From assembly GCA_039630575.1 (NCBI GenBank), contig JBCNUW010000002.1, positions 88,192 to 152,191 on the forward strand: DNA of 64,000 nt, written 5' to 3'. How positions within the stretch are numbered: position 1 is the first letter of the stretch; every line of letters starts with the position of its first letter. The translations under genes were made by a program, and so were the position numbers. Below, piece by piece: positions 1-64,000 of the stretch. The notes below the pieces were generated by a model. That model did not search any database. It saw only the letters and a program-made list of their open reading frames with translations, and was not told where the DNA came from. Source of the stretch: Candidatus Hydrothermales bacterium (GTDB taxonomy: Bacteria; Hydrothermota; Hydrothermia; Hydrothermales; JAJRUZ01).

Positions 1-345
1 ATATCCGCGGATTCCTGTTAATCCTTCTATTTCAGGAGGGAAAATGTTTTCTTTATTCAAAGGGGAAAGATAAACTATAACTTTTAAATTTTCTTTTGGA
101 GTTATGTAGAAATAAGTTTCAAGAGGAAGGTAATTTTCTGAATTAAATTGGAAACTGTATTTTCCTTCTGGTAAAGAAAAAACATGTTCCCCTTCTGTTT
201 TTATTTTTAGTTTTAAATTTCCGTTCTTTAAAACTTTTATCTCACAGGGTATTGAATAACCTGTATAAGCATCTTCTATTTTAAAATGTATTATTCCTTC
301 TGGTTGTTTTATACCCAAAAAGATTAAAATTAAAGATATACCCAT
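1..345 (-). CDS. N-terminal part of an exported protein, possibly carboxypeptidase-regulatory-like/PEGA type; runs off the window
   Basis: Hand translation: ATG at 345 after AAAGGGGAGG, open frame MGISLILIFLGIKQPEGIIHFKIEDAYTGYSI...LPEGKYSFQFNSENYLPLE to position 1; not in ORF track. Confidence 0.7.
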   Translation of the reverse strand, partial: MGISLILIFLGIKQPEGIIHFKIEDAYTGYSIPCEIKVLKNGNLKLKIKTEGEHVFSLPEGKYSFQFNSENYLPLETYFYITPKENLKVIVYLSPLNKENIFPPEIEGLTGIRGY

Positions 346-589
346 TTTAGCCTCCCCTTTAAAATTTTATTTTATAAGTTTTGTATTTTTCTTTTGCCTT
401 TTCTTCTATATTTGGTTAAACTGTTAAAAAAAAATTTGGTTTTGTATTTGTTCCCCTTTCATAAAATTTTCTTTTCTTTCTAAACCTATAAACATTATCA
501 ACTGTCCTTTTAAGTCTTAAATCTTATAAAAAGTGATTTCTACTTCACTTTTTTAATTCATTTATTACTTAATTTTAATTATAACGGAT

Positions 590-1123
590 ATGATCAGACA
601 TTTTAAAATCCTATCTATCTTAATATCTTTTTTTAACTGTATTATTTGCCCAAAAAATTTGTCCAAGATGTAATAATAAAGAATACTCTAAAGAATTTCA
701 ATGGTGTCCAAAATGTGGAATAAAATTTGAACTTAAAACAATAGAAGCTGATATAAAAATAGAAGGTTCAAGAGTAACAATAACTTCAATTCCTACAGGT
801 GCTGCTGTTTATATAAATAAGACATATAAAGCAAAAACACCTATTACAATAACACTTCCAAAAGGCAAACATACAGTAAAACTTACCCAAGTTATAAGAG
901 CTTTAAAAGAAATTTTAATTAAAATATCACAAAAATGGAAAAAAACCTTCGGAGTAGTAATTCAGATGAAGGTTTTTCAATCATTCAGACAGAAGATGGT
1001 GGATACGCAATAACAGGAGAAACAGAATCTTTTGGTGCTGATTATAGTGATGTATGGGTTATAAAGTTAAAAAGAAACTATTTATTTCTTTATTATAAAC
1101 AAACAATCTTGCCACAATTGTAG
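590..1123 (+). pseudogene. Frameshifted exported protein: signal peptide, CxxC..CxxC zinc ribbon, PEGA-like domain, one WxKTFGG..DGG beta-propeller repeat
   Basis: ATG 590 MIRHFKILSILIS; extra T in T7 run 628-634; then FLTVLFAQKICPRC..WCPKCG..ITSIPTGAAVYIN..KTPITITLPKGKHTVKL..KWKKTFG; second shift near 953 into [35 protein letters not shown]. Confidence 0.7.
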
Positions 1124-1383
1124 TAATTTTTATCTCAAGTTTTTAAAATCTATCCTCATCAATTTCATTTTCTTCAAACCCTTTTTACTTTTTTTATTTC
1201 TTTGCTCATCAAACTTTCAATTTGCTTTCAAATAAATAAGTTTTTCTTCAATTTTTTTATCTACCATCTTTTCCCTCATTTCCTGATCTTAAGCTCTTTA
1301 GTAAGTGATTTTTAAATAATTCCCCGAATCCTTAACTTGATTAGTTTTGCTATGTCTTTATTTACTCTTTTATACTTAATTAA

Positions 1384-2640
1384 ATGTACAATTTAATTTT
1401 TTTCCTTTTTATTCCTTTTGAAAAATCAACTGTAAAAGTTCATCTCTCGAAAAACTATATCCTTTATAACCTTTACTTTGTAAGAGAAAATGAATTTGAA
1501 ATCTATAAACCATTTTATTTTAACCTAAAGGAGTTTTTGTATTTTAAAAAATTCAAGAATAGAATAACTCCCTATTATATTAGATACGATTGGGATATAG
1601 GAATATACAAAAACTTTCCAAAATACTCTGTTAAGTTCTTTTTTAACCATGTTTGTAATCATGGACTTGACAATGAAGGAAAGGACAGAAGACAGTGGAA
1701 TCAAATTGGATTTAAGTTGTCTTTTAAAAAAGAAAAATTTTATCTTTCTAATTCAATCGGTTATGTAACTTCACCTTTCGGACCAAAAAGAATTCACAAC
1801 AATTATTACTGGATTTTTTCACATATTCTTGCTTATAAAAAGGATTATAAAAAACTTTCAATCATTTTTAAACTTGATCTTACTGGATTCTATACATTAA
1901 AATCTTTGGTATATGAAAAAAACATTAAAATTTATCTTCAAAAAAACGAATTTTATTTTGGAGCCAACAAAGAAGTTAAATATGGTCTTTTAGGAAAAAA
2001 CGATGAAAAATTTGTTTTTCAAAATATTTTTTGGGGCATATTTAAAAATATTGATAACCTTCACTTTCTGTACGGCTATTTTTTAAAAAACATAAAACAT
2101 AGTTTTTTTTCAAAAACCCTTGTAAAATATAAAATTTTTAAAAATATAAAAATCTTACTTGACATAGAAACAGTTAGTTTCCCCAAAATGCAAAGACCAA
2201 GATTTGACGACTTTAAAATAGGCAATGAAATTGAATTAAAAAATTTAAAAATTACCCTTTATCACAGAGAAAGAAGGGATGACAATTTATTTGACGGTAA
2301 AACAGAAAAATATAAAAAACTTAAAATAAACTTTTTAAATCTATCTTTTGGATTTTCATTCGATAGAAAACACTACCCTTTTTACCTATATACTAACTTA
2401 TTCTTTGAAAAAAATCTCTACAAAAATAAAATATTCACTATCAAAAATATATCTTACATAACTTTTTTGATAGGAAAAAAAGAAAAAGGCTTTATTTTTG
2501 AAAATGGACCCTCTATTTCTATAGTTAAAAATAAAATACTCGGACTTTCATTTCTAATTAGAATAAGCACAGAAAACGTTTTCTATAGCTACAGCTTCTT
2601 GGAAAAAAGAATATTTATATTCACTAATATTTTCAATTAA
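1384..2640 (+). CDS. Hypothetical protein, probably outer-membrane beta-barrel
   Basis: 418-aa ORF, short hydrophobic N-terminus, aromatic-rich alternating strands, Phe near C-terminus. Confidence 0.55.
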   Translation: MYNLIFFLFIPFEKSTVKVHLSKNYILYNLYFVRENEFEIYKPFYFNLKEFLYFKKFKNRITPYYIRYDWDIGIYKNFPKYSVKFFFNHVCNHGLDNEGKDRRQWNQIGFKLSFKKEKFYLSNSIGYVTSPFGPKRIHNNYYWIFSHILAYKKDYKKLSIIFKLDLTGFYTLKSLVYEKNIKIYLQKNEFYFGANKEVKYGLLGKNDEKFVFQNIFWGIFKNIDNLHFLYGYFLKNIKHSFFSKTLVKYKIFKNIKILLDIETVSFPKMQRPRFDDFKIGNEIELKNLKITLYHRERRDDNLFDGKTEKYKKLKINFLNLSFGFSFDRKHYPFYLYTNLFFEKNLYKNKIFTIKNISYITFLIGKKEKGFIFENGPSISIVKNKILGLSFLIRISTENVFYSYSFLEKRIFIFTNIFN

Positions 2641-2695
2641 AATTAAATCACAAATTTGAAAAAAAGAAAAAAAATTTTTTAAAATACAAAACAAC

Positions 2696-5600
2696 ATGAG
2701 AAAAATTGGAATTGACATAGGCAATCTATACCTAAAAGCAGTAAAAGTTGAAGATAATAAAATAAAAGAAAAATTAATGATTTTCCATAAAAAAGAGGTA
2801 ATTCCCATTCTAAAGGAATTTCTAAAAGACAAAGATTTTTGTATAGGATTTACAGGCTCTTTTATAAAAGAATATCCTCCAGATTTCCCATACTTTGAGG
2901 AAGTGAAATCGCTTATCTTCTCAGTCAAAAAACTTTACCCTTTTGTAAAGTATATTTTTGATATAGGAGCAAATTCATCAAAAATTATAGAAATTGATGA
3001 AAATGGAAATTTAAAAAATATTTACAAAAACTATCTATGTGCTGCAGGAACAGGAACATTCTTTGACCAGCAGATAAAAAGACTTTCCCTATCGTATGAA
3101 GAAATTGAAAATTGGAATATTCCTATAAATAACATTCCCCCAATAGCTTCAAGATGCACAGTCTTTGCAAAAACAGATTTAATTAATAGACAACAGGAAG
3201 GATATTCAAAAAAAGAAATATGGGCAGGCCTATGCAAAAGTCTAAGTAAAGGAATTTTAAATTCTCTCTTAAAAGGGAAAAAGATAGACGGTAAATTAAT
3301 ACTTGCAGGCGGTTTATCAAAAAACAAATTTTTTGTTAACTATTTAAAAGAAGAGTTAAAAGATTTTTTGATAGAAAGTGAACTATCTCCTTTTCTCGGT
3401 GCAATAGGCGCAGCTTTTTTATCAGATATAAAATTTAACAAAGACTTTATTTTCCATTTAGAAAATTCCTTAAAAGAAAAAAAACATAAAAAAATAAGTA
3501 GAGCCCCTCAACTTACGCTTTTGAAAAGTAAACACATAGAAAAAAAAGATTTTCACGAAGAAGAAATTGACGGTGTTGAAGTAAGAATTTACAACATAAA
3601 AGAAAACCAGGAGTTAAACGTTTATTTTGGTATAGATATAGGATCTACAAGTACAAAATGCGTTTTAATGGATGAAAACTACACAATTCTTATTGATCTT
3701 TACACAAGAACAAAGGGCGAACCTATCAAAGCTACAAAAAAAATTCTTGAAACAATACTAAAAATTAAAGAAAAATTCAATTTAAAAATAAACATCATCG
3801 GCTGCGGAACAACAGGCTCTGGCAGAAAAATTGTAGGTGAGTTCATTGGTGCCGATATAATTGTAAATGAAATCACAGCCCATGCAAAAGGCGCTTTAAA
3901 AGTTCACAAAGATGCAGAAGTCATATTTGAAATAGGTGGCCAAGATTCAAAATATATAAGACTTAAAAATGGGAAAGTATATGAATGCAACATGAATTAC
4001 ATCTGCTCAGCAGGAACTGGCTCATTTATCGAAGAAGAGGCAAACAAATTGGGATTTAATATAAAAGAACTGGGAGATCTGCTAAAAGATATTTCTCCAC
4101 CCCAAATCGGTGAAAGATGCACAGTATTCATGGATCAAGACATTGAAAAACTTCTTTCTTTAGGTTTTACAAAAGAAGAGGTTATGGGTGCCTGTATATA
4201 TTCAATTGCCCATAATTATTTAAATAAGGTTGTTGGAAAGAAATATATTCCAAAAGGAAAGATAATCTTTCAAGGAGCAACTGCAAGAAATAAAGCCCTT
4301 GTTGCCGCCTTTGAAAAAATATGCGACAGAGAAATTGTTGTCTCCCCATACTCTCATATTATGGGTGCCTATGGAACCGCTATAATCTTAAAGGAAAATT
4401 TAAAAGACAAAACAAAATTTAAAGGATTTGAAATAAAAGATGAAGAAGAAAAAATCTGGTATGAAAATTGTATTCTTTGTGAGAATAAATGTAAAATAAC
4501 CTATTTAAAAAGTAAAGACAAAGTTGTTTCTTTCGGCTATCAATGTGGAAGAGAACCCGATGATAATAAAAAGAGAGAAAGAGAAGAAATCTCCCTTTTT
4601 AATTTTTATAAAAACGAAGCTTTTAAACTCTCCCAATCCAAAAACAATTTAAAAATATATATTCCAAGAATTTTATCCTCCTACTCCTTATTTCCACTTT
4701 ACAAAACATTTCTTGAAAATCTCGGATATAAAGTTTTAGTCTCTAAACACCCAGATAGAGAAAGTATTGAAAAGGGAAAAGAATTATCTTCTTCTGAATT
4801 CTGTTTACCTGTAAAAGTTTCTTTTGGACTTATATCAGAAATTCTTGATAAAGATGCTTTAATATTTTTACCTTGGATAATAAACTATCCTTCAAAAGAT
4901 AAAGGTTATAATTATTTTTGTCCCTATGTGGAATCAGGTGCGGGTTATATTTTTTCAACTTTTAAATCAAAAGGTATAAAGGAAGAAAAATTTTTAACAC
5001 CTGTATTTGATTTTCTTTTCCCGGGAAATTTATACAAGTATTTTGAAAAGTTGGGTATTAATAAAAATAAAGTAAAAAAGGCTTTAAAAGAAGGAATTAA
5101 AGCTCAAAAAATATTTGAAGAAAAAATTAAAAGGGAAAAAGAAAAAATTTTACAAGAGATTAGAGATAAAAATAAAAAATTTATTGTTCTTTTTGGTAGA
5201 CCTTATATAATATTCTGTGATAGTTTAAACCTTTTAATACCTTTAAAGTTTGCAAATATGGGCCTAAAAGTTATCCCTTGGAATTTTCTTGCAGGAGAAG
5301 AAAGTGAAATTCCAATAAAGAATATGTACTGGTATTATGGAAAAAGAGTAATTGAAGTTGCAGAATTCATAAAGGATAAAGAAAATCTTTTCCCTGTTTA
5401 TCTTTCCTGTTTTTCCTGTGGACCTGACTCTTTTTTACTTTCTTATCTTGAAGAAATTTTTAAAGATAAACCCTTTTTAATTCTTGAACTTGATGAGCAC
5501 GGAGGAGAAGCAGTATTTCAAACAAGACTTGAAGCCTTTTACGATGTGATAAAAGATTATAAACAGGATAAAAAAATCTTTCATATTTCAAAAGAACTTG

Positions 5601-6763
5601 AGAGAAAAGATATATATTCAAGAACAATATGGATTCCATCTATGCACCCAGAAGGTGCACGTCTATTTGCTGCAAGCTTTAGGAGGTTTGGACTTAAGGC
5701 AAAGGCGCTTCCCTTATCTGATGAAGAACATCTAAATACCGGAAAGAAGTTCTTAAGAGGTTCTGAATGCCTCCCATGTGCACTTACTCTTGGAACATTT
5801 ATTTATGAAATCAAAAAAGAAGAAAATGATAAACACACACTTTTTATGCCAACTTCAAGTGGTCCATGCAGGTTTGGTCAGTATGCAAATCTTCATAAAA
5901 TTATATTTGAAAGAGAAAAAATGGATGTAGAAATACTTTCACCAAATTCCTACAATGCCTATGAAGGTTTACCAAAAGAATTAAGAAAATTTTTGTGGAC
6001 CACAATACTAATATTTGATTCACTTTTAAAAGCAAGAAATAGAGTAAGACCTTATGAGAAAAATAAAGGAGAAACAGATAGAATTTATTTTGATTCAATA
6101 AACAGGATGGAAGAGATAATTGAAAGTGGAGAAGATCCTTATTTATGTTTAGAAGAATGTTTTAATAATTTTTCAAAAATAGAAAGAGAAAATGTTAAAA
6201 AGCCCCTTGTAGGTATAGTTGGTGAAATATATGTAAGGTTAGATCCCTTTTCAAATGATGATGTTATTCAATCTGTTGAAAAATGCTCCTGTGAAGCCTG
6301 GCTTTCACCGGTTTCAGAGTGGATATGGTATACTGATTTTACAGCAAGATGGAGAGCAAAAAATAAAAGAAATTTGAAAGAATATTTGATAACACTCTTA
6401 AAGAATAGATTTTTTAGAGAAATTGAAGAAAAAATTTATGAAATAACAAAAGATGTGATAGGAGATAGAAAAGAGCCTGAAATTGACGAAATTATGAAAA
6501 AAGTAGAAGAATTTATTCCTTATAATTTTGGAACTGAAGCACCTTTAACTATTGGAAGAGCGATTATTTTTAAAGAGCAAGGAGCAAAAGCAGTTATAAA
6601 TGTCTCTCCTTTCACTTGTATGCCTGGAAATATTTCTCAAGCCTTTTCTCATTTTATTTCCTCTAAAATAAATATTCCGTTTATAAACATTTTCTATGAT
6701 GGACAAAAAGGGAGTAACGAAGACCTTGAAATATTTTTAAGAAATCTTGTTACATCTGAATAA
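2696..6763 (+). CDS. Multidomain CoA-activase: two BcrA/BadF-type ASKHA ATPases plus two DUF2229/HgdB-like domains; PlsA-PlsR/Ger-like ether-lipid enzyme
   Basis: GIDIG twice, CAAGTG and CSAGTG, RCTVF twice, EIGGQDSK, CILCENKC, FCLPVK, FSCGPD, ECLPC, GPCRFGQY, PFTCMP. Confidence 0.85.
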   Translation: MRKIGIDIGNLYLKAVKVEDNKIKEKLMIFHKKEVIPILKEFLKDKDFCIGFTGSFIKEYPPDFPYFEEVKSLIFSVKKLYPFVKYIFDIGANSSKIIEIDENGNLKNIYKNYLCAAGTGTFFDQQIKRLSLSYEEIENWNIPINNIPPIASRCTVFAKTDLINRQQEGYSKKEIWAGLCKSLSKGILNSLLKGKKIDGKLILAGGLSKNKFFVNYLKEELKDFLIESELSPFLGAIGAAFLSDIKFNKDFIFHLENSLKEKKHKKISRAPQLTLLKSKHIEKKDFHEEEIDGVEVRIYNIKENQELNVYFGIDIGSTSTKCVLMDENYTILIDLYTRTKGEPIKATKKILETILKIKEKFNLKINIIGCGTTGSGRKIVGEFIGADIIVNEITAHAKGALKVHKDAEVIFEIGGQDSKYIRLKNGKVYECNMNYICSAGTGSFIEEEANKLGFNIKELGDLLKDISPPQIGERCTVFMDQDIEKLLSLGFTKEEVMGACIYSIAHNYLNKVVGKKYIPKGKIIFQGATARNKALVAAFEKICDREIVVSPYSHIMGAYGTAIILKENLKDKTKFKGFEIKDEEEKIWYENCILCENKCKITYLKSKDKVVSFGYQCGREPDDNKKREREEISLFNFYKNEAFKLSQSKNNLKIYIPRILSSYSLFPLYKTFLENLGYKVLVSKHPDRESIEKGKELSSSEFCLPVKVSFGLISEILDKDALIFLPWIINYPSKDKGYNYFCPYVESGAGYIFSTFKSKGIKEEKFLTPVFDFLFPGNLYKYFEKLGINKNKVKKALKEGIKAQKIFEEKIKREKEKILQEIRDKNKKFIVLFGRPYIIFCDSLNLLIPLKFANMGLKVIPWNFLAGEESEIPIKNMYWYYGKRVIEVAEFIKDKENLFPVYLSCFSCGPDSFLLSYLEEIFKDKPFLILELDEHGGEAVFQTRLEAFYDVIKDYKQDKKIFHISKELERKDIYSRTIWIPSMHPEGARLFAASFRRFGLKAKALPLSDEEHLNTGKKFLRGSECLPCALTLGTFIYEIKKEENDKHTLFMPTSSGPCRFGQYANLHKIIFEREKMDVEILSPNSYNAYEGLPKELRKFLWTTILIFDSLLKARNRVRPYEKNKGETDRIYFDSINRMEEIIESGEDPYLCLEECFNNFSKIERENVKKPLVGIVGEIYVRLDPFSNDDVIQSVEKCSCEAWLSPVSEWIWYTDFTARWRAKNKRNLKEYLITLLKNRFFREIEEKIYEITKDVIGDRKEPEIDEIMKKVEEFIPYNFGTEAPLTIGRAIIFKEQGAKAVINVSPFTCMPGNISQAFSHFISSKINIPFINIFYDGQKGSNEDLEIFLRNLVTSE

Positions 6764-7724
6764 GTTCTTTATTATAAGCAAATATACTGAAGATTCCACC
6801 AGTATGTAAAAATAAAATTTTTTTAAACTCTTTTGACTCATTCAGCATACCATAAAAAGCTTTACCTGTGTAAACAGGATCTAAGATTATTCCGTAATTT
6901 TCTGAAATTTTCTTAATCAATTCAATTTCTTCTTTATAAGGAATTCCGTATCCTTCACCTATATATCCATCTACAAGTTCAATATCTGAAGGGGATATCT
7001 CTATTGGTAAATTGTATTTTTTAATTGCCTTTTCACATATATCTTCAATTTTTCCTTTAAAGAATTTAATAGAATCACAAACAATGATACCAACAAGCCT
7101 TATATCTAAATTAAGTAGTTTCTTGCCAATTAAAAGACCTGCATAAGTTCCACCTGATCCAACTGCTAAATATATGGCTTCGATTTTTTCTTTTTTAATA
7201 AATTCTTTCATTTCATCCATACATTCAACATATCCAAGGCATCCAACTTCATTTGAGGCTCCTTCAGGAATTATGTAAGGTTTTTTATCTTTCTTTTTTA
7301 AATCTTCTGCAACTTCTTCAAGTATTTCATTTATCCTTTCTTTATATTCATTGTAACTTACATACTTTATTTTTGCTCCAAAAAGGTAATCAAGAAGTAA
7401 GTTCCCTTGATATTCCGTAGGTTCTCCTCTTAAAACAAGATGAACCTCAAAACCTTCTCTTTTACCTGCATAAGCAGTAGCTCTACAGTGGTTTGACTGC
7501 AATCCACCACAGGTAATTAAAGTATCACATTCTTTTTCTTTAGCATCAAATATAGCATATTCAAGTTTTCTTATTTTATTTCCAGAAGTTATAAGTCCTG
7601 TATAGTCATCTCTTTTAATATACACTTTAGCATTATTCCATAGATTTTCTAACAATTCTATCTTTGTAGGTTTCCATGCAAGATTTATTTTTCGTTTTTT
7701 TAATTTTTCAAAAATCTTTTTCAT
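6750..7724 (-). CDS. D-cysteine desulfhydrase / ACC deaminase family PLP enzyme
   Basis: IKRDD, SGNKIRKLEY, GGLQSNHCR, GSGGT, LDPVYTGK, HTGG; start moved to ATG 7724. Confidence 0.9.
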   Translation of the reverse strand: MKKIFEKLKKRKINLAWKPTKIELLENLWNNAKVYIKRDDYTGLITSGNKIRKLEYAIFDAKEKECDTLITCGGLQSNHCRATAYAGKREGFEVHLVLRGEPTEYQGNLLLDYLFGAKIKYVSYNEYKERINEILEEVAEDLKKKDKKPYIIPEGASNEVGCLGYVECMDEMKEFIKKEKIEAIYLAVGSGGTYAGLLIGKKLLNLDIRLVGIIVCDSIKFFKGKIEDICEKAIKKYNLPIEISPSDIELVDGYIGEGYGIPYKEEIELIKKISENYGIILDPVYTGKAFYGMLNESKEFKKILFLHTGGIFSIFAYNKELIQM

Positions 7725-8198
7725 GGTAATATTATAATCAAAATGTTTTAATTTTTTAAATTTCAATCATGTTAGTTTCTAAATCAAAAAATTTGAAATG
7801 GAGAAAGGCTTTTAGTTTTTTAAATTGTTAGATTCTAAAACAAAAATAATAAAAAACACTTCTCCACCTCTAAAAGTTAAAAAACTTTTCTTAAACTTAT
7901 GTAAGCTTTTCTATTATACAAATTTAAATCTTTTAATCAAAATTATCTTTAAAAAAGTGTCTGAAAAAACTTTCAATTTTTAAAATTATTACTATACAAT
8001 AAAATTTCTAAAAAATAAATTTAAAAATATGAAAATTAATTTTTGTTTTTGAATATAGCAAAACTCTAAAGAATTAGTTTGAAAAAATTTATGGTTAAAA
8101 TTTAAAATTTTTATATATTAAAAACCATGATTCCTAATTGTGAATAAAGAGTAAGCAAATATGATAATTTTAAGCTTATTCTTGTTGAGAGAAAGAAT

Positions 8199-8999
8199 AT
8201 GTTTTATTCATTATCCACATTTACTTATCTTATAACTCTAATTTTTATTATATCGTTAGTATATTTATATTTGATCCAAAAAATTAGGGAAAAGGGAATT
8301 ATATTTAAATTTTTTTTAGGAATTCTACTAATTGTATATTCTTTCTATACAGGCTTTTTTATAGGGGTTATGGTTTTTTCTCCAGAGGGAGGTTTAAAAA
8401 TTAGTATTATTTTTGGCAACATCCTTTCTTTTTCTATAATTCTCCAAAGAGGAACAGTATTCTTAATAGAATATTTTAAATTTAAAAATGTTTTATCTCA
8501 CTACTTCAAAAAAGAAAAAGTTTTAATCTCCTATAACAATTACATAGCAATGAAAAAACTTGCAGAAAATTATGTGAAGATGGGAGAATACGAAAAGGCA
8601 AAAAAGATACTTAAAGAAACTTTAGAAAACATAAAAGAAGAATCAATTAAAATGAATTTAAATATGGAAATAGATAATCTTGAAGCTTTTTTGAGATCAA
8701 TAAAATCAGAGGAAAAAAAGGTTTGTAAATTTTGTAAAAATGAAATTTTTAAAGATAGTATAATATGTAATTTTTGTGAAAAAGTTCAATATCCAATATC
8801 ACCCTACATTTTTTTTAAAGAATTATTTAAAATAAATCCGAGGATTTTTATTGTCATTCCTTTATTCTTTTTTTTCATTTCTCTTACGATTAAATTTTCT
8901 TTAGCATTTTCCTACATATTTCTTTTCCTCGCCTTATATTTTCTGATTTATAATCCATTTGGAGATTTAAAAGTCCCATCAAAAGAGGAATTTGATTAA
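8199..8999 (+). CDS. Membrane protein with TPR-like helix pair and CxxC..CxxC zinc ribbon
   Basis: Three N-terminal and two C-terminal hydrophobic segments, LAENYVKMGEYEKA, CKFC..CNFC. Confidence 0.6.
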   Translation: MFYSLSTFTYLITLIFIISLVYLYLIQKIREKGIIFKFFLGILLIVYSFYTGFFIGVMVFSPEGGLKISIIFGNILSFSIILQRGTVFLIEYFKFKNVLSHYFKKEKVLISYNNYIAMKKLAENYVKMGEYEKAKKILKETLENIKEESIKMNLNMEIDNLEAFLRSIKSEEKKVCKFCKNEIFKDSIICNFCEKVQYPISPYIFFKELFKINPRIFIVIPLFFFFISLTIKFSLAFSYIFLFLALYFLIYNPFGDLKVPSKEEFD

Positions 9000-9296
9000 A
9001 ATTAAAATCTATTTATACCCTAAACATTGAGAATTTCCATAAGTGGGTTTATAGATTGGTCTTACCAATAAATTTTTAAAAGTGCTCAATCACCTTCATA
9101 CCAAAAATAATGTTGATTTTCTTCCATGAAATTTTACGTGTTCTTTGAAATTCATGCATTAAATTAAAAATTTATTTAAAGTCCCATAAATTAATAACTC
9201 AATTTATAAATCCCCTGCGGTTACTTATATGAGTCTTTACGATCCAAATTTAAAAATTTATTTTTCTTAATCATCTTTTTTAAATTAAACTAGGAC

Positions 9297-9325
9297 TTGA
9301 AATTTATAAAAAATTAAATTATAAT
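9297..9325 (+). promoter_or_regulatory. Sigma70 promoter of the 5S rRNA gene
   Basis: TTGAAA (9297-9302), 17 nt, TATAAT (9320-9325); predicted +1 near 9331. Confidence 0.8.
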
Positions 9326-9330
9326 ATAAT

Positions 9331-9448
<118 letters not shown>

Positions 9449-9460
9449 ATAAATTTAAAA

Positions 9461-10030
9461 TCAGTTTGGGGGAGTTAGAAATGTATAGATTCCTGCCCCT
9501 GTTAAAACCCAAAGAATTTCGGCTGGAACCCTGCCTAGAAGGAGAGCAAAAATAAAATCCCTTAAATTTACTCCGATAAATCCAGCAAAATAACACAATA
9601 GATCCTTCGGTAGACCAGGTAGAGGAAGTAAAAAAAGTATTGAAAGCCAGAGAAAACTTTTTGATTTTATTTTTTCTCTATATTTCTCTAACCTCTCAAA
9701 TTTTTTTAATTTTAAAAATTTTTTCTCCCCTACTCTACCAAGAAAAAATCCTAAAAGGGACCCCAAAAAGTTTCCAAGAAGTGCAAGAAAAATTCCAGGT
9801 ATAAAACCATAAAAAAAGCCTATAAGAAAGGGAAATATTTGACCAGGTAAAGGAGCAACTATTACCTGAAAAGAGTGAAAAAAAATCAATAGTACAGGAC
9901 CCAAAACCCCAGCCCGATTTACTATCTCTATCACTCTTGCTTTATTATAAGGATATAACAAGACCAAAATGGATACTATAAAAATTATAAGGAGTACAGT
10001 TGCAAAAAAAATAAAAAACCTTTTTAACAT
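9461..10030 (-). CDS. TVP38/TMEM64 (VTT/DedA-like) membrane protein
   Basis: FQVIVAPLPGQ, LPGLPKDLLCYFAG, LGRVP. Confidence 0.85.
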   Translation of the reverse strand: MLKRFFIFFATVLLIIFIVSILVLLYPYNKARVIEIVNRAGVLGPVLLIFFHSFQVIVAPLPGQIFPFLIGFFYGFIPGIFLALLGNFLGSLLGFFLGRVGEKKFLKLKKFERLEKYREKIKSKSFLWLSILFLLPLPGLPKDLLCYFAGFIGVNLRDFIFALLLGRVPAEILWVLTGAGIYTFLTPPN

Positions 10031-10140
10031 CTTCTTTAATTAAATAATAAGTCAAAAAATTTTAAAATATCTCTCTAAAGACAAAAATATTTTTAAAAAA
10101 GTTAAGATTTAAGTTATAATAATAAACCCAAAAAGATAAA

Positions 10141-10548
10141 ATGGGCTTTATAAAGTGGGACGAAAAATTTTCTACAGGTGTTGAGCAAATTGATGATCAG
10201 CATAAAAAATTTGTGGAAATTATTAATGAGCTACACAACGCAATGAAACAAGGAAAAGGAAAAGAAATTGTTAAAAAGATTCTAAATGAGCTTAAAAGCT
10301 ATTCGGTATATCATTTTAAAACCGAAGAAACTTACATGACTAAATATAAATATCAGGAATATCAAGAACATAAAAATGATCACGAATTTTTCAAAACTAA
10401 AGTTAAAGAATTATTAGATAAAGATGAAAAAGGGTATCTTGGACTCAGCATTGAAACTTTAAACTTCATGAAGAATTGGCTAATAAAACATATACTCACC
10501 ACAGATAAAAAGTTAGCAAATATCTTGTTACAAAAATCGGATCAATAA
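10141..10548 (+). CDS. Bacteriohemerythrin
   Basis: IDDQH, HFKTEE, HKNDH, WLIKHILTTD iron-ligand pattern. Confidence 0.93.
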   Translation: MGFIKWDEKFSTGVEQIDDQHKKFVEIINELHNAMKQGKGKEIVKKILNELKSYSVYHFKTEETYMTKYKYQEYQEHKNDHEFFKTKVKELLDKDEKGYLGLSIETLNFMKNWLIKHILTTDKKLANILLQKSDQ

Positions 10549-11729
10549 GACTTTCTTGTAAAAGAAAGCGAAATTCCTAAAAGAATACTGTTTATAATAA
10601 AATTAGTTCCACCATAGGAGAAAAATGTAAGAGGGATACCTGTTAATGGTAATAGACCTAAAACGCCTCCAATATTTACAAAAAAAGCGTAGAAAATAGA
10701 CGAAAAAGTTCCGAGAACAAAAAAAGCCTCAAAGCCTTCTTTTTCTTTACTCAAATTTAAAATTGAGCTAAGTAAGAAAAAGTAAAGCAAGATTAAAAAA
10801 AGTGATCCCAAAAATCCAAATTCTTCAGCAAAGGATGCAAAGGCAAAATCAGAATATGCCTGTGGTAAAAAGGCAAGAGACTTATGTGAACCTTTCAAAA
10901 AACCTTTACCTAAAATACCACCTGAACCAATGGCGAGCTTGCCTTGCAAAACTTGCCAACCTGCACCTTTTGGATCCTCTGCCGGATTTAAAAAATACTT
11001 CAGTCTTTTTCGCTGATACTCCTTTAAAAGATTATTATACACAAATGGAACTGTTAAACCTGGTAGCAAAATAGCAATCGAGAGTAAAATTCTATCAAAT
11101 GCCTTAAAACTTTTAATAAAAAAAACTAACAAAAGCGATAAAGTAGAAAATATGAAAAAACTTATAAAATTAAGGGAGGAAATAATTGATAAAGACGAAA
11201 ATATATAAAATAATTTCACGCCAACGCTAAAATTCAAAACAAAAATATAAACACCAAAAAGAAAAATATAAAAGAAAGCAGATCCAAGATCAGGTTCTAC
11301 TAAAACTAAAGAAAATGGAATAAGGTAGAGAAAAAACATTTTGAATGACTCAAAATAATCTCTCTTTTTAATAAGTGAACAGTTCAATGAATAAAAATAA
11401 ATCAGAAAAGGCTTCACTGCATCTGAAACCTGAAATGAAAAATTACCTATACGAAGCCACCTTTTTATACCTTCTTCCTTAACAAGAACTAAAACAAGAA
11501 GAAAAATACTGATTAAAAAGAATAAATAATAAAACTCTCTCCACTTTGGTAAATTTATCTTGCTAAAAAAGATTAATAAAGAAAAACCAAGTATAAAGTA
11601 AACAAGGTGCCTTAAAAATAAATGTCCTCCAAAAGAACGTGAAATTGAAAAAATATTCAATATACCTAAAAAGGAAATAAGTAAATATATAATTAAAACT
11701 CTATTGTAAACTTTTAAGATATTTTTCAT
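10542..11729 (-). CDS. rodA: Rod shape-determining SEDS protein RodA
   Basis: RWLRIG..FQVSD, EPDLG, AIGSGG..GKG, SDFAF..FAEEFG, LLPLTGIPL..SYGG; follows pbp2; start at ATG 11729. Confidence 0.9.
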   Translation of the reverse strand: MKNILKVYNRVLIIYLLISFLGILNIFSISRSFGGHLFLRHLVYFILGFSLLIFFSKINLPKWREFYYLFFLISIFLLVLVLVKEEGIKRWLRIGNFSFQVSDAVKPFLIYFYSLNCSLIKKRDYFESFKMFFLYLIPFSLVLVEPDLGSAFFYIFLFGVYIFVLNFSVGVKLFYIFSSLSIISSLNFISFFIFSTLSLLLVFFIKSFKAFDRILLSIAILLPGLTVPFVYNNLLKEYQRKRLKYFLNPAEDPKGAGWQVLQGKLAIGSGGILGKGFLKGSHKSLAFLPQAYSDFAFASFAEEFGFLGSLFLILLYFFLLSSILNLSKEKEGFEAFFVLGTFSSIFYAFFVNIGGVLGLLPLTGIPLTFFSYGGTNFIINSILLGISLSFTRKSY

Positions 11730-13308
11730 TAAGCCAATTAACCACCTTTCCAGCAATTGGAGCAGCTATCTCACCTCCCATACCAATATTCTCAACAATC
11801 ACATAAACTGTAAATTTTGGATCATCAAAGGGGAAAAAACAAGCAAACTGAGCATGATCCTTACCAAAGGGATTTTGTGCTGTTCCTGTCTTACCCACAA
11901 TCTTCAAACCTGGAACATAACTCAACCTTCCTGTTCCCTCTTCACCGTGCACCACTTTTAAAAGTGCTTTTTTTAAAATTCTTATGTTCTCCTTTTTGAA
12001 AGGTAATTCAACTTCTTCCACCTTTAAATCCTTTAAAAGAAAAGGGGAAGGTGCTTTCCCATCACAAGCAATTAAAGAAAATAAAAATGCTATCTGTAGT
12101 GGAGTCATAAGAATTTCTCCCTGACCAATTCCAAGATTTAAAACATTCCCCTCACCAAATCCATACTTCCCATATTTTTTAATATAAAAGTTAAAATCTG
12201 GCCTAAATCCATTTTTCTCTTCAAACAAGTCAATCCCTGTCTTTTCAAAGATTTTTAATTTTTCTAGGTAACTTAAAAATCTTTTTAAACCAATCCTTCT
12301 TGAAATTTCATAAAAATAAACATCACAAGAAACTTCTATAGCCTTAAAGAAATTCACAAAACCATGTCCCTCTTTTTTCCAATCCTTAAAAACTCTGTTA
12401 CCAAATCTATATACTCCATCACAATTTATAGTTTTGTTTGTATCAATTAAATTCTCTTCAAGAGCTATTAAAGCTGTGATAACCTTAAAAATACTACCTG
12501 GCGGATATAAACCCTGAATACACCTGTTTAAAAGTGGATGGAGAGAATCGTTTACAACTTTCGAAAGTTCTTCCTTTTCAGTTTTCCCTGTAAGATAATT
12601 TAAGTTATATGCGGGTTTTGAATATAAAGCTAAAACTTCTCCAGATTTTGGATTCATAACAACACATGCGCCCTTATTAAAAGGTTTAAAGAGAGAATCA
12701 ATAAACCTCCCAAGCTCCATATCAAGATTAACAGTTATATCTCTACCATCGATAGGCTCTAGTGGAGGTCTTGTCTCCCTATTATAAACTCTTCCTTTCA
12801 CATCCATTAAAAGAAATTTATAACCATCTGAGCCTCTTAAAATATCATCATAAAATTTTTCCAATCCCACTTTTCCAATCCTTAATAATGGATCTATCCC
12901 TCTTTCTACATCCTTTTTATCAGGAAGACCTGTATAACCTATAGTTTGAGCAAAAATATTTTCAAAGGGATAATACCTATATAGTAAAGCATAAACATTA
13001 AAAAGTTTTGAAGAATCAGGATCCTCTAAATATCTAATAACCTCCTCCATTTGAACATCTTCTTTATACAAAGAGTCTCCTTTTAATAATCTGAAGCCTG
13101 TTCGCCAATAAGATACTATTATTCCGTTTCTATCTAAAATTTTACCTCTTTTGGAAGGAAGTCTTATCTTCTTTGATTTTATCTCAATTGCTTTTTTTTC
13201 AAAAAATTCTCCCTTTAAAACTTGATAATCAAAAAGTTTTAAAAAAAACAAAAAAAATGAAAAAATTAAAAATGAATTTAAAACTTTAATACTAAAATCC
13301 TTTTCCAT
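11701..13308 (-). CDS. mrdA: Penicillin-binding protein 2
   Basis: RGKILDRNG, YPPGSIFK (SxxK), SCD (SxN-like), GKTGTAQ. Confidence 0.92.
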   Translation of the reverse strand: MEKDFSIKVLNSFLIFSFFLFFLKLFDYQVLKGEFFEKKAIEIKSKKIRLPSKRGKILDRNGIIVSYWRTGFRLLKGDSLYKEDVQMEEVIRYLEDPDSSKLFNVYALLYRYYPFENIFAQTIGYTGLPDKKDVERGIDPLLRIGKVGLEKFYDDILRGSDGYKFLLMDVKGRVYNRETRPPLEPIDGRDITVNLDMELGRFIDSLFKPFNKGACVVMNPKSGEVLALYSKPAYNLNYLTGKTEKEELSKVVNDSLHPLLNRCIQGLYPPGSIFKVITALIALEENLIDTNKTINCDGVYRFGNRVFKDWKKEGHGFVNFFKAIEVSCDVYFYEISRRIGLKRFLSYLEKLKIFEKTGIDLFEEKNGFRPDFNFYIKKYGKYGFGEGNVLNLGIGQGEILMTPLQIAFLFSLIACDGKAPSPFLLKDLKVEEVELPFKKENIRILKKALLKVVHGEEGTGRLSYVPGLKIVGKTGTAQNPFGKDHAQFACFFPFDDPKFTVYVIVENIGMGGEIAAPIAGKVVNWLNEKYLKSLQ

Positions 13309-13682
13309 GGTATCGAATGAACAAAGGAAAATAATACAAAAGTGAAAAAAAAGAAATAGAAGCCTTTTAAAAAGATTAACGGACTAAATATTAGAATATT
13401 TCTTAAAAGTTGCGTAATGAAAATTGTAAAATTAATCTTATTTTTAAAGTAGTAATATAACATAAAAGTTACAATTAAAAAAAAAGTTAAAGGAACTTCT
13501 GAAAAATAATCATAAAAAACTCCAAAAATAAATAAATAAATAAAACTTAATGGTCTAACATCATCAATAACTATAAGAAACATAACAATTAAAGAAATAT
13601 CTAAAGGTAAGTAAGGAAAAAAAATTTTTGATACAGGTAGTATGAAAAAAAGATTAAAAACAAAAATTAAGAAATTAATCAT
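13278..13682 (-). CDS. mreD: MreD-like membrane protein
   Basis: Very hydrophobic 134 aa with GVFYD, located between mreC and mrdA. Confidence 0.7.
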   Translation of the reverse strand: MINFLIFVFNLFFILPVSKIFFPYLPLDISLIVMFLIVIDDVRPLSFIYLFIFGVFYDYFSEVPLTFFLIVTFMLYYYFKNKINFTIFITQLLRNILIFSPLIFLKGFYFFFFTFVLFSFVHSIPWKRILVLKF

Positions 13683-14338
13683 GGTCTAGGTGGAACAACA
13701 TAATAAAAACAATACTTTTCCGGTTTCCATAAAGGAGATACATATATTTCAAAAAAAATTTCTCCCTTTTTTTCTACTATACTATCTACAATAAAAGCTG
13801 GTATACCACTAGGAAAATTTTCTGTAATACCACTTGTATATAAAGTATCACCTTTGTTTATCTCACCCCAAGAAGGATAAAAATAAACAATTCCAAACCT
13901 CCCACCGGTTCCCTGATATATTGATAAAATGTTATACTTTGAAATTAAGGAACACTTAAAATCCTCATTGAAAACAGTTTTAACTTTTAAAAAGTTTTTG
14001 TTAACCTCCAAAACTTTACCAACTAAAGCACCTTCTGTTACAACTACATCTCCCTTTTGCCCCTCTCCCTTTAAGATAAGATTTTTTGGATAGGGAAAAT
14101 CATCATAATAAACCGGAAAATTAACAAAAAGGGGAACCTCATGTTTTTTTAATTTAAATTTTAAACCCTCGAGTTTTTTCTCTCTAATATATAAAAAGGA
14201 ATGAATTTCGTTATAAATATAAAAGTAAGGATAATAAATATAATTCTCAATTTTTTCATCAATAAAGGTTCTAATTTTTTTATTAAATGTCAAAAGTGAA
14301 AAAAACAATAAAAAGAAAAAATAAAGAAACTTACTCAA
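13679..14338 (-). CDS. mreC: Rod shape-determining protein MreC
   Basis: ALVGKV, GDTLYTSG..FPSGIP; follows mreB. Confidence 0.85.
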   Translation of the reverse strand: MSKFLYFFFLLFFSLLTFNKKIRTFIDEKIENYIYYPYFYIYNEIHSFLYIREKKLEGLKFKLKKHEVPLFVNFPVYYDDFPYPKNLILKGEGQKGDVVVTEGALVGKVLEVNKNFLKVKTVFNEDFKCSLISKYNILSIYQGTGGRFGIVYFYPSWGEINKGDTLYTSGITENFPSGIPAFIVDSIVEKKGEIFFEIYVSPLWKPEKYCFYYVVPPRP

Positions 14339-15383
14339 ATATTCTTTTTCTTTCTCTTAAAAGAACCTTCTCATAAATTTCAAGGTTGTCAATGATTTTT
14401 CCTGCTCCCCTCACTACACATGTCCTTGGATCATCCGCAACTCTTACAGGAAGACCTGTAGCCTCCTGAATTAAAATATCTAAGTTCCTAAGTAAAGCAC
14501 CACCTCCTGTTAGATAAATTCCTCTATCGATTATATCTGAAGAAAGCTCTGGTGGCGTCTTGTCAAGAGCCTTTTTTGTTGAATCTATTATTTGAGCAAG
14601 AGGTTCTTTTAGAGCCTCTCTCACCTCGCTAGATGTTATCTTAATAGTCCGAGGAATTCCCTTTACTAAATCTCTTCCCCTTACTTCCATCTCTCTTTCA
14701 TCGCCAATTGGTAAACAGTTCCCAATTTCAATTTTAATTCTTTCAGCAGTTTGATCACCAATCAAAACATTATATTTCTTTTTAACATACTCTATAATCG
14801 ATTCGTCTAACTCATCTCCAGCAACTCGTGTTGAAACATTTGAAACAATTCCATTTAGAGCAATCACAGCAATCTCAGTAGTTCCACCTCCAATATCTAT
14901 TACCATATTTCCAACAGGCTCTGAAATAGGAAGACCAATTCCAACTGCTGCAGCAATCGGTTCAGCCACAAGAAAAACGTCCCTTGCACCTGCATGAATT
15001 GCTGAATCCCTTACTGCTCTAATCTCTACCTCAGTTATCCCAGATGGAACACATATGAGAATTTTTGGATGCAAAAATAAAGACTTTTTAGTTACCTTAG
15101 TTATAAAATAATGAAGCATCTCCTGAACTAAAGCAAAATCTGCTATAACACCATCTTTCATCGGTCTTCTAGCAACAATCTCACCTGGAGTTTTACCTAG
15201 CATCTTCTTAGCCTCACTTCCCACAGCTATGACTTTTCCTGATTCTTTCTCAACAGCAACTACCGAAGGTTCATCCAAAACAATTCCTTTTTCTTTTAAA
15301 TAAATCAAAGTAGTTGCAGTACCAAGATCAATAGCTATCTCATTACCAAGAAAAAAATCAAAAAACTTGAAAAAATTTTTCAC
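14331..15383 (-). CDS. mreB: Actin-like MreB
   Basis: IDLGTA, EPSVVA, RPMKDGVIADF, DIGGGTTE, LTGGGALL. Confidence 0.97.
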   Translation of the reverse strand: MKNFFKFFDFFLGNEIAIDLGTATTLIYLKEKGIVLDEPSVVAVEKESGKVIAVGSEAKKMLGKTPGEIVARRPMKDGVIADFALVQEMLHYFITKVTKKSLFLHPKILICVPSGITEVEIRAVRDSAIHAGARDVFLVAEPIAAAVGIGLPISEPVGNMVIDIGGGTTEIAVIALNGIVSNVSTRVAGDELDESIIEYVKKKYNVLIGDQTAERIKIEIGNCLPIGDEREMEVRGRDLVKGIPRTIKITSSEVREALKEPLAQIIDSTKKALDKTPPELSSDIIDRGIYLTGGGALLRNLDILIQEATGLPVRVADDPRTCVVRGAGKIIDNLEIYEKVLLRERKRIFE

Positions 15384-15395
15384 GTTAATTAATAT

Positions 15396-15596
15396 TTAAT
15401 AATTTTTTCCAAATTTTTCCCTTAAAATTGTTTTAACTCTCGCAATATCTCTTTTAAATTTTCTAATCTCAGTGGGCTTCTCAATACTACCCAACACCTT
15501 CTTTGTTCTTAACTCAAATAATTTCTCTTTTAATTCTTTTAAAATTCTTAATAGTTCTTCTTGATCAAGTTCTCTAAGTTCAGAAGCCTTCACCAT
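15396..15596 (-). CDS. rpmC: 50S ribosomal protein L29
   Basis: [19 protein letters not shown]. Confidence 0.95.
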
Positions 15597-16009
15597 CCTC
15601 CCTCCCTTTGAGTAACAAATCTTGTTTTTATTGGCAACTTATGAGAAGCCAGTTCGAAAGCCCTTCTTGCAACATCCTCTGAAACACCAGCAAGTTCAAA
15701 AAGAATCCTACCTCTTTTTACAACAGCTACATAATGATCAACATTTCCCTTACCCTTTCCCATCCTGGTCTCTGCTGGCTTTTTGGAAACGGGTTTATCA
15801 GGAAATATCCTTATCCACAATTTACCACCTTTTTTTAAATACCTACCAATAGCTAACCTACATGCTTCAATTTGATTTGCTTTAATCCAGGCAGACTCAA
15901 GTGCTTTTAAACCATACTCTCCAAAAGCAAGATAACATCCATCAATCGCTTTTCCTTTCCTCCTTCCTCTATGTTGTTTTCTATATTTCATTCTTTTAGG
16001 TTGAAGCAT
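15590..16009 (-). CDS. rplP: 50S ribosomal protein L16
   Basis: [18 protein letters not shown]. Confidence 0.98.
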
Positions 16010-16011
16010 AT

Positions 16012-16668
16012 TTAAACCTCCTCAATTTCAGGTTTTTCAAGAATATCACCTTTATATATCCAAACTTTAACACCTATTGTTCCATACCTTGTAAAAGAAG
16101 TAGAAAAACCATAATCAATATCTGCCCTTATAGTCTGTAAAGGAACTCTACCCTGCATATACCCTTCCTTTCTTGCCAATTCTGCTCCTTGAAGTCTTCC
16201 TTTACATTGAACTTTTATTCCTTTTGCCCCCATTCTTAAAGCCTGTGAAACAGCCCTCTTCATGGCTCTCCTGTGAGAAACCTGCTGCTCTATTCTCCTT
16301 GCAATACCATCCGCAACAAGCTGAGCATCTAGTTCCGGAACTCTTATTTCCTGAACATGAATAGTTATATTTTCGTTTTTTAAAAGTGTGGAAAGTTCTT
16401 TTTTTACAAGTTCTATTTCCTTTCCCTTTTGTCCGATTACCATACCCGGAGAAGCAGTATAAACTGTGACAGTTATTTGATCACCAGCTCTATCAATGAT
16501 AACATCAGAAATTCTTGCATCCTTATATCTCTCTCTTAAATAAGTCCTAATTTTATTATCCTCATCAAAATATTTCACATACTCAGCTCTCCTATCTGCA
16601 AACCAGTGTGCCTTCCAATCTTTATTTATACCAAGCCTAAAACCATAAGGATGAACTTTTTGACCCAT
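16012..16668 (-). CDS. rpsC: 30S ribosomal protein S3
   Basis: [27 protein letters not shown]. Confidence 0.98.
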
Positions 16669-17021
16669 TACTTTACCTCCTCCACCACAACTGTAAAATG
16701 AGCTGTATGTCTTCTTGCAATTCTTGGTGCTCCTCTAAATCCTGGTCTTAGGATTCTCCAAGTGGAACCTTTATCAACTTTACAAACTTTAACCATCAAG
16801 TTATTAAAATCAACGTCATCAAACTTTATACCCTTTTTTATTGCCCAGGAATTGCAAGCAGATTTTACTGCTTTGTAAAGTAATTTTGCCGGTTTTTTTG
16901 TAAGAAAATACAAAGTATCTAAAGCCTCTTTAGCAGTTTTTCCTCTTATAGCTTCACATATCCTCTTTGATTTTTTAAAAGATGTTCTCAGATACCTTAT
17001 CCTGGCAACTCCCTCAACCAT
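16668..17021 (-). CDS. rplV: 50S ribosomal protein L22
   Basis: ARIRYLRTS.KK..IRGK, HFTVVV; true start ATG 17021 just after rpsS stop. Confidence 0.93.
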   Translation of the reverse strand: MVEGVARIRYLRTSFKKSKRICEAIRGKTAKEALDTLYFLTKKPAKLLYKAVKSACNSWAIKKGIKFDDVDFNNLMVKVCKVDKGSTWRILRPGFRGAPRIARRHTAHFTVVVEEVK

Positions 17022-17022
17022 T

Positions 17023-17310
17023 TTATCCCTCCTTTTTTGCTTCCTTTTCCCTCTGACCCTTGTGTCCTCTAAATGTGCGTGTTGGTGAAAACTCACCAAG
17101 TTTATGACCAACCATTAATTCTGTTATATATACTGGAATGAACTTCCTTCCATTGTGCACCTGTATTGTTAAACCTACCATCTCAGGAATAACAGTGCTT
17201 CTTCTTGAATATGTTTTTATGGGAGTTACATCACCTTTTTGTTTTGCTTCCAAAATTTTTTTTAAAAGTTTTGGATCAACATAAACTCCCTTTTTACTTG
17301 ATCTGGGCAT
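17023..17310 (-). CDS. rpsS: 30S ribosomal protein S19
   Basis: [21 protein letters not shown]. Confidence 0.98.
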
Positions 17311-17312
17311 AA

Positions 17313-18134
17313 TTATTTTCTCCTTTTTATTATGAATCTACTTGAAACTTTTCTTGGATTTCTTGTTTTCTTACCTTTTGTGATTTTTCCCCACGGAGTT
17401 TTTGGAATTTTCCCTTTTGTTCTTCCTTCACCTCCACCATGAGGGTGATCACATGGGTTCATTGCTGTACCCCTCACATGAGGTTTTTTACCCATCCATC
17501 TAATTCTACCTGCCTTACCTATTATTATGTTTTCATTATCAAGATTTGAAACTCTTCCTATGGTAGCTAATGATTTCTGATTTATAAGTCTTATTTCTCC
17601 CGAGGGTAGTTGAACATGAGCATACTTTCCCTCCTTTGCTAAAATAATAGCAGCACTTCCGGCAGATCTTACTAATTTACCACCCCTACCTGGAATAAGC
17701 TCTATGTTGTGAATTTCCATTCCCTCTGGAATTTCTGAGAGTGGTAAAGCATTACCAATTTTCAAAGGAGAACCTGAACCAGAAACCACCTCATCACCGA
17801 CCTTTAAACCTTCTGGAGCTAAAATATATCTTTTTTCACCATCCTTATAACATAATAGTGCTATTCTTGCCGTTCTATTAGGATCATACTCAATACTTAA
17901 AACCTTCGCAGGTATACCAAACTTTTCTCTTTTAAAATCAATAATCCTATATTGCCTTTTGTGACCACCACCTCTAAACCGAACCGTTATCCTACCATAA
18001 TTGTTTCTACCAGCTTTCTTTTTAAGTGGTAAAGTTAAGCTTTTTTCAGGTTCTGTTTTTGTAATCTCCTCAAATGTATAACCTGTCATAAACCTCCTTG
18101 AAGGTGTATAAGCTTTATACCTTTTTATACCCAT
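17313..18134 (-). CDS. rplB: 50S ribosomal protein L2
   Basis: [20 protein letters not shown]. Confidence 0.98.
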
Positions 18135-18146
18135 ATCACACCCCCT

Positions 18147-18440
18147 CTACATTCCTTCATATAAAGGTATTGTTTCACCTTCTTTTAATTTTACATACGC
18201 CTTTTTCCATGAGGATGTTCTACCGTATAGTCGATGTCTTAGCCTTTTTGGCTTAGATTTAACATTGAGAGTTCTTACTTTTTCAACTTTTACCTTATAT
18301 AAATTTTCAATTGCCCATTTAATTTCTTTTTTATTTGCATCTTTCCTTACTTTAAAAATATAGTAATTAGATTTTTCTCTTAAAAATGTTCCTTTTTCAG
18401 TTATAAGCGGTGAAATTATAATATCATAAGGACTTTTCAC
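18147..18440 (-). CDS. rplW: 50S ribosomal protein L23
   Basis: PLITEK, WKKAYVKL. Confidence 0.97.
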   Translation of the reverse strand: MKSPYDIIISPLITEKGTFLREKSNYYIFKVRKDANKKEIKWAIENLYKVKVEKVRTLNVKSKPKRLRHRLYGRTSSWKKAYVKLKEGETIPLYEGM

Positions 18441-19071
18441 TTTTTAATCCTCCTCTTACTTCTAAAAATTCATTTAGACCTTCATCTGAAAAAATTATAT
18501 ATTTAGAATTTAATACATCATATGCGTTCACATCTTTTGCTCTTTTGCATTCAACTTTTTCAATATTTTTAAATGCTAAAAAACTTTTCCTTTCAGAATC
18601 AGCAAACAATAAAATAACCTTTTTATCAGTCAACCCAAGACTGTTTATTACTTTTTCCCCTTCTTTTGTTTTTAGTGTTAAATCCTTAACACCAGTTAAT
18701 ACTTTAACTCTCTCATCCCTTGCTCTATCACTTAAAGCAATATACAGTGCTTTTAATTTAACTTTATAAGGTAAACTTATTGAAAAATCCCTTGGTTTAG
18801 GACCAAAAACAACTCCTCCCTTTCTCCATATTGGGGATCTAATTGAACCATGCCTTGCCCAACCTGTATGCTTCTGTGGCCAAGGTTTCCTCCCGCCTCC
18901 ACTCACTTCTCCCCTTGTCTTTGTATTTGCAGTACCTGCTCTCTTCCTTGATAAGTAATACCTTGTTACAAGCCAAAGTAAATGCAAGTTAGGTTTTAAA
19001 TTGAATATATAAGATGGTAACTCTCTTTCACCAATTTCTTTTCCTGTTATGTCAAAAACCTTTGCCTTCAT
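18424..19071 (-). CDS. rplD: 50S ribosomal protein L4
   Basis: TKTRGEVSGGGRKPWPQKHTG, GGVVFGPKPR. Confidence 0.97.
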   Translation of the reverse strand: MKAKVFDITGKEIGERELPSYIFNLKPNLHLLWLVTRYYLSRKRAGTANTKTRGEVSGGGRKPWPQKHTGWARHGSIRSPIWRKGGVVFGPKPRDFSISLPYKVKLKALYIALSDRARDERVKVLTGVKDLTLKTKEGEKVINSLGLTDKKVILLFADSERKSFLAFKNIEKVECKRAKDVNAYDVLNSKYIIFSDEGLNEFLEVRGGLKSEKSL

Positions 19072-19715
19072 TTCTGTTTTACTCTTTTAGGACTCCTAAT
19101 AATAACTATTGATCCATTAGGACCAGGAACCGATCCCTTTAATCCTATTATCTTATTTTCTGTATCAACATATACAACCTTTAAGTTATGAATGGTCTCT
19201 CTTTCATTTCCATAATGACCAGCCATCTTTTTCCCTTTCCAAACTCTCCCGGGATCTGTTGTTTGGCCAATTGAACCAGGTCTTCTATGAGACATTGATC
19301 CATGAGAAGCTGGACCACCAGCGAAATTCCATCTTTTCACTACACCAGAAAAACCTCTACCTTTGGTAAATCCAATAACATCTACAGTCTCTTCAGTCTG
19401 AAAGATTGAAGGTGATAGTTCAGAACCAACTCCAAAAATTTGTGAATCAAATTCACCCCTTATCTCTTTTATCAATTCAGCAGGATATTCCTCTCTATCC
19501 CCAAAAACTTTTTTTAATTCACCTAAAAGAGGTCTTTTTATCCTTTTAACCTTCTTTTTACCAATACAAAGCTTTACTGCTGAATAACCATCCTTTTCTT
19601 TAGTTCGAACTCCCAGAACATATACGTTATCTACATGTAAAAGTGTACATGGAATGATACTTTCCTTATAAGGAATTCTTGTCATTCCAATTTTTCTTGC
19701 CAAAAGAGCTTTCAT
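19068..19715 (-). CDS. rplC: 50S ribosomal protein L3
   Basis: KIGMT, GPASHGS..HRRPGSIG, GKKMAG, GSVPG. Confidence 0.97.
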   Translation of the reverse strand: MKALLARKIGMTRIPYKESIIPCTLLHVDNVYVLGVRTKEKDGYSAVKLCIGKKKVKRIKRPLLGELKKVFGDREEYPAELIKEIRGEFDSQIFGVGSELSPSIFQTEETVDVIGFTKGRGFSGVVKRWNFAGGPASHGSMSHRRPGSIGQTTDPGRVWKGKKMAGHYGNERETIHNLKVVYVDTENKIIGLKGSVPGPNGSIVIIRSPKRVKQK

Positions 19716-20035
19716 TTTTCAACACTCACTTCAATTTTTACATCAACACCAGCTGGGAGATCAAGCTTTGACAGCTTCTCAACTGTTTCCTGAGTTGGAT
19801 TTATTATCTCTATTAATCTTTTATGGACAGAATAAAAAAACTGTTCTCTTGAGGTTTTATGAACAAAGGGACTTCTTATTACACTTATTAATGTTTTCTT
19901 TGTAGGTAATGGAATGGGACCCCTAACATCAGCTCCTGTTCCCCGAGCTGTTAAAGCAATCCTTTTTGCTGATTTTTCAATGAGCCTAGGGTCAAAACTC
20001 TTTAACTTTATCCTTATCTTTTCAGTTAATGGCAT
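19712..20035 (-). CDS. rpsJ: 30S ribosomal protein S10
   Basis: IRIKLKSFD, GPIPLPT, SREQF. Confidence 0.97.
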   Translation of the reverse strand: MPLTEKIRIKLKSFDPRLIEKSAKRIALTARGTGADVRGPIPLPTKKTLISVIRSPFVHKTSREQFFYSVHKRLIEIINPTQETVEKLSKLDLPAGVDVKIEVSVEK

Positions 20036-20041
20036 ATCTTC

Positions 20042-21256
20042 TTAATCTATGATATCTGTTATTACTCCTGCACCAACTGTTTTTCCGCCTTCTCTTATAG
20101 CAAACCGAAGTTCCTTCTCCATTGCAACAGGGTACATAAGCTCAACCTCAAGATTAACATGATCACCAGGCATAACCATTTCTCTCCCTTCTGGAAGTTT
20201 TATTGAACCTGTGACATCTGTTGTTCTAAAATAAAATTGAGGCTTATAACCTGTAAAGAAAGGAGTATGTCTTCCTCCTTCCTCTTTTGTAAGAACATAA
20301 ACCTGTGCCCTAAATTTTGTGTGGGGTGTAATAGTGTTGGGTTTTGCAAGAACCATTCCTCTTTCAACCTCGTCCTTACCTATTCCTCTTAAAAGAATAC
20401 CCACATTATCTCCTGCTCTTGCCTCATCAAGTACCTTTCTAAACATTTCAACAGATGTAGCTACGGTTTTTCGAGTGGGTCCAAAACCAACAATCTCTAC
20501 CTCATCTCCAGGCTTTAAAGTTCCTCTTTCAACTCTTCCTGTTACTACTGTTCCTCTACCAGTAATTGAGAAAACATCTTCAATAGCCATTAAAAAGGGT
20601 CTATCTATTTCTCTTATAGGATCTGGAATATAATTATCCATTGCATCTATTAACTCCCAAATTTTACCACAATGTTCACATTCCCTCTTACCACATCCAC
20701 ACCTCATTGCATTTAAAGCACTACCTCTTATAACAGGAACCTCATTTCCTGGAAACTCGTATTTTTTCAAAAGATCTCTCACCTCTTCTTCAACAAGATC
20801 TACTATCTCAGGATCATCTACTGCATCTACCTTGTTAATAAATACAACTATATAAGGCACGTTTACCTGTCTTGCCAAAAGAACATGTTCTCTTGTCTGC
20901 GGCATAACTGAATCAACAGCTGAAACTACCAAAATAGAACCATCCATTTGAGCAGCACCTGTTATCATGTTCTTTATATAGTCATGATGACCAGGACAAT
21001 CGATATGGGCATAATGTCTTTTCTCTGACTCATACTCTACATGAGCAAGATTAACGGTTAAAATCTTAGTTTCATCCCTTCTAAAAAGCTTAACATCAGC
21101 CTTTGCTACCTGCTCATACTCCTGCTCAACAGCAAGACCATGCTTGGAAAGTACTTTTGTAATAGCAGAAGTCAAAGTAGTCTTACCATGGTCAATGTGA
21201 CCTATCGTACCCACATTAACATGCGTCTTCTTTCTTTCAAATTTAGGTTTACTCAT
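20042..21256 (-). CDS. tuf: Elongation factor Tu
   Basis: [25 protein letters not shown]; start MSKPKFER at ATG 21256. Confidence 0.98.
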
Positions 21257-21273
21257 TTTAAAAATATAACTTT

Positions 21274-21294
21274 CCAGGGATTTGAACCCATTGG
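21274..21294 (-). promoter_or_regulatory. tRNA T-arm-like hairpin in tuf leader
   Basis: Minus strand CCA-AT-GGG-TTCAAAT-CCC-TGG, core 21277-21289, 20 nt before ATG; TAAAAT at 21309-21314. Confidence 0.75.
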
Positions 21295-21341
21295 GTCCTT
21301 TCAAAATAATTTTAAAATTTTAAAATAATAATTTAATTATT

Positions 21342-23390
21342 TTAATATAAAAATTCTTTTTTTTCAAGTTTAGCTTCTCTAAATGAACTAACCTTCATCC
21401 AAATTCCTGCCTTTCCTTTTGTGTGTGATCTTAAAACAGTAACATATCCAAAAGTATTTTTAAGGGGCATCTCAGCAACTATTTTTATAATGTCAAAACC
21501 TTGTAAAATATCCTTTTCTATTATTTCTGCTTCTCGCTGCATGAGATCCTGAATCACATTCCCGATAAATTCGTGTGGCACAGTTATCTCTAAATAAGAA
21601 TAGGGTTCAAGTAATACGGGTTCCGAAGTTTTTATCAATTCTTTTCCAGCCTCATGTATTGCTAATCTCAAACCTAATGGAGTTGTTCTTTCTATATTAT
21701 ATACTCTTTTAAGAATCATTTTTACATCTATTAACGGGTAACCTGCTATTACACCAAAATCAAGAAGCTCTTTCATAGAGCTATAAGCCACTTCTTTCAA
21801 CTCTCCTTCTAAATTCAAGTTTTCATCTATCAAAATTTCGTTTCTCATAGAGCTTCTTATTGGTTCAACTTTTAATAGTACTTTACCGTACTGTTCCTCT
21901 CCACCTATATTTTTCTTGATTTCTTTTATAATTTCTCCACTTATACTTATACTCTCCCTATAATGAACCTGAGGTTTTAATGCTCTAAAATCTAATTTAT
22001 GGTCTCTTTTTAACCTATCCAATATAATCTCAAGATGAAGCTCTCCCATTCCTGATATTATAATTTGACCGGTTTCCTCGTCAATTTTTAAATTAAAGGT
22101 TGGATCCTCTTCTACCATCCATTTTAATCTTTCCTCTATTTTTTTGAAATCTTTTGAAGAAATTGGCTCTATAGCCTGTGAAACTACGGGTTCAGGAAAA
22201 AGCATCTCTTCATATAAAATTGAGTGTTCATGTGAACAAATAGTGTCTCCAGTCTTTATTTCTTTTGGACCTACTATTCCAACTATTTCACCACATATAG
22301 CTTCCCTTATTGCGTTTTTTTTATTTGCATGAAGTCTGTAGAGACGTTGAATTCTTGTAACTTCATTTGTTCTTGGATTATATATCTTCTCCCCTTGAGA
22401 AATTTTTCCTGAATATATTCTTACATAACACAACTTACCCATATCTTCAAAAATTTGAACCTTAAAAACAACTCCACTAAAATGGTCATTTGGATCAGGA
22501 TTTCTAAAAATTTCATTTCTAGTTAAAGGATCTATCCCTCTTATTTTTCCTCTATCAATTGGAGATGGCAAATATTCACAGATTGCATCTAAAAGTGGTT
22601 GAATACCTTTGTTTTTTAAGGCTGAACCAATCAAAACTGGTAAAAATCTTTTCTCTAAAACTCCCTTTCTTATCGCATTGTTAACTTTAAAAGAGTTTAC
22701 AAAGCCCTTTTCATAATATTCATCTGCAATACTCTCATCTATTTCCGAAAGAGTTATAATCATATCTTCATAATAATTTTTAGCATCTTCCTTTAGACTA
22801 TCTATCGGTAAAAAAGAATATTCGATTCCTAATTCATCTTTATCCCAGAGTATTTTTTTATTTTCAACAAAGTGAAAAACACCTAAAAATTGAGTTTCCA
22901 AACCAACTGGCCATTCAAGTAAAAGAGGTTTAATTTTAAATTTTTTTTCAATTTGATTCAAAACTTTTAAGTGGTCAGCACCCTGTCTATCCATTTTATT
23001 TATGAAAGCTATTCTCGGTACATTAAACTTTTCAGCTTGTCTCCATATTGTCTCAGATTGTGGTTCAACTCCCTCTACTGCTGAAAAGATTATCACAAGA
23101 CCGTCAAGAATTCTCATAGACCTTTCAACCTCTACTGTAAAATCTACATGTCCAGGTGTATCAACAATGTGTATTAGGTAATTTTTCCATTCGCAAAAAG
23201 TTGCAGCAGCCTGAATTGTAATTCCTCTCTCTTTCTCCTGAATCATATAGTCCATTGTGGCTGTACCCTCATCCACCTCACCCATTCTATGTATCCTATG
23301 AGTATAAAAAAGAATCCTCTCAGTAGTTGTAGTTTTACCTGCATCTATATGAGCAGCAAAACCGATATTACGTATTTTACTTATGTCCAT
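21342..23390 (-). CDS. fusA: Elongation factor G family protein with divergent domain IV (EF-G2/recycling-like)
   Basis: AHIDAGKTTTTERIL, ERGITI, DTPGHVDF, NKMD, GMGELHL; between rpsG and tuf. Confidence 0.9.
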   Translation of the reverse strand: MDISKIRNIGFAAHIDAGKTTTTERILFYTHRIHRMGEVDEGTATMDYMIQEKERGITIQAAATFCEWKNYLIHIVDTPGHVDFTVEVERSMRILDGLVIIFSAVEGVEPQSETIWRQAEKFNVPRIAFINKMDRQGADHLKVLNQIEKKFKIKPLLLEWPVGLETQFLGVFHFVENKKILWDKDELGIEYSFLPIDSLKEDAKNYYEDMIITLSEIDESIADEYYEKGFVNSFKVNNAIRKGVLEKRFLPVLIGSALKNKGIQPLLDAICEYLPSPIDRGKIRGIDPLTRNEIFRNPDPNDHFSGVVFKVQIFEDMGKLCYVRIYSGKISQGEKIYNPRTNEVTRIQRLYRLHANKKNAIREAICGEIVGIVGPKEIKTGDTICSHEHSILYEEMLFPEPVVSQAIEPISSKDFKKIEERLKWMVEEDPTFNLKIDEETGQIIISGMGELHLEIILDRLKRDHKLDFRALKPQVHYRESISISGEIIKEIKKNIGGEEQYGKVLLKVEPIRSSMRNEILIDENLNLEGELKEVAYSSMKELLDFGVIAGYPLIDVKMILKRVYNIERTTPLGLRLAIHEAGKELIKTSEPVLLEPYSYLEITVPHEFIGNVIQDLMQREAEIIEKDILQGFDIIKIVAEMPLKNTFGYVTVLRSHTKGKAGIWMKVSSFREAKLEKKEFLY

Positions 23391-23458
23391 TTGGCCAATT
23401 TTTGGAATTTAATTTTAAAAAAATTAACTTTTTCTTTTAAAAAAAAATTTTATACTTT

Positions 23459-23926
23459 TTACCATCTAAAGTGTGCAAAGGCTCTGTTTGCCTCTGCCAT
23501 TTTGTGGGTATTTTCTCTTATCTTAACTGCTCCGCCTTCATTATTTGCAGCACTTATTAACTCCTTTGCCAACTTCTCTATCATTCCTCTTTCTCCTCTC
23601 TCTCGCGCTGATTTTATAATCCATTTTATAGCAAGAGAAACTTGCCTTTTCGGTCTTACCTCAACTGGCACCTGATAGGTAGCTCCTCCAACTCTCCTCG
23701 GTCTCACCTCAAGAGTAGGCTTTACATTCTCTATTGCTTTTTCAAAAACTTTTAATGGATCTTCACCTGTAAGATCTTGAATTCTCTTCATTGCATTATA
23801 AAATATTTTCATCGCAATACTTTTTTTACCATCCCACATCAAGTTGTTAATAAACTTCATAACAAGGGGTGAATTATAAATAGGATCTGTTGGTATTTTT
23901 CTTTCAGGTGCTCTTCTTCTTCTCAT
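23459..23926 (-). CDS. rpsG: 30S ribosomal protein S7
   Basis: [26 protein letters not shown]. Confidence 0.98.
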
Positions 23927-23931
23927 ATTTT

Positions 23932-24312
23932 TTAACCCTCCTTCTTTTTCCTTTTAGTACCATAAAGACTTCTTGAACTTGCCCTATTTGCCACACCTGC
24001 ACAATCATAAACTCCTCTAACTATATGATACTTTACTCCAGGTAAATCTTTTACTCTCCCTCCTCTAACAAGAACGACTGAGTGTTCTTGAAGGTTGTGC
24101 CCTTCTCCCGGTATGTAGGCAATCACCTCTCTACCATTCGAAAGTCTCACTTTAGCTACCTTCCTTAAAGCTGAGTTTGGTTTTTTGGGGCTAGTTGTAT
24201 ATACACGTATACAAACTCCTCTTTTTTGTGGACATGATTCAAGAGCAATACTTTTAGATTTTTTTCTCTTCTTTTTTCTTTTATGTCGTATAATTTGGTT
24301 TATAGTAGGCAT
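23932..24312 (-). CDS. rpsL: 30S ribosomal protein S12
   Basis: [26 protein letters not shown]. Confidence 0.98.
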
Positions 24313-24341
24313 TAATTTTTTTAAAATGCTATTTTTATTAT

Positions 24342-24394
24342 GGATTTGAACCGAAATTTAATATAATTATAAAAGTTAAAAAGAAAAAAATCAA
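24342..24394 (-). promoter_or_regulatory. str operon promoter followed by T-arm-like hairpin
   Basis: Minus strand TTGATT (24389-24394), 17 nt, TATAAT (24366-24371), then GGTTCAAATCC (24342-24352), 29 nt before rpsL ATG; no SD. Confidence 0.75.
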
Positions 24395-24826
24395 ATAATT
24401 TTATAATTTTATAACATTTTAGACTGATTAAAATATTACTTTAAAGGTTCGTAATGTATAATTCCTTAAACATTTAAAACTTTTTTAAAGAACATGATAA
24501 ATTAACATTCACAATCTTACTTTGTAATAAATAAACAAAAACAAATTTTTCCTAATATGAATCTACAGATTACTTTCTCAACTCTTACATAAAACTTTCT
24601 TTGGATTTAATTAGATTATGATCATTAAAAACTATGATCTATTTTCATACAAAGTTTACAAGGTAACATCTTAAACTCATCTCATCTAACTTTTTTTACT
24701 TTCCTATCTTTGTCGGAGTTCTATCAGCGATTTTTACACTTCAGAGTTCGAATAAAATATCTAAAATAAGTAAGTTCCCTTTAACTTTTGACTTACATCA
24801 TTCTTTTATTATAAACATCAAAACAA

Positions 24827-24855
24827 TTGAAAATTCTGAAAATTTCATTTATAAT
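24827..24855 (+). promoter_or_regulatory. Sigma70 promoter of the tRNA-Thr operon
   Basis: TTGAAA (24827-24832), 17 nt, TATAAT (24850-24855). Confidence 0.8.
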
Positions 24856-24863
24856 AGAAAACT

Positions 24864-24936
24864 GCCCGCGTAGCTCAGGCGGTAGAGCACTTCCTTGGTA
24901 AGGAAGAGGCCGCCGGTTCGAGTCCGGCCGCGGGCT
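24864..24936 (+). tRNA. tRNA-Thr(GGT), CCA not encoded
   Basis: Acceptor GCCCGCG/CGCGGGC, D arm GCTC/GAGC, anticodon arm CTTCC-TTGGTAA-GGAAG, T arm GCCGG-TTCGAGT-CCGGC. Confidence 0.97.
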
Positions 24937-24949
24937 TTTAAATTAAAAA

Positions 24950-26035
24950 TTGGAACTGAAAACTCCCAAGAAAAGCTTTAGAAAAGCTCTTGAAGTACTT
25001 AAAAAAGGAGGAGTTATAGCTATACCAACTGACACAGTTTCAGGACTTGTAACACCATATTGGTCTCAAGAGGGAGTTAAAAGAATCTTTTCTATTAAAA
25101 AAAGAGAAAGTGAAAAAACTCTTGGTCTTTTTATCTCTCAATCAAAAGAACTTAGACTCTTTACAAAAAACATAACAGAAACAAGAAAAAGATTGATACA
25201 TAACTTGTGGCCAGGATCTATATCTCTTTTATTTAAAGCAAAAGAAAATTTACCTGAATATATTGTCCATAGAGAAAAAAAAACAGTATCTGTTAGAATC
25301 CCAAATCATCCTGTTCCACTTTCCCTTTGCAGTTTAGCAGGACCTCTTGTACAAACTTCAGTTAATATCTCTGGTCATAAAGAAATAAATGATTATGAAG
25401 AGATTGAAAAAAAATTTGGTAAATATGTTGATTTTGTTTATCCTCAAAACTCTTATGGAAATTCTGCCTCAACAATTCTTGACGTATCCAAATATCCCTT
25501 TTTGTTATTACGAAAAGGACCTATAGGTATAACTCAGATTGAAAGTTTGCTTTTAAAAAAAATAAAAATTTCAAAATCCATCAAAACAAACATCCTATTT
25601 GTTTGCAGTGGAAACACATGTAGATCTCCAATGGCTATGGGTATAATGTATTCACTTTTAAAACAAAATCTAAGGGATTTGGTAAATATTAAATCAGCAG
25701 GAGTTGACACAATAGATGGACTTTTAATTGCTGAAAATACACTTAAAGTACTTGAGAAGGTATACAACTTAGATCTCAGTTACTATAGAACTAGGAAACT
25801 AAAAAAAGATGATCTTGAATGGGCAGACTTCATTTATGTTATGGAAAAAAAACACTTAAGAGAAATTCAAAAAATGGGATTTTATGAAAAAGCAAAACTG
25901 TTAAACCTCATAGATGGATTTAAAGATATACCTGACCCATTCGGTAAGGACTATAGCTACTATCTTTATGTATCAAAACTAATTGAAAAAAATATAAAAT
26001 TGATTGTTAAAGAAATAGAGTATAGATACTCATGA
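24950..26035 (+). CDS. tsaC: Fusion of TsaC/Sua5 threonylcarbamoyl-AMP synthase and LMW phosphatase (YwlE-like)
   Basis: PTDTVSGL, KKR, WPG, RIP, TSVNISG, ASTILD, LLRKG; then FVCSGNTCRSPMA and DIPDPFG. Confidence 0.88.
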   Translation: MELKTPKKSFRKALEVLKKGGVIAIPTDTVSGLVTPYWSQEGVKRIFSIKKRESEKTLGLFISQSKELRLFTKNITETRKRLIHNLWPGSISLLFKAKENLPEYIVHREKKTVSVRIPNHPVPLSLCSLAGPLVQTSVNISGHKEINDYEEIEKKFGKYVDFVYPQNSYGNSASTILDVSKYPFLLLRKGPIGITQIESLLLKKIKISKSIKTNILFVCSGNTCRSPMAMGIMYSLLKQNLRDLVNIKSAGVDTIDGLLIAENTLKVLEKVYNLDLSYYRTRKLKKDDLEWADFIYVMEKKHLREIQKMGFYEKAKLLNLIDGFKDIPDPFGKDYSYYLYVSKLIEKNIKLIVKEIEYRYS

Positions 26036-26997
26036 GGTATAAAGAAGCTGGGGTAGATCTTAAAAAAGCCGAAAGTGTTTCAAAAATTTTTAAAATAATA
26101 ACAAAACAAAAGGAAAGATTTTCAGGTATATTTGATCTTGGAGACTATTTTGTTGCTGCTACATGTGATGGAGTAGGTACTAAAACTCAAGTGGCAAGAA
26201 TTGCCCGTAAATTTGAAGTTCTTGGTGAAGATATAGTGAATCACTCGGTAAATGATCTTTTATGTCAAGGTGCAAAACCTATTTTTTTCCTAGATTATAT
26301 TGCTTCATCAAGCCTTGATTTGAGAGTTGTAAGAAAAATAGCAAAAGGAATATTAAAAGCCCTTAGAGAGAACGGAAATATAGCACTTTTAGGTGGAGAA
26401 ACTGCAGAAATGCCAGACATATATAATAAAAACGAGTGGGACATAGTTGGTTTTTGTGTTGGGCTTTTAAAAAAAGAGAATCTATTACCAAAAAAAATCA
26501 AAAAGGGAGATTTACTTTTAGGCTTACCATCAAATGGACTTCATACAAATGGGTACTCACTTGCACGTAAAGTTCTTTTAAAAAAATATGATTTAAATAA
26601 AAAATTTGAAGGAAAAACACTTAAAAGTCTTTTACTTAAGCCACATAAAAGTTATTTCAAGATACTTTATCCTCTTATAGAAAAAAAACTTATAAAGGGT
26701 TTAGCTCATATAACTGGAGGTGGTATAGAAGGAAATCTAAAGAGAATTTTGCCAAATAGCTTAGGTTTTGATATAGATATAAGAGATGTAGAAAAACCCA
26801 TAATTTTTGAGATAATTCAAAAAGAAGGAAATGTTCCTTATGATGAAATGCTAAAGGTATTCAATTTAGGAATAGGAATGATTGTAGTTATAGATGTAAA
26901 GGAATTAGAAAATATAAAAAATTTTTTGATAAAAAAAGGGGAAAAATTTTACATAATTGGTGAAATAACAAAAGGGAGAAAAAGAGTTATATTTTGA
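26032..26997 (+). CDS. purM: Phosphoribosylformylglycinamidine cyclo-ligase
   Basis: YKEAGVD, DGVGTK, GGETAEMP, SNGLHTNGYSLAR, HITGGG. Confidence 0.95.
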   Translation: MRYKEAGVDLKKAESVSKIFKIITKQKERFSGIFDLGDYFVAATCDGVGTKTQVARIARKFEVLGEDIVNHSVNDLLCQGAKPIFFLDYIASSSLDLRVVRKIAKGILKALRENGNIALLGGETAEMPDIYNKNEWDIVGFCVGLLKKENLLPKKIKKGDLLLGLPSNGLHTNGYSLARKVLLKKYDLNKKFEGKTLKSLLLKPHKSYFKILYPLIEKKLIKGLAHITGGGIEGNLKRILPNSLGFDIDIRDVEKPIIFEIIQKEGNVPYDEMLKVFNLGIGMIVVIDVKELENIKNFLIKKGEKFYIIGEITKGRKRVIF

Positions 26998-27021
26998 GAA
27001 TTATAAAAAAGGAGGAAAAAA

Positions 27022-29445
27022 ATGACTGAGAGGCTGATTAATGCACCTATAGAAGAGGAAATGTCAACAAGTTATATCGACTATGCGATGAGTGTAATTG
27101 TAGGTAGAGCTCTTCCTGATGTGAGAGATGGATTAAAACCTGTTCACAGAAGAATTTTATACTCAATGTACGAATCAGGTCTTTTACCAACAAAACCGTT
27201 CAAAAAAAGCGCAACAGTAGTTGGTGATGTACTTGGTAAATTTCATCCCCATGGGGATATGGCTGTTTACGATGCTCTTGTAAGAATGGCACAAGACTTC
27301 TCACTTAGATATCCACTGATTGAAGGTCAGGGAAATTTCGGTTCTATTGATGGAGATCCTCCAGCAGCATATAGATACACTGAAGTAAGGCTTTCAAAGA
27401 TAGCTCTGGAAATGCTTAAAGATTTAGATAAAAACACTGTTGATTTTGTGCCAAATTTCGATGGGAGGTTAAAAGAACCTGTTGTTTTACCATCACTTTT
27501 ACCAAACTTGCTTGTAAATGGCTCAACAGGAATAGCTGTAGGAATGTCAACTAATATACCACCCCATAACTTATCTGAAACCGTTGATGCACTTATATAT
27601 TTAATCGACAACCCAGATTGTAAAGACGAAGATCTATTCGAAATTATAAAAGGACCCGACTTTCCTACAGGAGGTTTGATATTAGGTAAAAAGGGGATAC
27701 ATGATTACTTTAAGATTGGAAGGGGACAAATAGTAATTAGAGGTAAATACTATATTGAAGAAAAGGGCAGAAAGAAAATTATATTTACTGAAATTCCTTA
27801 TCTTGTAAACAAAGCAAGCTTACTTGAAAGAATTGCAGATCTTATAAGAGATAAAAAAATAGAAGGTATACAGGATTTAAGGGATGAATCAGATAGAGAT
27901 GGTTTAAGAATTGTAATTGAACTTAAAAAGAACATTTCTGAGAAACTTATCTTAAATCAACTTTTTAAATACACACAGCTTCAGGATAGATTTAATGTAA
28001 TTATGTTGAGCCTTGTTGAAAATGAACCAAAAGTTTTATCTTTAAGAGAAATTTTAAACTACTATCTTAGACACAGAGAGGAGGTTACAAGAAGGAAAAC
28101 AGAATTTTTACTTAAGAAAGCTCAGGAAAGAGCCCATATTTTAGATGGTCTTAAAGTTGCTTTAAAAAACATCGATGAAGTTATCAAAATAATTAAACAC
28201 TCAAAAGATCCAAAAGAAGCAGGTGAAAAGTTGAGAAAAGTTTATAAACTTACAGAATTACAGACTCAGGCAATATTAGAAATGAGACTACAAACTCTTA
28301 CAAAACTCGAAATTTCAAAAATTGAGGAAGAGTATGAGAAAATAATTAAGGATATTCAGAAGTATAAAAGAATTTTAGAGGAAAGAAAAATTCTCTTTGA
28401 GGAAATAAAAAAAGAATTAATTGAACTAAAGGAAAAACACGGAGATAAAAGAAAAACAGAGATCTTAGATCAGGAACCAGAGGAAATTGACATCGAAAGT
28501 TTAATCAAAAAAGAAAAAATTCTTATTTTACTTTCAAAAAATGGTTATATAAAAAGGATACAAGGTTCATATTTAAAAACAAAGTCAAGGGGAACTCAAG
28601 GTCAAAAAGGAGTTCTGTTAGATGAGGATGACTTTCCGGAGGATGTTTTTTATTCTTTTTCCCATGATTATGTGCTTTTTGTATCAAATAAAGGAAAAGT
28701 TTACTCTTTAAAAGCCTATGAAATTCCTGAGAGTGGGTTAAGAGGTAAGGGAAAACCTGTAAATACAATTCTTAATTTACCAGATGGAGAGAAAATTGTC
28801 GATATGATCCCAATATCAGAATTCAAAAAGGGTGTTTATCTTTTTCTTATAACAAGAAAAGGTATAATTAAAAAAACTGACATTGAACTTTTTAAAAATG
28901 CTGGAAAAAGAGGTATCACAGGTCAAATCCTAAAGGAAAAAGATGAGACAATAAAAGGTTTACTTGTAACAGATGAAGATGAAGTTATTCTCTTAAAGGA
29001 AAACGGTCTTGCATCGAGAATAATATCAAAAGCAGTAAGACCCATGGGAAGGTCGAGTTATGGAATAATAGGAATAAAAACCAGCGATGCCGAATGTATA
29101 TCAGGAGCTGTAATAAAGGAAAATACCACCATTCTTGTTGTAACAGAAAAGGGTTACGGTAAAAGATTTAAACCAGAGGAAATTCCAGCAAAAGGAAGAG
29201 GTGCTAAGGGTGTAATTGTACAAAAGGTAAATGAAAAAACTGGAAAAGCTATTTGGTTAAAAGCCTTTGATGATAAAGATCATCTTGTATTGCTAACAAG
29301 TTCATCAAAACTATTAAGACAAAAAGTAGAAGAAATTCCTTTAATTTCAAGAGCAACAAGAGGTGTAAGGCTTATAAAAGTAGAGAAGGAAGATAAGGTT
29401 GTTGGTTGTGCAAAAATTCCTTATGAGGAGGAAATGGATGTTTAA
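27022..29445 (+). CDS. gyrA: DNA gyrase/topoisomerase IV subunit A
   Basis: [28 protein letters not shown] catalytic Tyr, beta-pinwheel CTD repeats. Confidence 0.9.
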
Positions 29446-30055
29446 CATAATTACTTTTTTTCTATTATCGATTAGCCCAATTAGAGGTGCTCTTTTATCT
29501 TTAATTGTTCCTGGTCTTGGACTTAGGCAAATGGGCGAAGATAGGTTGTTTTTAAGTATGGTAGCTGGAGAATTGACGCTATTTTCTTTCTACATTTATG
29601 ATTTTAAAACTAAAGGAGAAATAAGAGAAAGTTACAAGAAATTTGCCTATGAAAATGCTTCAGCTTTCCCTGGAACCGATGATGAAAGGTATTGGAGTGC
29701 TGTTGAAAATTATTATAGTTATGAATTCTATTACGAATATCTTTTAAGAGAAGCAAGATCTTTGTATCCTGATGAACCTTTAAGGTGGGAAAATTATGCT
29801 AATGCCAATTCTGTTGCATACAAATGGGCTTGGAAAGATACAACTTCATGGGATGCATTTCTGCATAAAAGAGAAAAAGAAAGAAGAATAGAATCGAGAA
29901 TGAAAATTCTTCAGGGATTTGTAATTACCTACCACTTATTTTCTGCGATATACACTTTTGTCTATATTAAGAAAAAGAAAATAAACTTTCAAATAGAGGG
30001 AGAAATCGAGCCATCACAAGATAAGGCCTACCTAAAATTTACTTTCAAGTTCTAA
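29438..30055 (+). CDS. Hypothetical exported/outer-membrane protein (DUF5683-like N-terminus)
   Basis: GAGGAGG SD before ATG 29438; [16 protein letters not shown]; terminal Phe. Confidence 0.55.
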
Positions 30056-30059
30056 AGAT

Positions 30060-30605
30060 TTGTATTACATAAAAAGGGAAGAATGGTTAAAAAAAAGTAT
30101 AACAGAAAGGATAAAGAATGTTAATATAAAACCTATTGTTATCATTCACCATACAGCAACACCAAAAAAGGAATATCAGGGGGATATCAATTATTTAGAT
30201 AGGATTCACAGAGAGAAAGGTTTCATAATGATCGGTTATCATTTTATTATAGCTCCTGATGGTAAAGTATTTGAAGGAAGAAAGATTAACGAGGAGGGAG
30301 CTCATACAAAGAGGTTTAACAGCTTTTTAGGAATTGCATTAATTGGAAACTTTGAGGAAGAGGAAATGGAAAAAAGGCAGTTATTTTCCCTATTAAATTT
30401 TATGAGTTATTTAGAAAAGATTTTTTTTATAAATAAATTTTCTTTTCACTTTATGCTGAATGAAAAAACTTTATGTGGAAAAAAAATTTTTGACAAGTTA
30501 GTGAAAAATAGAAATAAAAGAGTGTTTAAATTTCCAGATGATTTGTTTTATAATTTAATAGGTTCAAATCCATTTACAGAAGATTTTAGTAAAAGGAGGG
30601 ACTAA
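30060..30605 (+). CDS. N-acetylmuramoyl-L-alanine amidase, amidase_2/PGRP family
   Basis: IIHHTA, IGYHF, EGR, GAHT, GIALIGNF, H..KTLC. Confidence 0.8.
   Translation: MYYIKREEWLKKSITERIKNVNIKPIVIIHHTATPKKEYQGDINYLDRIHREKGFIMIGYHFIIAPDGKVFEGRKINEEGAHTKRFNSFLGIALIGNFEEEEMEKRQLFSLLNFMSYLEKIFFINKFSFHFMLNEKTLCGKKIFDKLVKNRNKRVFKFPDDLFYNLIGSNPFTEDFSKRRD
30549..30571 (+). promoter_or_regulatory. mdh -10 box and T-arm-like hairpin
   Basis: TATAAT 30549-30554, GGTTCAAATCC 30561-30571, then SD AAGGAGG and ATG 30607. Confidence 0.65.
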
Positions 30606-30606
30606 T

Positions 30607-31542
30607 ATGAAGGAAAAAGTATTCATAATAGGAGCAGGCTATGTTGGAGCTGAGTGTGCAAATGATTTAGCACTTAAGGACTTCTGTGATATAGTTTTGA
30701 TTGACATTCTTGAGGGGATCCCTCAGGGTAAATCTCTTGATATGACCCATTCAAACCCTATCAGGTATGTATCACCAAATATAAGGGGTCAAAATAGTTA
30801 CGATGGAATAGAAGAAGCAAAAGTAGTTGTTATAACAGCAGGAGTTCCAAGAAAGCCCGGAATGACAAGAGAAGAATTACTTGATATCAATTTTAATATT
30901 GTTAAAAGTGTTACAGAGGAAATAAAAAAAAGAAATAAAAAAGCAATATTAATAGTAGTTACAAATCCACTTGATGCAATGACCTACGCAGCTTATAGAA
31001 TTTCTGGGTTTGAAAGGGAAAGAGTGATAGGAATGGCTGGTGTTCTTGATTCAACAAGGTTTAGAGCTTTCATTGCTATGGAACTTGGAGTTGCCTATGA
31101 AGATGTTTCTGCAATAACACTTGGGACACATGGTGATTTAATGGTTCCTCTACCAAGGTATGCAACAGTAGGAGGAATACCTGTGAGTCATTTAATACCT
31201 AAAGAAAAATTGGATTCAATCGTTGATAGAACAAGAAAAGCTGGAACTGAAATTGTATCTCTTTTAAAAACAGGTAGTGCTTATTATGGTCCTGGAACCT
31301 CAACAGCTATAATGGTTGAATCAATAATCAAAGATAAAAAAAGAGTACTTTCAGCATCAGTTCTTTTAAAAGGAGAATATGGTATTAATGATATTTTTGT
31401 TGGAGTTCCTGTAATTTTAGGAGAAAAAGGAGTTGAAAAGGTTATTGAAATGAAACTTGAACCAGAGGAACTTGAAGCTCTTAAAAAATCTGCAGAACAT
31501 GTTAAAAAAATGCAGGAAGAAATTGATGCTAAATTGAAATAG
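30607..31542 (+). CDS. mdh: Malate dehydrogenase, LDH-like
   Basis: IIGAGYVG, PRKPGMTR, TNPLD, LDSTR, HGD. Confidence 0.95.
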   Translation: MKEKVFIIGAGYVGAECANDLALKDFCDIVLIDILEGIPQGKSLDMTHSNPIRYVSPNIRGQNSYDGIEEAKVVVITAGVPRKPGMTREELLDINFNIVKSVTEEIKKRNKKAILIVVTNPLDAMTYAAYRISGFERERVIGMAGVLDSTRFRAFIAMELGVAYEDVSAITLGTHGDLMVPLPRYATVGGIPVSHLIPKEKLDSIVDRTRKAGTEIVSLLKTGSAYYGPGTSTAIMVESIIKDKKRVLSASVLLKGEYGINDIFVGVPVILGEKGVEKVIEMKLEPEELEALKKSAEHVKKMQEEIDAKLK

Positions 31543-31646
31543 CTTTAAAAACTTAAAAAGGGGGTAAATTAAATTTTCAGCTAAAATCTAGAAGATTAAC
31601 TTTTTTATAAGCATTCTTGAATTTATCTTATATAATTAATTTCTGC

Positions 31647-31823
31647 CTATTTAAACTTAAAGAGAAGTCCAAAAGGTATTAGCACCAGATAACCTAAAAC
31701 AAGAAATATTACCGAAAATGTTTTATCTCCAAACCAGAGAAATATAAATCCTATTAAGGCAGAGATTATACCTAAAATGATAAGAATGTAATTTTCTTTT
31801 TTATAAGGTAATGTATTTTTCAT
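31647..31823 (-). CDS. Small two-TM protein, DUF3098-like, 58 aa, below ORF-track cutoff
   Basis: Hand translation MKNTLPYKKENYILIILGIISALIGFIFLWFGDKTFSVIFLVLGYLVLIPFGLLFKFK; TTGATA-18-TAAAAT ends 6 nt before ATG. Confidence 0.8.
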   Translation of the reverse strand: MKNTLPYKKENYILIILGIISALIGFIFLWFGDKTFSVIFLVLGYLVLIPFGLLFKFK

Positions 31824-31855
31824 TTATTTATTTTAAGCAAAAAATAGTTAATTTA

Positions 31856-33481
31856 TCAAAATTCAATAGGTTCAAATTTTTTTCCTTTAATTTTATAAAA
31901 CTTTATATTTTCTATACTTTTTCCAAAGAGGTAAAATTTGAAAGATCCTTTAAAATATGTTAAATTTTTTAAAAAATTTATTAAAGCGAATGATCCTGTT
32001 ATGTTTTTTTCAAGGGTATAATTTAAAATGCTTCCAATATCGTAGCCAATATAGGCAGTTTCACTTGGGTAATCACCATATTTTGATTTAAATTCAAGAA
32101 TAAACTTTTCAGATACCGAATTATCCCATATTCCGGCACTGGCAAAAATTACCCTTTCTTCAACATATCTATTAGATTTGATGGCAAAATCTTCTGTTGT
32201 AAACTTTCCAGTTGTCAATATTTTTGACTTTAATCCCTTAAAAACAATCTGAGAAGAAAGAGAGAGAAGTGACTCTTCTGTTCCTGATGGGAAAACAATA
32301 ACATCAGGTCCAAGTGTATCCTGAAAAAAATTAATAATTTGATCAATTTTACTCTGAAAATCGAGTGAATCAATTGAAAAAAAAAGATAAAAGACTTTAT
32401 TCCTTTTCTCAAATAAGTCTATTAATAAAGAAGTAATACTCTCCCCTTCTTCAGTAATGGGCAAAAGAGCACATATTTTATTTATATTGTTAGGAATAAT
32501 ATACCTTTCTATAATCGCTTTTATCTCAAGATAAAGTGAATTTGAAAGAGTTATTATATTTTCACCGTATTCACAGGCTCTTATATAAGAAAGTGCAGGA
32601 ACTATAAATACTTTATCCCTTTTTTTTGCAAAATAAGGAAGAGCCAAATAAAAACTTTTGCTCAAAAGAGGCCCTATCAGAATCTTAAAATCATAATTAT
32701 AACCAATATGATCTTCGAGTAGTTTATATGTATATAATGGATCCTCTCTTGTATCAAAAACATTATAGTTTTTGTATTTAAAGGATAGTTCAAAACCTCT
32801 TAAAAATTCTTTTCCCAATAAACTGTCTGGTCCAGATAGGGGAAGATATATAAAAATTTCTTTTAATGTTCTCGACTTAAAAAAAGGATCCAATCTTTTT
32901 TTTGTGTAAATTTCTTCAATTTCTTTAGTTTTTTCATGTTCAGGAACCTCTTCTTTCAAAATTTCAAAAATTTCTTCTTGAGCCTTTACATCTCCCTCTT
33001 GTCTTGCCTTTTCAAAGGCTATAAAAAGGATATTTGGATAAATTTCAAGATCTTTAAGCTTACTAATATTTTTTAATATTTCTCTGAGGGACAATTTTTT
33101 CGAAAGTTCAAGGATTTTATTCTCAGCTTCCTTAAAATAAGGAGAATCTCTAAATTTTAAAATAGCTAAATAACTTTCGAAGGCTCTCACTAAAAAATTA
33201 ATTTTTTCATAACTTTTTGCAAGCATATATAGAACTTGCACTCTATACTCGCTCTCATGGTAATTACTAAGGAATATATTAGAATAAACAATTACAGAAT
33301 CACTTTTTTCAAGAGAATATAAAACATAGATAAAAAGATAATCAATCTTTTCACTCTTTTCACCTTTTCTAATCAAATTTCTTATTTCTTTTTCTGCTTC
33401 TTTCATTCTATTTGCCTTGATCAAATCAATAATTTTAAACTCACTTTGATTTAAAAGTAATAACAATAAAAAAGGTATCAT
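31856..33481 (-). CDS. TPR plus type-1 periplasmic binding fold protein (LpoA/LppC-like)
   Basis: N-terminal TPR helices; LPLSG..G..F..GF, DT, IGPL, AYIGYD. Confidence 0.7.
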   Translation of the reverse strand: MIPFLLLLLLNQSEFKIIDLIKANRMKEAEKEIRNLIRKGEKSEKIDYLFIYVLYSLEKSDSVIVYSNIFLSNYHESEYRVQVLYMLAKSYEKINFLVRAFESYLAILKFRDSPYFKEAENKILELSKKLSLREILKNISKLKDLEIYPNILFIAFEKARQEGDVKAQEEIFEILKEEVPEHEKTKEIEEIYTKKRLDPFFKSRTLKEIFIYLPLSGPDSLLGKEFLRGFELSFKYKNYNVFDTREDPLYTYKLLEDHIGYNYDFKILIGPLLSKSFYLALPYFAKKRDKVFIVPALSYIRACEYGENIITLSNSLYLEIKAIIERYIIPNNINKICALLPITEEGESITSLLIDLFEKRNKVFYLFFSIDSLDFQSKIDQIINFFQDTLGPDVIVFPSGTEESLLSLSSQIVFKGLKSKILTTGKFTTEDFAIKSNRYVEERVIFASAGIWDNSVSEKFILEFKSKYGDYPSETAYIGYDIGSILNYTLEKNITGSFALINFLKNLTYFKGSFKFYLFGKSIENIKFYKIKGKKFEPIEF

Positions 33482-33488
33482 TTAAATT

Positions 33489-33528
33489 AAAAGCCCCTCC
33501 CAAGAAGAAATAAAGGGAGGGGCCTTTT
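33489..33528 (-). terminator. Intrinsic terminator-like hairpin, potentially bidirectional
   Basis: GCCCCTCCC (33493-33501) / GGGAGGGGC (33515-33523) flanked by A4 and T4, ~30 nt after the stop at 33555. Confidence 0.75.
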
Positions 33529-33554
33529 ATAAATCTCTAAACTTCTGCTATTTT

Positions 33555-35279
33555 CTATTCAGTAACAACAAGTTTTAAATTACCCTGGATATCTCCCTTA
33601 TATTTCAAGAAGTATATTCCAGATTTGAGGTTAGAAACCTTTATTTCGTTATTTCCTTCTTTAACGGATACGGTTTTAGATGTAATTCTCTTTCCTGATA
33701 CATCAAAAATATCAAATACCATTTTTCCATTTAAAGGTGATACAAATCTGATAGCTCCTTTATCAAAAACATTTCCATTAAAGGTTAGCTTGTTCAAAAC
33801 TAATTTATCCTTTGAGCTTTCGAAAATACTCGTAACTGGAATATAACCTGTTAAAATATAAGTAGGTACTGTTCCGCCAAGTGCATAAGTGTTATAATGA
33901 ATATCAAGTCCCGCATTTGCACCATCCCATGCTCTTGGAACATTGAAGAGAAGCCATAATTTATAATCATTTGAAGGAGTAAATACATGCTTTATTGTGT
34001 GAACTTTATGTTCAATCTTATCATCTGTAGGTTGATTTGCCTCGTCTCTTGTAATGTTATATGGCGCAGACCAAGTAGCTCCACCATCAAGTGAATATTT
34101 TACATAGACATCAGTCCACCCATACCTACGATTAGGAACATAATCAATTGTATGGTATGCAACATAAGTAACGAAGAGTATGTTGCGAACATGATCAATT
34201 GTAAGTTCAATATTTGCAAAAAATGTTAAATCATCAGGGTCTATAATTGTATAGGTTGCTGTAGGTGTAACAAGATAAGCACCATTCCCAGAGACAAATG
34301 TATCAGTCCCAAAAACTATCGGATTTGTAAAGTAACATGTAGTTGTCAAAAGTGCCATAGGTGTTGTTGAATTAAGAAGGGCAAAATCCCAGTAATTTAC
34401 ATACCAAAGATAATCAACAATATAATCTATTCCTTGAAATCTAAAAGTATCAACTGGGACATTAAAATAAAGGGGAATACTTGTCCATGTAGCTCCATCG
34501 TCATTAGATACTTTAACAGTATCTGGTCCTACAAGAGCTGCAAGTGTCCCACCCAAATAATCCATTAGCCATACATCTCCAGGGTGGTTTGGGAAAAGTG
34601 TAGCTGGAGGGTCAGGATCAATAAAAGCAAGTCTCCACCACCAATGAGTGAAGTAGTTATTATCTTGACCTACAAGAAAATTAACAAAATTTCCCATATC
34701 GTTTGAGGCATTTCCAAAACTCCTATATCCTACAAATCCAGGAGTCTGAATGAAGTAGGTATAAATATTTCCTTGTGGTAAAGCACCATCAGATGGAACT
34801 GTAGAAATAGCACCTTCATAAGGTGTTCTAACTGTAGAGTATGTTAGAATAAAAGTGTCACTGTTACCCATCCATGGACCTACATTCGGATATCTTCCGG
34901 CTCCATCTATATTGTATGGCCATATTCTTGTCCAAGTGTTCCCACCATCTTGAGAAAAAACAAGAGCTAAACGTCCTGTTCCAGGATAAGCAGGGTTATC
35001 AGATAATCTTCTATAAGTGAAAAATACACAGGATTGATCAGGTGATGTATTTATTGGTTTTGGTGCTGTATACAAAGTTGAATACTGATTGGGCATAGTA
35101 TCTATATAAGCAATAGGTATTGTAGGATACGTCGGAAGTGCGGAAGGATAGATATCTGAAGTATTTTTAAAATCCTCCCGATCAATTATTAAATGATCCT
35201 TTACAATAGGTCTTATGGTTCCTGCAAACAGAAATCCTACAAGAAAAACAGTCAGTAGTACTTTTTTATTTTTACTCAT
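33555..35279 (-). CDS. Secreted Asp-box (BNR) beta-propeller protein with T9SS type-A-like CTD
   Basis: Signal peptide; SQDGGNTW, SNDDGATW, SLDGGATW; C-terminal IFDVSGKRI..LKSGIYFLK..KLVV. Confidence 0.8.
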   Translation of the reverse strand: MSKNKKVLLTVFLVGFLFAGTIRPIVKDHLIIDREDFKNTSDIYPSALPTYPTIPIAYIDTMPNQYSTLYTAPKPINTSPDQSCVFFTYRRLSDNPAYPGTGRLALVFSQDGGNTWTRIWPYNIDGAGRYPNVGPWMGNSDTFILTYSTVRTPYEGAISTVPSDGALPQGNIYTYFIQTPGFVGYRSFGNASNDMGNFVNFLVGQDNNYFTHWWWRLAFIDPDPPATLFPNHPGDVWLMDYLGGTLAALVGPDTVKVSNDDGATWTSIPLYFNVPVDTFRFQGIDYIVDYLWYVNYWDFALLNSTTPMALLTTTCYFTNPIVFGTDTFVSGNGAYLVTPTATYTIIDPDDLTFFANIELTIDHVRNILFVTYVAYHTIDYVPNRRYGWTDVYVKYSLDGGATWSAPYNITRDEANQPTDDKIEHKVHTIKHVFTPSNDYKLWLLFNVPRAWDGANAGLDIHYNTYALGGTVPTYILTGYIPVTSIFESSKDKLVLNKLTFNGNVFDKGAIRFVSPLNGKMVFDIFDVSGKRITSKTVSVKEGNNEIKVSNLKSGIYFLKYKGDIQGNLKLVVTE

Positions 35280-35298
35280 TTAAAACCTCCTTTTTTTT

Positions 35299-35333
35299 AG
35301 GGAATTGAACCCTTCTTTGTTTTTTATATTATA
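35299..35333 (-). promoter_or_regulatory. Internal promoter and T-arm-like hairpin
   Basis: Minus strand TATAAT (35328-35333), then A-GGG-TTCAATT-CCC-T (core 35300-35312), 20 nt before ATG 35279; SD AAGGAGG. Confidence 0.75.
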
Positions 35334-35334
35334 T

Positions 35335-36195
35335 CTAATCATTCATAAGCTCTTCAATCTTTAAAAGAATTTTCAGATGTGAAGATGGGTCAAAAGGGTC
35401 ATCAGGATAATCTATCCAACCTGATAACTTTAACACATCAACTGCATTTGCGTAAAGTCCTTCTTTAAAGTAAACATAAGCAGCTGCTCCAAGTATGTTA
35501 GTGAATTTAATAAAAGGATAGTGAGGAAAATAGAAAGCCCTACTTCTTTTTGCAAGTGAATAGAGATATTCAGCAGACAAAGATCTTTTATCTTGAGCAA
35601 GATAAATCAAACCAATCCCTGCCCATGCCCAGAAGAATATATCGTCTGTTGGACTTTGAGGTTTATAATAGGTATAGTCAATATAAGTTACAGTATCAGG
35701 TGGTGTCCCTTTAAAATAAACAAGAGTATCATCAAAATAAATTGGGCTGTGAACATCAGCTGGTGCTTCGATAACATTTGCGATCCATACTATATTCCTC
35801 TTTTTTGTCTTTATCGCCCAAGTGGCTCCGTAAGGTAAAGACTGTGGCCTTATAACAGTAGCTACTTCCTTAAACCTTCTCTCGACAAGAGATATTCCGT
35901 CAATTGCAAGTATAAGAGAAAAATAAGAAAGAGCCGAAGATAGATCATAATCCTTTTTTGAAATTAAAGTATAACCTTTACCAAGTAAAGCTTCTCTATC
36001 ACGTAGATTCAAAGTTATAAGAGAATCAAACCAGAATTCTGCAACATCAAATTCTCCCCTATCATAATAATCCCAAGCCCTCTGAAGTATAAGATCCCTC
36101 GAGGGTTCTGCCTCAAATTCAGGTTCTTCTTTCTTACATGACATAAGAAAATATATTATTGAAAAAAACACAAAAAGATATTTTATTTTTTTCAT
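35335..36195 (-). CDS. TPR-containing lipoprotein
   Basis: MKKIKY..FLMS-C lipobox, SD GGAGG, TPR-like AWDYYDRGEFDVA and ALLGKGY. Confidence 0.7.
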   Translation of the reverse strand: MKKIKYLFVFFSIIYFLMSCKKEEPEFEAEPSRDLILQRAWDYYDRGEFDVAEFWFDSLITLNLRDREALLGKGYTLISKKDYDLSSALSYFSLILAIDGISLVERRFKEVATVIRPQSLPYGATWAIKTKKRNIVWIANVIEAPADVHSPIYFDDTLVYFKGTPPDTVTYIDYTYYKPQSPTDDIFFWAWAGIGLIYLAQDKRSLSAEYLYSLAKRSRAFYFPHYPFIKFTNILGAAAYVYFKEGLYANAVDVLKLSGWIDYPDDPFDPSSHLKILLKIEELMND

Positions 36196-36205
36196 TTTCC
36201 CCTCC

Positions 36206-39200
36206 TTATTTTGTATCAAAAACTATAAGCTTTTTCTTTATCACTGAAAAGCCCTTTATATCAGCCTTTATAAAGTACACTCCATGTGAAGGAAACATTA
36301 AGTTAAACTCATAAATTCCAGGTTCTCTTTCTCCATCAATTATATCATAAACTTTTCTTCCCGTTGAATTATAAATTGACAATTTTACATCTGTCTTTAT
36401 GGGGACATAAAGCAAAACTTTACCCTCATCCCTTTTCAAAAGATGATCTACTTTCAATATTGGATAGCTCTTTACACTTCCGCCAGTCCTTACCTGGTAA
36501 ATACCAAAAGCATTTGTCTCAAATACAAATTTCCCTTCAGATCTCTCTACAAATCCCTCCACAGGAACCCATCCGAACTCCTCATCATATCTAAATATTC
36601 CTGTTCCCTCAGTCAACAATGAAGGATCAATAATTTCTACAACAAAAGTATGAGCCAACTTTTTACCTCTACTTCCTACCATGAAAACATCAGATTTTCC
36701 CTCCTTTGAACCTGGCACAATAATATCTACAGCCTCTTTGTTAATCTTTGAAAGTGTTAAGAATAAATTATTTACATTAGATGGAAACCTCAATTTCACT
36801 GAACCATCCGAAGAGGCATATACACCACCTCCTTCAACATAATATGTGGGAACTGGAAGAACAACATCAACTCCGTTACCAGTTGTATCTTCAACATATG
36901 CAGTAAAAGTGTAAATTGTCGATTTCCTTAAAAGTTCTTTTGATGTGGTATAAAAGGCTATAGGAGCAGCACCTGCCAAGTTGGTAAGATTCTCATCTCG
37001 AATTAGAGTTCTTCCTGCCTCAGATATTTTAAGAATTACTCCTTCCTCCCTTGCATCCTTAAAGATTTTTCTTCTGTTCCACACATATACATCAACAAAA
37101 TTGTCAATTATTGGATTTTGCAAGACTATCATAATTGGATAAGGAGCTTCAGTATCCCTACCCCTTGCAGTACTGTAAACTCTTCTTGGATCTTTATTTA
37201 TTACAACTATTTTTTGCCTTTTAACTGTTTGGTTGTCACAAAGACATATGGAGTAGATATTTTTAGAAGAGTCAATAGGGAAAAGTCTGTTAACTTCAAT
37301 TGTAGTATCAATAATATTACCTTGAGCATCTCTTACAAATACATACCTCACATCATAAACTTCTATATAAGTAATCCAGTTACCTTGCCTATCGTAATAA
37401 GAAGCCTCGTCTGATACACTTAATTTAAGTGTATGTTTTTTAGCATCTGGGTTGTGTCTATAGATTATGTAAGAAAATGGTTCCTGTTGTATAAAACCAT
37501 ACCTTTCCAAAACAGTAGCTTCCTCACGTGGAAAAGTATTTATTAATCTAAAGTAGTAATCTTTATTGTCTCCAAAGACCCTATCTATAGCATTCGCTAA
37601 AGCCCAGGAAGTTATGTATGGATTAAATCTCTTCCATGTTCTTGATGTATCATCAAAAAGCTCTCTGATTTTTGTTAATCCGTATCTTTCTTTTATATAT
37701 TCAAAAAGTGTAAATACTCTTGCTGTGCTAAATTCATTTGCCTCAGGTTCACCAAGTCCATGATACTTTGAAATATTAAACATGTTTACATTTGTTCCTG
37801 TCGAATCGTAATATGAAGAAAGATCAAAAAGTCCGGGAACTCCAGTTATCAAAGGATTATTATAAAGAATAGAGTCTGTCCTTGATTTATAATTAGCAAC
37901 AAGAAGTGCAGCTAAAGCTTTTCTTACAAGCTTATCCTCGTTAGGTTTTAAAACAAAAAGTCCCCTGTTAACAAATTGATAATTAAATACAAACTTCTTT
38001 GCTATATCAGTAAGTGAAAGAAAACCACCAACTTTTCCAAGCATTTCAAAACCAACCTTCACATATATGGCATCCTTTAAATCCTGAAGCGGCTCTGAGT
38101 GTTTATCATGAAGGGTAAAAAGTGTAACAGGCATAATATCTGAAGGTGTGTATGGAGGGCTAGCATGATCATCGGGGGGAGTAACAAGATAAGGATTTAT
38201 AACAAAATGAATATAAGATTCTGGGTACTCCCTCCCAAAATAGTTTCTAAACATTGACTTAATTTCCTCTAAGTCTATATATAAAGTATCAGTAAACAAA
38301 TTTTTAAAGGAATTCACAAAAGCATTAACAATTTCATCAGCTACATTAACACCTATTAATTTTGAAGATTCTGGATTCTGTGGATCATACTTTTCATCAA
38401 TTCCAGGATTGAAGTTCCAAACATAATTTCCACCACCAATATCCTTTAAATAAAATAGACCAGCCTCACAAGCATACCATAACCTGTTATAGACATCAGG
38501 CTCAATATCAAAACCATTTAAAGCACCGTAATTTTTAAATACATCTAAACCTTTAGTAAAATGATTACCAAGATCATCATATACACCTTCACCTTTAATT
38601 ACTGCGAAGTAAGTCCCTATACCAGGATAACTACCACTAGGCTTTTCAGTTACCGAGAGAACATTCTTTCCTGAAAATGAGGTTATAGGTGTAAAGGTTA
38701 AACCGTTATCAACAGAATAGTATGCACCATCAGTTGTTGCAAGATATATCCTTGCACCCGGTACTCCAGTCCCTTTAAGAGAATTAATTTTATAGTCATT
38801 GACCTGTGTCCAACTCGTTCCATCCCATCTAAAAAGACCTGAAGGAGTAACAGCAAGGATAAAAGAACTTGTTGCATAAAGAATTTTAACCGAATCGTTC
38901 AGATTTCCAACTCTATTCCATTTTAAATAATACTCTAACCTTCTTTTTACTGTATCCCCCCTCATAAAAACAATAGTATCAAGTTTGCTGAAATAGACTC
39001 CTTCAGTTGTTCCTACGTAAACAAAAGTATCAACCTTACCAACCACAAGGGAAACTGATAGAGTCTTAATTGGATTTTTGACCAATGTGTCAATTAGTGT
39101 ATTGTAAGGTAAAGTATCATTAATGTTATCCTTGAAAACAAAATTCTCCCTTAGTAATGAATCTAACGTTATGCTGTAAATTTTAATTTTTCCATCTGAA

Positions 39201-39649
39201 GAGACACCATATATTAGCTCAGGAGAAGGTATATACACAGCTCCTGTTCTTCTATAAGATAAAGAAAAATCAACAATACCTTCTTCAAGTGGTCTTGAGA
39301 AAGCAAGCAAATTTGTATTATCTAAACTTGCAGTTCTGTAAACACCAAAACCGTCTACAAGCAACCATCCATATTTTCTCTGAGGAAGAGTTCCTGAAAT
39401 TCTGTTTATCTTAAACTTTTTTACCGGAATTTTGTCATAGGGAGTCCATACACAAAAACGTAACTTCTTTAAATCTCCTCCTTCTTCGTAAGTAACTGAA
39501 TCAATGTGTCTTAAAATTATGTTATCTTCATAGAAAGCAAGGGTAATTCCCCATCTTAGAAAAATTTGATTCTTACTTTCCCCAGGAGTGTATGAAGCAA
39601 AGAGTCCAGAGAGAAAAAGTGTTAATAAAAGAAAAATCTTATTTTTCAT
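36206..39649 (-). CDS. Large secreted multidomain protein: beta-propeller-like, central domain, T9SS-like CTD
   Basis: Signal peptide; repeats YVGTTEGVY, LATTDGAYYSVDNG, WYACEAGL; C-terminal IYNSTGRKV..GVYFIK..KKLIV. Confidence 0.7.
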   Translation of the reverse strand: MKNKIFLLLTLFLSGLFASYTPGESKNQIFLRWGITLAFYEDNIILRHIDSVTYEEGGDLKKLRFCVWTPYDKIPVKKFKINRISGTLPQRKYGWLLVDGFGVYRTASLDNTNLLAFSRPLEEGIVDFSLSYRRTGAVYIPSPELIYGVSSDGKIKIYSITLDSLLRENFVFKDNINDTLPYNTLIDTLVKNPIKTLSVSLVVGKVDTFVYVGTTEGVYFSKLDTIVFMRGDTVKRRLEYYLKWNRVGNLNDSVKILYATSSFILAVTPSGLFRWDGTSWTQVNDYKINSLKGTGVPGARIYLATTDGAYYSVDNGLTFTPITSFSGKNVLSVTEKPSGSYPGIGTYFAVIKGEGVYDDLGNHFTKGLDVFKNYGALNGFDIEPDVYNRLWYACEAGLFYLKDIGGGNYVWNFNPGIDEKYDPQNPESSKLIGVNVADEIVNAFVNSFKNLFTDTLYIDLEEIKSMFRNYFGREYPESYIHFVINPYLVTPPDDHASPPYTPSDIMPVTLFTLHDKHSEPLQDLKDAIYVKVGFEMLGKVGGFLSLTDIAKKFVFNYQFVNRGLFVLKPNEDKLVRKALAALLVANYKSRTDSILYNNPLITGVPGLFDLSSYYDSTGTNVNMFNISKYHGLGEPEANEFSTARVFTLFEYIKERYGLTKIRELFDDTSRTWKRFNPYITSWALANAIDRVFGDNKDYYFRLINTFPREEATVLERYGFIQQEPFSYIIYRHNPDAKKHTLKLSVSDEASYYDRQGNWITYIEVYDVRYVFVRDAQGNIIDTTIEVNRLFPIDSSKNIYSICLCDNQTVKRQKIVVINKDPRRVYSTARGRDTEAPYPIMIVLQNPIIDNFVDVYVWNRRKIFKDAREEGVILKISEAGRTLIRDENLTNLAGAAPIAFYTTSKELLRKSTIYTFTAYVEDTTGNGVDVVLPVPTYYVEGGGVYASSDGSVKLRFPSNVNNLFLTLSKINKEAVDIIVPGSKEGKSDVFMVGSRGKKLAHTFVVEIIDPSLLTEGTGIFRYDEEFGWVPVEGFVERSEGKFVFETNAFGIYQVRTGGSVKSYPILKVDHLLKRDEGKVLLYVPIKTDVKLSIYNSTGRKVYDIIDGEREPGIYEFNLMFPSHGVYFIKADIKGFSVIKKKLIVFDTK

Positions 39650-39662
39650 CTTTTAACCTCCT

Positions 39663-40652
39663 TTAATATATAAAATTTAAAGAAAGTCTATGAACAAAAG
39701 GTAATATACCCATATCATTGAAAGAATAACTCAATTTTAAAGCTCCAAATTTAATTTTTGTATTAAGACCAAAACCTAAGGAAAATCCACCTTCATCAAA
39801 CTTCTCCTCTATCACTCTTTCACCAATTAAAAGGAAATATCCTGTCGAAAAATAAAAATTATTGAAATCAAACTTTATACCACAATGAAAACTTTCATTA
39901 TAATCTGTTGGATGCAAAAGTTCAAAGGTGCTTGTTATTTTTAAAAACTTTGAAGTATAGGGATCAACGGCTAGACCTAACCTGAAAGTCGTGGGCAAAG
40001 GATAACTTGTATAAAACCTTTTATACTCATTCATCTGACCACCTTCATATAAATACTGAATATACTCACCAGAAGGCTTTAAGTCTGGCCCCAAATTTAC
40101 AAAAGCCATTCCTAACCTGATTGTATAAAGTCCTGTATTGAAAACTGTTCCAGCATCAAAGGCTACACCCCTTGTTTTTGAGATTGAACCATAATTTTCT
40201 CCCACATACTTTATAGAAACTCCTGAAGCAAATCTATCTGTGAAATATCTTGAATAATTTAAACCAACCTGATAAGCATTGTAATTAAAAGTTTTACCCG
40301 TGGGACCCTCGACTGTCCACTCCTCCATATCTCCAGAGAAAAACCCTGAAACAAAGAATCCAAAATTCCCGTAAAATCCCTGACTTTTAACAATTGAGAT
40401 ATAAGGAACTCTTGCATCTTCAAACCACATTGTATAACCTGTATATAACTCTAAACCCTTAACATCTGCTGTTCCTGAAGGATTCCAAAATACACTTGAA
40501 GCACCACTTGAAATAGCAGTATAGGCACCGCCCATTCCCATAGCCTCAGGAAGAAGAGGTATTGATAAAAAATCTGCTCCTACATTGCCCACCTTTTGCT
40601 GAGCATAAATAATCGTTAGTAAGGAAATAAATACTAATAAAAATTTTTTCAT
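39663..40652 (-). CDS. PorV/PorQ family (UPF0164) outer-membrane beta-barrel
   Basis: GADFLSI..AMGMGGAYTA..SVFWNPSG, FDAG, NLG, LPTTFRLG, HRLSL. Confidence 0.88.
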   Translation of the reverse strand: MKKFLLVFISLLTIIYAQQKVGNVGADFLSIPLLPEAMGMGGAYTAISSGASSVFWNPSGTADVKGLELYTGYTMWFEDARVPYISIVKSQGFYGNFGFFVSGFFSGDMEEWTVEGPTGKTFNYNAYQVGLNYSRYFTDRFASGVSIKYVGENYGSISKTRGVAFDAGTVFNTGLYTIRLGMAFVNLGPDLKPSGEYIQYLYEGGQMNEYKRFYTSYPLPTTFRLGLAVDPYTSKFLKITSTFELLHPTDYNESFHCGIKFDFNNFYFSTGYFLLIGERVIEEKFDEGGFSLGFGLNTKIKFGALKLSYSFNDMGILPFVHRLSLNFIY

Positions 40653-40666
40653 TTAAAACCTCCCTT

Positions 40667-42775
40667 TTAGTCAAGTATTACAAATTTTCCTATCTTTGTC
40701 TTACCCTCAGGTGTCTCAATCTTGTAATAATAAAATCCAGAAGATACTTTAACATTATTTTCATTTAGAAGATCCCAAGATTCAGTTCCTGTCAAATTGT
40801 TATGGTTTAAAAGCTTCACAAGCTTTCCACTTGCTGTGAATATATAAATCTTACATATTGGAGGAAGATTCTGAAATTCAATCTTGCTGTAAAGTTCTGT
40901 TGCTGACCATTTTGCTGAACCTACGAAAGGATTTGGAACTACCTTAACATTCGAAAGATCACCCTCTTCAGCAGGCTCAGTTGTAATATAAAGAGGTATA
41001 GCACTACCATCCGGCCCTTTTTTGTAGTTTGTCTTTGGAGATTCAAGAGAATCCACATCCATAGCAGTTACAACATAAAAGTAAGGAAAACCAACTTGAG
41101 CTGTTGTATCAACAAATGTGTGAGAAATATTTCCAAATAGATCTCTCTTAACCTCTGCTAAAAGTGTAAATCCCCTGGGTTCAAATACACTTCTATATAC
41201 TCTATAAAGCAGAAAATCTGGTATGCCTTTTAATGGATCTACATAAACCTCTGCAGAGTTGTCCCATACAAGCAAAACGCCCTTTTTGGTAAGCTGATAC
41301 TTAAGGAGAGGAGTAGGAGGTGGTATTGGAATTTTCCAATGATCATCCTTTGCAGGGTCAAGTTTTGGTGGAGTAGGATGAGCAGGATCACCGGGATTCC
41401 CAGCATAATATGCTCTATAAGCCCATTCAAGAGTGTGTCTTGCACCCCTTAAAAAGCCTCTTCCCCAATAGTCGTCCATACCACCATTCAATCCTTGACC
41501 CACTCCAGCAATCCAAACAAATTTCAGTGTATCTCCACTTTTCAAAGTATAGGGTCCTACGGTATTTAAGAATCTGTAATCAAATTCCGCAGCATTAAGA
41601 TCATTTGGATGTGGAGCATATCTATAATTCTGTGTAGCAGGGTGTTTACCCTTCATATATCTATACCTATCAAGATCTGTTCCAGGGTCAGATTCCCAGT
41701 TCCACCACTGATGGGAAAAAGGTCTAATTATTCTACAGGTATCACCATTTTCTACCCATATAGAATCTGAAGGTGCTGGAGGCGCATAAATAAAAGCGCC
41801 AAAGTTGTAACCTGCAGACCTACCTCCTTCTTCACCAGTATCATCTCCAGGGACTGCAGGATCATCTGCATCGTAAATATAACTCATGCCATAAGGAATC
41901 AGATAACCCGAAACTGTATCATAAGTTCCATCAGGCTTTTTTACTGGTATTTTTGAAACACAAGTTGTAAAATTAACATGCTCCATTTCGTGATCACCCC
42001 AAATAAAGTAATCATCAGGTATCCCATCTGAAAATTCTATATAACCATCCTCTTGTCCATAAAAGCTTACCTTATCCACATTAGGTGGGAATCTAAAATT
42101 AGGACTCCACTCATTTGCTGTCCATCCCGAAAAGTGTACAAGATCATCTATATGAGGCTCACTTGCATCTGCTCCAGAAACATCACAATCATACCACATA
42201 CCAACAAAGAATGAATCAAGTTGATCACCTATTCCTGGAATATCAGATGAGTCCTTATCAAAAGTTATATACATCTCATACGCGATAAAATCATTGTAAG
42301 GATCATTAGGCCAAGTTAATACTCTCCATAATACTTTTACCCCAAGATGTCTACCAGGACTGTTTCTTGGATTTGATTTGGCATCATTATAGACAACAAC
42401 AATATCAAAAACTGACTTTCCAGGACCAAGATAGTCTTTAAAGTTTATCTGTGAATTCCATTCATTTGCTGTATAATCAGACTGAGTAACATAATATTCT
42501 CCCCTAACTTTTGCTCCAACCAAGAAGTAAGCAAGCCAAAGGTAATAATTATTTACAGCTGCACCACCTGGCCAAGTAAAACCCCAAAGATTAGCTGCAG
42601 CTTCCCCACCTAAAAATCCATAATTACTCATCCAGTTCCAAGCCTCAGGAATTGTCTGGTTATATATGGCCCTCGGACCCTTAAATATTGTGATATCTTT
42701 TCTTTCAGGAGCAAGCTTATGAAAAGAAAAAAGGTTAAAAGATAAAAGTATTGTAAAAATGAAGAACTTCTTCAT
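40667..42775 (-). CDS. Secreted protein with FnIII-like domain and VPNP-type CTD
   Basis: Signal peptide, SNYG..WPGG..YLW, PPPTP..LVWD..YRVYRS..YFYVVTA, VKVVPNPF..IFTASGKLVK..WDL..SGFYYY..GKFVIL. Confidence 0.75.
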   Translation of the reverse strand: MKKFFIFTILLSFNLFSFHKLAPERKDITIFKGPRAIYNQTIPEAWNWMSNYGFLGGEAAANLWGFTWPGGAAVNNYYLWLAYFLVGAKVRGEYYVTQSDYTANEWNSQINFKDYLGPGKSVFDIVVVYNDAKSNPRNSPGRHLGVKVLWRVLTWPNDPYNDFIAYEMYITFDKDSSDIPGIGDQLDSFFVGMWYDCDVSGADASEPHIDDLVHFSGWTANEWSPNFRFPPNVDKVSFYGQEDGYIEFSDGIPDDYFIWGDHEMEHVNFTTCVSKIPVKKPDGTYDTVSGYLIPYGMSYIYDADDPAVPGDDTGEEGGRSAGYNFGAFIYAPPAPSDSIWVENGDTCRIIRPFSHQWWNWESDPGTDLDRYRYMKGKHPATQNYRYAPHPNDLNAAEFDYRFLNTVGPYTLKSGDTLKFVWIAGVGQGLNGGMDDYWGRGFLRGARHTLEWAYRAYYAGNPGDPAHPTPPKLDPAKDDHWKIPIPPPTPLLKYQLTKKGVLLVWDNSAEVYVDPLKGIPDFLLYRVYRSVFEPRGFTLLAEVKRDLFGNISHTFVDTTAQVGFPYFYVVTAMDVDSLESPKTNYKKGPDGSAIPLYITTEPAEEGDLSNVKVVPNPFVGSAKWSATELYSKIEFQNLPPICKIYIFTASGKLVKLLNHNNLTGTESWDLLNENNVKVSSGFYYYKIETPEGKTKIGKFVILD

Positions 42776-42790
42776 CTTTTACCTCCTTTT

Positions 42791-45700
42791 TTAAAATCCA
42801 CCAATTTGAACATAGAAACCTATTCTTGTCTGTCTCCTTGCAGACCATACACCAATGTTTTTGACCTCACCCTCAGGATCACCAAACTGATCGTACCAAT
42901 TTTCATCTTCGATGCTAACTAAGTTTCTATAGTTAAATATGTTATAAATATCCACGAAAAGTTGTAAGTTTCCTTTACCTCTTAGTAAAGGAAAGTTCTT
43001 ATAAATTCTTAAGTCAGCATCTTTTGTAGATGGAAGTCTCCTTGCATTTATTAGTTCAATAGCATCCCTCTCTGACCTAATAGGAGGTGTCCATGGATAA
43101 CCTGAACCGTAACTGTATTGAAGTGAAATACCATAGTCAGAAAGCCTTAAAAACTTCCTATTCTTTGGAACTATCCAGGAAATAACTGCATTTATAGTAT
43201 GGGTCTGATCCCAATCAAGAGGAGATTCCCTTGGAGGAAGAGGATAACCTAGCCACTGCCAATAATAACCTAAATATGGAGAAGAGAAGGAACCTCTTGC
43301 CACCTGGAATGTATAGTTTATATTAAGTGAAAGATAGGGTATAAAGGTTCCAGCAGGTCTTTTAATTATCTCTATTTCAATTCCCCTTGAAGAACCATAG
43401 TCCTCATTATAAAAAGTTGTAACATTAGTTAAAGGATCTACTTTATAAAACTTTGTTCTTGCCCAATTCTGGATATCCTTGTAGAATGCAGTAACATCTA
43501 CAATAAATTCAGGCGTGAATCCATGCTTAACCCCAAGTTCATAAGAAACTGTTTTTTCTGGCTTAAGTTTTGGATTACCAATTATGGGGAAAGCACCTGT
43601 TACTACGTAATTAAAGTTTGTCTGATTATATGATGGAATCTGATAATAGTGCCCATAGGTAAAATGCAAAACATCCCTTTCAGTAATAGGATGAGATACA
43701 CCAATTCTTGGAGAAACAATCCAGTAAGGCTTTGTATTCTCAGCTACTGAAAAGTATTTAACACCATACACAGGATCAACTACAAAGGCATCCTGTGGTC
43801 TTGTCTCAAGAATAGGTGAATAATAACCATCATTATCTATATAATCAAACCTTACACCAACTCTTGCGTACATTCCTTCCATTTCAATTTTATCTCTCAA
43901 AAAGAAGGCAAACTGATAAGGCTTTACCTTATGAGCATTCAACCAATCAACAAAGGTATAAGTAGTATCAAAAGATCTCCTTGAAAGTGGAGGATTAACC
44001 ATCTGAAGATAAATATTTCCTCCTGAGGCAAAATCAACATCATAGACCATAAGGTTAATCCTCTTAAACTCAGCTCCCATCAGAATCTCATGTCCAGGAG
44101 CAGTTTTAGTTTTCTTTGTGAGCTGAGCTGTCATCTTCCAAGATAGGGTAAAGTGATTGTTTCTTAAATAACCCCATTGATCCCTCTCAAAATTATGGGG
44201 ATAAGGTAAATAAAGGTTACCAACAGATAAAATTGTCCTTCTTATTTGTGAACCTGGTGGTAGAAAACTCATTCTTTGAGTTTCAAAAAATCTCCAATCT
44301 AGCTGTAAAGGATAAGGATAGTATACTCCTTGCATATCTACAAAAGTATCTATACTTCCATCTGGAAGTACCACTTCAATTACATCAAAATCTTGAACAA
44401 AACTCTGACCCCATCCGTATCTGTTTAGGGGGGCATTCATATCTGTTGGCCACCATTGAGGATGTGCTGCACTCTGTCCAGGATAAAAACCATAGACAAA
44501 ATCTTCCCACCAGAAGAACGGAAGTTCTACATAACCTTCTTTCTCATTAACATTAAAATTCTCCCTCTTTAAATTTGTCATCTTTGCTATAGAGTCAATT
44601 CCATACCAATAATTAGGATCTATAACCCATGTACCTCTAACAGGGTCATAATAAACTCTCTTAAAGTAATCGATATCTATTTCAGCGAATCCATCAAGAT
44701 CTCTATCATCAAAATCGTCTACACCATCTTTATCCATATCTTCAAATATATTTCTCTTTTGAGACCTCTGGAAAAACCCAAAGTTTATCTCGTTCATATA
44801 TTTCTGAGCTACAAGCCAGTTTATACCACCAGAGAAACTCGTCAAATACCTATGAAACTCAAAACTTAAATCAGGTAATAGTCTAAATTGAGGATCATAA
44901 ACTCCAAATCTTTCAAACCTGTAAAAACCTGTAAAATAAAGAAGAAGATAAAGTGAAGGTCTTACATCCAATCTCCATGAAAGACCGTAGTTTTTTATCC
45001 TCTTTTTCTCATCAGCATAAACTGGAAATCTTCCCTTGTGAGTAATGTAATCACCACTTATCAGAAAGCTTGCAGCCTCTCTCCTCATAAAGGGAATGGG
45101 ACCAGATAGAGAAAATTCATTTAATATTTCATCCCTTCTGTGTCTTTTTCCTTTAGTAGTTCCCATATCCTTATTTATACCAAGCAGGAAATCCCTGATA
45201 TAGTCTCCCCTTTCTACATTAAAGAAACTATTAATACCTTCTCCGAGAAAACTTAAATTCGTTGTTGAAAATCTATATTCTGAACTGTATTTATCCCCTC
45301 CACCTTTTGTAACAACATTTATCATACCTCCTGCAGCACTTCCTTGATCAACGTCAAATCCACCAGTTGAAACACCTGCTTCCTCCATTGCAAGAAGTGG
45401 TATTCCAGGAGCTGTAAAGGCTGTAAATGGATCCCTTACCTCAACACCATTTACAACATAAACAACCTCATCAGGTCTTGATCCCCTTATGTGCAACCCT
45501 CCCCTTTCCACAACACCCACAGAAATCTCAACAACACCTTGAATACTCATTACAGGAATGTTAGCCACTTCCTCTTTCTTCATAATTTTTCTTGATTCTG
45601 GAAGATCAGCTCTTATTAGCTCTTCTTTTGCCTCTACAACAATAGGTGGAACCTCAACAGTAGTTGGTTTTAAGGCAACATTCACCTCAACAGTTCTATC

Positions 45701-45979
45701 GGCTTCTACAGCAACACCTTTTATAATACTCGGCTGATATCCCGCATAGGTCACTTCAATATCATATTTACCAGGTGGAACTTTTAAGATGACAAAATAT
45801 CCTTGGTCATCAGTATATGTTCCCATTTGGGTTCCAACTATTTTTACGATTGCGAAGGGGAGACCCTCTCCGGTCGTTGCATCAGTGACACGACCGGAAA
45901 TTTTTCCTGTAGTTCCTGCCCACAGGATACTTACTAAAAATCCTGCAAGCAGGAAACTGCACATTATTTTTAACCTCAT
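42791..45979 (-). CDS. TonB-dependent receptor with N-terminal carboxypeptidase-regulatory-like domain
   Basis: GTTGKISGRVTD, plug HIRGSR..YVVNG, GGF..GG.INVVTK, SPRIGVSHPI, GNPKLKPEKT..YELG, NIFN, terminal Phe. Confidence 0.92.
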   Translation of the reverse strand: MRLKIMCSFLLAGFLVSILWAGTTGKISGRVTDATTGEGLPFAIVKIVGTQMGTYTDDQGYFVILKVPPGKYDIEVTYAGYQPSIIKGVAVEADRTVEVNVALKPTTVEVPPIVVEAKEELIRADLPESRKIMKKEEVANIPVMSIQGVVEISVGVVERGGLHIRGSRPDEVVYVVNGVEVRDPFTAFTAPGIPLLAMEEAGVSTGGFDVDQGSAAGGMINVVTKGGGDKYSSEYRFSTTNLSFLGEGINSFFNVERGDYIRDFLLGINKDMGTTKGKRHRRDEILNEFSLSGPIPFMRREAASFLISGDYITHKGRFPVYADEKKRIKNYGLSWRLDVRPSLYLLLYFTGFYRFERFGVYDPQFRLLPDLSFEFHRYLTSFSGGINWLVAQKYMNEINFGFFQRSQKRNIFEDMDKDGVDDFDDRDLDGFAEIDIDYFKRVYYDPVRGTWVIDPNYWYGIDSIAKMTNLKRENFNVNEKEGYVELPFFWWEDFVYGFYPGQSAAHPQWWPTDMNAPLNRYGWGQSFVQDFDVIEVVLPDGSIDTFVDMQGVYYPYPLQLDWRFFETQRMSFLPPGSQIRRTILSVGNLYLPYPHNFERDQWGYLRNNHFTLSWKMTAQLTKKTKTAPGHEILMGAEFKRINLMVYDVDFASGGNIYLQMVNPPLSRRSFDTTYTFVDWLNAHKVKPYQFAFFLRDKIEMEGMYARVGVRFDYIDNDGYYSPILETRPQDAFVVDPVYGVKYFSVAENTKPYWIVSPRIGVSHPITERDVLHFTYGHYYQIPSYNQTNFNYVVTGAFPIIGNPKLKPEKTVSYELGVKHGFTPEFIVDVTAFYKDIQNWARTKFYKVDPLTNVTTFYNEDYGSSRGIEIEIIKRPAGTFIPYLSLNINYTFQVARGSFSSPYLGYYWQWLGYPLPPRESPLDWDQTHTINAVISWIVPKNRKFLRLSDYGISLQYSYGSGYPWTPPIRSERDAIELINARRLPSTKDADLRIYKNFPLLRGKGNLQLFVDIYNIFNYRNLVSIEDENWYDQFGDPEGEVKNIGVWSARRQTRIGFYVQIGGF

Positions 45980-45996
45980 ATAAACCCTCCTTGCTC

Positions 45997-46605
45997 TTAT
46001 TTTGTTAATCTAAATATAAAAGGAATAACAACCCTAACTGAAACTGGTATACCTGCCTGTTTGGCAGGTTTAAATAAACATTGAAGGGCAGCCCTTTCTA
46101 CAGGCTCCCTAAATATTTCATTATCAACAAAAATCTTTTCTATTTTAACAACCCTACCATCTGGTCCAACTATCACAAGAACCTTTGCAGTTCCCTGTAT
46201 CCCTAACTTTCTTGCAACCTCAGGATACTCTGGCTCAACCTTTTTTATCAATACAGGCTTTTCTTCAACCTCAAACTCATTAAATACTTGACCTGGCTCT
46301 GGTAAAGGTATATCAATTTCTACATCACCTGCTGTACCCTCTTGTATCGTTTCCTGAACATTTTCTTCCTCTTCCTCCTCTGCCTCCTCAATTTCTACAG
46401 GCAATTTAGGCTTTGGTGGTGGTTGAGGAAGCTGAATCTCCTCGAGCTTTTCTTGAATATTTTCCATAAGTATGTCTCTTTGCCCTCTTGATACATAAGG
46501 ATTTACACTGACCTTCACCCCTAAAAACAATACTATAAAAAGAATAAAGGTCAGTGAAAGAGCTATTTGGGTAATAAGATCCCCTTTTTCTCTTGGATCA
46601 AACAT
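45997..46605 (-). CDS. tonB: Energy transducer TonB
   Basis: One TM helix, Pro/Glu-rich linker, PEYPEVARKLGIQG..FKPA..VVIPFIF. Confidence 0.92.
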   Translation of the reverse strand: MFDPREKGDLITQIALSLTFILFIVLFLGVKVSVNPYVSRGQRDILMENIQEKLEEIQLPQPPPKPKLPVEIEEAEEEEEENVQETIQEGTAGDVEIDIPLPEPGQVFNEFEVEEKPVLIKKVEPEYPEVARKLGIQGTAKVLVIVGPDGRVVKIEKIFVDNEIFREPVERAALQCLFKPAKQAGIPVSVRVVIPFIFRLTK

Positions 46606-46648
46606 AATTTATTTTAGGAAATTAAATTGTTATTTTTCAACAAAAAAA

Positions 46649-47062
46649 TCATTTTTTTTCAAAATCAGTTCTGAAACTTATTCTCAAAGCTTTTGCCTCT
46701 CTTAAAGACTCAGTTACCATATTTACATATTTATATTTAACCCTTTTATCTGCCATTATCATTGTTAAAAGCTGAGGATCTTCAAACATGAGCCTTCTAA
46801 ATTCCTTTTCTATATAACTTGTATCTACTGGTAAATCATGAACAAAAATATCACCATTGGAAGATATCCATATGTAAGCTAAATGTTTATGCTTCTTTAT
46901 CCTTTGCGTTTGTTCAGCCTGAGGAAACTGAATAACCTTAAGTCCCCTTTCTTTCCTAAAAACAGTTGTTAACATAAAAAATATTATAAGAAGAAAGGCT
47001 ATATCAGCCATTGAAGCAGTAGGTATAACTACCTTCGGCTTAGCTATTTTCTCTATTTTCAT
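46649..47062 (-). CDS. exbD: ExbD/TolR family protein
   Basis: PTASMADIAFLLIIFFM, ADKRVKY. Confidence 0.93.
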   Translation of the reverse strand: MKIEKIAKPKVVIPTASMADIAFLLIIFFMLTTVFRKERGLKVIQFPQAEQTQRIKKHKHLAYIWISSNGDIFVHDLPVDTSYIEKEFRRLMFEDPQLLTMIMADKRVKYKYVNMVTESLREAKALRISFRTDFEKK

Positions 47063-47565
47063 ATTTCCTCCCCTATTCCTTTAATTGAAATCTTTCTCGG
47101 TATTTTCTCATCATCGTCCAAAATACCATTTCTATTTTTATCAAGAAGACCCCTTTTCCACATTATTGAATCAACTTCTTCATAGGAGAGCAAAACTTCA
47201 TCAAATACATCTATCATAATATTATAAACTGAATTGACATTTGTTTTAATAAAGATAACTATTTTATCTGGATTGTTAAGTATTTCATTTTTAATCTTCT
47301 CTCTTAACATGCTAAAGGGAGTTTCAGTGAGTTCTTCCTTAAAGAAAATTTTCCCCTCAGGATTTATAAATATAGATAAGAGATTTTCCTTTTTAATTTT
47401 TATTACCCTTTCCTCTGACTTTTCTGGCAAAATAATCTTTAAACCTCTATCTCTTGAAAATATAGTGGTGACCATAAAGAATATGATAAGTAAAAAGGCT
47501 ATGTCAGCCATTGAGGCAGTTGGTATCTCTGCCTCGTACTTAAATCTACCCTTAAAAAGTGACAT
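47059..47565 (-). CDS. exbD: ExbD/TolR family protein with DxNxNG insertion
   Basis: PTASMADIAFLLIIFFMVTT; second paralog. Confidence 0.9.
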   Translation of the reverse strand: MSLFKGRFKYEAEIPTASMADIAFLLIIFFMVTTIFSRDRGLKIILPEKSEERVIKIKKENLLSIFINPEGKIFFKEELTETPFSMLREKIKNEILNNPDKIVIFIKTNVNSVYNIMIDVFDEVLLSYEEVDSIMWKRGLLDKNRNGILDDDEKIPRKISIKGIGEEI

Positions 47566-47569
47566 AATT

Positions 47570-48235
47570 TTATTTTACTTTAGTTTCAAGAACATATTCA
47601 ATTAAAGTGTTTGCTGCTTCCTCCATTTCTCTTGAAAAAGCATTAATCCTTGAGGAAAAAAAGGTGTGAAAAATTGCAACTGGTGCTGCTATTAAAAGAC
47701 CTGTAGCAGTTGTAATTAGAGCTTCAGAAATTCCTGCAGCTACAAGAGTTGGCTCAACTTCTCCAGCCGCTGCTACTGCTTGAAAGGCTCTAATCATACC
47801 TGTTACTGTTCCTAAAAATCCTAAAATAGGAGCTATAGTTGTAAAGGAAGCAAGCCAAAGCATACCCCTATCAAGGAAAGCAAGCTCAGTTGTTGCTCTC
47901 CTTGCAACATTTTCTTCTATTATTTCCTTAGAATTTCCTGCTTTCTCAAGAACAGCCTGACAGATTTTTGAAACAACAGAAGTATTCCTTGAGCAATAGT
48001 CCATTGCTTCCGACAAACCACTAGTTTCAATCAAATCAATAACATCAACAACAAATCTTCTTGGATTTGTTCTTAACCTAAAAAGAGTATAAAACCTTTC
48101 AATAATTATCACAACAGATAATATAGCAACAAGCAGTAAAAGCCACATTACTCCTCCACCCTTATGGAAATAGTCTACAAGACTTTCTATTACTCCTTGC
48201 TGGCCTATTATTAAAGTTGTTAAAATTCCACTCAT
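47570..48235 (-). CDS. exbB: ExbB/TolQ/MotA proton channel
   Basis: GGGVMW, APILGFLGTVTGMIRAF, GISEALITTATGL. Confidence 0.93.
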   Translation of the reverse strand: MSGILTTLIIGQQGVIESLVDYFHKGGGVMWLLLLVAILSVVIIIERFYTLFRLRTNPRRFVVDVIDLIETSGLSEAMDYCSRNTSVVSKICQAVLEKAGNSKEIIEENVARRATTELAFLDRGMLWLASFTTIAPILGFLGTVTGMIRAFQAVAAAGEVEPTLVAAGISEALITTATGLLIAAPVAIFHTFFSSRINAFSREMEEAANTLIEYVLETKVK

Positions 48236-48253
48236 TTTAATTTAAATTGTTTT

Positions 48254-48284
48254 TGTGGAATTGAACCCTTTACAGAGTCTATCA
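48254..48284 (-). promoter_or_regulatory. Extended -10 and T-arm-like hairpin before exbB
   Basis: Minus strand TG-A-TAGACT (48276-48284), then TGT-AAAG-GG-TTCAATT-CC-ACA (core 48257-48267), 21 nt before ATG; no SD. Confidence 0.7.
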
Positions 48285-48632
48285 TCTCGAAACCCAATAA
48301 AGATAGATGGATGTTGCTAAAAATGAAAAAAGAGACCCTAATAAAAAAAACAAATTCTCAAAAAAACTAAGCTGAAAAGAATTCAAAATAATTTCAAAAA
48401 GTTCAAAACCAGCTACCTTTAATCTTGGATAAACAAAAACAATTTTATAAAAATGAATTATAGAAGCAAGAAGAAGAAAAAAAGCCCCGATTAACGGAAA
48501 AACAGTAAGAAATTTTGGTTTTCTCAAAAGCATTAGCATTCTTGAAAGTATACCAGAAAAATAAAAAAGTGAAAAAACAAATAAAAGAGTCCCAATAAAA
48601 AATAGAATTTCTGCCCTTATATCAAATTTCAT
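48282..48632 (-). CDS. Small three-TM hypothetical protein
   Basis: 116 aa hydrophobic ORF, ATGA overlap with upstream gene, SD AGGAGG. Confidence 0.7.
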   Translation of the reverse strand: MKFDIRAEILFFIGTLLFVFSLFYFSGILSRMLMLLRKPKFLTVFPLIGAFFLLLASIIHFYKIVFVYPRLKVAGFELFEIILNSFQLSFFENLFFLLGSLFSFLATSIYLYWVSR

Positions 48633-48976
48633 CTTTTAAATCCTCCTTTTACCACATTTAGAAAACTCCTTAAACTTATAAAGGTTAAAAGCGAACCAAT
48701 AAAAAATAAACCATAACAAATTAAGCTCTCAAGTGGAGTCAATTTCACTTTACCCTGAAAAGCTGAATAAAGGGAAAATATTCCGTAAAGAAAAAGACCA
48801 GTTGGAGCTATCATTATGAAAAACCAACCAGTTTTAAGTTTTAAAACCTTTTCAAATCTCCTTGCAATTATTCCGGTAAACACAAAGGAAACCCAAAGTA
48901 AGAATATAGCAAAAAGTAATATATAATTTGAAAATCTTATATATAAAAACTCTTGCTGAGGTGTTAAATCAAACAT
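48629..48976 (-). CDS. Small three-TM hypothetical protein
   Basis: 115 aa hydrophobic ORF; TTGAAA-18-TAAAAT ends 5 nt before ATG. Confidence 0.7.
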   Translation of the reverse strand: MFDLTPQQEFLYIRFSNYILLFAIFLLWVSFVFTGIIARRFEKVLKLKTGWFFIMIAPTGLFLYGIFSLYSAFQGKVKLTPLESLICYGLFFIGSLLTFISLRSFLNVVKGGFKR

Positions 48977-49019
48977 AACTTATTTTAACAAATTTTTAAC
49001 AGAAATTTCAAATAAAAAA

Positions 49020-49697
49020 TCATCTTTCTTCCCTTTTTATTTTTCCAAACTCCATATGAATTATCCTCTTTACTTTAATTTTCTCAATCAAAGAGTAATT
49101 ATGAGTAGCCATTAGGATTGTAGTCCCCTTTGAATGAATTTCTTGGAGATGGTACATTATTTCCTCCTGAGCACCTGGATCTATGTTTCCAGTTGGTTCA
49201 TCAGCTATAAGTATTACCGGCTCCCTTATAAGAGCTCTTGCTATTGCTAACTTTTGCTTTTCACCTCCAGAAAGTTCATATACGCTCTTTTCAGCTTTTG
49301 AAAGCATTCCAAGATTATATAGTATACTTAAAGCTTTTTCCCTTGCCTTTCTTGAGGTTTCACCTGTTGCCTCAAGGGCAAGTGATACGTTTGAAAGGGC
49401 ATTCCTATCAGATAAAAGCTTAAAGTCCTGAAAAATTATACCTATTCTTCTTCTCAAAAAATTTATTTCATTTCTTTTAATATATCTTGAAGAAAAGTTA
49501 AGAACCCTCACTTCACCCTCATCAGGAAACTCAGCCATGTAAATATGTCTTAAAAGTGTTGTTTTCCCAGCACCTGTTGGACCAACAATAAAAACAAATT
49601 CTCCCTTTTTTATCTCCAAATTCACATCATGAAGTGCCCTAAATCTTCCCTCGTAAACCTTTGAAACCTTTATACACTGCACTACCACATCCATCAC
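49020..49697 (-). CDS. ftsE: Cell division ABC ATPase FtsE
   Basis: GPTGAGKTT, LRRRIGIIFQDFKLL, LSGGE, ADEPTGN, MATH. Confidence 0.9.
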   Translation of the reverse strand: MMDVVVQCIKVSKVYEGRFRALHDVNLEIKKGEFVFIVGPTGAGKTTLLRHIYMAEFPDEGEVRVLNFSSRYIKRNEINFLRRRIGIIFQDFKLLSDRNALSNVSLALEATGETSRKAREKALSILYNLGMLSKAEKSVYELSGGEKQKLAIARALIREPVILIADEPTGNIDPGAQEEIMYHLQEIHSKGTTILMATHNYSLIEKIKVKRIIHMEFGKIKREER

Positions 49698-51271
49698 ATT
49701 CTTAAAGGTGCGGTTATACCCATAGAGTTTAAGGTAAATTTTAATAAATTTTTGAGAGATTTTACAAGAAAAAGTCTTTTTTGTGTTCTATATGAATCTT
49801 TTTCATCAACAATTCTTTCAGATTGATAAAAGGAATGAAAAAGAGAGGAAATTTCAATCAACTTGTTAGGAAGAATATGGGTGTAAAAGTTTTTGGAAAT
49901 TTTATGGTAAATATTCTGGATCAAAAAGATTTTCTTTAAAATCTCTCTTTCTTTTTTATCAACATCAAATTTTTTTGGAATTTTAAAATTATTAAAACCC
50001 TTTTTAATTGCAAATTCAATAACCTGATTTGCTCTTGCATGGGCATACTGAACATAATATAGTGGATTATCAATACTCATTTTTTTTGCCACTTCAAGAT
50101 CAAAATCAAGTGGTGATGAAGGTGCGCGTAAAAGTAAAAAAAACCTTGCGGCATCTTTACCAACCTCTTTAATCAAATCATCAAGAGAATAAATTTCACC
50201 CTTTCTTTTGCTCATCCTAACAATTTCATTTCCTCTTTTTAAATTTACCTGTTGAACAATTAGAACTTTAAAATTCTCAAAAGATAAAACCTTTAAAGCA
50301 CTTTCCATCCTTTTTATGTAACCGTGATGATCAGGGCCCCATAAATTAATTAAATAAGTGTAACCTCTTTTTATTTTTGAAAGGTGATAGGCTATATCGA
50401 TAGCAAAATAAGTATATTCTCCATCTGATTTTACAAGAACTCTGTCTTTTTCGTCGCCAAAAATTGTGCTTTTAAAAAATAAGGCACCGTTCTCCATATA
50501 GGTGTAATTGCTTAATTTTTTTAAAACTTCATTTACAAAACCACTTTTTCTTATTTCACTTTCATAATAAAAATTTTTAAATTCTGTTTTAAACCTTTTT
50601 AGTGATCTTTTTTGCATTCTTATTATTTCTTTTAAAACAAATTCTCTTATATTTAAGTTCAAATTTTTTTTAACATATTGCATAGCTAATTTTTTTAAAT
50701 ATTCACCGTGATAACCCTCTTCAGGAATTTGAAAATCTTCTCCCTTTATCTCTTTAATTCTTTCTAGCATAGAAATCTCAAGTAGGTCAATTTGTTTTCC
50801 CTCATCATTACAATAGTATTCAGAATCACATTCAAATCCTGTGATTTTAAAGGATTTGCAGAGTAGATCTCCTATACAAGCAGCCCTTGCATTTGCCACA
50901 TTGAGGGGACCTGTTGGATTTGCTGAAATATACTCAATTAAAACTTTTCCATCTTTTTTTCCTCCCCTAAAGAACCTTGATGGATTTTTAAATAAAATTT
51001 TAATAGAATCAATCAAAAGTTTATCACTAATTTTTATATTAATAAATCCATTTATAAATTCTACTTTTTCAAAAAAATCTATTTCTCTGAGATCTTTCAG
51101 TATTTTTTCAACTTTTGTTTTGCCTTCACTTAGAATTTCAAAGGCAGGAAAAGAAATATCAGCATCAATTCCCTTTACCTCTGGTTCAAAAACTTCTAAG
51201 TTAATCTTTTTTTCTAAATTATTTTGAACTATTTTCTTTATAAGATCTTCAACCTCTAAAAGTCGTGTCAT
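49694..51271 (-). CDS. argS: Arginine--tRNA ligase
   Basis: EYISANPTGPL, KSDGEYTY, WGPDHHGY, RMSKR, YVQYAHAR. Confidence 0.93.
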   Translation of the reverse strand: MTRLLEVEDLIKKIVQNNLEKKINLEVFEPEVKGIDADISFPAFEILSEGKTKVEKILKDLREIDFFEKVEFINGFINIKISDKLLIDSIKILFKNPSRFFRGGKKDGKVLIEYISANPTGPLNVANARAACIGDLLCKSFKITGFECDSEYYCNDEGKQIDLLEISMLERIKEIKGEDFQIPEEGYHGEYLKKLAMQYVKKNLNLNIREFVLKEIIRMQKRSLKRFKTEFKNFYYESEIRKSGFVNEVLKKLSNYTYMENGALFFKSTIFGDEKDRVLVKSDGEYTYFAIDIAYHLSKIKRGYTYLINLWGPDHHGYIKRMESALKVLSFENFKVLIVQQVNLKRGNEIVRMSKRKGEIYSLDDLIKEVGKDAARFFLLLRAPSSPLDFDLEVAKKMSIDNPLYYVQYAHARANQVIEFAIKKGFNNFKIPKKFDVDKKEREILKKIFLIQNIYHKISKNFYTHILPNKLIEISSLFHSFYQSERIVDEKDSYRTQKRLFLVKSLKNLLKFTLNSMGITAPLRM

Positions 51272-51599
51272 ATTTTATTTTTCTACTATTTTCATAAAGG
51301 GATTCAATATCATAGAAAGCTCTTGTTTTTTCATCAAAAATGTGAACTACTATATCTCCAGCATCAACAAGAACCCACTTACCGTTTTCATAACCTTCAA
51401 TATGGTGGATTTTGATTCCCCTTTTCTTTAATTTAGTCTCAATCTCTTCAGCAATTGCTCTGGCGTGGTCCTCTGATAAAGATGTTGCCAAAATAAAATA
51501 ATCACATATTCCCATTAGTAAATTTCTAACATCAATAATAAGAATATCCTCTCCCTTTTTATTATAAATAAGTTCTGATATATACTTTACTATTTCCAA
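51249..51599 (-). CDS. rsfS: Ribosome silencing factor RsfS
   Basis: KKGEDI..DV, DYFILAT, EG..WVLVD.GD.VVHIF..R.FYDIE. Confidence 0.95.
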   Translation of the reverse strand: MEIVKYISELIYNKKGEDILIIDVRNLLMGICDYFILATSLSEDHARAIAEEIETKLKKRGIKIHHIEGYENGKWVLVDAGDIVVHIFDEKTRAFYDIESLYENSRKIKYDTTFRG

Positions 51600-51964
51600 A
51601 TTAAAAGTAAATCTTTAAAAATTTTTTTATAATCTTTACCAATCACAAGAGAAACATCGGTTAACTTCTGAGGATCAGGATCAAAATCTAACCTTTTGAT
51701 GCCTGTAAATTTGGCTAAAACTTTTGCATACCTTTTATCAGGACTTACTCTCTCGATAATCACAGTTTTAGATAAAGTATCAGAAGCATTATCAAATCTT
51801 ATAACATCGAATCCTCTTCTTCTTAATTCCATGGATATAACTCTTGCAAGGTGCATCTCTCCGGTGGCATTCAAAACTTCAACCCTTACTTCTGATGGTT
51901 TTATGTTTTCTCTTTTAGAACAAGAAAGTAATGTTGTTAAGATCAAAAAAAGTATCTTAAACAT
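51590..51964 (-). CDS. LytR C-terminal domain lipoprotein
   Basis: LLSC lipobox, VEVLNATG..LA, DVSLVIGKDY; start at ATG 51964. Confidence 0.85.
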   Translation of the reverse strand: MFKILFLILTTLLSCSKRENIKPSEVRVEVLNATGEMHLARVISMELRRRGFDVIRFDNASDTLSKTVIIERVSPDKRYAKVLAKFTGIKRLDFDPDPQKLTDVSLVIGKDYKKIFKDLLLIWK

Positions 51965-51978
51965 CTTTAATTTTAAAT

Positions 51979-54018
51979 TCAAAACAGTTCTTTTTTCCAC
52001 TTTTCTTCAATTTCTCTTTTTAAATTTTCATCTTCAGCTAATATGAAAGCCCTTTTAAAATAAAGATCCTTTTTTTCCCTGGAAGATATAACAGCTGCCC
52101 TCAAAAGCATCTTAGCTGCTTGATTTCTATTCACCTTAAAACTTTCAGCAGCCTTTTCATAAAACGAAATAGCTTTACTATTATTTCCTTTAAATTCTTC
52201 TCTTTGAGCTAAAAAGTAATAAACATAGGGATCATCAGTAATATTTAATTTAACTAAGTAATCTATTAATGTATCAAGGAGAAAAATGTTTCTTTCAAAA
52301 ATTGCTATCTCTCCAAGCTTTATAATTGCTTTGTAAGAAATTGAATCATTACCAGAGATCAAGTCTTTAAAGAATACACTTGCCTCTTTTGTTTTACCTC
52401 TTTTAAGGTAAAAATCACCAAGTTTTAAAAAAAACTCTCTTCCAGTTTCATTATTTTTTATCTCAAAATCTTTTAGAAATGATAAAATTTTCTCATCATC
52501 AAAATTTCTCTCAATCATATAGTCAAAGGCTAACAAAGCACTAAAAGCCGATAGAGAACCTTTTTTATATTTACTTAATATATCTAAAAATAAGCTATCA
52601 TTTTTAACATACCTTTCAATCTCAAAAAGCTCCCTAAGGTAAAATTTTTTTTCTTCTTCAGAAGTCAAGTTAATAAGTTGGATTAAATTATCTTCACACT
52701 CCTTAAATTTTCCTTTTCCTTTTAAGTAAAAATGATAATCTAATCTAACTTTCTTTACAATAGATGTATCAGTTGCTTTCTTTAAAAAATTTGAATAGAA
52801 ATTTTCCTCATCAATTTCTTTTAATTTTAATTTTACAAAAAGAAGATAATAAAGGGACTCATCTGATTTTGTAGTATTATAAGTAAATTCAAAAAACTTT
52901 TTGCTTTCATTTAAACTTCCCTTTTTAAGGAGTAGTTTACCGAGGCTTTTACTTACAAAAGTTTTCCTTCTTAAATCATTCTCTTTTAAAAAAATTTCCT
53001 TTAATTTTTCTTCGTTATCAATTAAAGAGTATATCTTAGTTTTTAAAACAAAAAAACTGTCACTTTCAGTATTCTCGAATCTTTCAAGAAGTTTTTCAGC
53101 AATTTCATATTTTTTTTTCTTAATAAGTTTACTTTCTGTAAAATACCTTATGGAATCTCTTTTCTCTTGATTTTTTTCTTTCATCAACAATATTTCTGCT
53201 GAATCTATATTCCCCTCAAAAATGTATGCTGCATAAAAATAGGGTATAAGTCTATCTATGAAAGGACTTACCTCTTTTTTTATGTTAATGACTTTTAAAT
53301 ACTCCTCTCTTTCAAAATAAATTGTTAAAAACCTCAAGTAAATTTCTTTTTTATAAGGTGTTAGTGGGCATTCTTCTTTTAACTTTGTAAGATAGAAAAA
53401 CTCCATTTTTTCGTTCTCTTTTAACCTTTCGATGAGACTCAAAAAATATAAAACATCATCATACAGTGAATGATAATAACTATTTTTATTTTCTAAAAAT
53501 TTTTTAAAATACTTCTCAGCCTCTAAGATTTTTCCCGAATAAAACTTTAAAAGAGAATATGAAAAAAGAAGATCAGGATCATCCATAATAGTATCTAATT
53601 TCAAATCTCTTTTAAAATTTAATGCATTTAAAATATAAACATAGTACAAGAAGGTATCTTTTAAATTTTCTTTTTCAAAGAATACCTCATCTATATTCTC
53701 AAAAACTGTAAGAAGTTCAACAAGTTTTTTGTCTAAATATGAAAAATAATTTTTATAATCTAAAAGTCTTTCTTTTTTTAATTCTATTCCAGCTAGTAAA
53801 AAAAGTGGTAAAACCTTTAGAGAGTCCTCAAAATCTGAAATTTCAAGGAATTTTTTTAAGTATTTATAAACAGAATCAGGTTGAAAGATATTTTCTTTTA
53901 CCTTTTTGTAATAAAGTAGTTTTTTAGATTCATAATTTTTAACGAAAATACTTTTTTGTAATCCTAAGGGAAGAAAAATTATATTATTTAAAAGGAAAAA
54001 TCCTAAATATAGTACCAC
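51979..54018 (-). CDS. TPR-repeat exported protein
   Basis: Repeated helical LG..Y/A..F pattern over 679 aa. Confidence 0.6.
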   Translation of the reverse strand: MVLYLGFFLLNNIIFLPLGLQKSIFVKNYESKKLLYYKKVKENIFQPDSVYKYLKKFLEISDFEDSLKVLPLFLLAGIELKKERLLDYKNYFSYLDKKLVELLTVFENIDEVFFEKENLKDTFLYYVYILNALNFKRDLKLDTIMDDPDLLFSYSLLKFYSGKILEAEKYFKKFLENKNSYYHSLYDDVLYFLSLIERLKENEKMEFFYLTKLKEECPLTPYKKEIYLRFLTIYFEREEYLKVINIKKEVSPFIDRLIPYFYAAYIFEGNIDSAEILLMKEKNQEKRDSIRYFTESKLIKKKKYEIAEKLLERFENTESDSFFVLKTKIYSLIDNEEKLKEIFLKENDLRRKTFVSKSLGKLLLKKGSLNESKKFFEFTYNTTKSDESLYYLLFVKLKLKEIDEENFYSNFLKKATDTSIVKKVRLDYHFYLKGKGKFKECEDNLIQLINLTSEEEKKFYLRELFEIERYVKNDSLFLDILSKYKKGSLSAFSALLAFDYMIERNFDDEKILSFLKDFEIKNNETGREFFLKLGDFYLKRGKTKEASVFFKDLISGNDSISYKAIIKLGEIAIFERNIFLLDTLIDYLVKLNITDDPYVYYFLAQREEFKGNNSKAISFYEKAAESFKVNRNQAAKMLLRAAVISSREKKDLYFKRAFILAEDENLKREIEEKWKKELF

Positions 54019-54634
54019 TTATTTCTTTAAAAAGTTTATTTAATTTTTCGTCATTTTTAAAAATTTTTAGTCCCTTTTCAAGAATTTCCTTTGCTTTATT
54101 TTTTTCACCTATTGCAAGATATGATCTTGCTAAAAGGTAAAACTGTTCTGAGTTATTAATTTTATCGATGTAATTGTCAAAAATTTTTAAAACTTCGAGA
54201 ACTTCAGATTTATTTCTGCCGGCTCTAACATAACTAAGGGCAAGATAAGCTCTTGCTTCGAGAAACTCTGGATCAAGTAAAATAGAAGATTTAAAATACA
54301 TAGATGCCTTGTTATATTCACCTTTTTCAAAGGCTTCCATTCCCATCTTAAAAGCACTTCTTGCTTGAACTTTCCTTGCCTTTACCTGAGGAGAGGTAAA
54401 TTCACCCTTTTTTAAAAGTTCATCATACTTTTTCCTTTTTTCTGAATCGGATAAGACACTATAGGCTTCATTTATAAGAGTAAATCTCTCAACTGCACTT
54501 TTATAAACTTCCTCTCCATCCTTTTTGAATTTATCAGGATGAAGTTCTCTTACAAGTTTTCTATAAGCTTTTTCTATTTCCTCCCTTGGGGAAAAAGTTT
54601 TAAGTCCTAAAATCTCATAGTAATTCTTTTCCAT
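53984..54634 (-). CDS. J-domain plus TPR protein
   Basis: NYYEILG, AYRKL..HPD, INEAY.VLSD..R..YD; C-terminal TPRs. Confidence 0.9.
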   Translation of the reverse strand: MEKNYYEILGLKTFSPREEIEKAYRKLVRELHPDKFKKDGEEVYKSAVERFTLINEAYSVLSDSEKRKKYDELLKKGEFTSPQVKARKVQARSAFKMGMEAFEKGEYNKASMYFKSSILLDPEFLEARAYLALSYVRAGRNKSEVLEVLKIFDNYIDKINNSEQFYLLARSYLAIGEKNKAKEILEKGLKIFKNDEKLNKLFKEISGTIFRIFPFK

Positions 54635-54695
54635 ATTTATTTTATTTTATCAAAAAATTTTTTATATTTCAATGATGTAGATCACAGTTTAAGAT

Positions 54696-55799
54696 TTAAC
54701 CTTCAAAGGGCAGAAAAAGTATTGGGTCAAGAGCTTTTCCTCCGTATCTAACTTCGAAATGAAGAGTATAGTGGGAACTAAATATAGAAAGACCTACTTC
54801 ACCTATAGGTTCTCCCTTAGATACAGCTCTTCCTGGGGATACATGGACTTTTGAAAGTCCAGAATAAACTGTAAAGAAACCGTCTCCATGATCAACAATA
54901 ACTGTAAGACCATAACCCATAAAGTAGTCAGAATAGACAACAATACCTGCTTCAGCTGATACTACCTTTTCTCCTGGTTTACCTTTAATATCGATTCCGT
55001 TATTCTTTATTTTTGTTTTATATTCAGGATGCCAAATTGTACCAAAGAATGAAACAATTTCTCCTTTAAGGGGCCAGCCAAAAGTTTTTTTAGGTATATT
55101 TTCAGGTAATTCTTTTTTTAAATGAGCCATTCTTTCTTTTTCAATTTTTTCAAGAAGTTTCTCAAATTTTTTAACTTGCTCAACAAGTTCTAACTCAAGT
55201 TTTTCCTGGTCTTTTCTCTTTTTTCTTATTAAAGCCAAAATTTTTTCTTTTTCTTTTTTTGAATTTTCAAGTTCCAATTTTTTTTCTATAGTTATTTCCT
55301 CTATCTCTAACAAGTTTTTAACTTTTTGGTCATAAATTGCCTTTTTTTCTTTAAGGCTTTTTAAAAGTAAGTTACCTTTCTCAAGTAATTCTTCTTTAAA
55401 TTCTATACCTCTTTTAATGGCTAAAATTCCTGTGTAGTAACTTAAAAAGGATCCTTGTCCCTTAATTATGTTTAAAGGATTTATTCTGCCGTACTTATAA
55501 AGTGAAACAATAAAATCCTTTATAAGTTTTTTAGTTTTTTCTAATTCGTATTCACTTTCTTCAATTAGTTTTTCAAGTTTATAAACTTGGTATTCTAAAA
55601 GAATTCTTTCATTAATCAACGATCTTTCCATTTCTTTTAATACATTAATTTCTCTGCTTAGGGATTCGAGGGAATAAAGGGTTTTTGTTTCCTCCTTTTC
55701 AAGAATTTTTCTCTCTTCACGAATCTTTTTAAGTTCAAGATTTAAGGAGTCTATTTTTGTTTTTAAATTGCTTTCTAAAAAAATAAAAAGAAGAATCAT
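54696..55799 (-). CDS. envC: EnvC-like amidase activator: coiled coil plus degenerate M23 domain
   Basis: Long coiled coil, WPLKG, NNGID and TLHFE with Zn-ligand His residues replaced; follows ftsX. Confidence 0.85.
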   Translation of the reverse strand: MILLFIFLESNLKTKIDSLNLELKKIREERKILEKEETKTLYSLESLSREINVLKEMERSLINERILLEYQVYKLEKLIEESEYELEKTKKLIKDFIVSLYKYGRINPLNIIKGQGSFLSYYTGILAIKRGIEFKEELLEKGNLLLKSLKEKKAIYDQKVKNLLEIEEITIEKKLELENSKKEKEKILALIRKKRKDQEKLELELVEQVKKFEKLLEKIEKERMAHLKKELPENIPKKTFGWPLKGEIVSFFGTIWHPEYKTKIKNNGIDIKGKPGEKVVSAEAGIVVYSDYFMGYGLTVIVDHGDGFFTVYSGLSKVHVSPGRAVSKGEPIGEVGLSIFSSHYTLHFEVRYGGKALDPILFLPFEG

Positions 55800-56656
55800 A
55801 TCTCTTTAAGGTCTGAAAGAGCAATTTGAGAGGATAGAAAACCGAGTAAGGCTCCAAAGGCGGTGTTTATTATCAACAAAGGTATAAGGTAATCTAAGGT
55901 TATACCGAAAAACTTTTTTAAGGTATTAATAAAAGTAAAAAGAAGCAGGTTAGCCAAGAAAGATCCAAAGAGTCCGTAAAGAAAGCCCTCGAGGGCAAAG
56001 GGTGATCGGATGTATTCTTTGTCAGCACCAATTAGATAAAGAATTTCAATAAGATTAATCCTTGACCTTATTGTTAATCGTAAAGTTTGAAGGATTGTTA
56101 AAGAAAGAAGGAATAAAAGAAAAAAAAAGAAGAAAATATCAATAAATACAAGAAATAGTAAAATTTTAAAAACTTTAATAATGTATTCTTCACCGAAATA
56201 TACTTCTTTTACAAAGGGTAACCTTAAAATAAAAGATTTGAGATCTTGAATTTCGCCGATTAAAAGCATATAGGGTTTTAAATGAAGTGTAAACTTAGGG
56301 GGAAAAACTTCTTCATCAAATATTAAGAGTAAATCTTTATATTCAGGGAATTCCTGTGCAAAAATTTTTTTCCCTTTTTCTGAATCTACATATTCAACTT
56401 TTTCTACTCCTCTTAGAGATTTTAAAATATTAAATAACACATTTAAAGTCTTTTTATCAAGGTTTTCAGTAGGGTATACTTCAAACATTATGTTTTTTGA
56501 TCTTTTGTAAATTATATTAAAGGAATTTAAGGTTAAAATAACAAAAAACATAAAGAAAAAAAGGGAAAAGGCCATTATAAAGATGCTGGTGATTGCCATT
56601 TTAAGATTATTTTTTATCCCAACAATAGTTTCTCTTATAATAAAATTTAGTGACAT
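55796..56656 (-). CDS. ftsX: Cell division permease FtsX
   Basis: 1+3 TM layout, TLRLTIRSR..IEILYLIGA..YIRSPF.LEG; start at ATG 56656. Confidence 0.88.
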   Translation of the reverse strand: MSLNFIIRETIVGIKNNLKMAITSIFIMAFSLFFFMFFVILTLNSFNIIYKRSKNIMFEVYPTENLDKKTLNVLFNILKSLRGVEKVEYVDSEKGKKIFAQEFPEYKDLLLIFDEEVFPPKFTLHLKPYMLLIGEIQDLKSFILRLPFVKEVYFGEEYIIKVFKILLFLVFIDIFFFFFLLFLLSLTILQTLRLTIRSRINLIEILYLIGADKEYIRSPFALEGFLYGLFGSFLANLLLFTFINTLKKFFGITLDYLIPLLIINTAFGALLGFLSSQIALSDLKEI

Positions 56657-56687
56657 ATATAATATTTTAATGATATAATTTGGCAAA

Positions 56688-57131
56688 ATGCATGTAATTG
56701 ATTTTTTTATTTCACTACTTTTTTTACTTTCTCTTTTAATCGGTACCGTTCAAGGTTTATGGCGTATCATTACGGGTTCTTTCTCCTTAATTTTTTCTAT
56801 TTTTCTTTCATATAATCTTTCTTTTAAATTAACAAAATTATTGCCGAAATTTATTCCATTTAAAAATTTATTTTCTTTTTTAATGATTTTTTCTTTATCA
56901 ATGATTTTATTTTCCATAATTTTCAAAATGGGCGAAAGAGCAATAAAAAGGCTTGGTCTTGCCCTTTTAAATAGAATCTTGGGTGCTTTATTTTTATTTA
57001 TAATTTCCAATCTGTTTACTCTTTTATTTATACACCTACTTGAAAGCCTCTCTCTTTCCCACTTACTTAAGGGAGCTAAAATTCCTGAAATTTTGCTTAA
57101 AACTGAATCATTAATATTTAAAAAAATATAG
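56688..57131 (+). CDS. CvpA family membrane protein
   Basis: IDFFI..G..QGL, GLALLNRILGALF. Confidence 0.8.
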   Translation: MHVIDFFISLLFLLSLLIGTVQGLWRIITGSFSLIFSIFLSYNLSFKLTKLLPKFIPFKNLFSFLMIFSLSMILFSIIFKMGERAIKRLGLALLNRILGALFLFIISNLFTLLFIHLLESLSLSHLLKGAKIPEILLKTESLIFKKI

Positions 57132-58217
57132 ATGAAAATTTTGATGGTTTCTGACGCATATTATCCCTTTCCAGGAGGTGTTTCAGAACATATATATAAT
57201 CTTTCAAAAAAATTAAGGGAAAGAGGACATCATGTAAAAATTTTAACAGCTCACTATGAAGGAGAAAAAGAAGAAAAAGATGTTATAAGAGTTGGTAAAA
57301 TTAACATTTTGCCTTTTAACTTTACACAGGTTACCTTTACTTGGGAAAGGAATTTAAGAAAAAAATTAAGAGAAATTTTTAAAGAAGATTTTGATATAGT
57401 GCATACTCATGGACCTTTAGGACATAACTTACCTTACCATGCACTAATTTTTTCAAATTCAAAAAATATTGCTACTTTTCATACAGCTTTTGTAGGTTTC
57501 AACTTTTACAGGTTGGCAAAAGTTTTTTATAAAGAAAGTTTTAAAAGATTAAACAGGGTAATATGTGTATCCAGGAAGGCGTTAAGAGAAATTAAAAAAC
57601 ACTTTCCCTTTGGTAAGTATGTGATTATTCCGAATGGAGTTGATACAAAAAAGTTTAATCCTGAAGGAGAAAGGATTAGCAAAAGAGGTATTGTGGTTCT
57701 TTATGTAGGAAGATTTGAGCCAAGGAAAGGTCCTTTTATATTTTTAAAGGCATCTAAAATAATAAGACAAAAAAGTTACAAGGAAGTTGAGTTTTGGATG
57801 GTAGGAACTGGACCACTTTTAGGAATGGCAAAAAAATATTCTGAGGAGAAGAGTTTAAATATAAAATTTTTCGGATACGTAGAACCAGAAAAGCTTCCTG
57901 TTATTTATAGGAGTGCAGATATTTATGTATCTCCAGCTATTGGGGGTGAAACTTTTGGGATTGTTTTAATTGAAGCTATGGCATCTGGAGTAGCTGTTAT
58001 ATGTTCTGATATTGAAGGATACAATGAAGTTGTAAAAAATGAACAAAATGGGCTTTTATTTAAAAATAAAGATGAAAAAGAACTTTCAGAGAAAATTGAA
58101 CTTTTGATAGATGACAAAATTAAAAGGGAAAGATTAAAAGAGAAGGCACTTATTTTCTCCAAAAATTTTGATTGGAGTAAAATAGCTGAATATGTAGAAA
58201 ACATTTATAAAGGTTAA
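57132..58217 (+). CDS. GT4 glycosyltransferase (PimA-like)
   Basis: PGGVSEH, HTH, IPNGVD, GRFEPRKG, GETFGIVLIEAMA. Confidence 0.9.
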   Translation: MKILMVSDAYYPFPGGVSEHIYNLSKKLRERGHHVKILTAHYEGEKEEKDVIRVGKINILPFNFTQVTFTWERNLRKKLREIFKEDFDIVHTHGPLGHNLPYHALIFSNSKNIATFHTAFVGFNFYRLAKVFYKESFKRLNRVICVSRKALREIKKHFPFGKYVIIPNGVDTKKFNPEGERISKRGIVVLYVGRFEPRKGPFIFLKASKIIRQKSYKEVEFWMVGTGPLLGMAKKYSEEKSLNIKFFGYVEPEKLPVIYRSADIYVSPAIGGETFGIVLIEAMASGVAVICSDIEGYNEVVKNEQNGLLFKNKDEKELSEKIELLIDDKIKRERLKEKALIFSKNFDWSKIAEYVENIYKG

Positions 58218-58236
58218 AATTCAAAAACTACAAAAT

Positions 58237-59169
58237 CTATCTATCAGTGTAAAGTCCAAAGGTAATTTCAATTCCTGAATCAGGACCGTTGTTAAGTATA
58301 AAAAGATATCTTATATTTAACATAAATTTAACATCAAAGGTATGAAACAAAACAAAACCCCCACCTATACCAAAAGCAGGGCCATTACCACCTGAAATTT
58401 TGGAACCATAGTCAAAGAAGTAACTTTCCTTATAAACATCGGGCATTAAATAGTAACCTAAAAGAACTTCAGAAAAAAAAGTATAGTCTCTTGGGTATAA
58501 GAAATATCTAAGAGGGAATTCTATTCCAAATCCTCTTGAAAAAAAGGCTATTTCAGTACCTACTCCCATATTTTTAACTTCATAATTAAAACCCAAAATA
58601 GACCTTGTAAGATTTTTTGGAATTATATTACGTTCGTCGCGAAAGCCTGTGGTAGGGAAAATTGAACCTATTCTTACACCTAAGTATCTTCTTGTTAATC
58701 TTTTTCTTGGTTTTTCTTCACTTTCAAGTTTTGTTATTGTTTCTGTAGTTTTTACTTTTTCAATGGGTTTGTCTTCAACAATTGAAAAAGTAATTCTTTT
58801 AACAATTATAGGGAGATCTGATTCAGAATCAGCAATATCTTCTTGGTTGAATTGGTATTTGCTTTTTTTAGAATTAAAAACTTTTGCTCTTAAAAAGTAT
58901 TTTTCACCCAATCTATCGAGGTAGATAAAAACAAAATTTTCAATTTCATATTTTTTAGAAATTTCTAAAAGACAGGTATCGTCTAAACAATTTTTAAGTT
59001 CTTCTAAAATTTTTCTTGCTTTTTCTCTGTCAAGGACTTTTCCATAATTTGAAAGTTCCTCATTAAAGCGGTCAACTAATATTTCAAAAACAGTTGAATC
59101 CACATTTCTCACCCTAATAGGAAATACGGCATAATTGTAGACTGAAAAGAATATGAATAGAAAAAACAT
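58237..59169 (-). CDS. Hypothetical exported protein: CxxxxC-containing N-domain plus small beta-barrel-like C-domain
   Basis: AVFP.., CLDDTC..LGEKY; C-terminal amphipathic strands. Confidence 0.55.
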   Translation of the reverse strand: MFFLFIFFSVYNYAVFPIRVRNVDSTVFEILVDRFNEELSNYGKVLDREKARKILEELKNCLDDTCLLEISKKYEIENFVFIYLDRLGEKYFLRAKVFNSKKSKYQFNQEDIADSESDLPIIVKRITFSIVEDKPIEKVKTTETITKLESEEKPRKRLTRRYLGVRIGSIFPTTGFRDERNIIPKNLTRSILGFNYEVKNMGVGTEIAFFSRGFGIEFPLRYFLYPRDYTFFSEVLLGYYLMPDVYKESYFFDYGSKISGGNGPAFGIGGGFVLFHTFDVKFMLNIRYLFILNNGPDSGIEITFGLYTDR

Positions 59170-59467
59170 TTTTATTCTTCCTTTTTAAAATTATAATAAA
59201 AAAGGCAAATTTACTCAAGTTAAATACTCATCTTTTAAAGCAGGTTTTGTAAATCATTGGGTTAAATAAGTTTTAAATTTTAAAAATTTCGCTATTACTA
59301 TGTGTTATTCAAAGAATTTCATTTATGCAGAAAATTAAAATTTATAAGTGTTAAATAAAAATTTAGTTAAAAGTTAGGACTAAAAATCAATGATTTCCAT
59401 GTTTTAAAGTCGCTGTATAAAAGATAAATAATCCCCCATTTAAGAAATCAAAATAAATTTACATTGA

Positions 59468-59722
59468 TCATATTCTTCTTTCTTCAAGAATTTTTTTAGC
59501 GAGTTCTTTCTTTTCCTCTTTTGTTTCTGCAAGAATAAGAAGAGCAATCAGTCTAAAACCATCATCCATTTTTTCCCAAGTTTTCCTAAATCCTTCATCC
59601 ATACTTTTAATAATAGCCATCGTATTTTCTCTTATAATCTTTCCATTCCTCCACGCCATATAACCTATTGCAAAAGCAAGCAATGTAAAACCTACACCAA
59701 GCAAACTTAACGCTATTTCCAT
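59468..59722 (-). CDS. Small TM plus coiled-coil protein with MD(E/D)GFR repeat
   Basis: ATG 59722 lies 6 nt after TATCAT; MDEGFRKTWEKMDDGFR. Confidence 0.65.
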   Translation of the reverse strand: MEIALSLLGVGFTLLAFAIGYMAWRNGKIIRENTMAIIKSMDEGFRKTWEKMDDGFRLIALLILAETKEEKKELAKKILEERRI

Positions 59723-59839
59723 ATTCAAATGATATAGGAAAAATAATCTAAAAATCAAAAATTCACATTAACTTAAATATAATCTAACTGATTTTTAAAA
59801 CTTTTATAGCCACCCTTTTTATCAAAATCTATTATAGCT

Positions 59840-61558
59840 TCAATTAATTTTTATAAATTGGGTATCACATAATTCTTTATAAATCTGGTATTTCTCGTAA
59901 AGATCTCTATGATTACCTTCACCAATTATTTTACCATCCTCTAATAAAATCACCTTATCAGCTATATTAATAGTTGAAAGCCTATGTGCAATCACTATTA
60001 TTGTCTTTTTATCTTTATTATCTAGTAAAAATTCCTTTATAGCTCCTTCTGTAATACTATCAAGTTCACTTGTTGCTTCATCTAAAATAAGTATAGAAGC
60101 ATCCTTCAATATTGCCCTTGCTATTGAAAGCCTTTGTCTTTCCCCACCTGAAAGCCTTAATCCCCTTTCACCTATCCTTGTATTAAAACCATCCTTTAAG
60201 CTCTCTATAAAATCAAGTATTCTTGCCTTTTTACATGCTAACTTTATATCATCCAAAGTTGCAGTAAAATTAGCAAACCTTAAATTCTCTAATATTGTTT
60301 CCGAGAATAAAAATATATCCTGTGAGATTAAACTTATATTTTTTCTTAAACTTTCTATCTTTAAATTCTTTATATTAACACCATCTATAAATATCTCTCC
60401 TTCCTCTGGTTCATAAAATCTTAACATAAGTTTTATCATGGTTGATTTTCCGCTACCTGATGGCCCAACTATCGCATTTATACCCCTTTCTATTTTTAAA
60501 TTTATATTCTTCAATACATAATCAGTCCCGTTATAAGAAAAACAAACATTTTTAAATTCTATAATGCCTTCATTTACTTTTAATTCTTTCTTACCATCTA
60601 TTATCTTTGGCTTTTTATCAAGAATCTCATACACTCTTTCAAGAGCTGCTAAAGATGATTGTATTCCGAAGTTTGTATTTACAATATTTTGTGCAGGTCC
60701 AAATAAATACTTTATAAAAGAATTAAAAGCAATAAGTGAACCAAGAGTAAAACGCTCGTGAATTATCTCATATATTCCATACCATATTAAAATAAGAGGA
60801 GCAATAGCACCTATAACACTTACAATTGAGCCTGCAAATGCAGAAAGTAAATCAAGTTTTACTTCTTTATCAATAACTTTTTTTATTGAATCTGAAACTT
60901 TCTTTAAAATAAGCTTTTCATTTGTAAAGGCTTTTATTAAATCTATCCCTGAAAGAGCTTCCTGTAAATCCTTCTGCATGTTTGCATAATATTCTCTTAA
61001 CTCTTTTGATAAACTTCTTATTCTTTTATTAAAGATAATCATTGAAAGGATATAAAAAGGTAAGATAGAGATTGAAATTATCCCAAGTTTAAAATGTAAA
61101 GATAAAACTAATATAACACCTACTAAAAATGTTAAAATATCTCTAATTACACTTAAAATTGTATCTGCTAATAAATTTCTTAAAGAGTCAACATCAGAGC
61201 TTATTCTTGATGAAAGATAACCTGATTCTTTTTCTCTAAAAAATTCTAAATCAAGGTTTTGGGTATGTTCAAATAAAATTTTTTTAAAATTAAAAATAAC
61301 TTTTGCTCTAAAACTTACTGTGAAAAATCTTTGCAAATAAGAAGAGATTGCCTGGAATAAAACAACAAAAATTAAAAATAAGCCTATTAAATTTAGCATT
61401 TTAATATCTTTTGACGGAAGTATTTTATCTATTAAATATTTGGAAAGAAGGGGCATAGGAAGTGACAAAAGAACTGATAAGGACATAAAAATAAAGGCAA
61501 AAATGATGTAAGATTTGAATTTTAAGATAAATTTTATAAATCTTTTAAGGTTATACAA
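59840..61558 (-). CDS. ABC exporter, fused permease/ATPase (MsbA/peptide-exporter type)
   Basis: Six-TM domain, GPSGSGKST, LSGGERQR, LDEATS, IAHRLST. Confidence 0.93.
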   Translation of the reverse strand: MYNLKRFIKFILKFKSYIIFAFIFMSLSVLLSLPMPLLSKYLIDKILPSKDIKMLNLIGLFLIFVVLFQAISSYLQRFFTVSFRAKVIFNFKKILFEHTQNLDLEFFREKESGYLSSRISSDVDSLRNLLADTILSVIRDILTFLVGVILVLSLHFKLGIISISILPFYILSMIIFNKRIRSLSKELREYYANMQKDLQEALSGIDLIKAFTNEKLILKKVSDSIKKVIDKEVKLDLLSAFAGSIVSVIGAIAPLILIWYGIYEIIHERFTLGSLIAFNSFIKYLFGPAQNIVNTNFGIQSSLAALERVYEILDKKPKIIDGKKELKVNEGIIEFKNVCFSYNGTDYVLKNINLKIERGINAIVGPSGSGKSTMIKLMLRFYEPEEGEIFIDGVNIKNLKIESLRKNISLISQDIFLFSETILENLRFANFTATLDDIKLACKKARILDFIESLKDGFNTRIGERGLRLSGGERQRLSIARAILKDASILILDEATSELDSITEGAIKEFLLDNKDKKTIIVIAHRLSTINIADKVILLEDGKIIGEGNHRDLYEKYQIYKELCDTQFIKIN

Positions 61559-61559
61559 T

Positions 61560-62267
61560 TTATCTCTTTCTTTTAATTTTTATAAATCCGTTAATAATGT
61601 CACATTTTATATACTGCTTATCCCCAATCTCTTTATATCCAGTATCTTCATAAATCTCTCCATTTTTTACTTTATAATCAATTTTAGTGAAATCATTTAT
61701 AAATAAATAGGCATTACCATTTACTATTTCTAAGTTACAATTTACCTCTTCGTTATGTGAAACAAACACTTCCATACTTCCATTCACTATCTCAAATTTT
61801 CCATTCCCCCTTATTTCTTTAAGGTTTATATACCCATTAATACAAGAAACATTATAGAATTCACTATATAAATTTGAAATTAAAATTACACCATTTACAA
61901 TTGATGTTTTTAATTTTCCCAATCTTATACCTTCAGGAAGAGTAACTTTAATTTCAACCTTCTTCTCCTCTAATTTTTCAAATTTTTCCTCTTCAGGAAA
62001 CTTTATTATAATTTTTAAATCCTTCTTTTCTTTATCTTCCTTTTTGATAATTTCCACCTTCTTGACCCACTCCAAGAACTCTTCTTTTTCTCCTTTTGCA
62101 CTCTTTTTTAAAAACACAACAGGTGTTTTAATTTGTTGAGAATAATTAAAAATGATACTGCCATTCACATTTTCTATATTTATATCTTCGGGTAAAAAGG
62201 GAATGTATAGTAGGGTTGAATCAGTAAATACCTTTTTTAAAGCGAAGAATAAAATTATCAACTGCAT
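61560..62267 (-). CDS. DUF4097-like beta-solenoid exported protein
   Basis: Repeated xxNG motifs (VNG, ING, KNG); SD AGGAGG. Confidence 0.7.
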   Translation of the reverse strand: MQLIILFFALKKVFTDSTLLYIPFLPEDINIENVNGSIIFNYSQQIKTPVVFLKKSAKGEKEEFLEWVKKVEIIKKEDKEKKDLKIIIKFPEEEKFEKLEEKKVEIKVTLPEGIRLGKLKTSIVNGVILISNLYSEFYNVSCINGYINLKEIRGNGKFEIVNGSMEVFVSHNEEVNCNLEIVNGNAYLFINDFTKIDYKVKNGEIYEDTGYKEIGDKQYIKCDIINGFIKIKRKR

Positions 62268-62283
62268 TTTTATCTCCTCCTTT

Positions 62284-64000
62284 CTAAATTTTAAAAAGAT
62301 ATTGAAATTTTAAAAATATTTGATGATTATGCCCTTTTATTCCAAAAGGTTTGTCTAATTTCATAGTGTTTACATTTGCTCCAATATAAAAAACTGTAAA
62401 AGGGTTAGGTTCGTAAGAAAATAAAGGGAAAATACCTAAATTTTTTGTTCCTGTGTAAAATTGAAAGATATTTCTTATGCGAAGAGAAGGCATAAATTGA
62501 TATATAATTTTATTTACTATAGAAGTTTCATCATATATCATAAATTTCCAAGGCTTCTCATATAGATAATATCTTTCCACACTCCATTCAACTTGTAAGT
62601 TTTTAATTAAGTTAATTGAAGAAGAAAAAATAAAAGAATAAGAGTATGCAGGAGTTAGAGTAGAATAATTTATTGTTCTTCTGAAAATATTTCTTAATTT
62701 CCAACTAATTTTTTTGAAGTAAGAATTTATGTTTACAACAGAAAATTCAAATAAGTTGTCAAAGTTTTTTCCCCTATAAAGATAACGAGGAATAGAATAA
62801 TATTCTATAAAAAATATATTTTGTCCTTTAAAATGGAATTCTATACGTGGTCCGAGAGATCTTCTTTTTTCAATTTTTCTAAAATTTTCCTCTCTTGAAA
62901 AAATAAAAATTAGGTACGTTGAAGTAATCCCTAATTTATTAGGGTAAAGATTAAAACCTGCACCTTTTGTGATTGAACGAAAATTATTTTTAGTAATATA
63001 TCCAAAATCTGATCTAAAAGTCGGGGAAATATTCACATACTTTAAAAAAGAGTTAAAATATTTAAAACCTATCTTGGCATTAAAAAAGTGCGAAAATCCA
63101 TTTAAATTTTCACCATTAAATTCTTCACAAACTATAGACTCTCTGGGCTCTTTAACATTAGAATATCCAAATTCATAATTAATATAATAGTGTGTATAAA
63201 ATCTGCTTTTTAACTCAAAACCAAATAAACGATTAAAACTTTGAAACCTTTTAGTTGTATCACTTACTTCTCTATGAGCAAGTAATAATCCTATATATGA
63301 TTCTTTATTTATAATTTCTTTTTTTATTTTTAAAATATTTAAAAAGGACAAATTATTCATAAATACAACCCAACTTTTATCTTCAGAGGGAATAATATAA
63401 GAAGTATATTTATCAGCTGCAGAAAGAAATAGTATTTCTTTCTCACTAAATTTGCCTGTAATTTTAAAAGCATAAATAGGTGAGAGTATACTTCTTGTAT
63501 ATATCAAATTTAAAGGAGTTTCCAGTAGCTCCTTTCCTTCCATAAAAAACGGTCTTTTTTCCAAATAATATAAGGCGTAAGGATTGTTTACATCTATCTG
63601 AGGGGCATCAGTTTCTATTTGAGCATAGTCGGGATTAATTGTAAAATCACAAATTAGATCTGAAAATATATTCCATTTTATAGTTATTCCCATATTACTG
63701 AATTTTATTCTATCTGTTAGATATTTTAAATTTTTTCTATAGCCATTTTGAGAAAGGACAAAATAAGGCAAAAAATTTATTCTCTTTGCACTTTTTATCT
63801 TATGAGGAATAATAATGATCCCTCCTTGCCCCAAAAAGGAAGGATTATTTCTATCAATTGGTGCCCAAGAAAATACTTCAAATTCATTTCTCGGTCTCAA
63901 CCTTCTTAAGTGAATCCTCCACTTTTGCTCTTTAACGGAAGGAAATTTTAAAGAAGAGAAGTAGATTTTAACTTCAGCCACCCAAAAACTATCATAAATA
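62284..64000 (-). CDS. DUF5916 family protein (CBM9-like plus beta-barrel); 5' end outside window
   Basis: Frame open to the edge (IYDSFWVAEVKI); W.AE..I..SSL.F, DFTINPDYAQIETD, EKRPFFMEG, YTRSI, F.KFQY. Confidence 0.85.
   Translation of the reverse strand, partial: IYDSFWVAEVKIYFSSLKFPSVKEQKWRIHLRRLRPRNEFEVFSWAPIDRNNPSFLGQGGIIIIPHKIKSAKRINFLPYFVLSQNGYRKNLKYLTDRIKFSNMGITIKWNIFSDLICDFTINPDYAQIETDAPQIDVNNPYALYYLEKRPFFMEGKELLETPLNLIYTRSILSPIYAFKITGKFSEKEILFLSAADKYTSYIIPSEDKSWVVFMNNLSFLNILKIKKEIINKESYIGLLLAHREVSDTTKRFQSFNRLFGFELKSRFYTHYYINYEFGYSNVKEPRESIVCEEFNGENLNGFSHFFNAKIGFKYFNSFLKYVNISPTFRSDFGYITKNNFRSITKGAGFNLYPNKLGITSTYLIFIFSREENFRKIEKRRSLGPRIEFHFKGQNIFFIEYYSIPRYLYRGKNFDNLFEFSVVNINSYFKKISWKLRNIFRRTINYSTLTPAYSYSFIFSSSINLIKNLQVEWSVERYYLYEKPWKFMIYDETSIVNKIIYQFMPSLRIRNIFQFYTGTKNLGIFPLFSYEPNPFTVFYIGANVNTMKLDKPFGIKGHNHQIFLKFQYLFKI

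What the first reader, a model, noticed from the sequence alone, without database searches (positions are those of the whole stretch)
21277..48268. Recurrent tRNA T-loop mimic at the 5' end of mRNAs for core, probably highly expressed genes
Seen: the 11-mer GGTTCAA(A/T)TCC occurs before tuf (21278-21288 -), rpsL (24342-24352 -), mdh (30561-30571 +), the Asp-box CTD gene (35301-35311 -) and exbB (48257-48267 -). All copies are sense-strand, 20-35 nt before the ATG and about 6-20 nt after a -10 hexamer. A by-eye scan found no other exact copy. A rough hand estimate at ~30% GC gives about 0.04 expected chance hits in both strands. Each copy can extend its stem, four of them through a 5'-side bulge or internal loop (tuf CCA/TGG, exbB TGT/ACA, rpsL ATTA/TAAT, mdh AAT/ATT). 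rpsL, tuf and exbB have no SD. Established: this equals tRNA positions G52-G53-U54-U55-C56-A57-A58-N59-U60-C61-C62, and the only variable base is N59, as in tRNAs. Such loops are targets of TruB, TrmA/TrmFO and TrmI and form part of the elbow read by the L1 stalk, RNase P and T-boxes. Inference: a lineage-wide cis-RNA element acting as a 5' stabiliser, a modification-dependent cap, or an SD-independent initiation enhancer. I know of no description of such a system.
Basis: partly seen in the sequence, partly recalled or inferred. Interest (0 to 1): 0.92.

Follow-up and report, generated by a model that had tools for sequence, protein, structure and literature searches.

The report
tRNA T-arm hairpin replacing Shine-Dalgarno
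One family of WOR-3 bacteria places a tiny hairpin copied from the T-arm of tRNA about 20 bases before the start codon of roughly one gene in twelve, mostly where a sister family has a strong ordinary ribosome-binding site, so it looks like an undescribed signal for starting protein synthesis, though no experiment has tested it.

Summary
All five copies are real, and the motif is genome-wide: 129 of 1,627 called genes carry a non-tRNA GGTTNNANNCC 17-39 nt before the start codon, on the sense strand. It is dense in 6 of 6 genomes of one WOR-3 family and near-absent (0-2 strict hits) from 266 other genomes of the phylum. It copies the T-arm core (G52-G53-U54-U55, A58, C61-C62), and pair 51:63 covaries. 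There is no D-arm or acceptor stem, and positions 56, 57, 59 and 60 vary.

Sister-family orthologues have a Shine-Dalgarno (SD) in 81 of 92 cases; here only 30 do. Strong SDs are kept in 24 of 75 motif genes versus 82 of 112 others (p=4e-8). The distance to the start codon is the same at promoters and inside operons and lengthens when an SD is present. Real tRNA T-arms lead 19 more genes at similar spacing.

Best reading (0.6): a cis-acting translation-start element beside the ribosome's mRNA exit that replaces the SD. No receptor was found, no RNA data were available, and the stems are weak. The scan reported this element before on other DNA (three notes). Nine paper searches found no description.

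The parts
21278..21288 (-). T-arm mimic core (G52-C62) in the tuf leader, 21 nt before the ATG at 21256, 53 nt after the fusA stop, no SD
   Evidence: motif kept in 6 of 6 family genomes, SD instead in 4 of 4 sister-family genomes
20042..21256 (-). tuf, EF-Tu (404 aa from the ATG at 21256)
24342..24352 (-). T-arm mimic core in the rpsL leader, 29 nt before the ATG at 24312, no SD; only two contiguous pairs in this genome
   Evidence: kept in 6 of 6 family genomes
24366..24371 (-). TATAAT -10-like hexamer ending 13 nt before G52 of the rpsL copy
   Evidence: sequence; function not tested
23932..24312 (-). rpsL, ribosomal protein S12
24915..24925 (+). Genuine T-arm core of tRNA-Thr (gene 24864-24936), 24 nt before the SD-less TTG at 24950 of the TsaC-LMW phosphatase gene: one of 19 tRNA-led genes with mimic-like spacing
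30561..30571 (+). T-arm mimic core in the mdh leader, 35 nt before the ATG at 30607; lies inside the 3' end of an upstream open frame (30060-30605) that has no family match
30593..30599 (+). SD (AAGGAGG) of mdh, downstream of the hairpin
   Evidence: sequence
35301..35311 (-). T-arm mimic core, 21 nt before the ATG at 35279 of a T9SS-CTD protein gene; four-pair stem
35286..35292 (-). SD (AAGGAGG) of the T9SS-CTD gene
   Evidence: sequence
48257..48267 (-). T-arm mimic core, 21 nt before the ATG at 48235 of the ExbB/TolQ-family gene, 14 nt after the upstream stop, no SD; the sister-family orthologue has an 8-nt SD match
23062..23072 (+). Antisense match inside fusA, no start downstream; treated as background

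Best explanation
A family-specific, cis-acting translation-initiation element. Chain of steps:
(1) Shown: an 11-nt core with the sequence of the tRNA T-loop and its two closing G-C pairs lies 17-30 nt (no SD) or 21-39 nt (with SD) before the start codon, followed by an A/U-rich spacer.
(2) Shown by covariation, not by probing: it pairs as a short hairpin.
(3) Inferred from geometry: this places it just outside the stretch of mRNA that the small subunit covers, at the mRNA exit by the platform. It is pushed further out when an SD helix occupies that site.
(4) Inferred: the loop adopts the T-loop fold (U54-A58 pair, U55 turn, 59-60 bulged), helped by a bound protein and possibly by TruB/TrmFO modification. 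It binds the ribosome or a ribosome-associated adaptor, tethering the mRNA so that the AUG reaches the P site without SD pairing.
(5) Inferred history: tRNA genes directly upstream of ORFs supplied the first such anchors. The family then built minimal copies by point mutation at strongly translated genes, and many SDs decayed.
For: - Position and strand: intergenic GGTTCNANNCC has 100 hits in 21,937 positions at 15-42 nt, 0 in 14,090 at 0-14, 0 in 32,360 at 43-100 and 6 in 78,610 at 101-400. Of 16 unassigned intergenic copies, 13 precede an ORF my caller missed at 18-26 nt, 2 look like tmRNA 3' ends and 1 has no start.
- Spacing is the same inside upstream coding sequence (median 23, n=21), just after a stop (21.5, n=20) and in isolated leaders (22, n=44). 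It grows with SD strength (Spearman -0.59, n=129; medians 20 vs 26).
- SD replacement: 81 of 92 sister-family orthologues have an SD against 30 of 92 here; for non-motif pairs 359 and 252 of 826. Strong SDs are retained in 24 of 75 motif genes vs 82 of 112 uncoupled, non-leaderless non-motif genes (p=3.6e-8).
- Natural experiments: G005 rpsG lost coupling to rpsL and its SD, and gained a T-arm at 22 nt. A gene led by the real tRNA-Gly T-arm at 22-23 nt in G000/G001 has a new mimic at 23 nt in G005, where the tRNA is further away.
- A G52-C62 to A52-U62 compensatory change occurs in orthologous leaders, and five A-U copies occur in G000.
- Precedent: cis-tRNAs placed upstream of an SD raised in vitro translation 2- to 6.3-fold (PMC9142559, section 8).
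Against: - No function was measured, and no receptor was found. S1, S2, S6, S7, S11, S18, S21, IF1, IF3, TruB and TrmI align without new domains between G000 and G006. The anti-SD is canonical, and no large 16S insertion was seen.
- Stems are weak: 78 of 129 have at most 3 contiguous pairs; median predicted pairing probability is 0.08 at 37 C.
- G-U pairs are not favoured over A-C at 51:63 (4 vs 8), so RNA versus DNA is not shown by that test.
- Within G000 alone, motif genes are not SD-poorer than other genes (36% vs 34%), and SD use also fell in non-motif genes (48% to 34%).
- A third of motif genes keep an SD.
- The gene-by-gene SD comparison rests on one sister genome; tuf was checked in four.
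- In PMC9142559 the effect was attributed to the whole tRNA fold with an SD present, not to a lone T-arm.
- The lower distance limit could be steric clearance and the upper one genome compaction.
Confidence: 0.6

Rival explanations
1. mRNA stabiliser or processing signal: a protein-bound T-arm blocks a nuclease (RNase Y, exonucleases) or marks a cut, and higher mRNA levels let the SD decay.
For: - Core, abundant gene products are common among targets.
- In promoter-proximal copies the arm sits near the predicted 5' end (54 of 86 with a -10).
- The minimum distance of 17 nt could be ribosome clearance.
- RNase Y is present.
- An RNase-Z-like protein occurs in 6 of 6 family genomes and 0 of 5 sister-family genomes.
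Against: - No RNase J or RNase E/G was found in 5 of 5 genomes, 93-96% complete.
- 43 of 129 copies are operon-internal.
- There are no copies 43-100 nt upstream, where a stabiliser would work as well.
- A cut at tRNA position 73 would fall inside the SD in 13 of 42 SD-bearing leaders, and there is no acceptor stem.
- The RNase-Z-like protein is below the family cut-off, appears to lack the tRNA-binding arm, and has 31-34% identical relatives in 5 of 5 genomes of a family without the motif.
Confidence: 0.17
2. Modification-enzyme platform: the hairpin is a deliberate substrate or stable binding site of TruB, TrmFO or TrmI. The modification or the bound enzyme is the signal, for example temperature-dependent tuning, whether it acts on translation or on stability.
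For: - 114 of 129 copies match GUUCNANNC with 57, 59 and 60 free, the TruB/Pus4 consensus (PMC13492117 passages).
- TruB modified 3-bp stem-loops in vitro at 0.3 of the tRNA rate (section 9).
- TruB, TrmFO and TrmI genes are present.
Against: - The enzymes are single-copy and present equally in the sister family that lacks the motif.
- 15 of 129 copies lack C56 (some may be chance matches).
- 27 of 129 have a pyrimidine at 57, which from my recall of Thermus TrmI disfavours m1A58.
- The invariance of G52-C62 is not explained by the consensus.
Confidence: 0.12
3. DNA- or transcription-level element: an operator, initially transcribed sequence, pause site or ops-like loading site for a NusG paralogue that recruits ribosomes to SD-less mRNA.
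For: - GG at -11/-10 and a pyrimidine at -1 fit the elemental pause and ops spacing (recalled).
- Many copies lie 6-21 nt after a -10 hexamer.
- There is no G-U excess in the stem.
Against: - Strictly sense: antisense copies (22) equal the reversed-pattern control (22).
- Flanks covary without a consensus.
- The base after C62 is G in 3%, not the G+1 of pause sites.
- One NusG only in G000 and G001.
- The same spacing to ATG holds inside operons, and real tRNA T-arms occupy the same slot.
Confidence: 0.05
4. Translational operator: a tRNA-binding protein represses these genes when free tRNA is scarce, as ThrRS does at the thrS leader.
For: Targets include S1, S6, S21, IF3, EF-Tu, EF-P, RRF and HPF orthologues. 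Alternative folds that sequester the motif are predicted for tuf, mdh and exbB.
Against: The hairpin never comes within 17 nt of the start or 6 nt of an SD, so it avoids the ribosome's footprint. SD loss points to a positive role. Targets also include many unrelated catabolic and envelope genes.
Confidence: 0.04
5. Remnants of tRNA 3'-end duplications (integration sites, a small mobile repeat) or chance.
For: The core is identical to tRNA 3' ends, which are common integration targets (own knowledge).
Against: - 93 non-tRNA copies vs 3 and 3 for control patterns.
- No acceptor-strand sequence or pairing.
- Flanks are unrelated and turn over while the core is kept in 18 of 20 orthologues in another genus.
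- Fixed distance to starts.
Confidence: 0.02

Closest known systems
tRNA T-arm / T-loop motif (part of Rfam RF00005)
   Same: G53, U54, U55, A58 and C61 are invariant in both; G52-C62 in 44 of 48 T-arms of this genome; 7-nt loop.
   Different: No D-arm, anticodon arm or acceptor stem. C56 is relaxed (114 of 129 vs 48 of 48). U57 occurs in 20 of 129 vs 1 of 48. The stem is mostly 2-4 pairs and A-U rich, and it sits in mRNA leaders.
Shine-Dalgarno ribosome-binding site
   Same: Positioned relative to the start codon; found at the genes where the sister family has its strongest SDs (median -11.8 kcal/mol).
   Different: It lies 17-39 nt out rather than 5-10, is a structured loop rather than an anti-SD complement, and can coexist with an SD.
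yjdF riboswitch and engineered cis-tRNA leaders (PMC9142559)
   Same: A tRNA-like element upstream of an ORF enhances translation, proposed to act by binding the ribosome.
   Different: There it is a whole ligand-gated L-shaped fold needing the D-loop G19/G20, at one gene family, tested with an SD. Here it is a lone arm at about 8% of genes with SD loss and no ligand pocket.
TruB/Pus4/TRUB1 mRNA substrates (GUUCNANNC stem-loops; PMC13492117, PMC5340967)
   Same: Same loop consensus in a short hairpin within mRNA.
   Different: Those are scattered eukaryotic sites. Here the motif is selected, positioned before starts, adds an invariant G52-C62 pair and is bacterial.
Non-SD initiation in Bacteroidia (anti-SD sequestered by bS21, bS18, bS6; abstracts of PMC9976891, PMC13000457) and leaderless or S1-dependent initiation (PMC5397173)
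   Same: SD-free starts with an A-rich spacer (A at -3 in 69% of 83 SD-less copies); this genome also has a leaderless class.
   Different: Those use unstructured leaders with no conserved hairpin; this family still uses SDs at about a third of genes.
thrS operator and viral tRNA-like structures (recalled, not tested)
   Same: tRNA mimicry in an mRNA controls translation.
   Different: They are single-gene or viral elements mimicking the anticodon arm or the whole tRNA, not a genome-wide T-arm signal.

Membership tests
tRNA gene (RF00005) | Cloverleaf with D, anticodon, T and acceptor arms | tested here: not met
   ARAGORN and Rfam find only tRNA-Thr in the window; acceptor-like pairing 5.36 vs 5.33 permuted
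T-loop motif | G53-C61 closure, U54, U55, A58, two bases 59-60 | tested here: met
   Single substitutions at 52, 53, 54, 58, 61 and 62 give 0 copies before starts, at 55 one; 56, 57, 59 and 60 tolerate change
T-loop motif | Three-dimensional fold (U54-A58 reverse Hoogsteen, U-turn) | not testable with these tools
   The energy model has no T-loop term; predicted pairing is weak
tRNA elbow (read by L1 stalk, RNase P, T-box) | D-loop G18/G19 partner and invariant C56 | tested here: not met
   D-loop-like words upstream are not enriched (23 vs 24.8; 2 vs 3.2 of 129). Plain GG is above mononucleotide shuffles (65 vs 51.5) without a fixed position. C56 in 114 of 129. A partner in trans is not excluded
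TruB/TRUB1 substrate | GUUCNANNC in a stem-loop | tested here: met
   114 of 129 copies; TruB gene present
TruB/TrmFO/TrmI substrate | Modification present in vivo | not testable with these tools
   No RNA run was listed
Shine-Dalgarno site | Complement of the 16S 3' tail 5-10 nt before the start | tested here: not met
   Distance 17-39 nt; anti-SD is canonical CCUCC in 3 of 3 family 16S genes
yjdF riboswitch, T-box or any Rfam cis element | Match to the family model | tested here: not met
   Window scan at gathering scores gives only 5S rRNA and tRNA; copies outside the window were not scanned
RNase Z processing site (tRNA punctuation) | T-arm stacked on an acceptor stem, cut after position 73, enzyme with exosite | tested here: not met
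   No acceptor stem; the cut would hit 13 of 42 SDs; the candidate enzyme scores 130 vs cut-off 293 and has no match over the arm region
RfaH/ops-type site | NusG paralogue and G at +1 | tested here: not met
   One NusG in G000 and G001, two in G005 and in motif-less G006; G at 63 in 3%; ops features recalled
DNA operator | Orientation independence or fixed distance to the promoter | tested here: not met
   Sense-only; distance from -10 spread over about 7-20 nt; 43 operon-internal copies

The most novel reading that the evidence does not exclude
A bacterial family has evolved a third general mode of translation initiation besides SD-led and leaderless. A minimal tRNA T-arm, mimicked or supplied by a real upstream tRNA gene, is recognised by the ribosome or a dedicated adaptor and positions the start codon without SD pairing at about a tenth of all genes, including much of the translation machinery itself.
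Probability: 0.5. Interest if true: 0.95.

Novelty: categorically new. Interest (0 to 1): 0.86.

Why it matters
How bacteria find start codons without a Shine-Dalgarno sequence is a long-standing question, and the known answers are unstructured or leaderless mRNAs. Here a defined RNA structure appears to have taken over the job genome-wide in one family, with a sister family that shows the earlier state gene by gene. It is an 11-nt element with measurable spacing rules, so it is directly testable. It would show that a tRNA fragment can be co-opted as a ribosome-binding signal, link tRNA-modifying enzymes to mRNA control in bacteria, and offer a compact orthogonal translation element if the receptor is family-specific.

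Tried and rejected
- Expression data: no RNA holder was listed for window 20001-30000. This is no evidence either way, so 5' ends and modifications could not be read.
- Receptor search: pairwise alignments of eleven translation proteins showed no new domain, and basic small proteins had similar lengths. S1 has six domains in both families. TruB, TrmFO, TrmI, RNase P RNA and RNase Y occur in 5 of 5 genomes of both families. 16S showed 33 fixed differences, among them a 2-nt longer helix that I take to be h26, and no large insertion. 23S rRNA could not be compared.
- RNase-Z-like protein: rejected as a proven partner because it also occurs in a family without the motif.
- A very basic 80-aa protein is found in 4 of 6 family genomes and 0 of 58 other genomes of the class, with only sub-threshold Mrr-like look-alikes. 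It is a lead, not evidence. G006 lacks even the ftsZ/mraZ region, so absence lists are noisy. The 387 soluble G006-only proteins were not annotated.
- Other lineages: one strict pattern over genome contigs gave 113+ stretches, of which 80 were listed. Among the 80 examined, 10 were leader-like: 4 from WOR-3 records, 3 tRNA-like, 3 isolated. The scan was truncated and cannot exclude the element elsewhere.
- Phage: 118+ viral stretches; those with a downstream start were mostly tRNA genes, and no contig with a run of mimics was seen.
- Full swaps of the 52:62 pair other than A-U were not found. The G-U versus A-C test was uninformative.
- The AAAGG 5' flank acting as a distant SD was considered and rejected, because it does not explain the invariant U54, U55, A58, C61 and C62.
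- A plasmid search with EF-Tu gave nothing useful.
- Whether the cultured WOR-3 strain sy37 belongs to this family was not settled.

Full report
1. Observation. GGTTCRANTCC has 7 matches in the window against 0.19 expected; the other two are the T-loop of tRNA-Thr and an antisense match in fusA. The downstream genes are EF-Tu, S12, malate dehydrogenase, a T9SS-CTD protein and an ExbB/TolQ-family protein, with starts 21, 29, 35, 21 and 21 nt after the last C. Rfam matches nothing at these leaders.

2. Organism. The window lies in G000 (1.89 Mb, 30% GC, 94.7% complete). Leaders of the same type occur in public records titled 'candidate division WOR-3 bacterium', and the ORFs beside four of them match G000 proteins at 36-81%. 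I take the phylum to be WOR-3. The order name Hydrothermales comes from an earlier scan note and was not checked.

3. Genome-wide pattern. G000 has 136 GGTTCRANTCC, 43 in tRNA or tmRNA and 93 outside; reversed and complemented controls give 3 each. With a motif-blind gene caller of my own, 60 of 93 lie 8-40 nt before a called start, where 1.4% of positions would be expected; on the opposite strand 6 of 93 do. Single substitutions show that G52, G53, U54, U55, A58, C61 and C62 are fixed, while 56, 57, 59 and 60 vary. With the core GGTTNNANNCC, 148 of 1,627 called genes are led by it: 129 by mimics and 19 by the T-arm of a real tRNA, out of 47 tRNA/tmRNA genes. For these counts the start was re-chosen among candidates near the called one, so they are not motif-blind. 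About 14 more copies precede genes my caller missed, such as short ribosomal-protein-like ORFs. Intergenic GGTTCNANNCC is confined to the 15-42 nt zone.

4. Structure. Across the 129 independent copies, 51:63 is Watson-Crick in 86 (43.6 expected; G-C 39, A-U 36, U-A 10), 49:65 in 60 (47.3), 50:64 in 59 (52.0, p=0.08), and nothing beyond. Five copies have A52-U62, and one orthologous leader switches from G-C to A-U at that pair. The arm is short: 78 of 129 have at most three contiguous pairs. The energy model gives the hairpin a median probability of 0.08 at 37 C and 0.06 at 70 C, and for tuf, mdh and exbB it prefers other folds. There is no acceptor-like pairing and no D-loop-like word upstream. 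Against this genome's 48 T-arms, the mimic relaxes the bases that form the elbow (C56, purine 57) and keeps those that, from established tRNA structure, build the loop itself. The receptor therefore probably reads a lone T-arm and must help to fold it (inference).

5. Range. A broad pattern gives 83-160 matches in the six genomes of G000's family and 15-29, mostly tRNAs, in 25 other genomes of the class. A strict pattern gives 13-36 in those six, and 0 in 252 and 1-2 in 14 of 266 other genomes of the phylum. Mimic-led genes number 134 of 1,697 in G000, 30 of 310 in the sampled 14% of G005 (other genus) and 8 of 1,821 in sister-family G006. 18 of 20 G000 motif genes with a G005 orthologue keep the motif. 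tuf and rpsL keep it in 6 of 6 family genomes while loop and flanks turn over.

6. It tracks the start codon and the SD. The distance from C62 to the start is 17-30 nt without an SD (median 20, n=87) and 21-39 with one (median 26, n=42); the gap to the SD is never under 6 nt. Spacing is the same for copies inside an upstream coding sequence, just after a stop, or in isolated leaders, whereas a -10 hexamer precedes 54 of 86 non-internal and 9 of 43 internal copies. I paired starts by homology alone in 938 of 1,187 reciprocal best hits with G006; the rest lacked a matched start or lay at a tile edge. Of 92 motif genes, 81 have an SD in G006 and 30 in G000; of 826 others, 359 and 252. By hybridisation energy the medians for motif genes are -11.8 and -0.95 kcal/mol. 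Among uncoupled genes with a strong G006 SD, 24 of 75 motif genes keep one, against 82 of 112 non-motif genes that are not leaderless (p=3.6e-8); the word-based test that keeps leaderless genes gives 18 of 63 against 63 of 111. Against this: SD use also fell among non-motif genes, motif genes are not SD-poorer than average within G000, and one sister genome carries the comparison.

7. Natural experiments. In G005 an insertion uncouples rpsG from rpsL; rpsG there has a T-arm at 22 nt and no SD, while the other five family genomes keep coupling and an SD. The gene upstream of trmFO follows tRNA-Gly with the real T-arm 22-23 nt before its start in G000 and G001; in G005 the tRNA is further off and a new mimic sits at 23 nt. 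Among orthologue pairs, 20 G000 genes are tRNA-led (3 with an SD) against 7 in G006.

8. Targets. G006 orthologues of 92 motif genes include EF-Tu, an EF-G, EF-P, RRF, IF3, S1, S6, S8, S12, S15, S20, S21, L7/L12, L31, HPF, RpoA, RpoD, Rho, DnaK, DnaN, ACP, IHF and a cold-shock protein. They also include many amino-acid and acyl-CoA catabolic enzymes and envelope proteins. Motif genes are more conserved than others (median identity 58.7 vs 51.6%, p=3e-4). No formal class enrichment was computed, and expression was not measured.

9. Mechanism. Steps 1-8 are shown from sequence. The rest is inference: a hairpin 17 or more bases before the AUG lies just outside the mRNA covered by the small subunit (own knowledge), moves outward when an SD helix is present, and lets SDs decay. 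The simplest reading is a positive initiation element that tethers the mRNA to the ribosome, directly or through an adaptor (0.6). A stabiliser or processing signal (0.17) fits the targets, but not the empty 43-100 nt zone, the operon-internal copies, the missing RNase J and E/G or the SDs that a tRNA-type cut would destroy. A modification platform (0.12) fits the GUUCNANNC consensus and may be part of the main mechanism. DNA-level, repressor and remnant models fit poorly. No receptor was identified.

10. Known systems and print record. PMC9142559 (passages, sections 8 and 9 read) shows that whole cis-tRNAs and the yjdF aptamer enhance translation with an SD present. PMC13492117 (passages and section 9) gives the GUUCNANNC consensus and TruB activity on 3-bp hairpins. 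PMC5397173 (passages) and PMC10783764 (passages; no WOR-3 or GGTTC) survey non-SD initiation; the passages seen do not mention such a motif. PMC12542636 (passages) and PMC12285271 (abstract start in a listing; term search empty) cover WOR-3; what I saw does not mention it. PMC5340967, PMC9976891 and PMC13000457 were seen as listings with abstract starts only. Searches found no description of a T-arm start signal. The library lacks most subscription papers, and no supplements were read; motif tables in RNA-motif or gene-start surveys could contain it. The thrS operator, viral tRNA-like structures, RfaH/ops and the pause consensus are recalled, not looked up.

11. Verdict. A real, selected, family-restricted RNA element that works like a ribosome-binding signal and is not a member of any family tested. 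The scan noted it before on other DNA (e1-7028513, e1-1172608, e1-6981224). My counts were made here, though the idea of comparing sister-family leaders came from the first of these. Novelty: categorically new as a genome-wide signal, function unproven. Interest 0.86.

Noticed in passing
L146:11789-12028 - (G000:C89:21789-22028): An 80-aa, very basic protein (net charge +0.36 per residue) with its own T-arm leader, found in 4 of 6 family genomes and 0 of 58 other genomes of the class; weak Mrr-fold look-alikes only. Candidate nucleic-acid-binding or ribosome-associated protein.
   Followed up: partly
L186:1495-2232 + (G000:C78:10557-11291): RNase-Z-like metallo-hydrolase of 245 aa apparently without the tRNA-binding arm, in 6 of 6 family genomes, 0 of 5 sister-family genomes and 5 of 5 genomes of another family.
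   Followed up: partly
G000, G001, G005, G006, G008: No RNase E/G, RNase J or above-cut-off RNase Z was found, yet most tRNA genes lack an encoded CCA and many run straight into an ORF; how tRNA 3' ends are matured is unclear.
   Followed up: no
G000 genome-wide: A leaderless class: 102 hits of a -10 hexamer ending 5-7 nt before the ATG among 534 first-type non-motif genes.
   Followed up: partly
L001-L008, 16S rRNA: 16S carries GGTTCAATTCG, one base off the motif, in the region I take to be h30/h31 in both families; the helix I take to be h26, near the platform, is 2 nt longer in the motif family.
   Followed up: no
window:21283-21297 -, 30561-30603 +, 48263-48279 -: Alternative hairpins predicted to sequester the motif (tuf, exbB) or the motif plus the SD (mdh); four other family genomes have a separate G/C hairpin just upstream of the tuf T-arm. 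Possible switching, or an artefact of the 37 C model.
   Followed up: partly
L226 (G005): An insertion separates rpsL from rpsG in G005; its content was not examined.
   Followed up: no
window:24950-26035 +: TsaC (t6A synthesis) fused to a low-molecular-weight phosphatase domain, TTG start directly after tRNA-Thr.
   Followed up: partly
G000:C12:103587-108226, C5:45016-48047, C14:30454-34558: The S10-spc-alpha ribosomal protein cluster is split over three contigs or loci, with unrelated genes next to the pieces.
   Followed up: no
G000:C22:16378 -, C83:173 +, C35:4000-4357: Besides the complete tmRNA on C35, two further tmRNA-like 3' ends occur, one directly before a tRNA-Leu; possibly a second copy or an integration site.
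   Followed up: no
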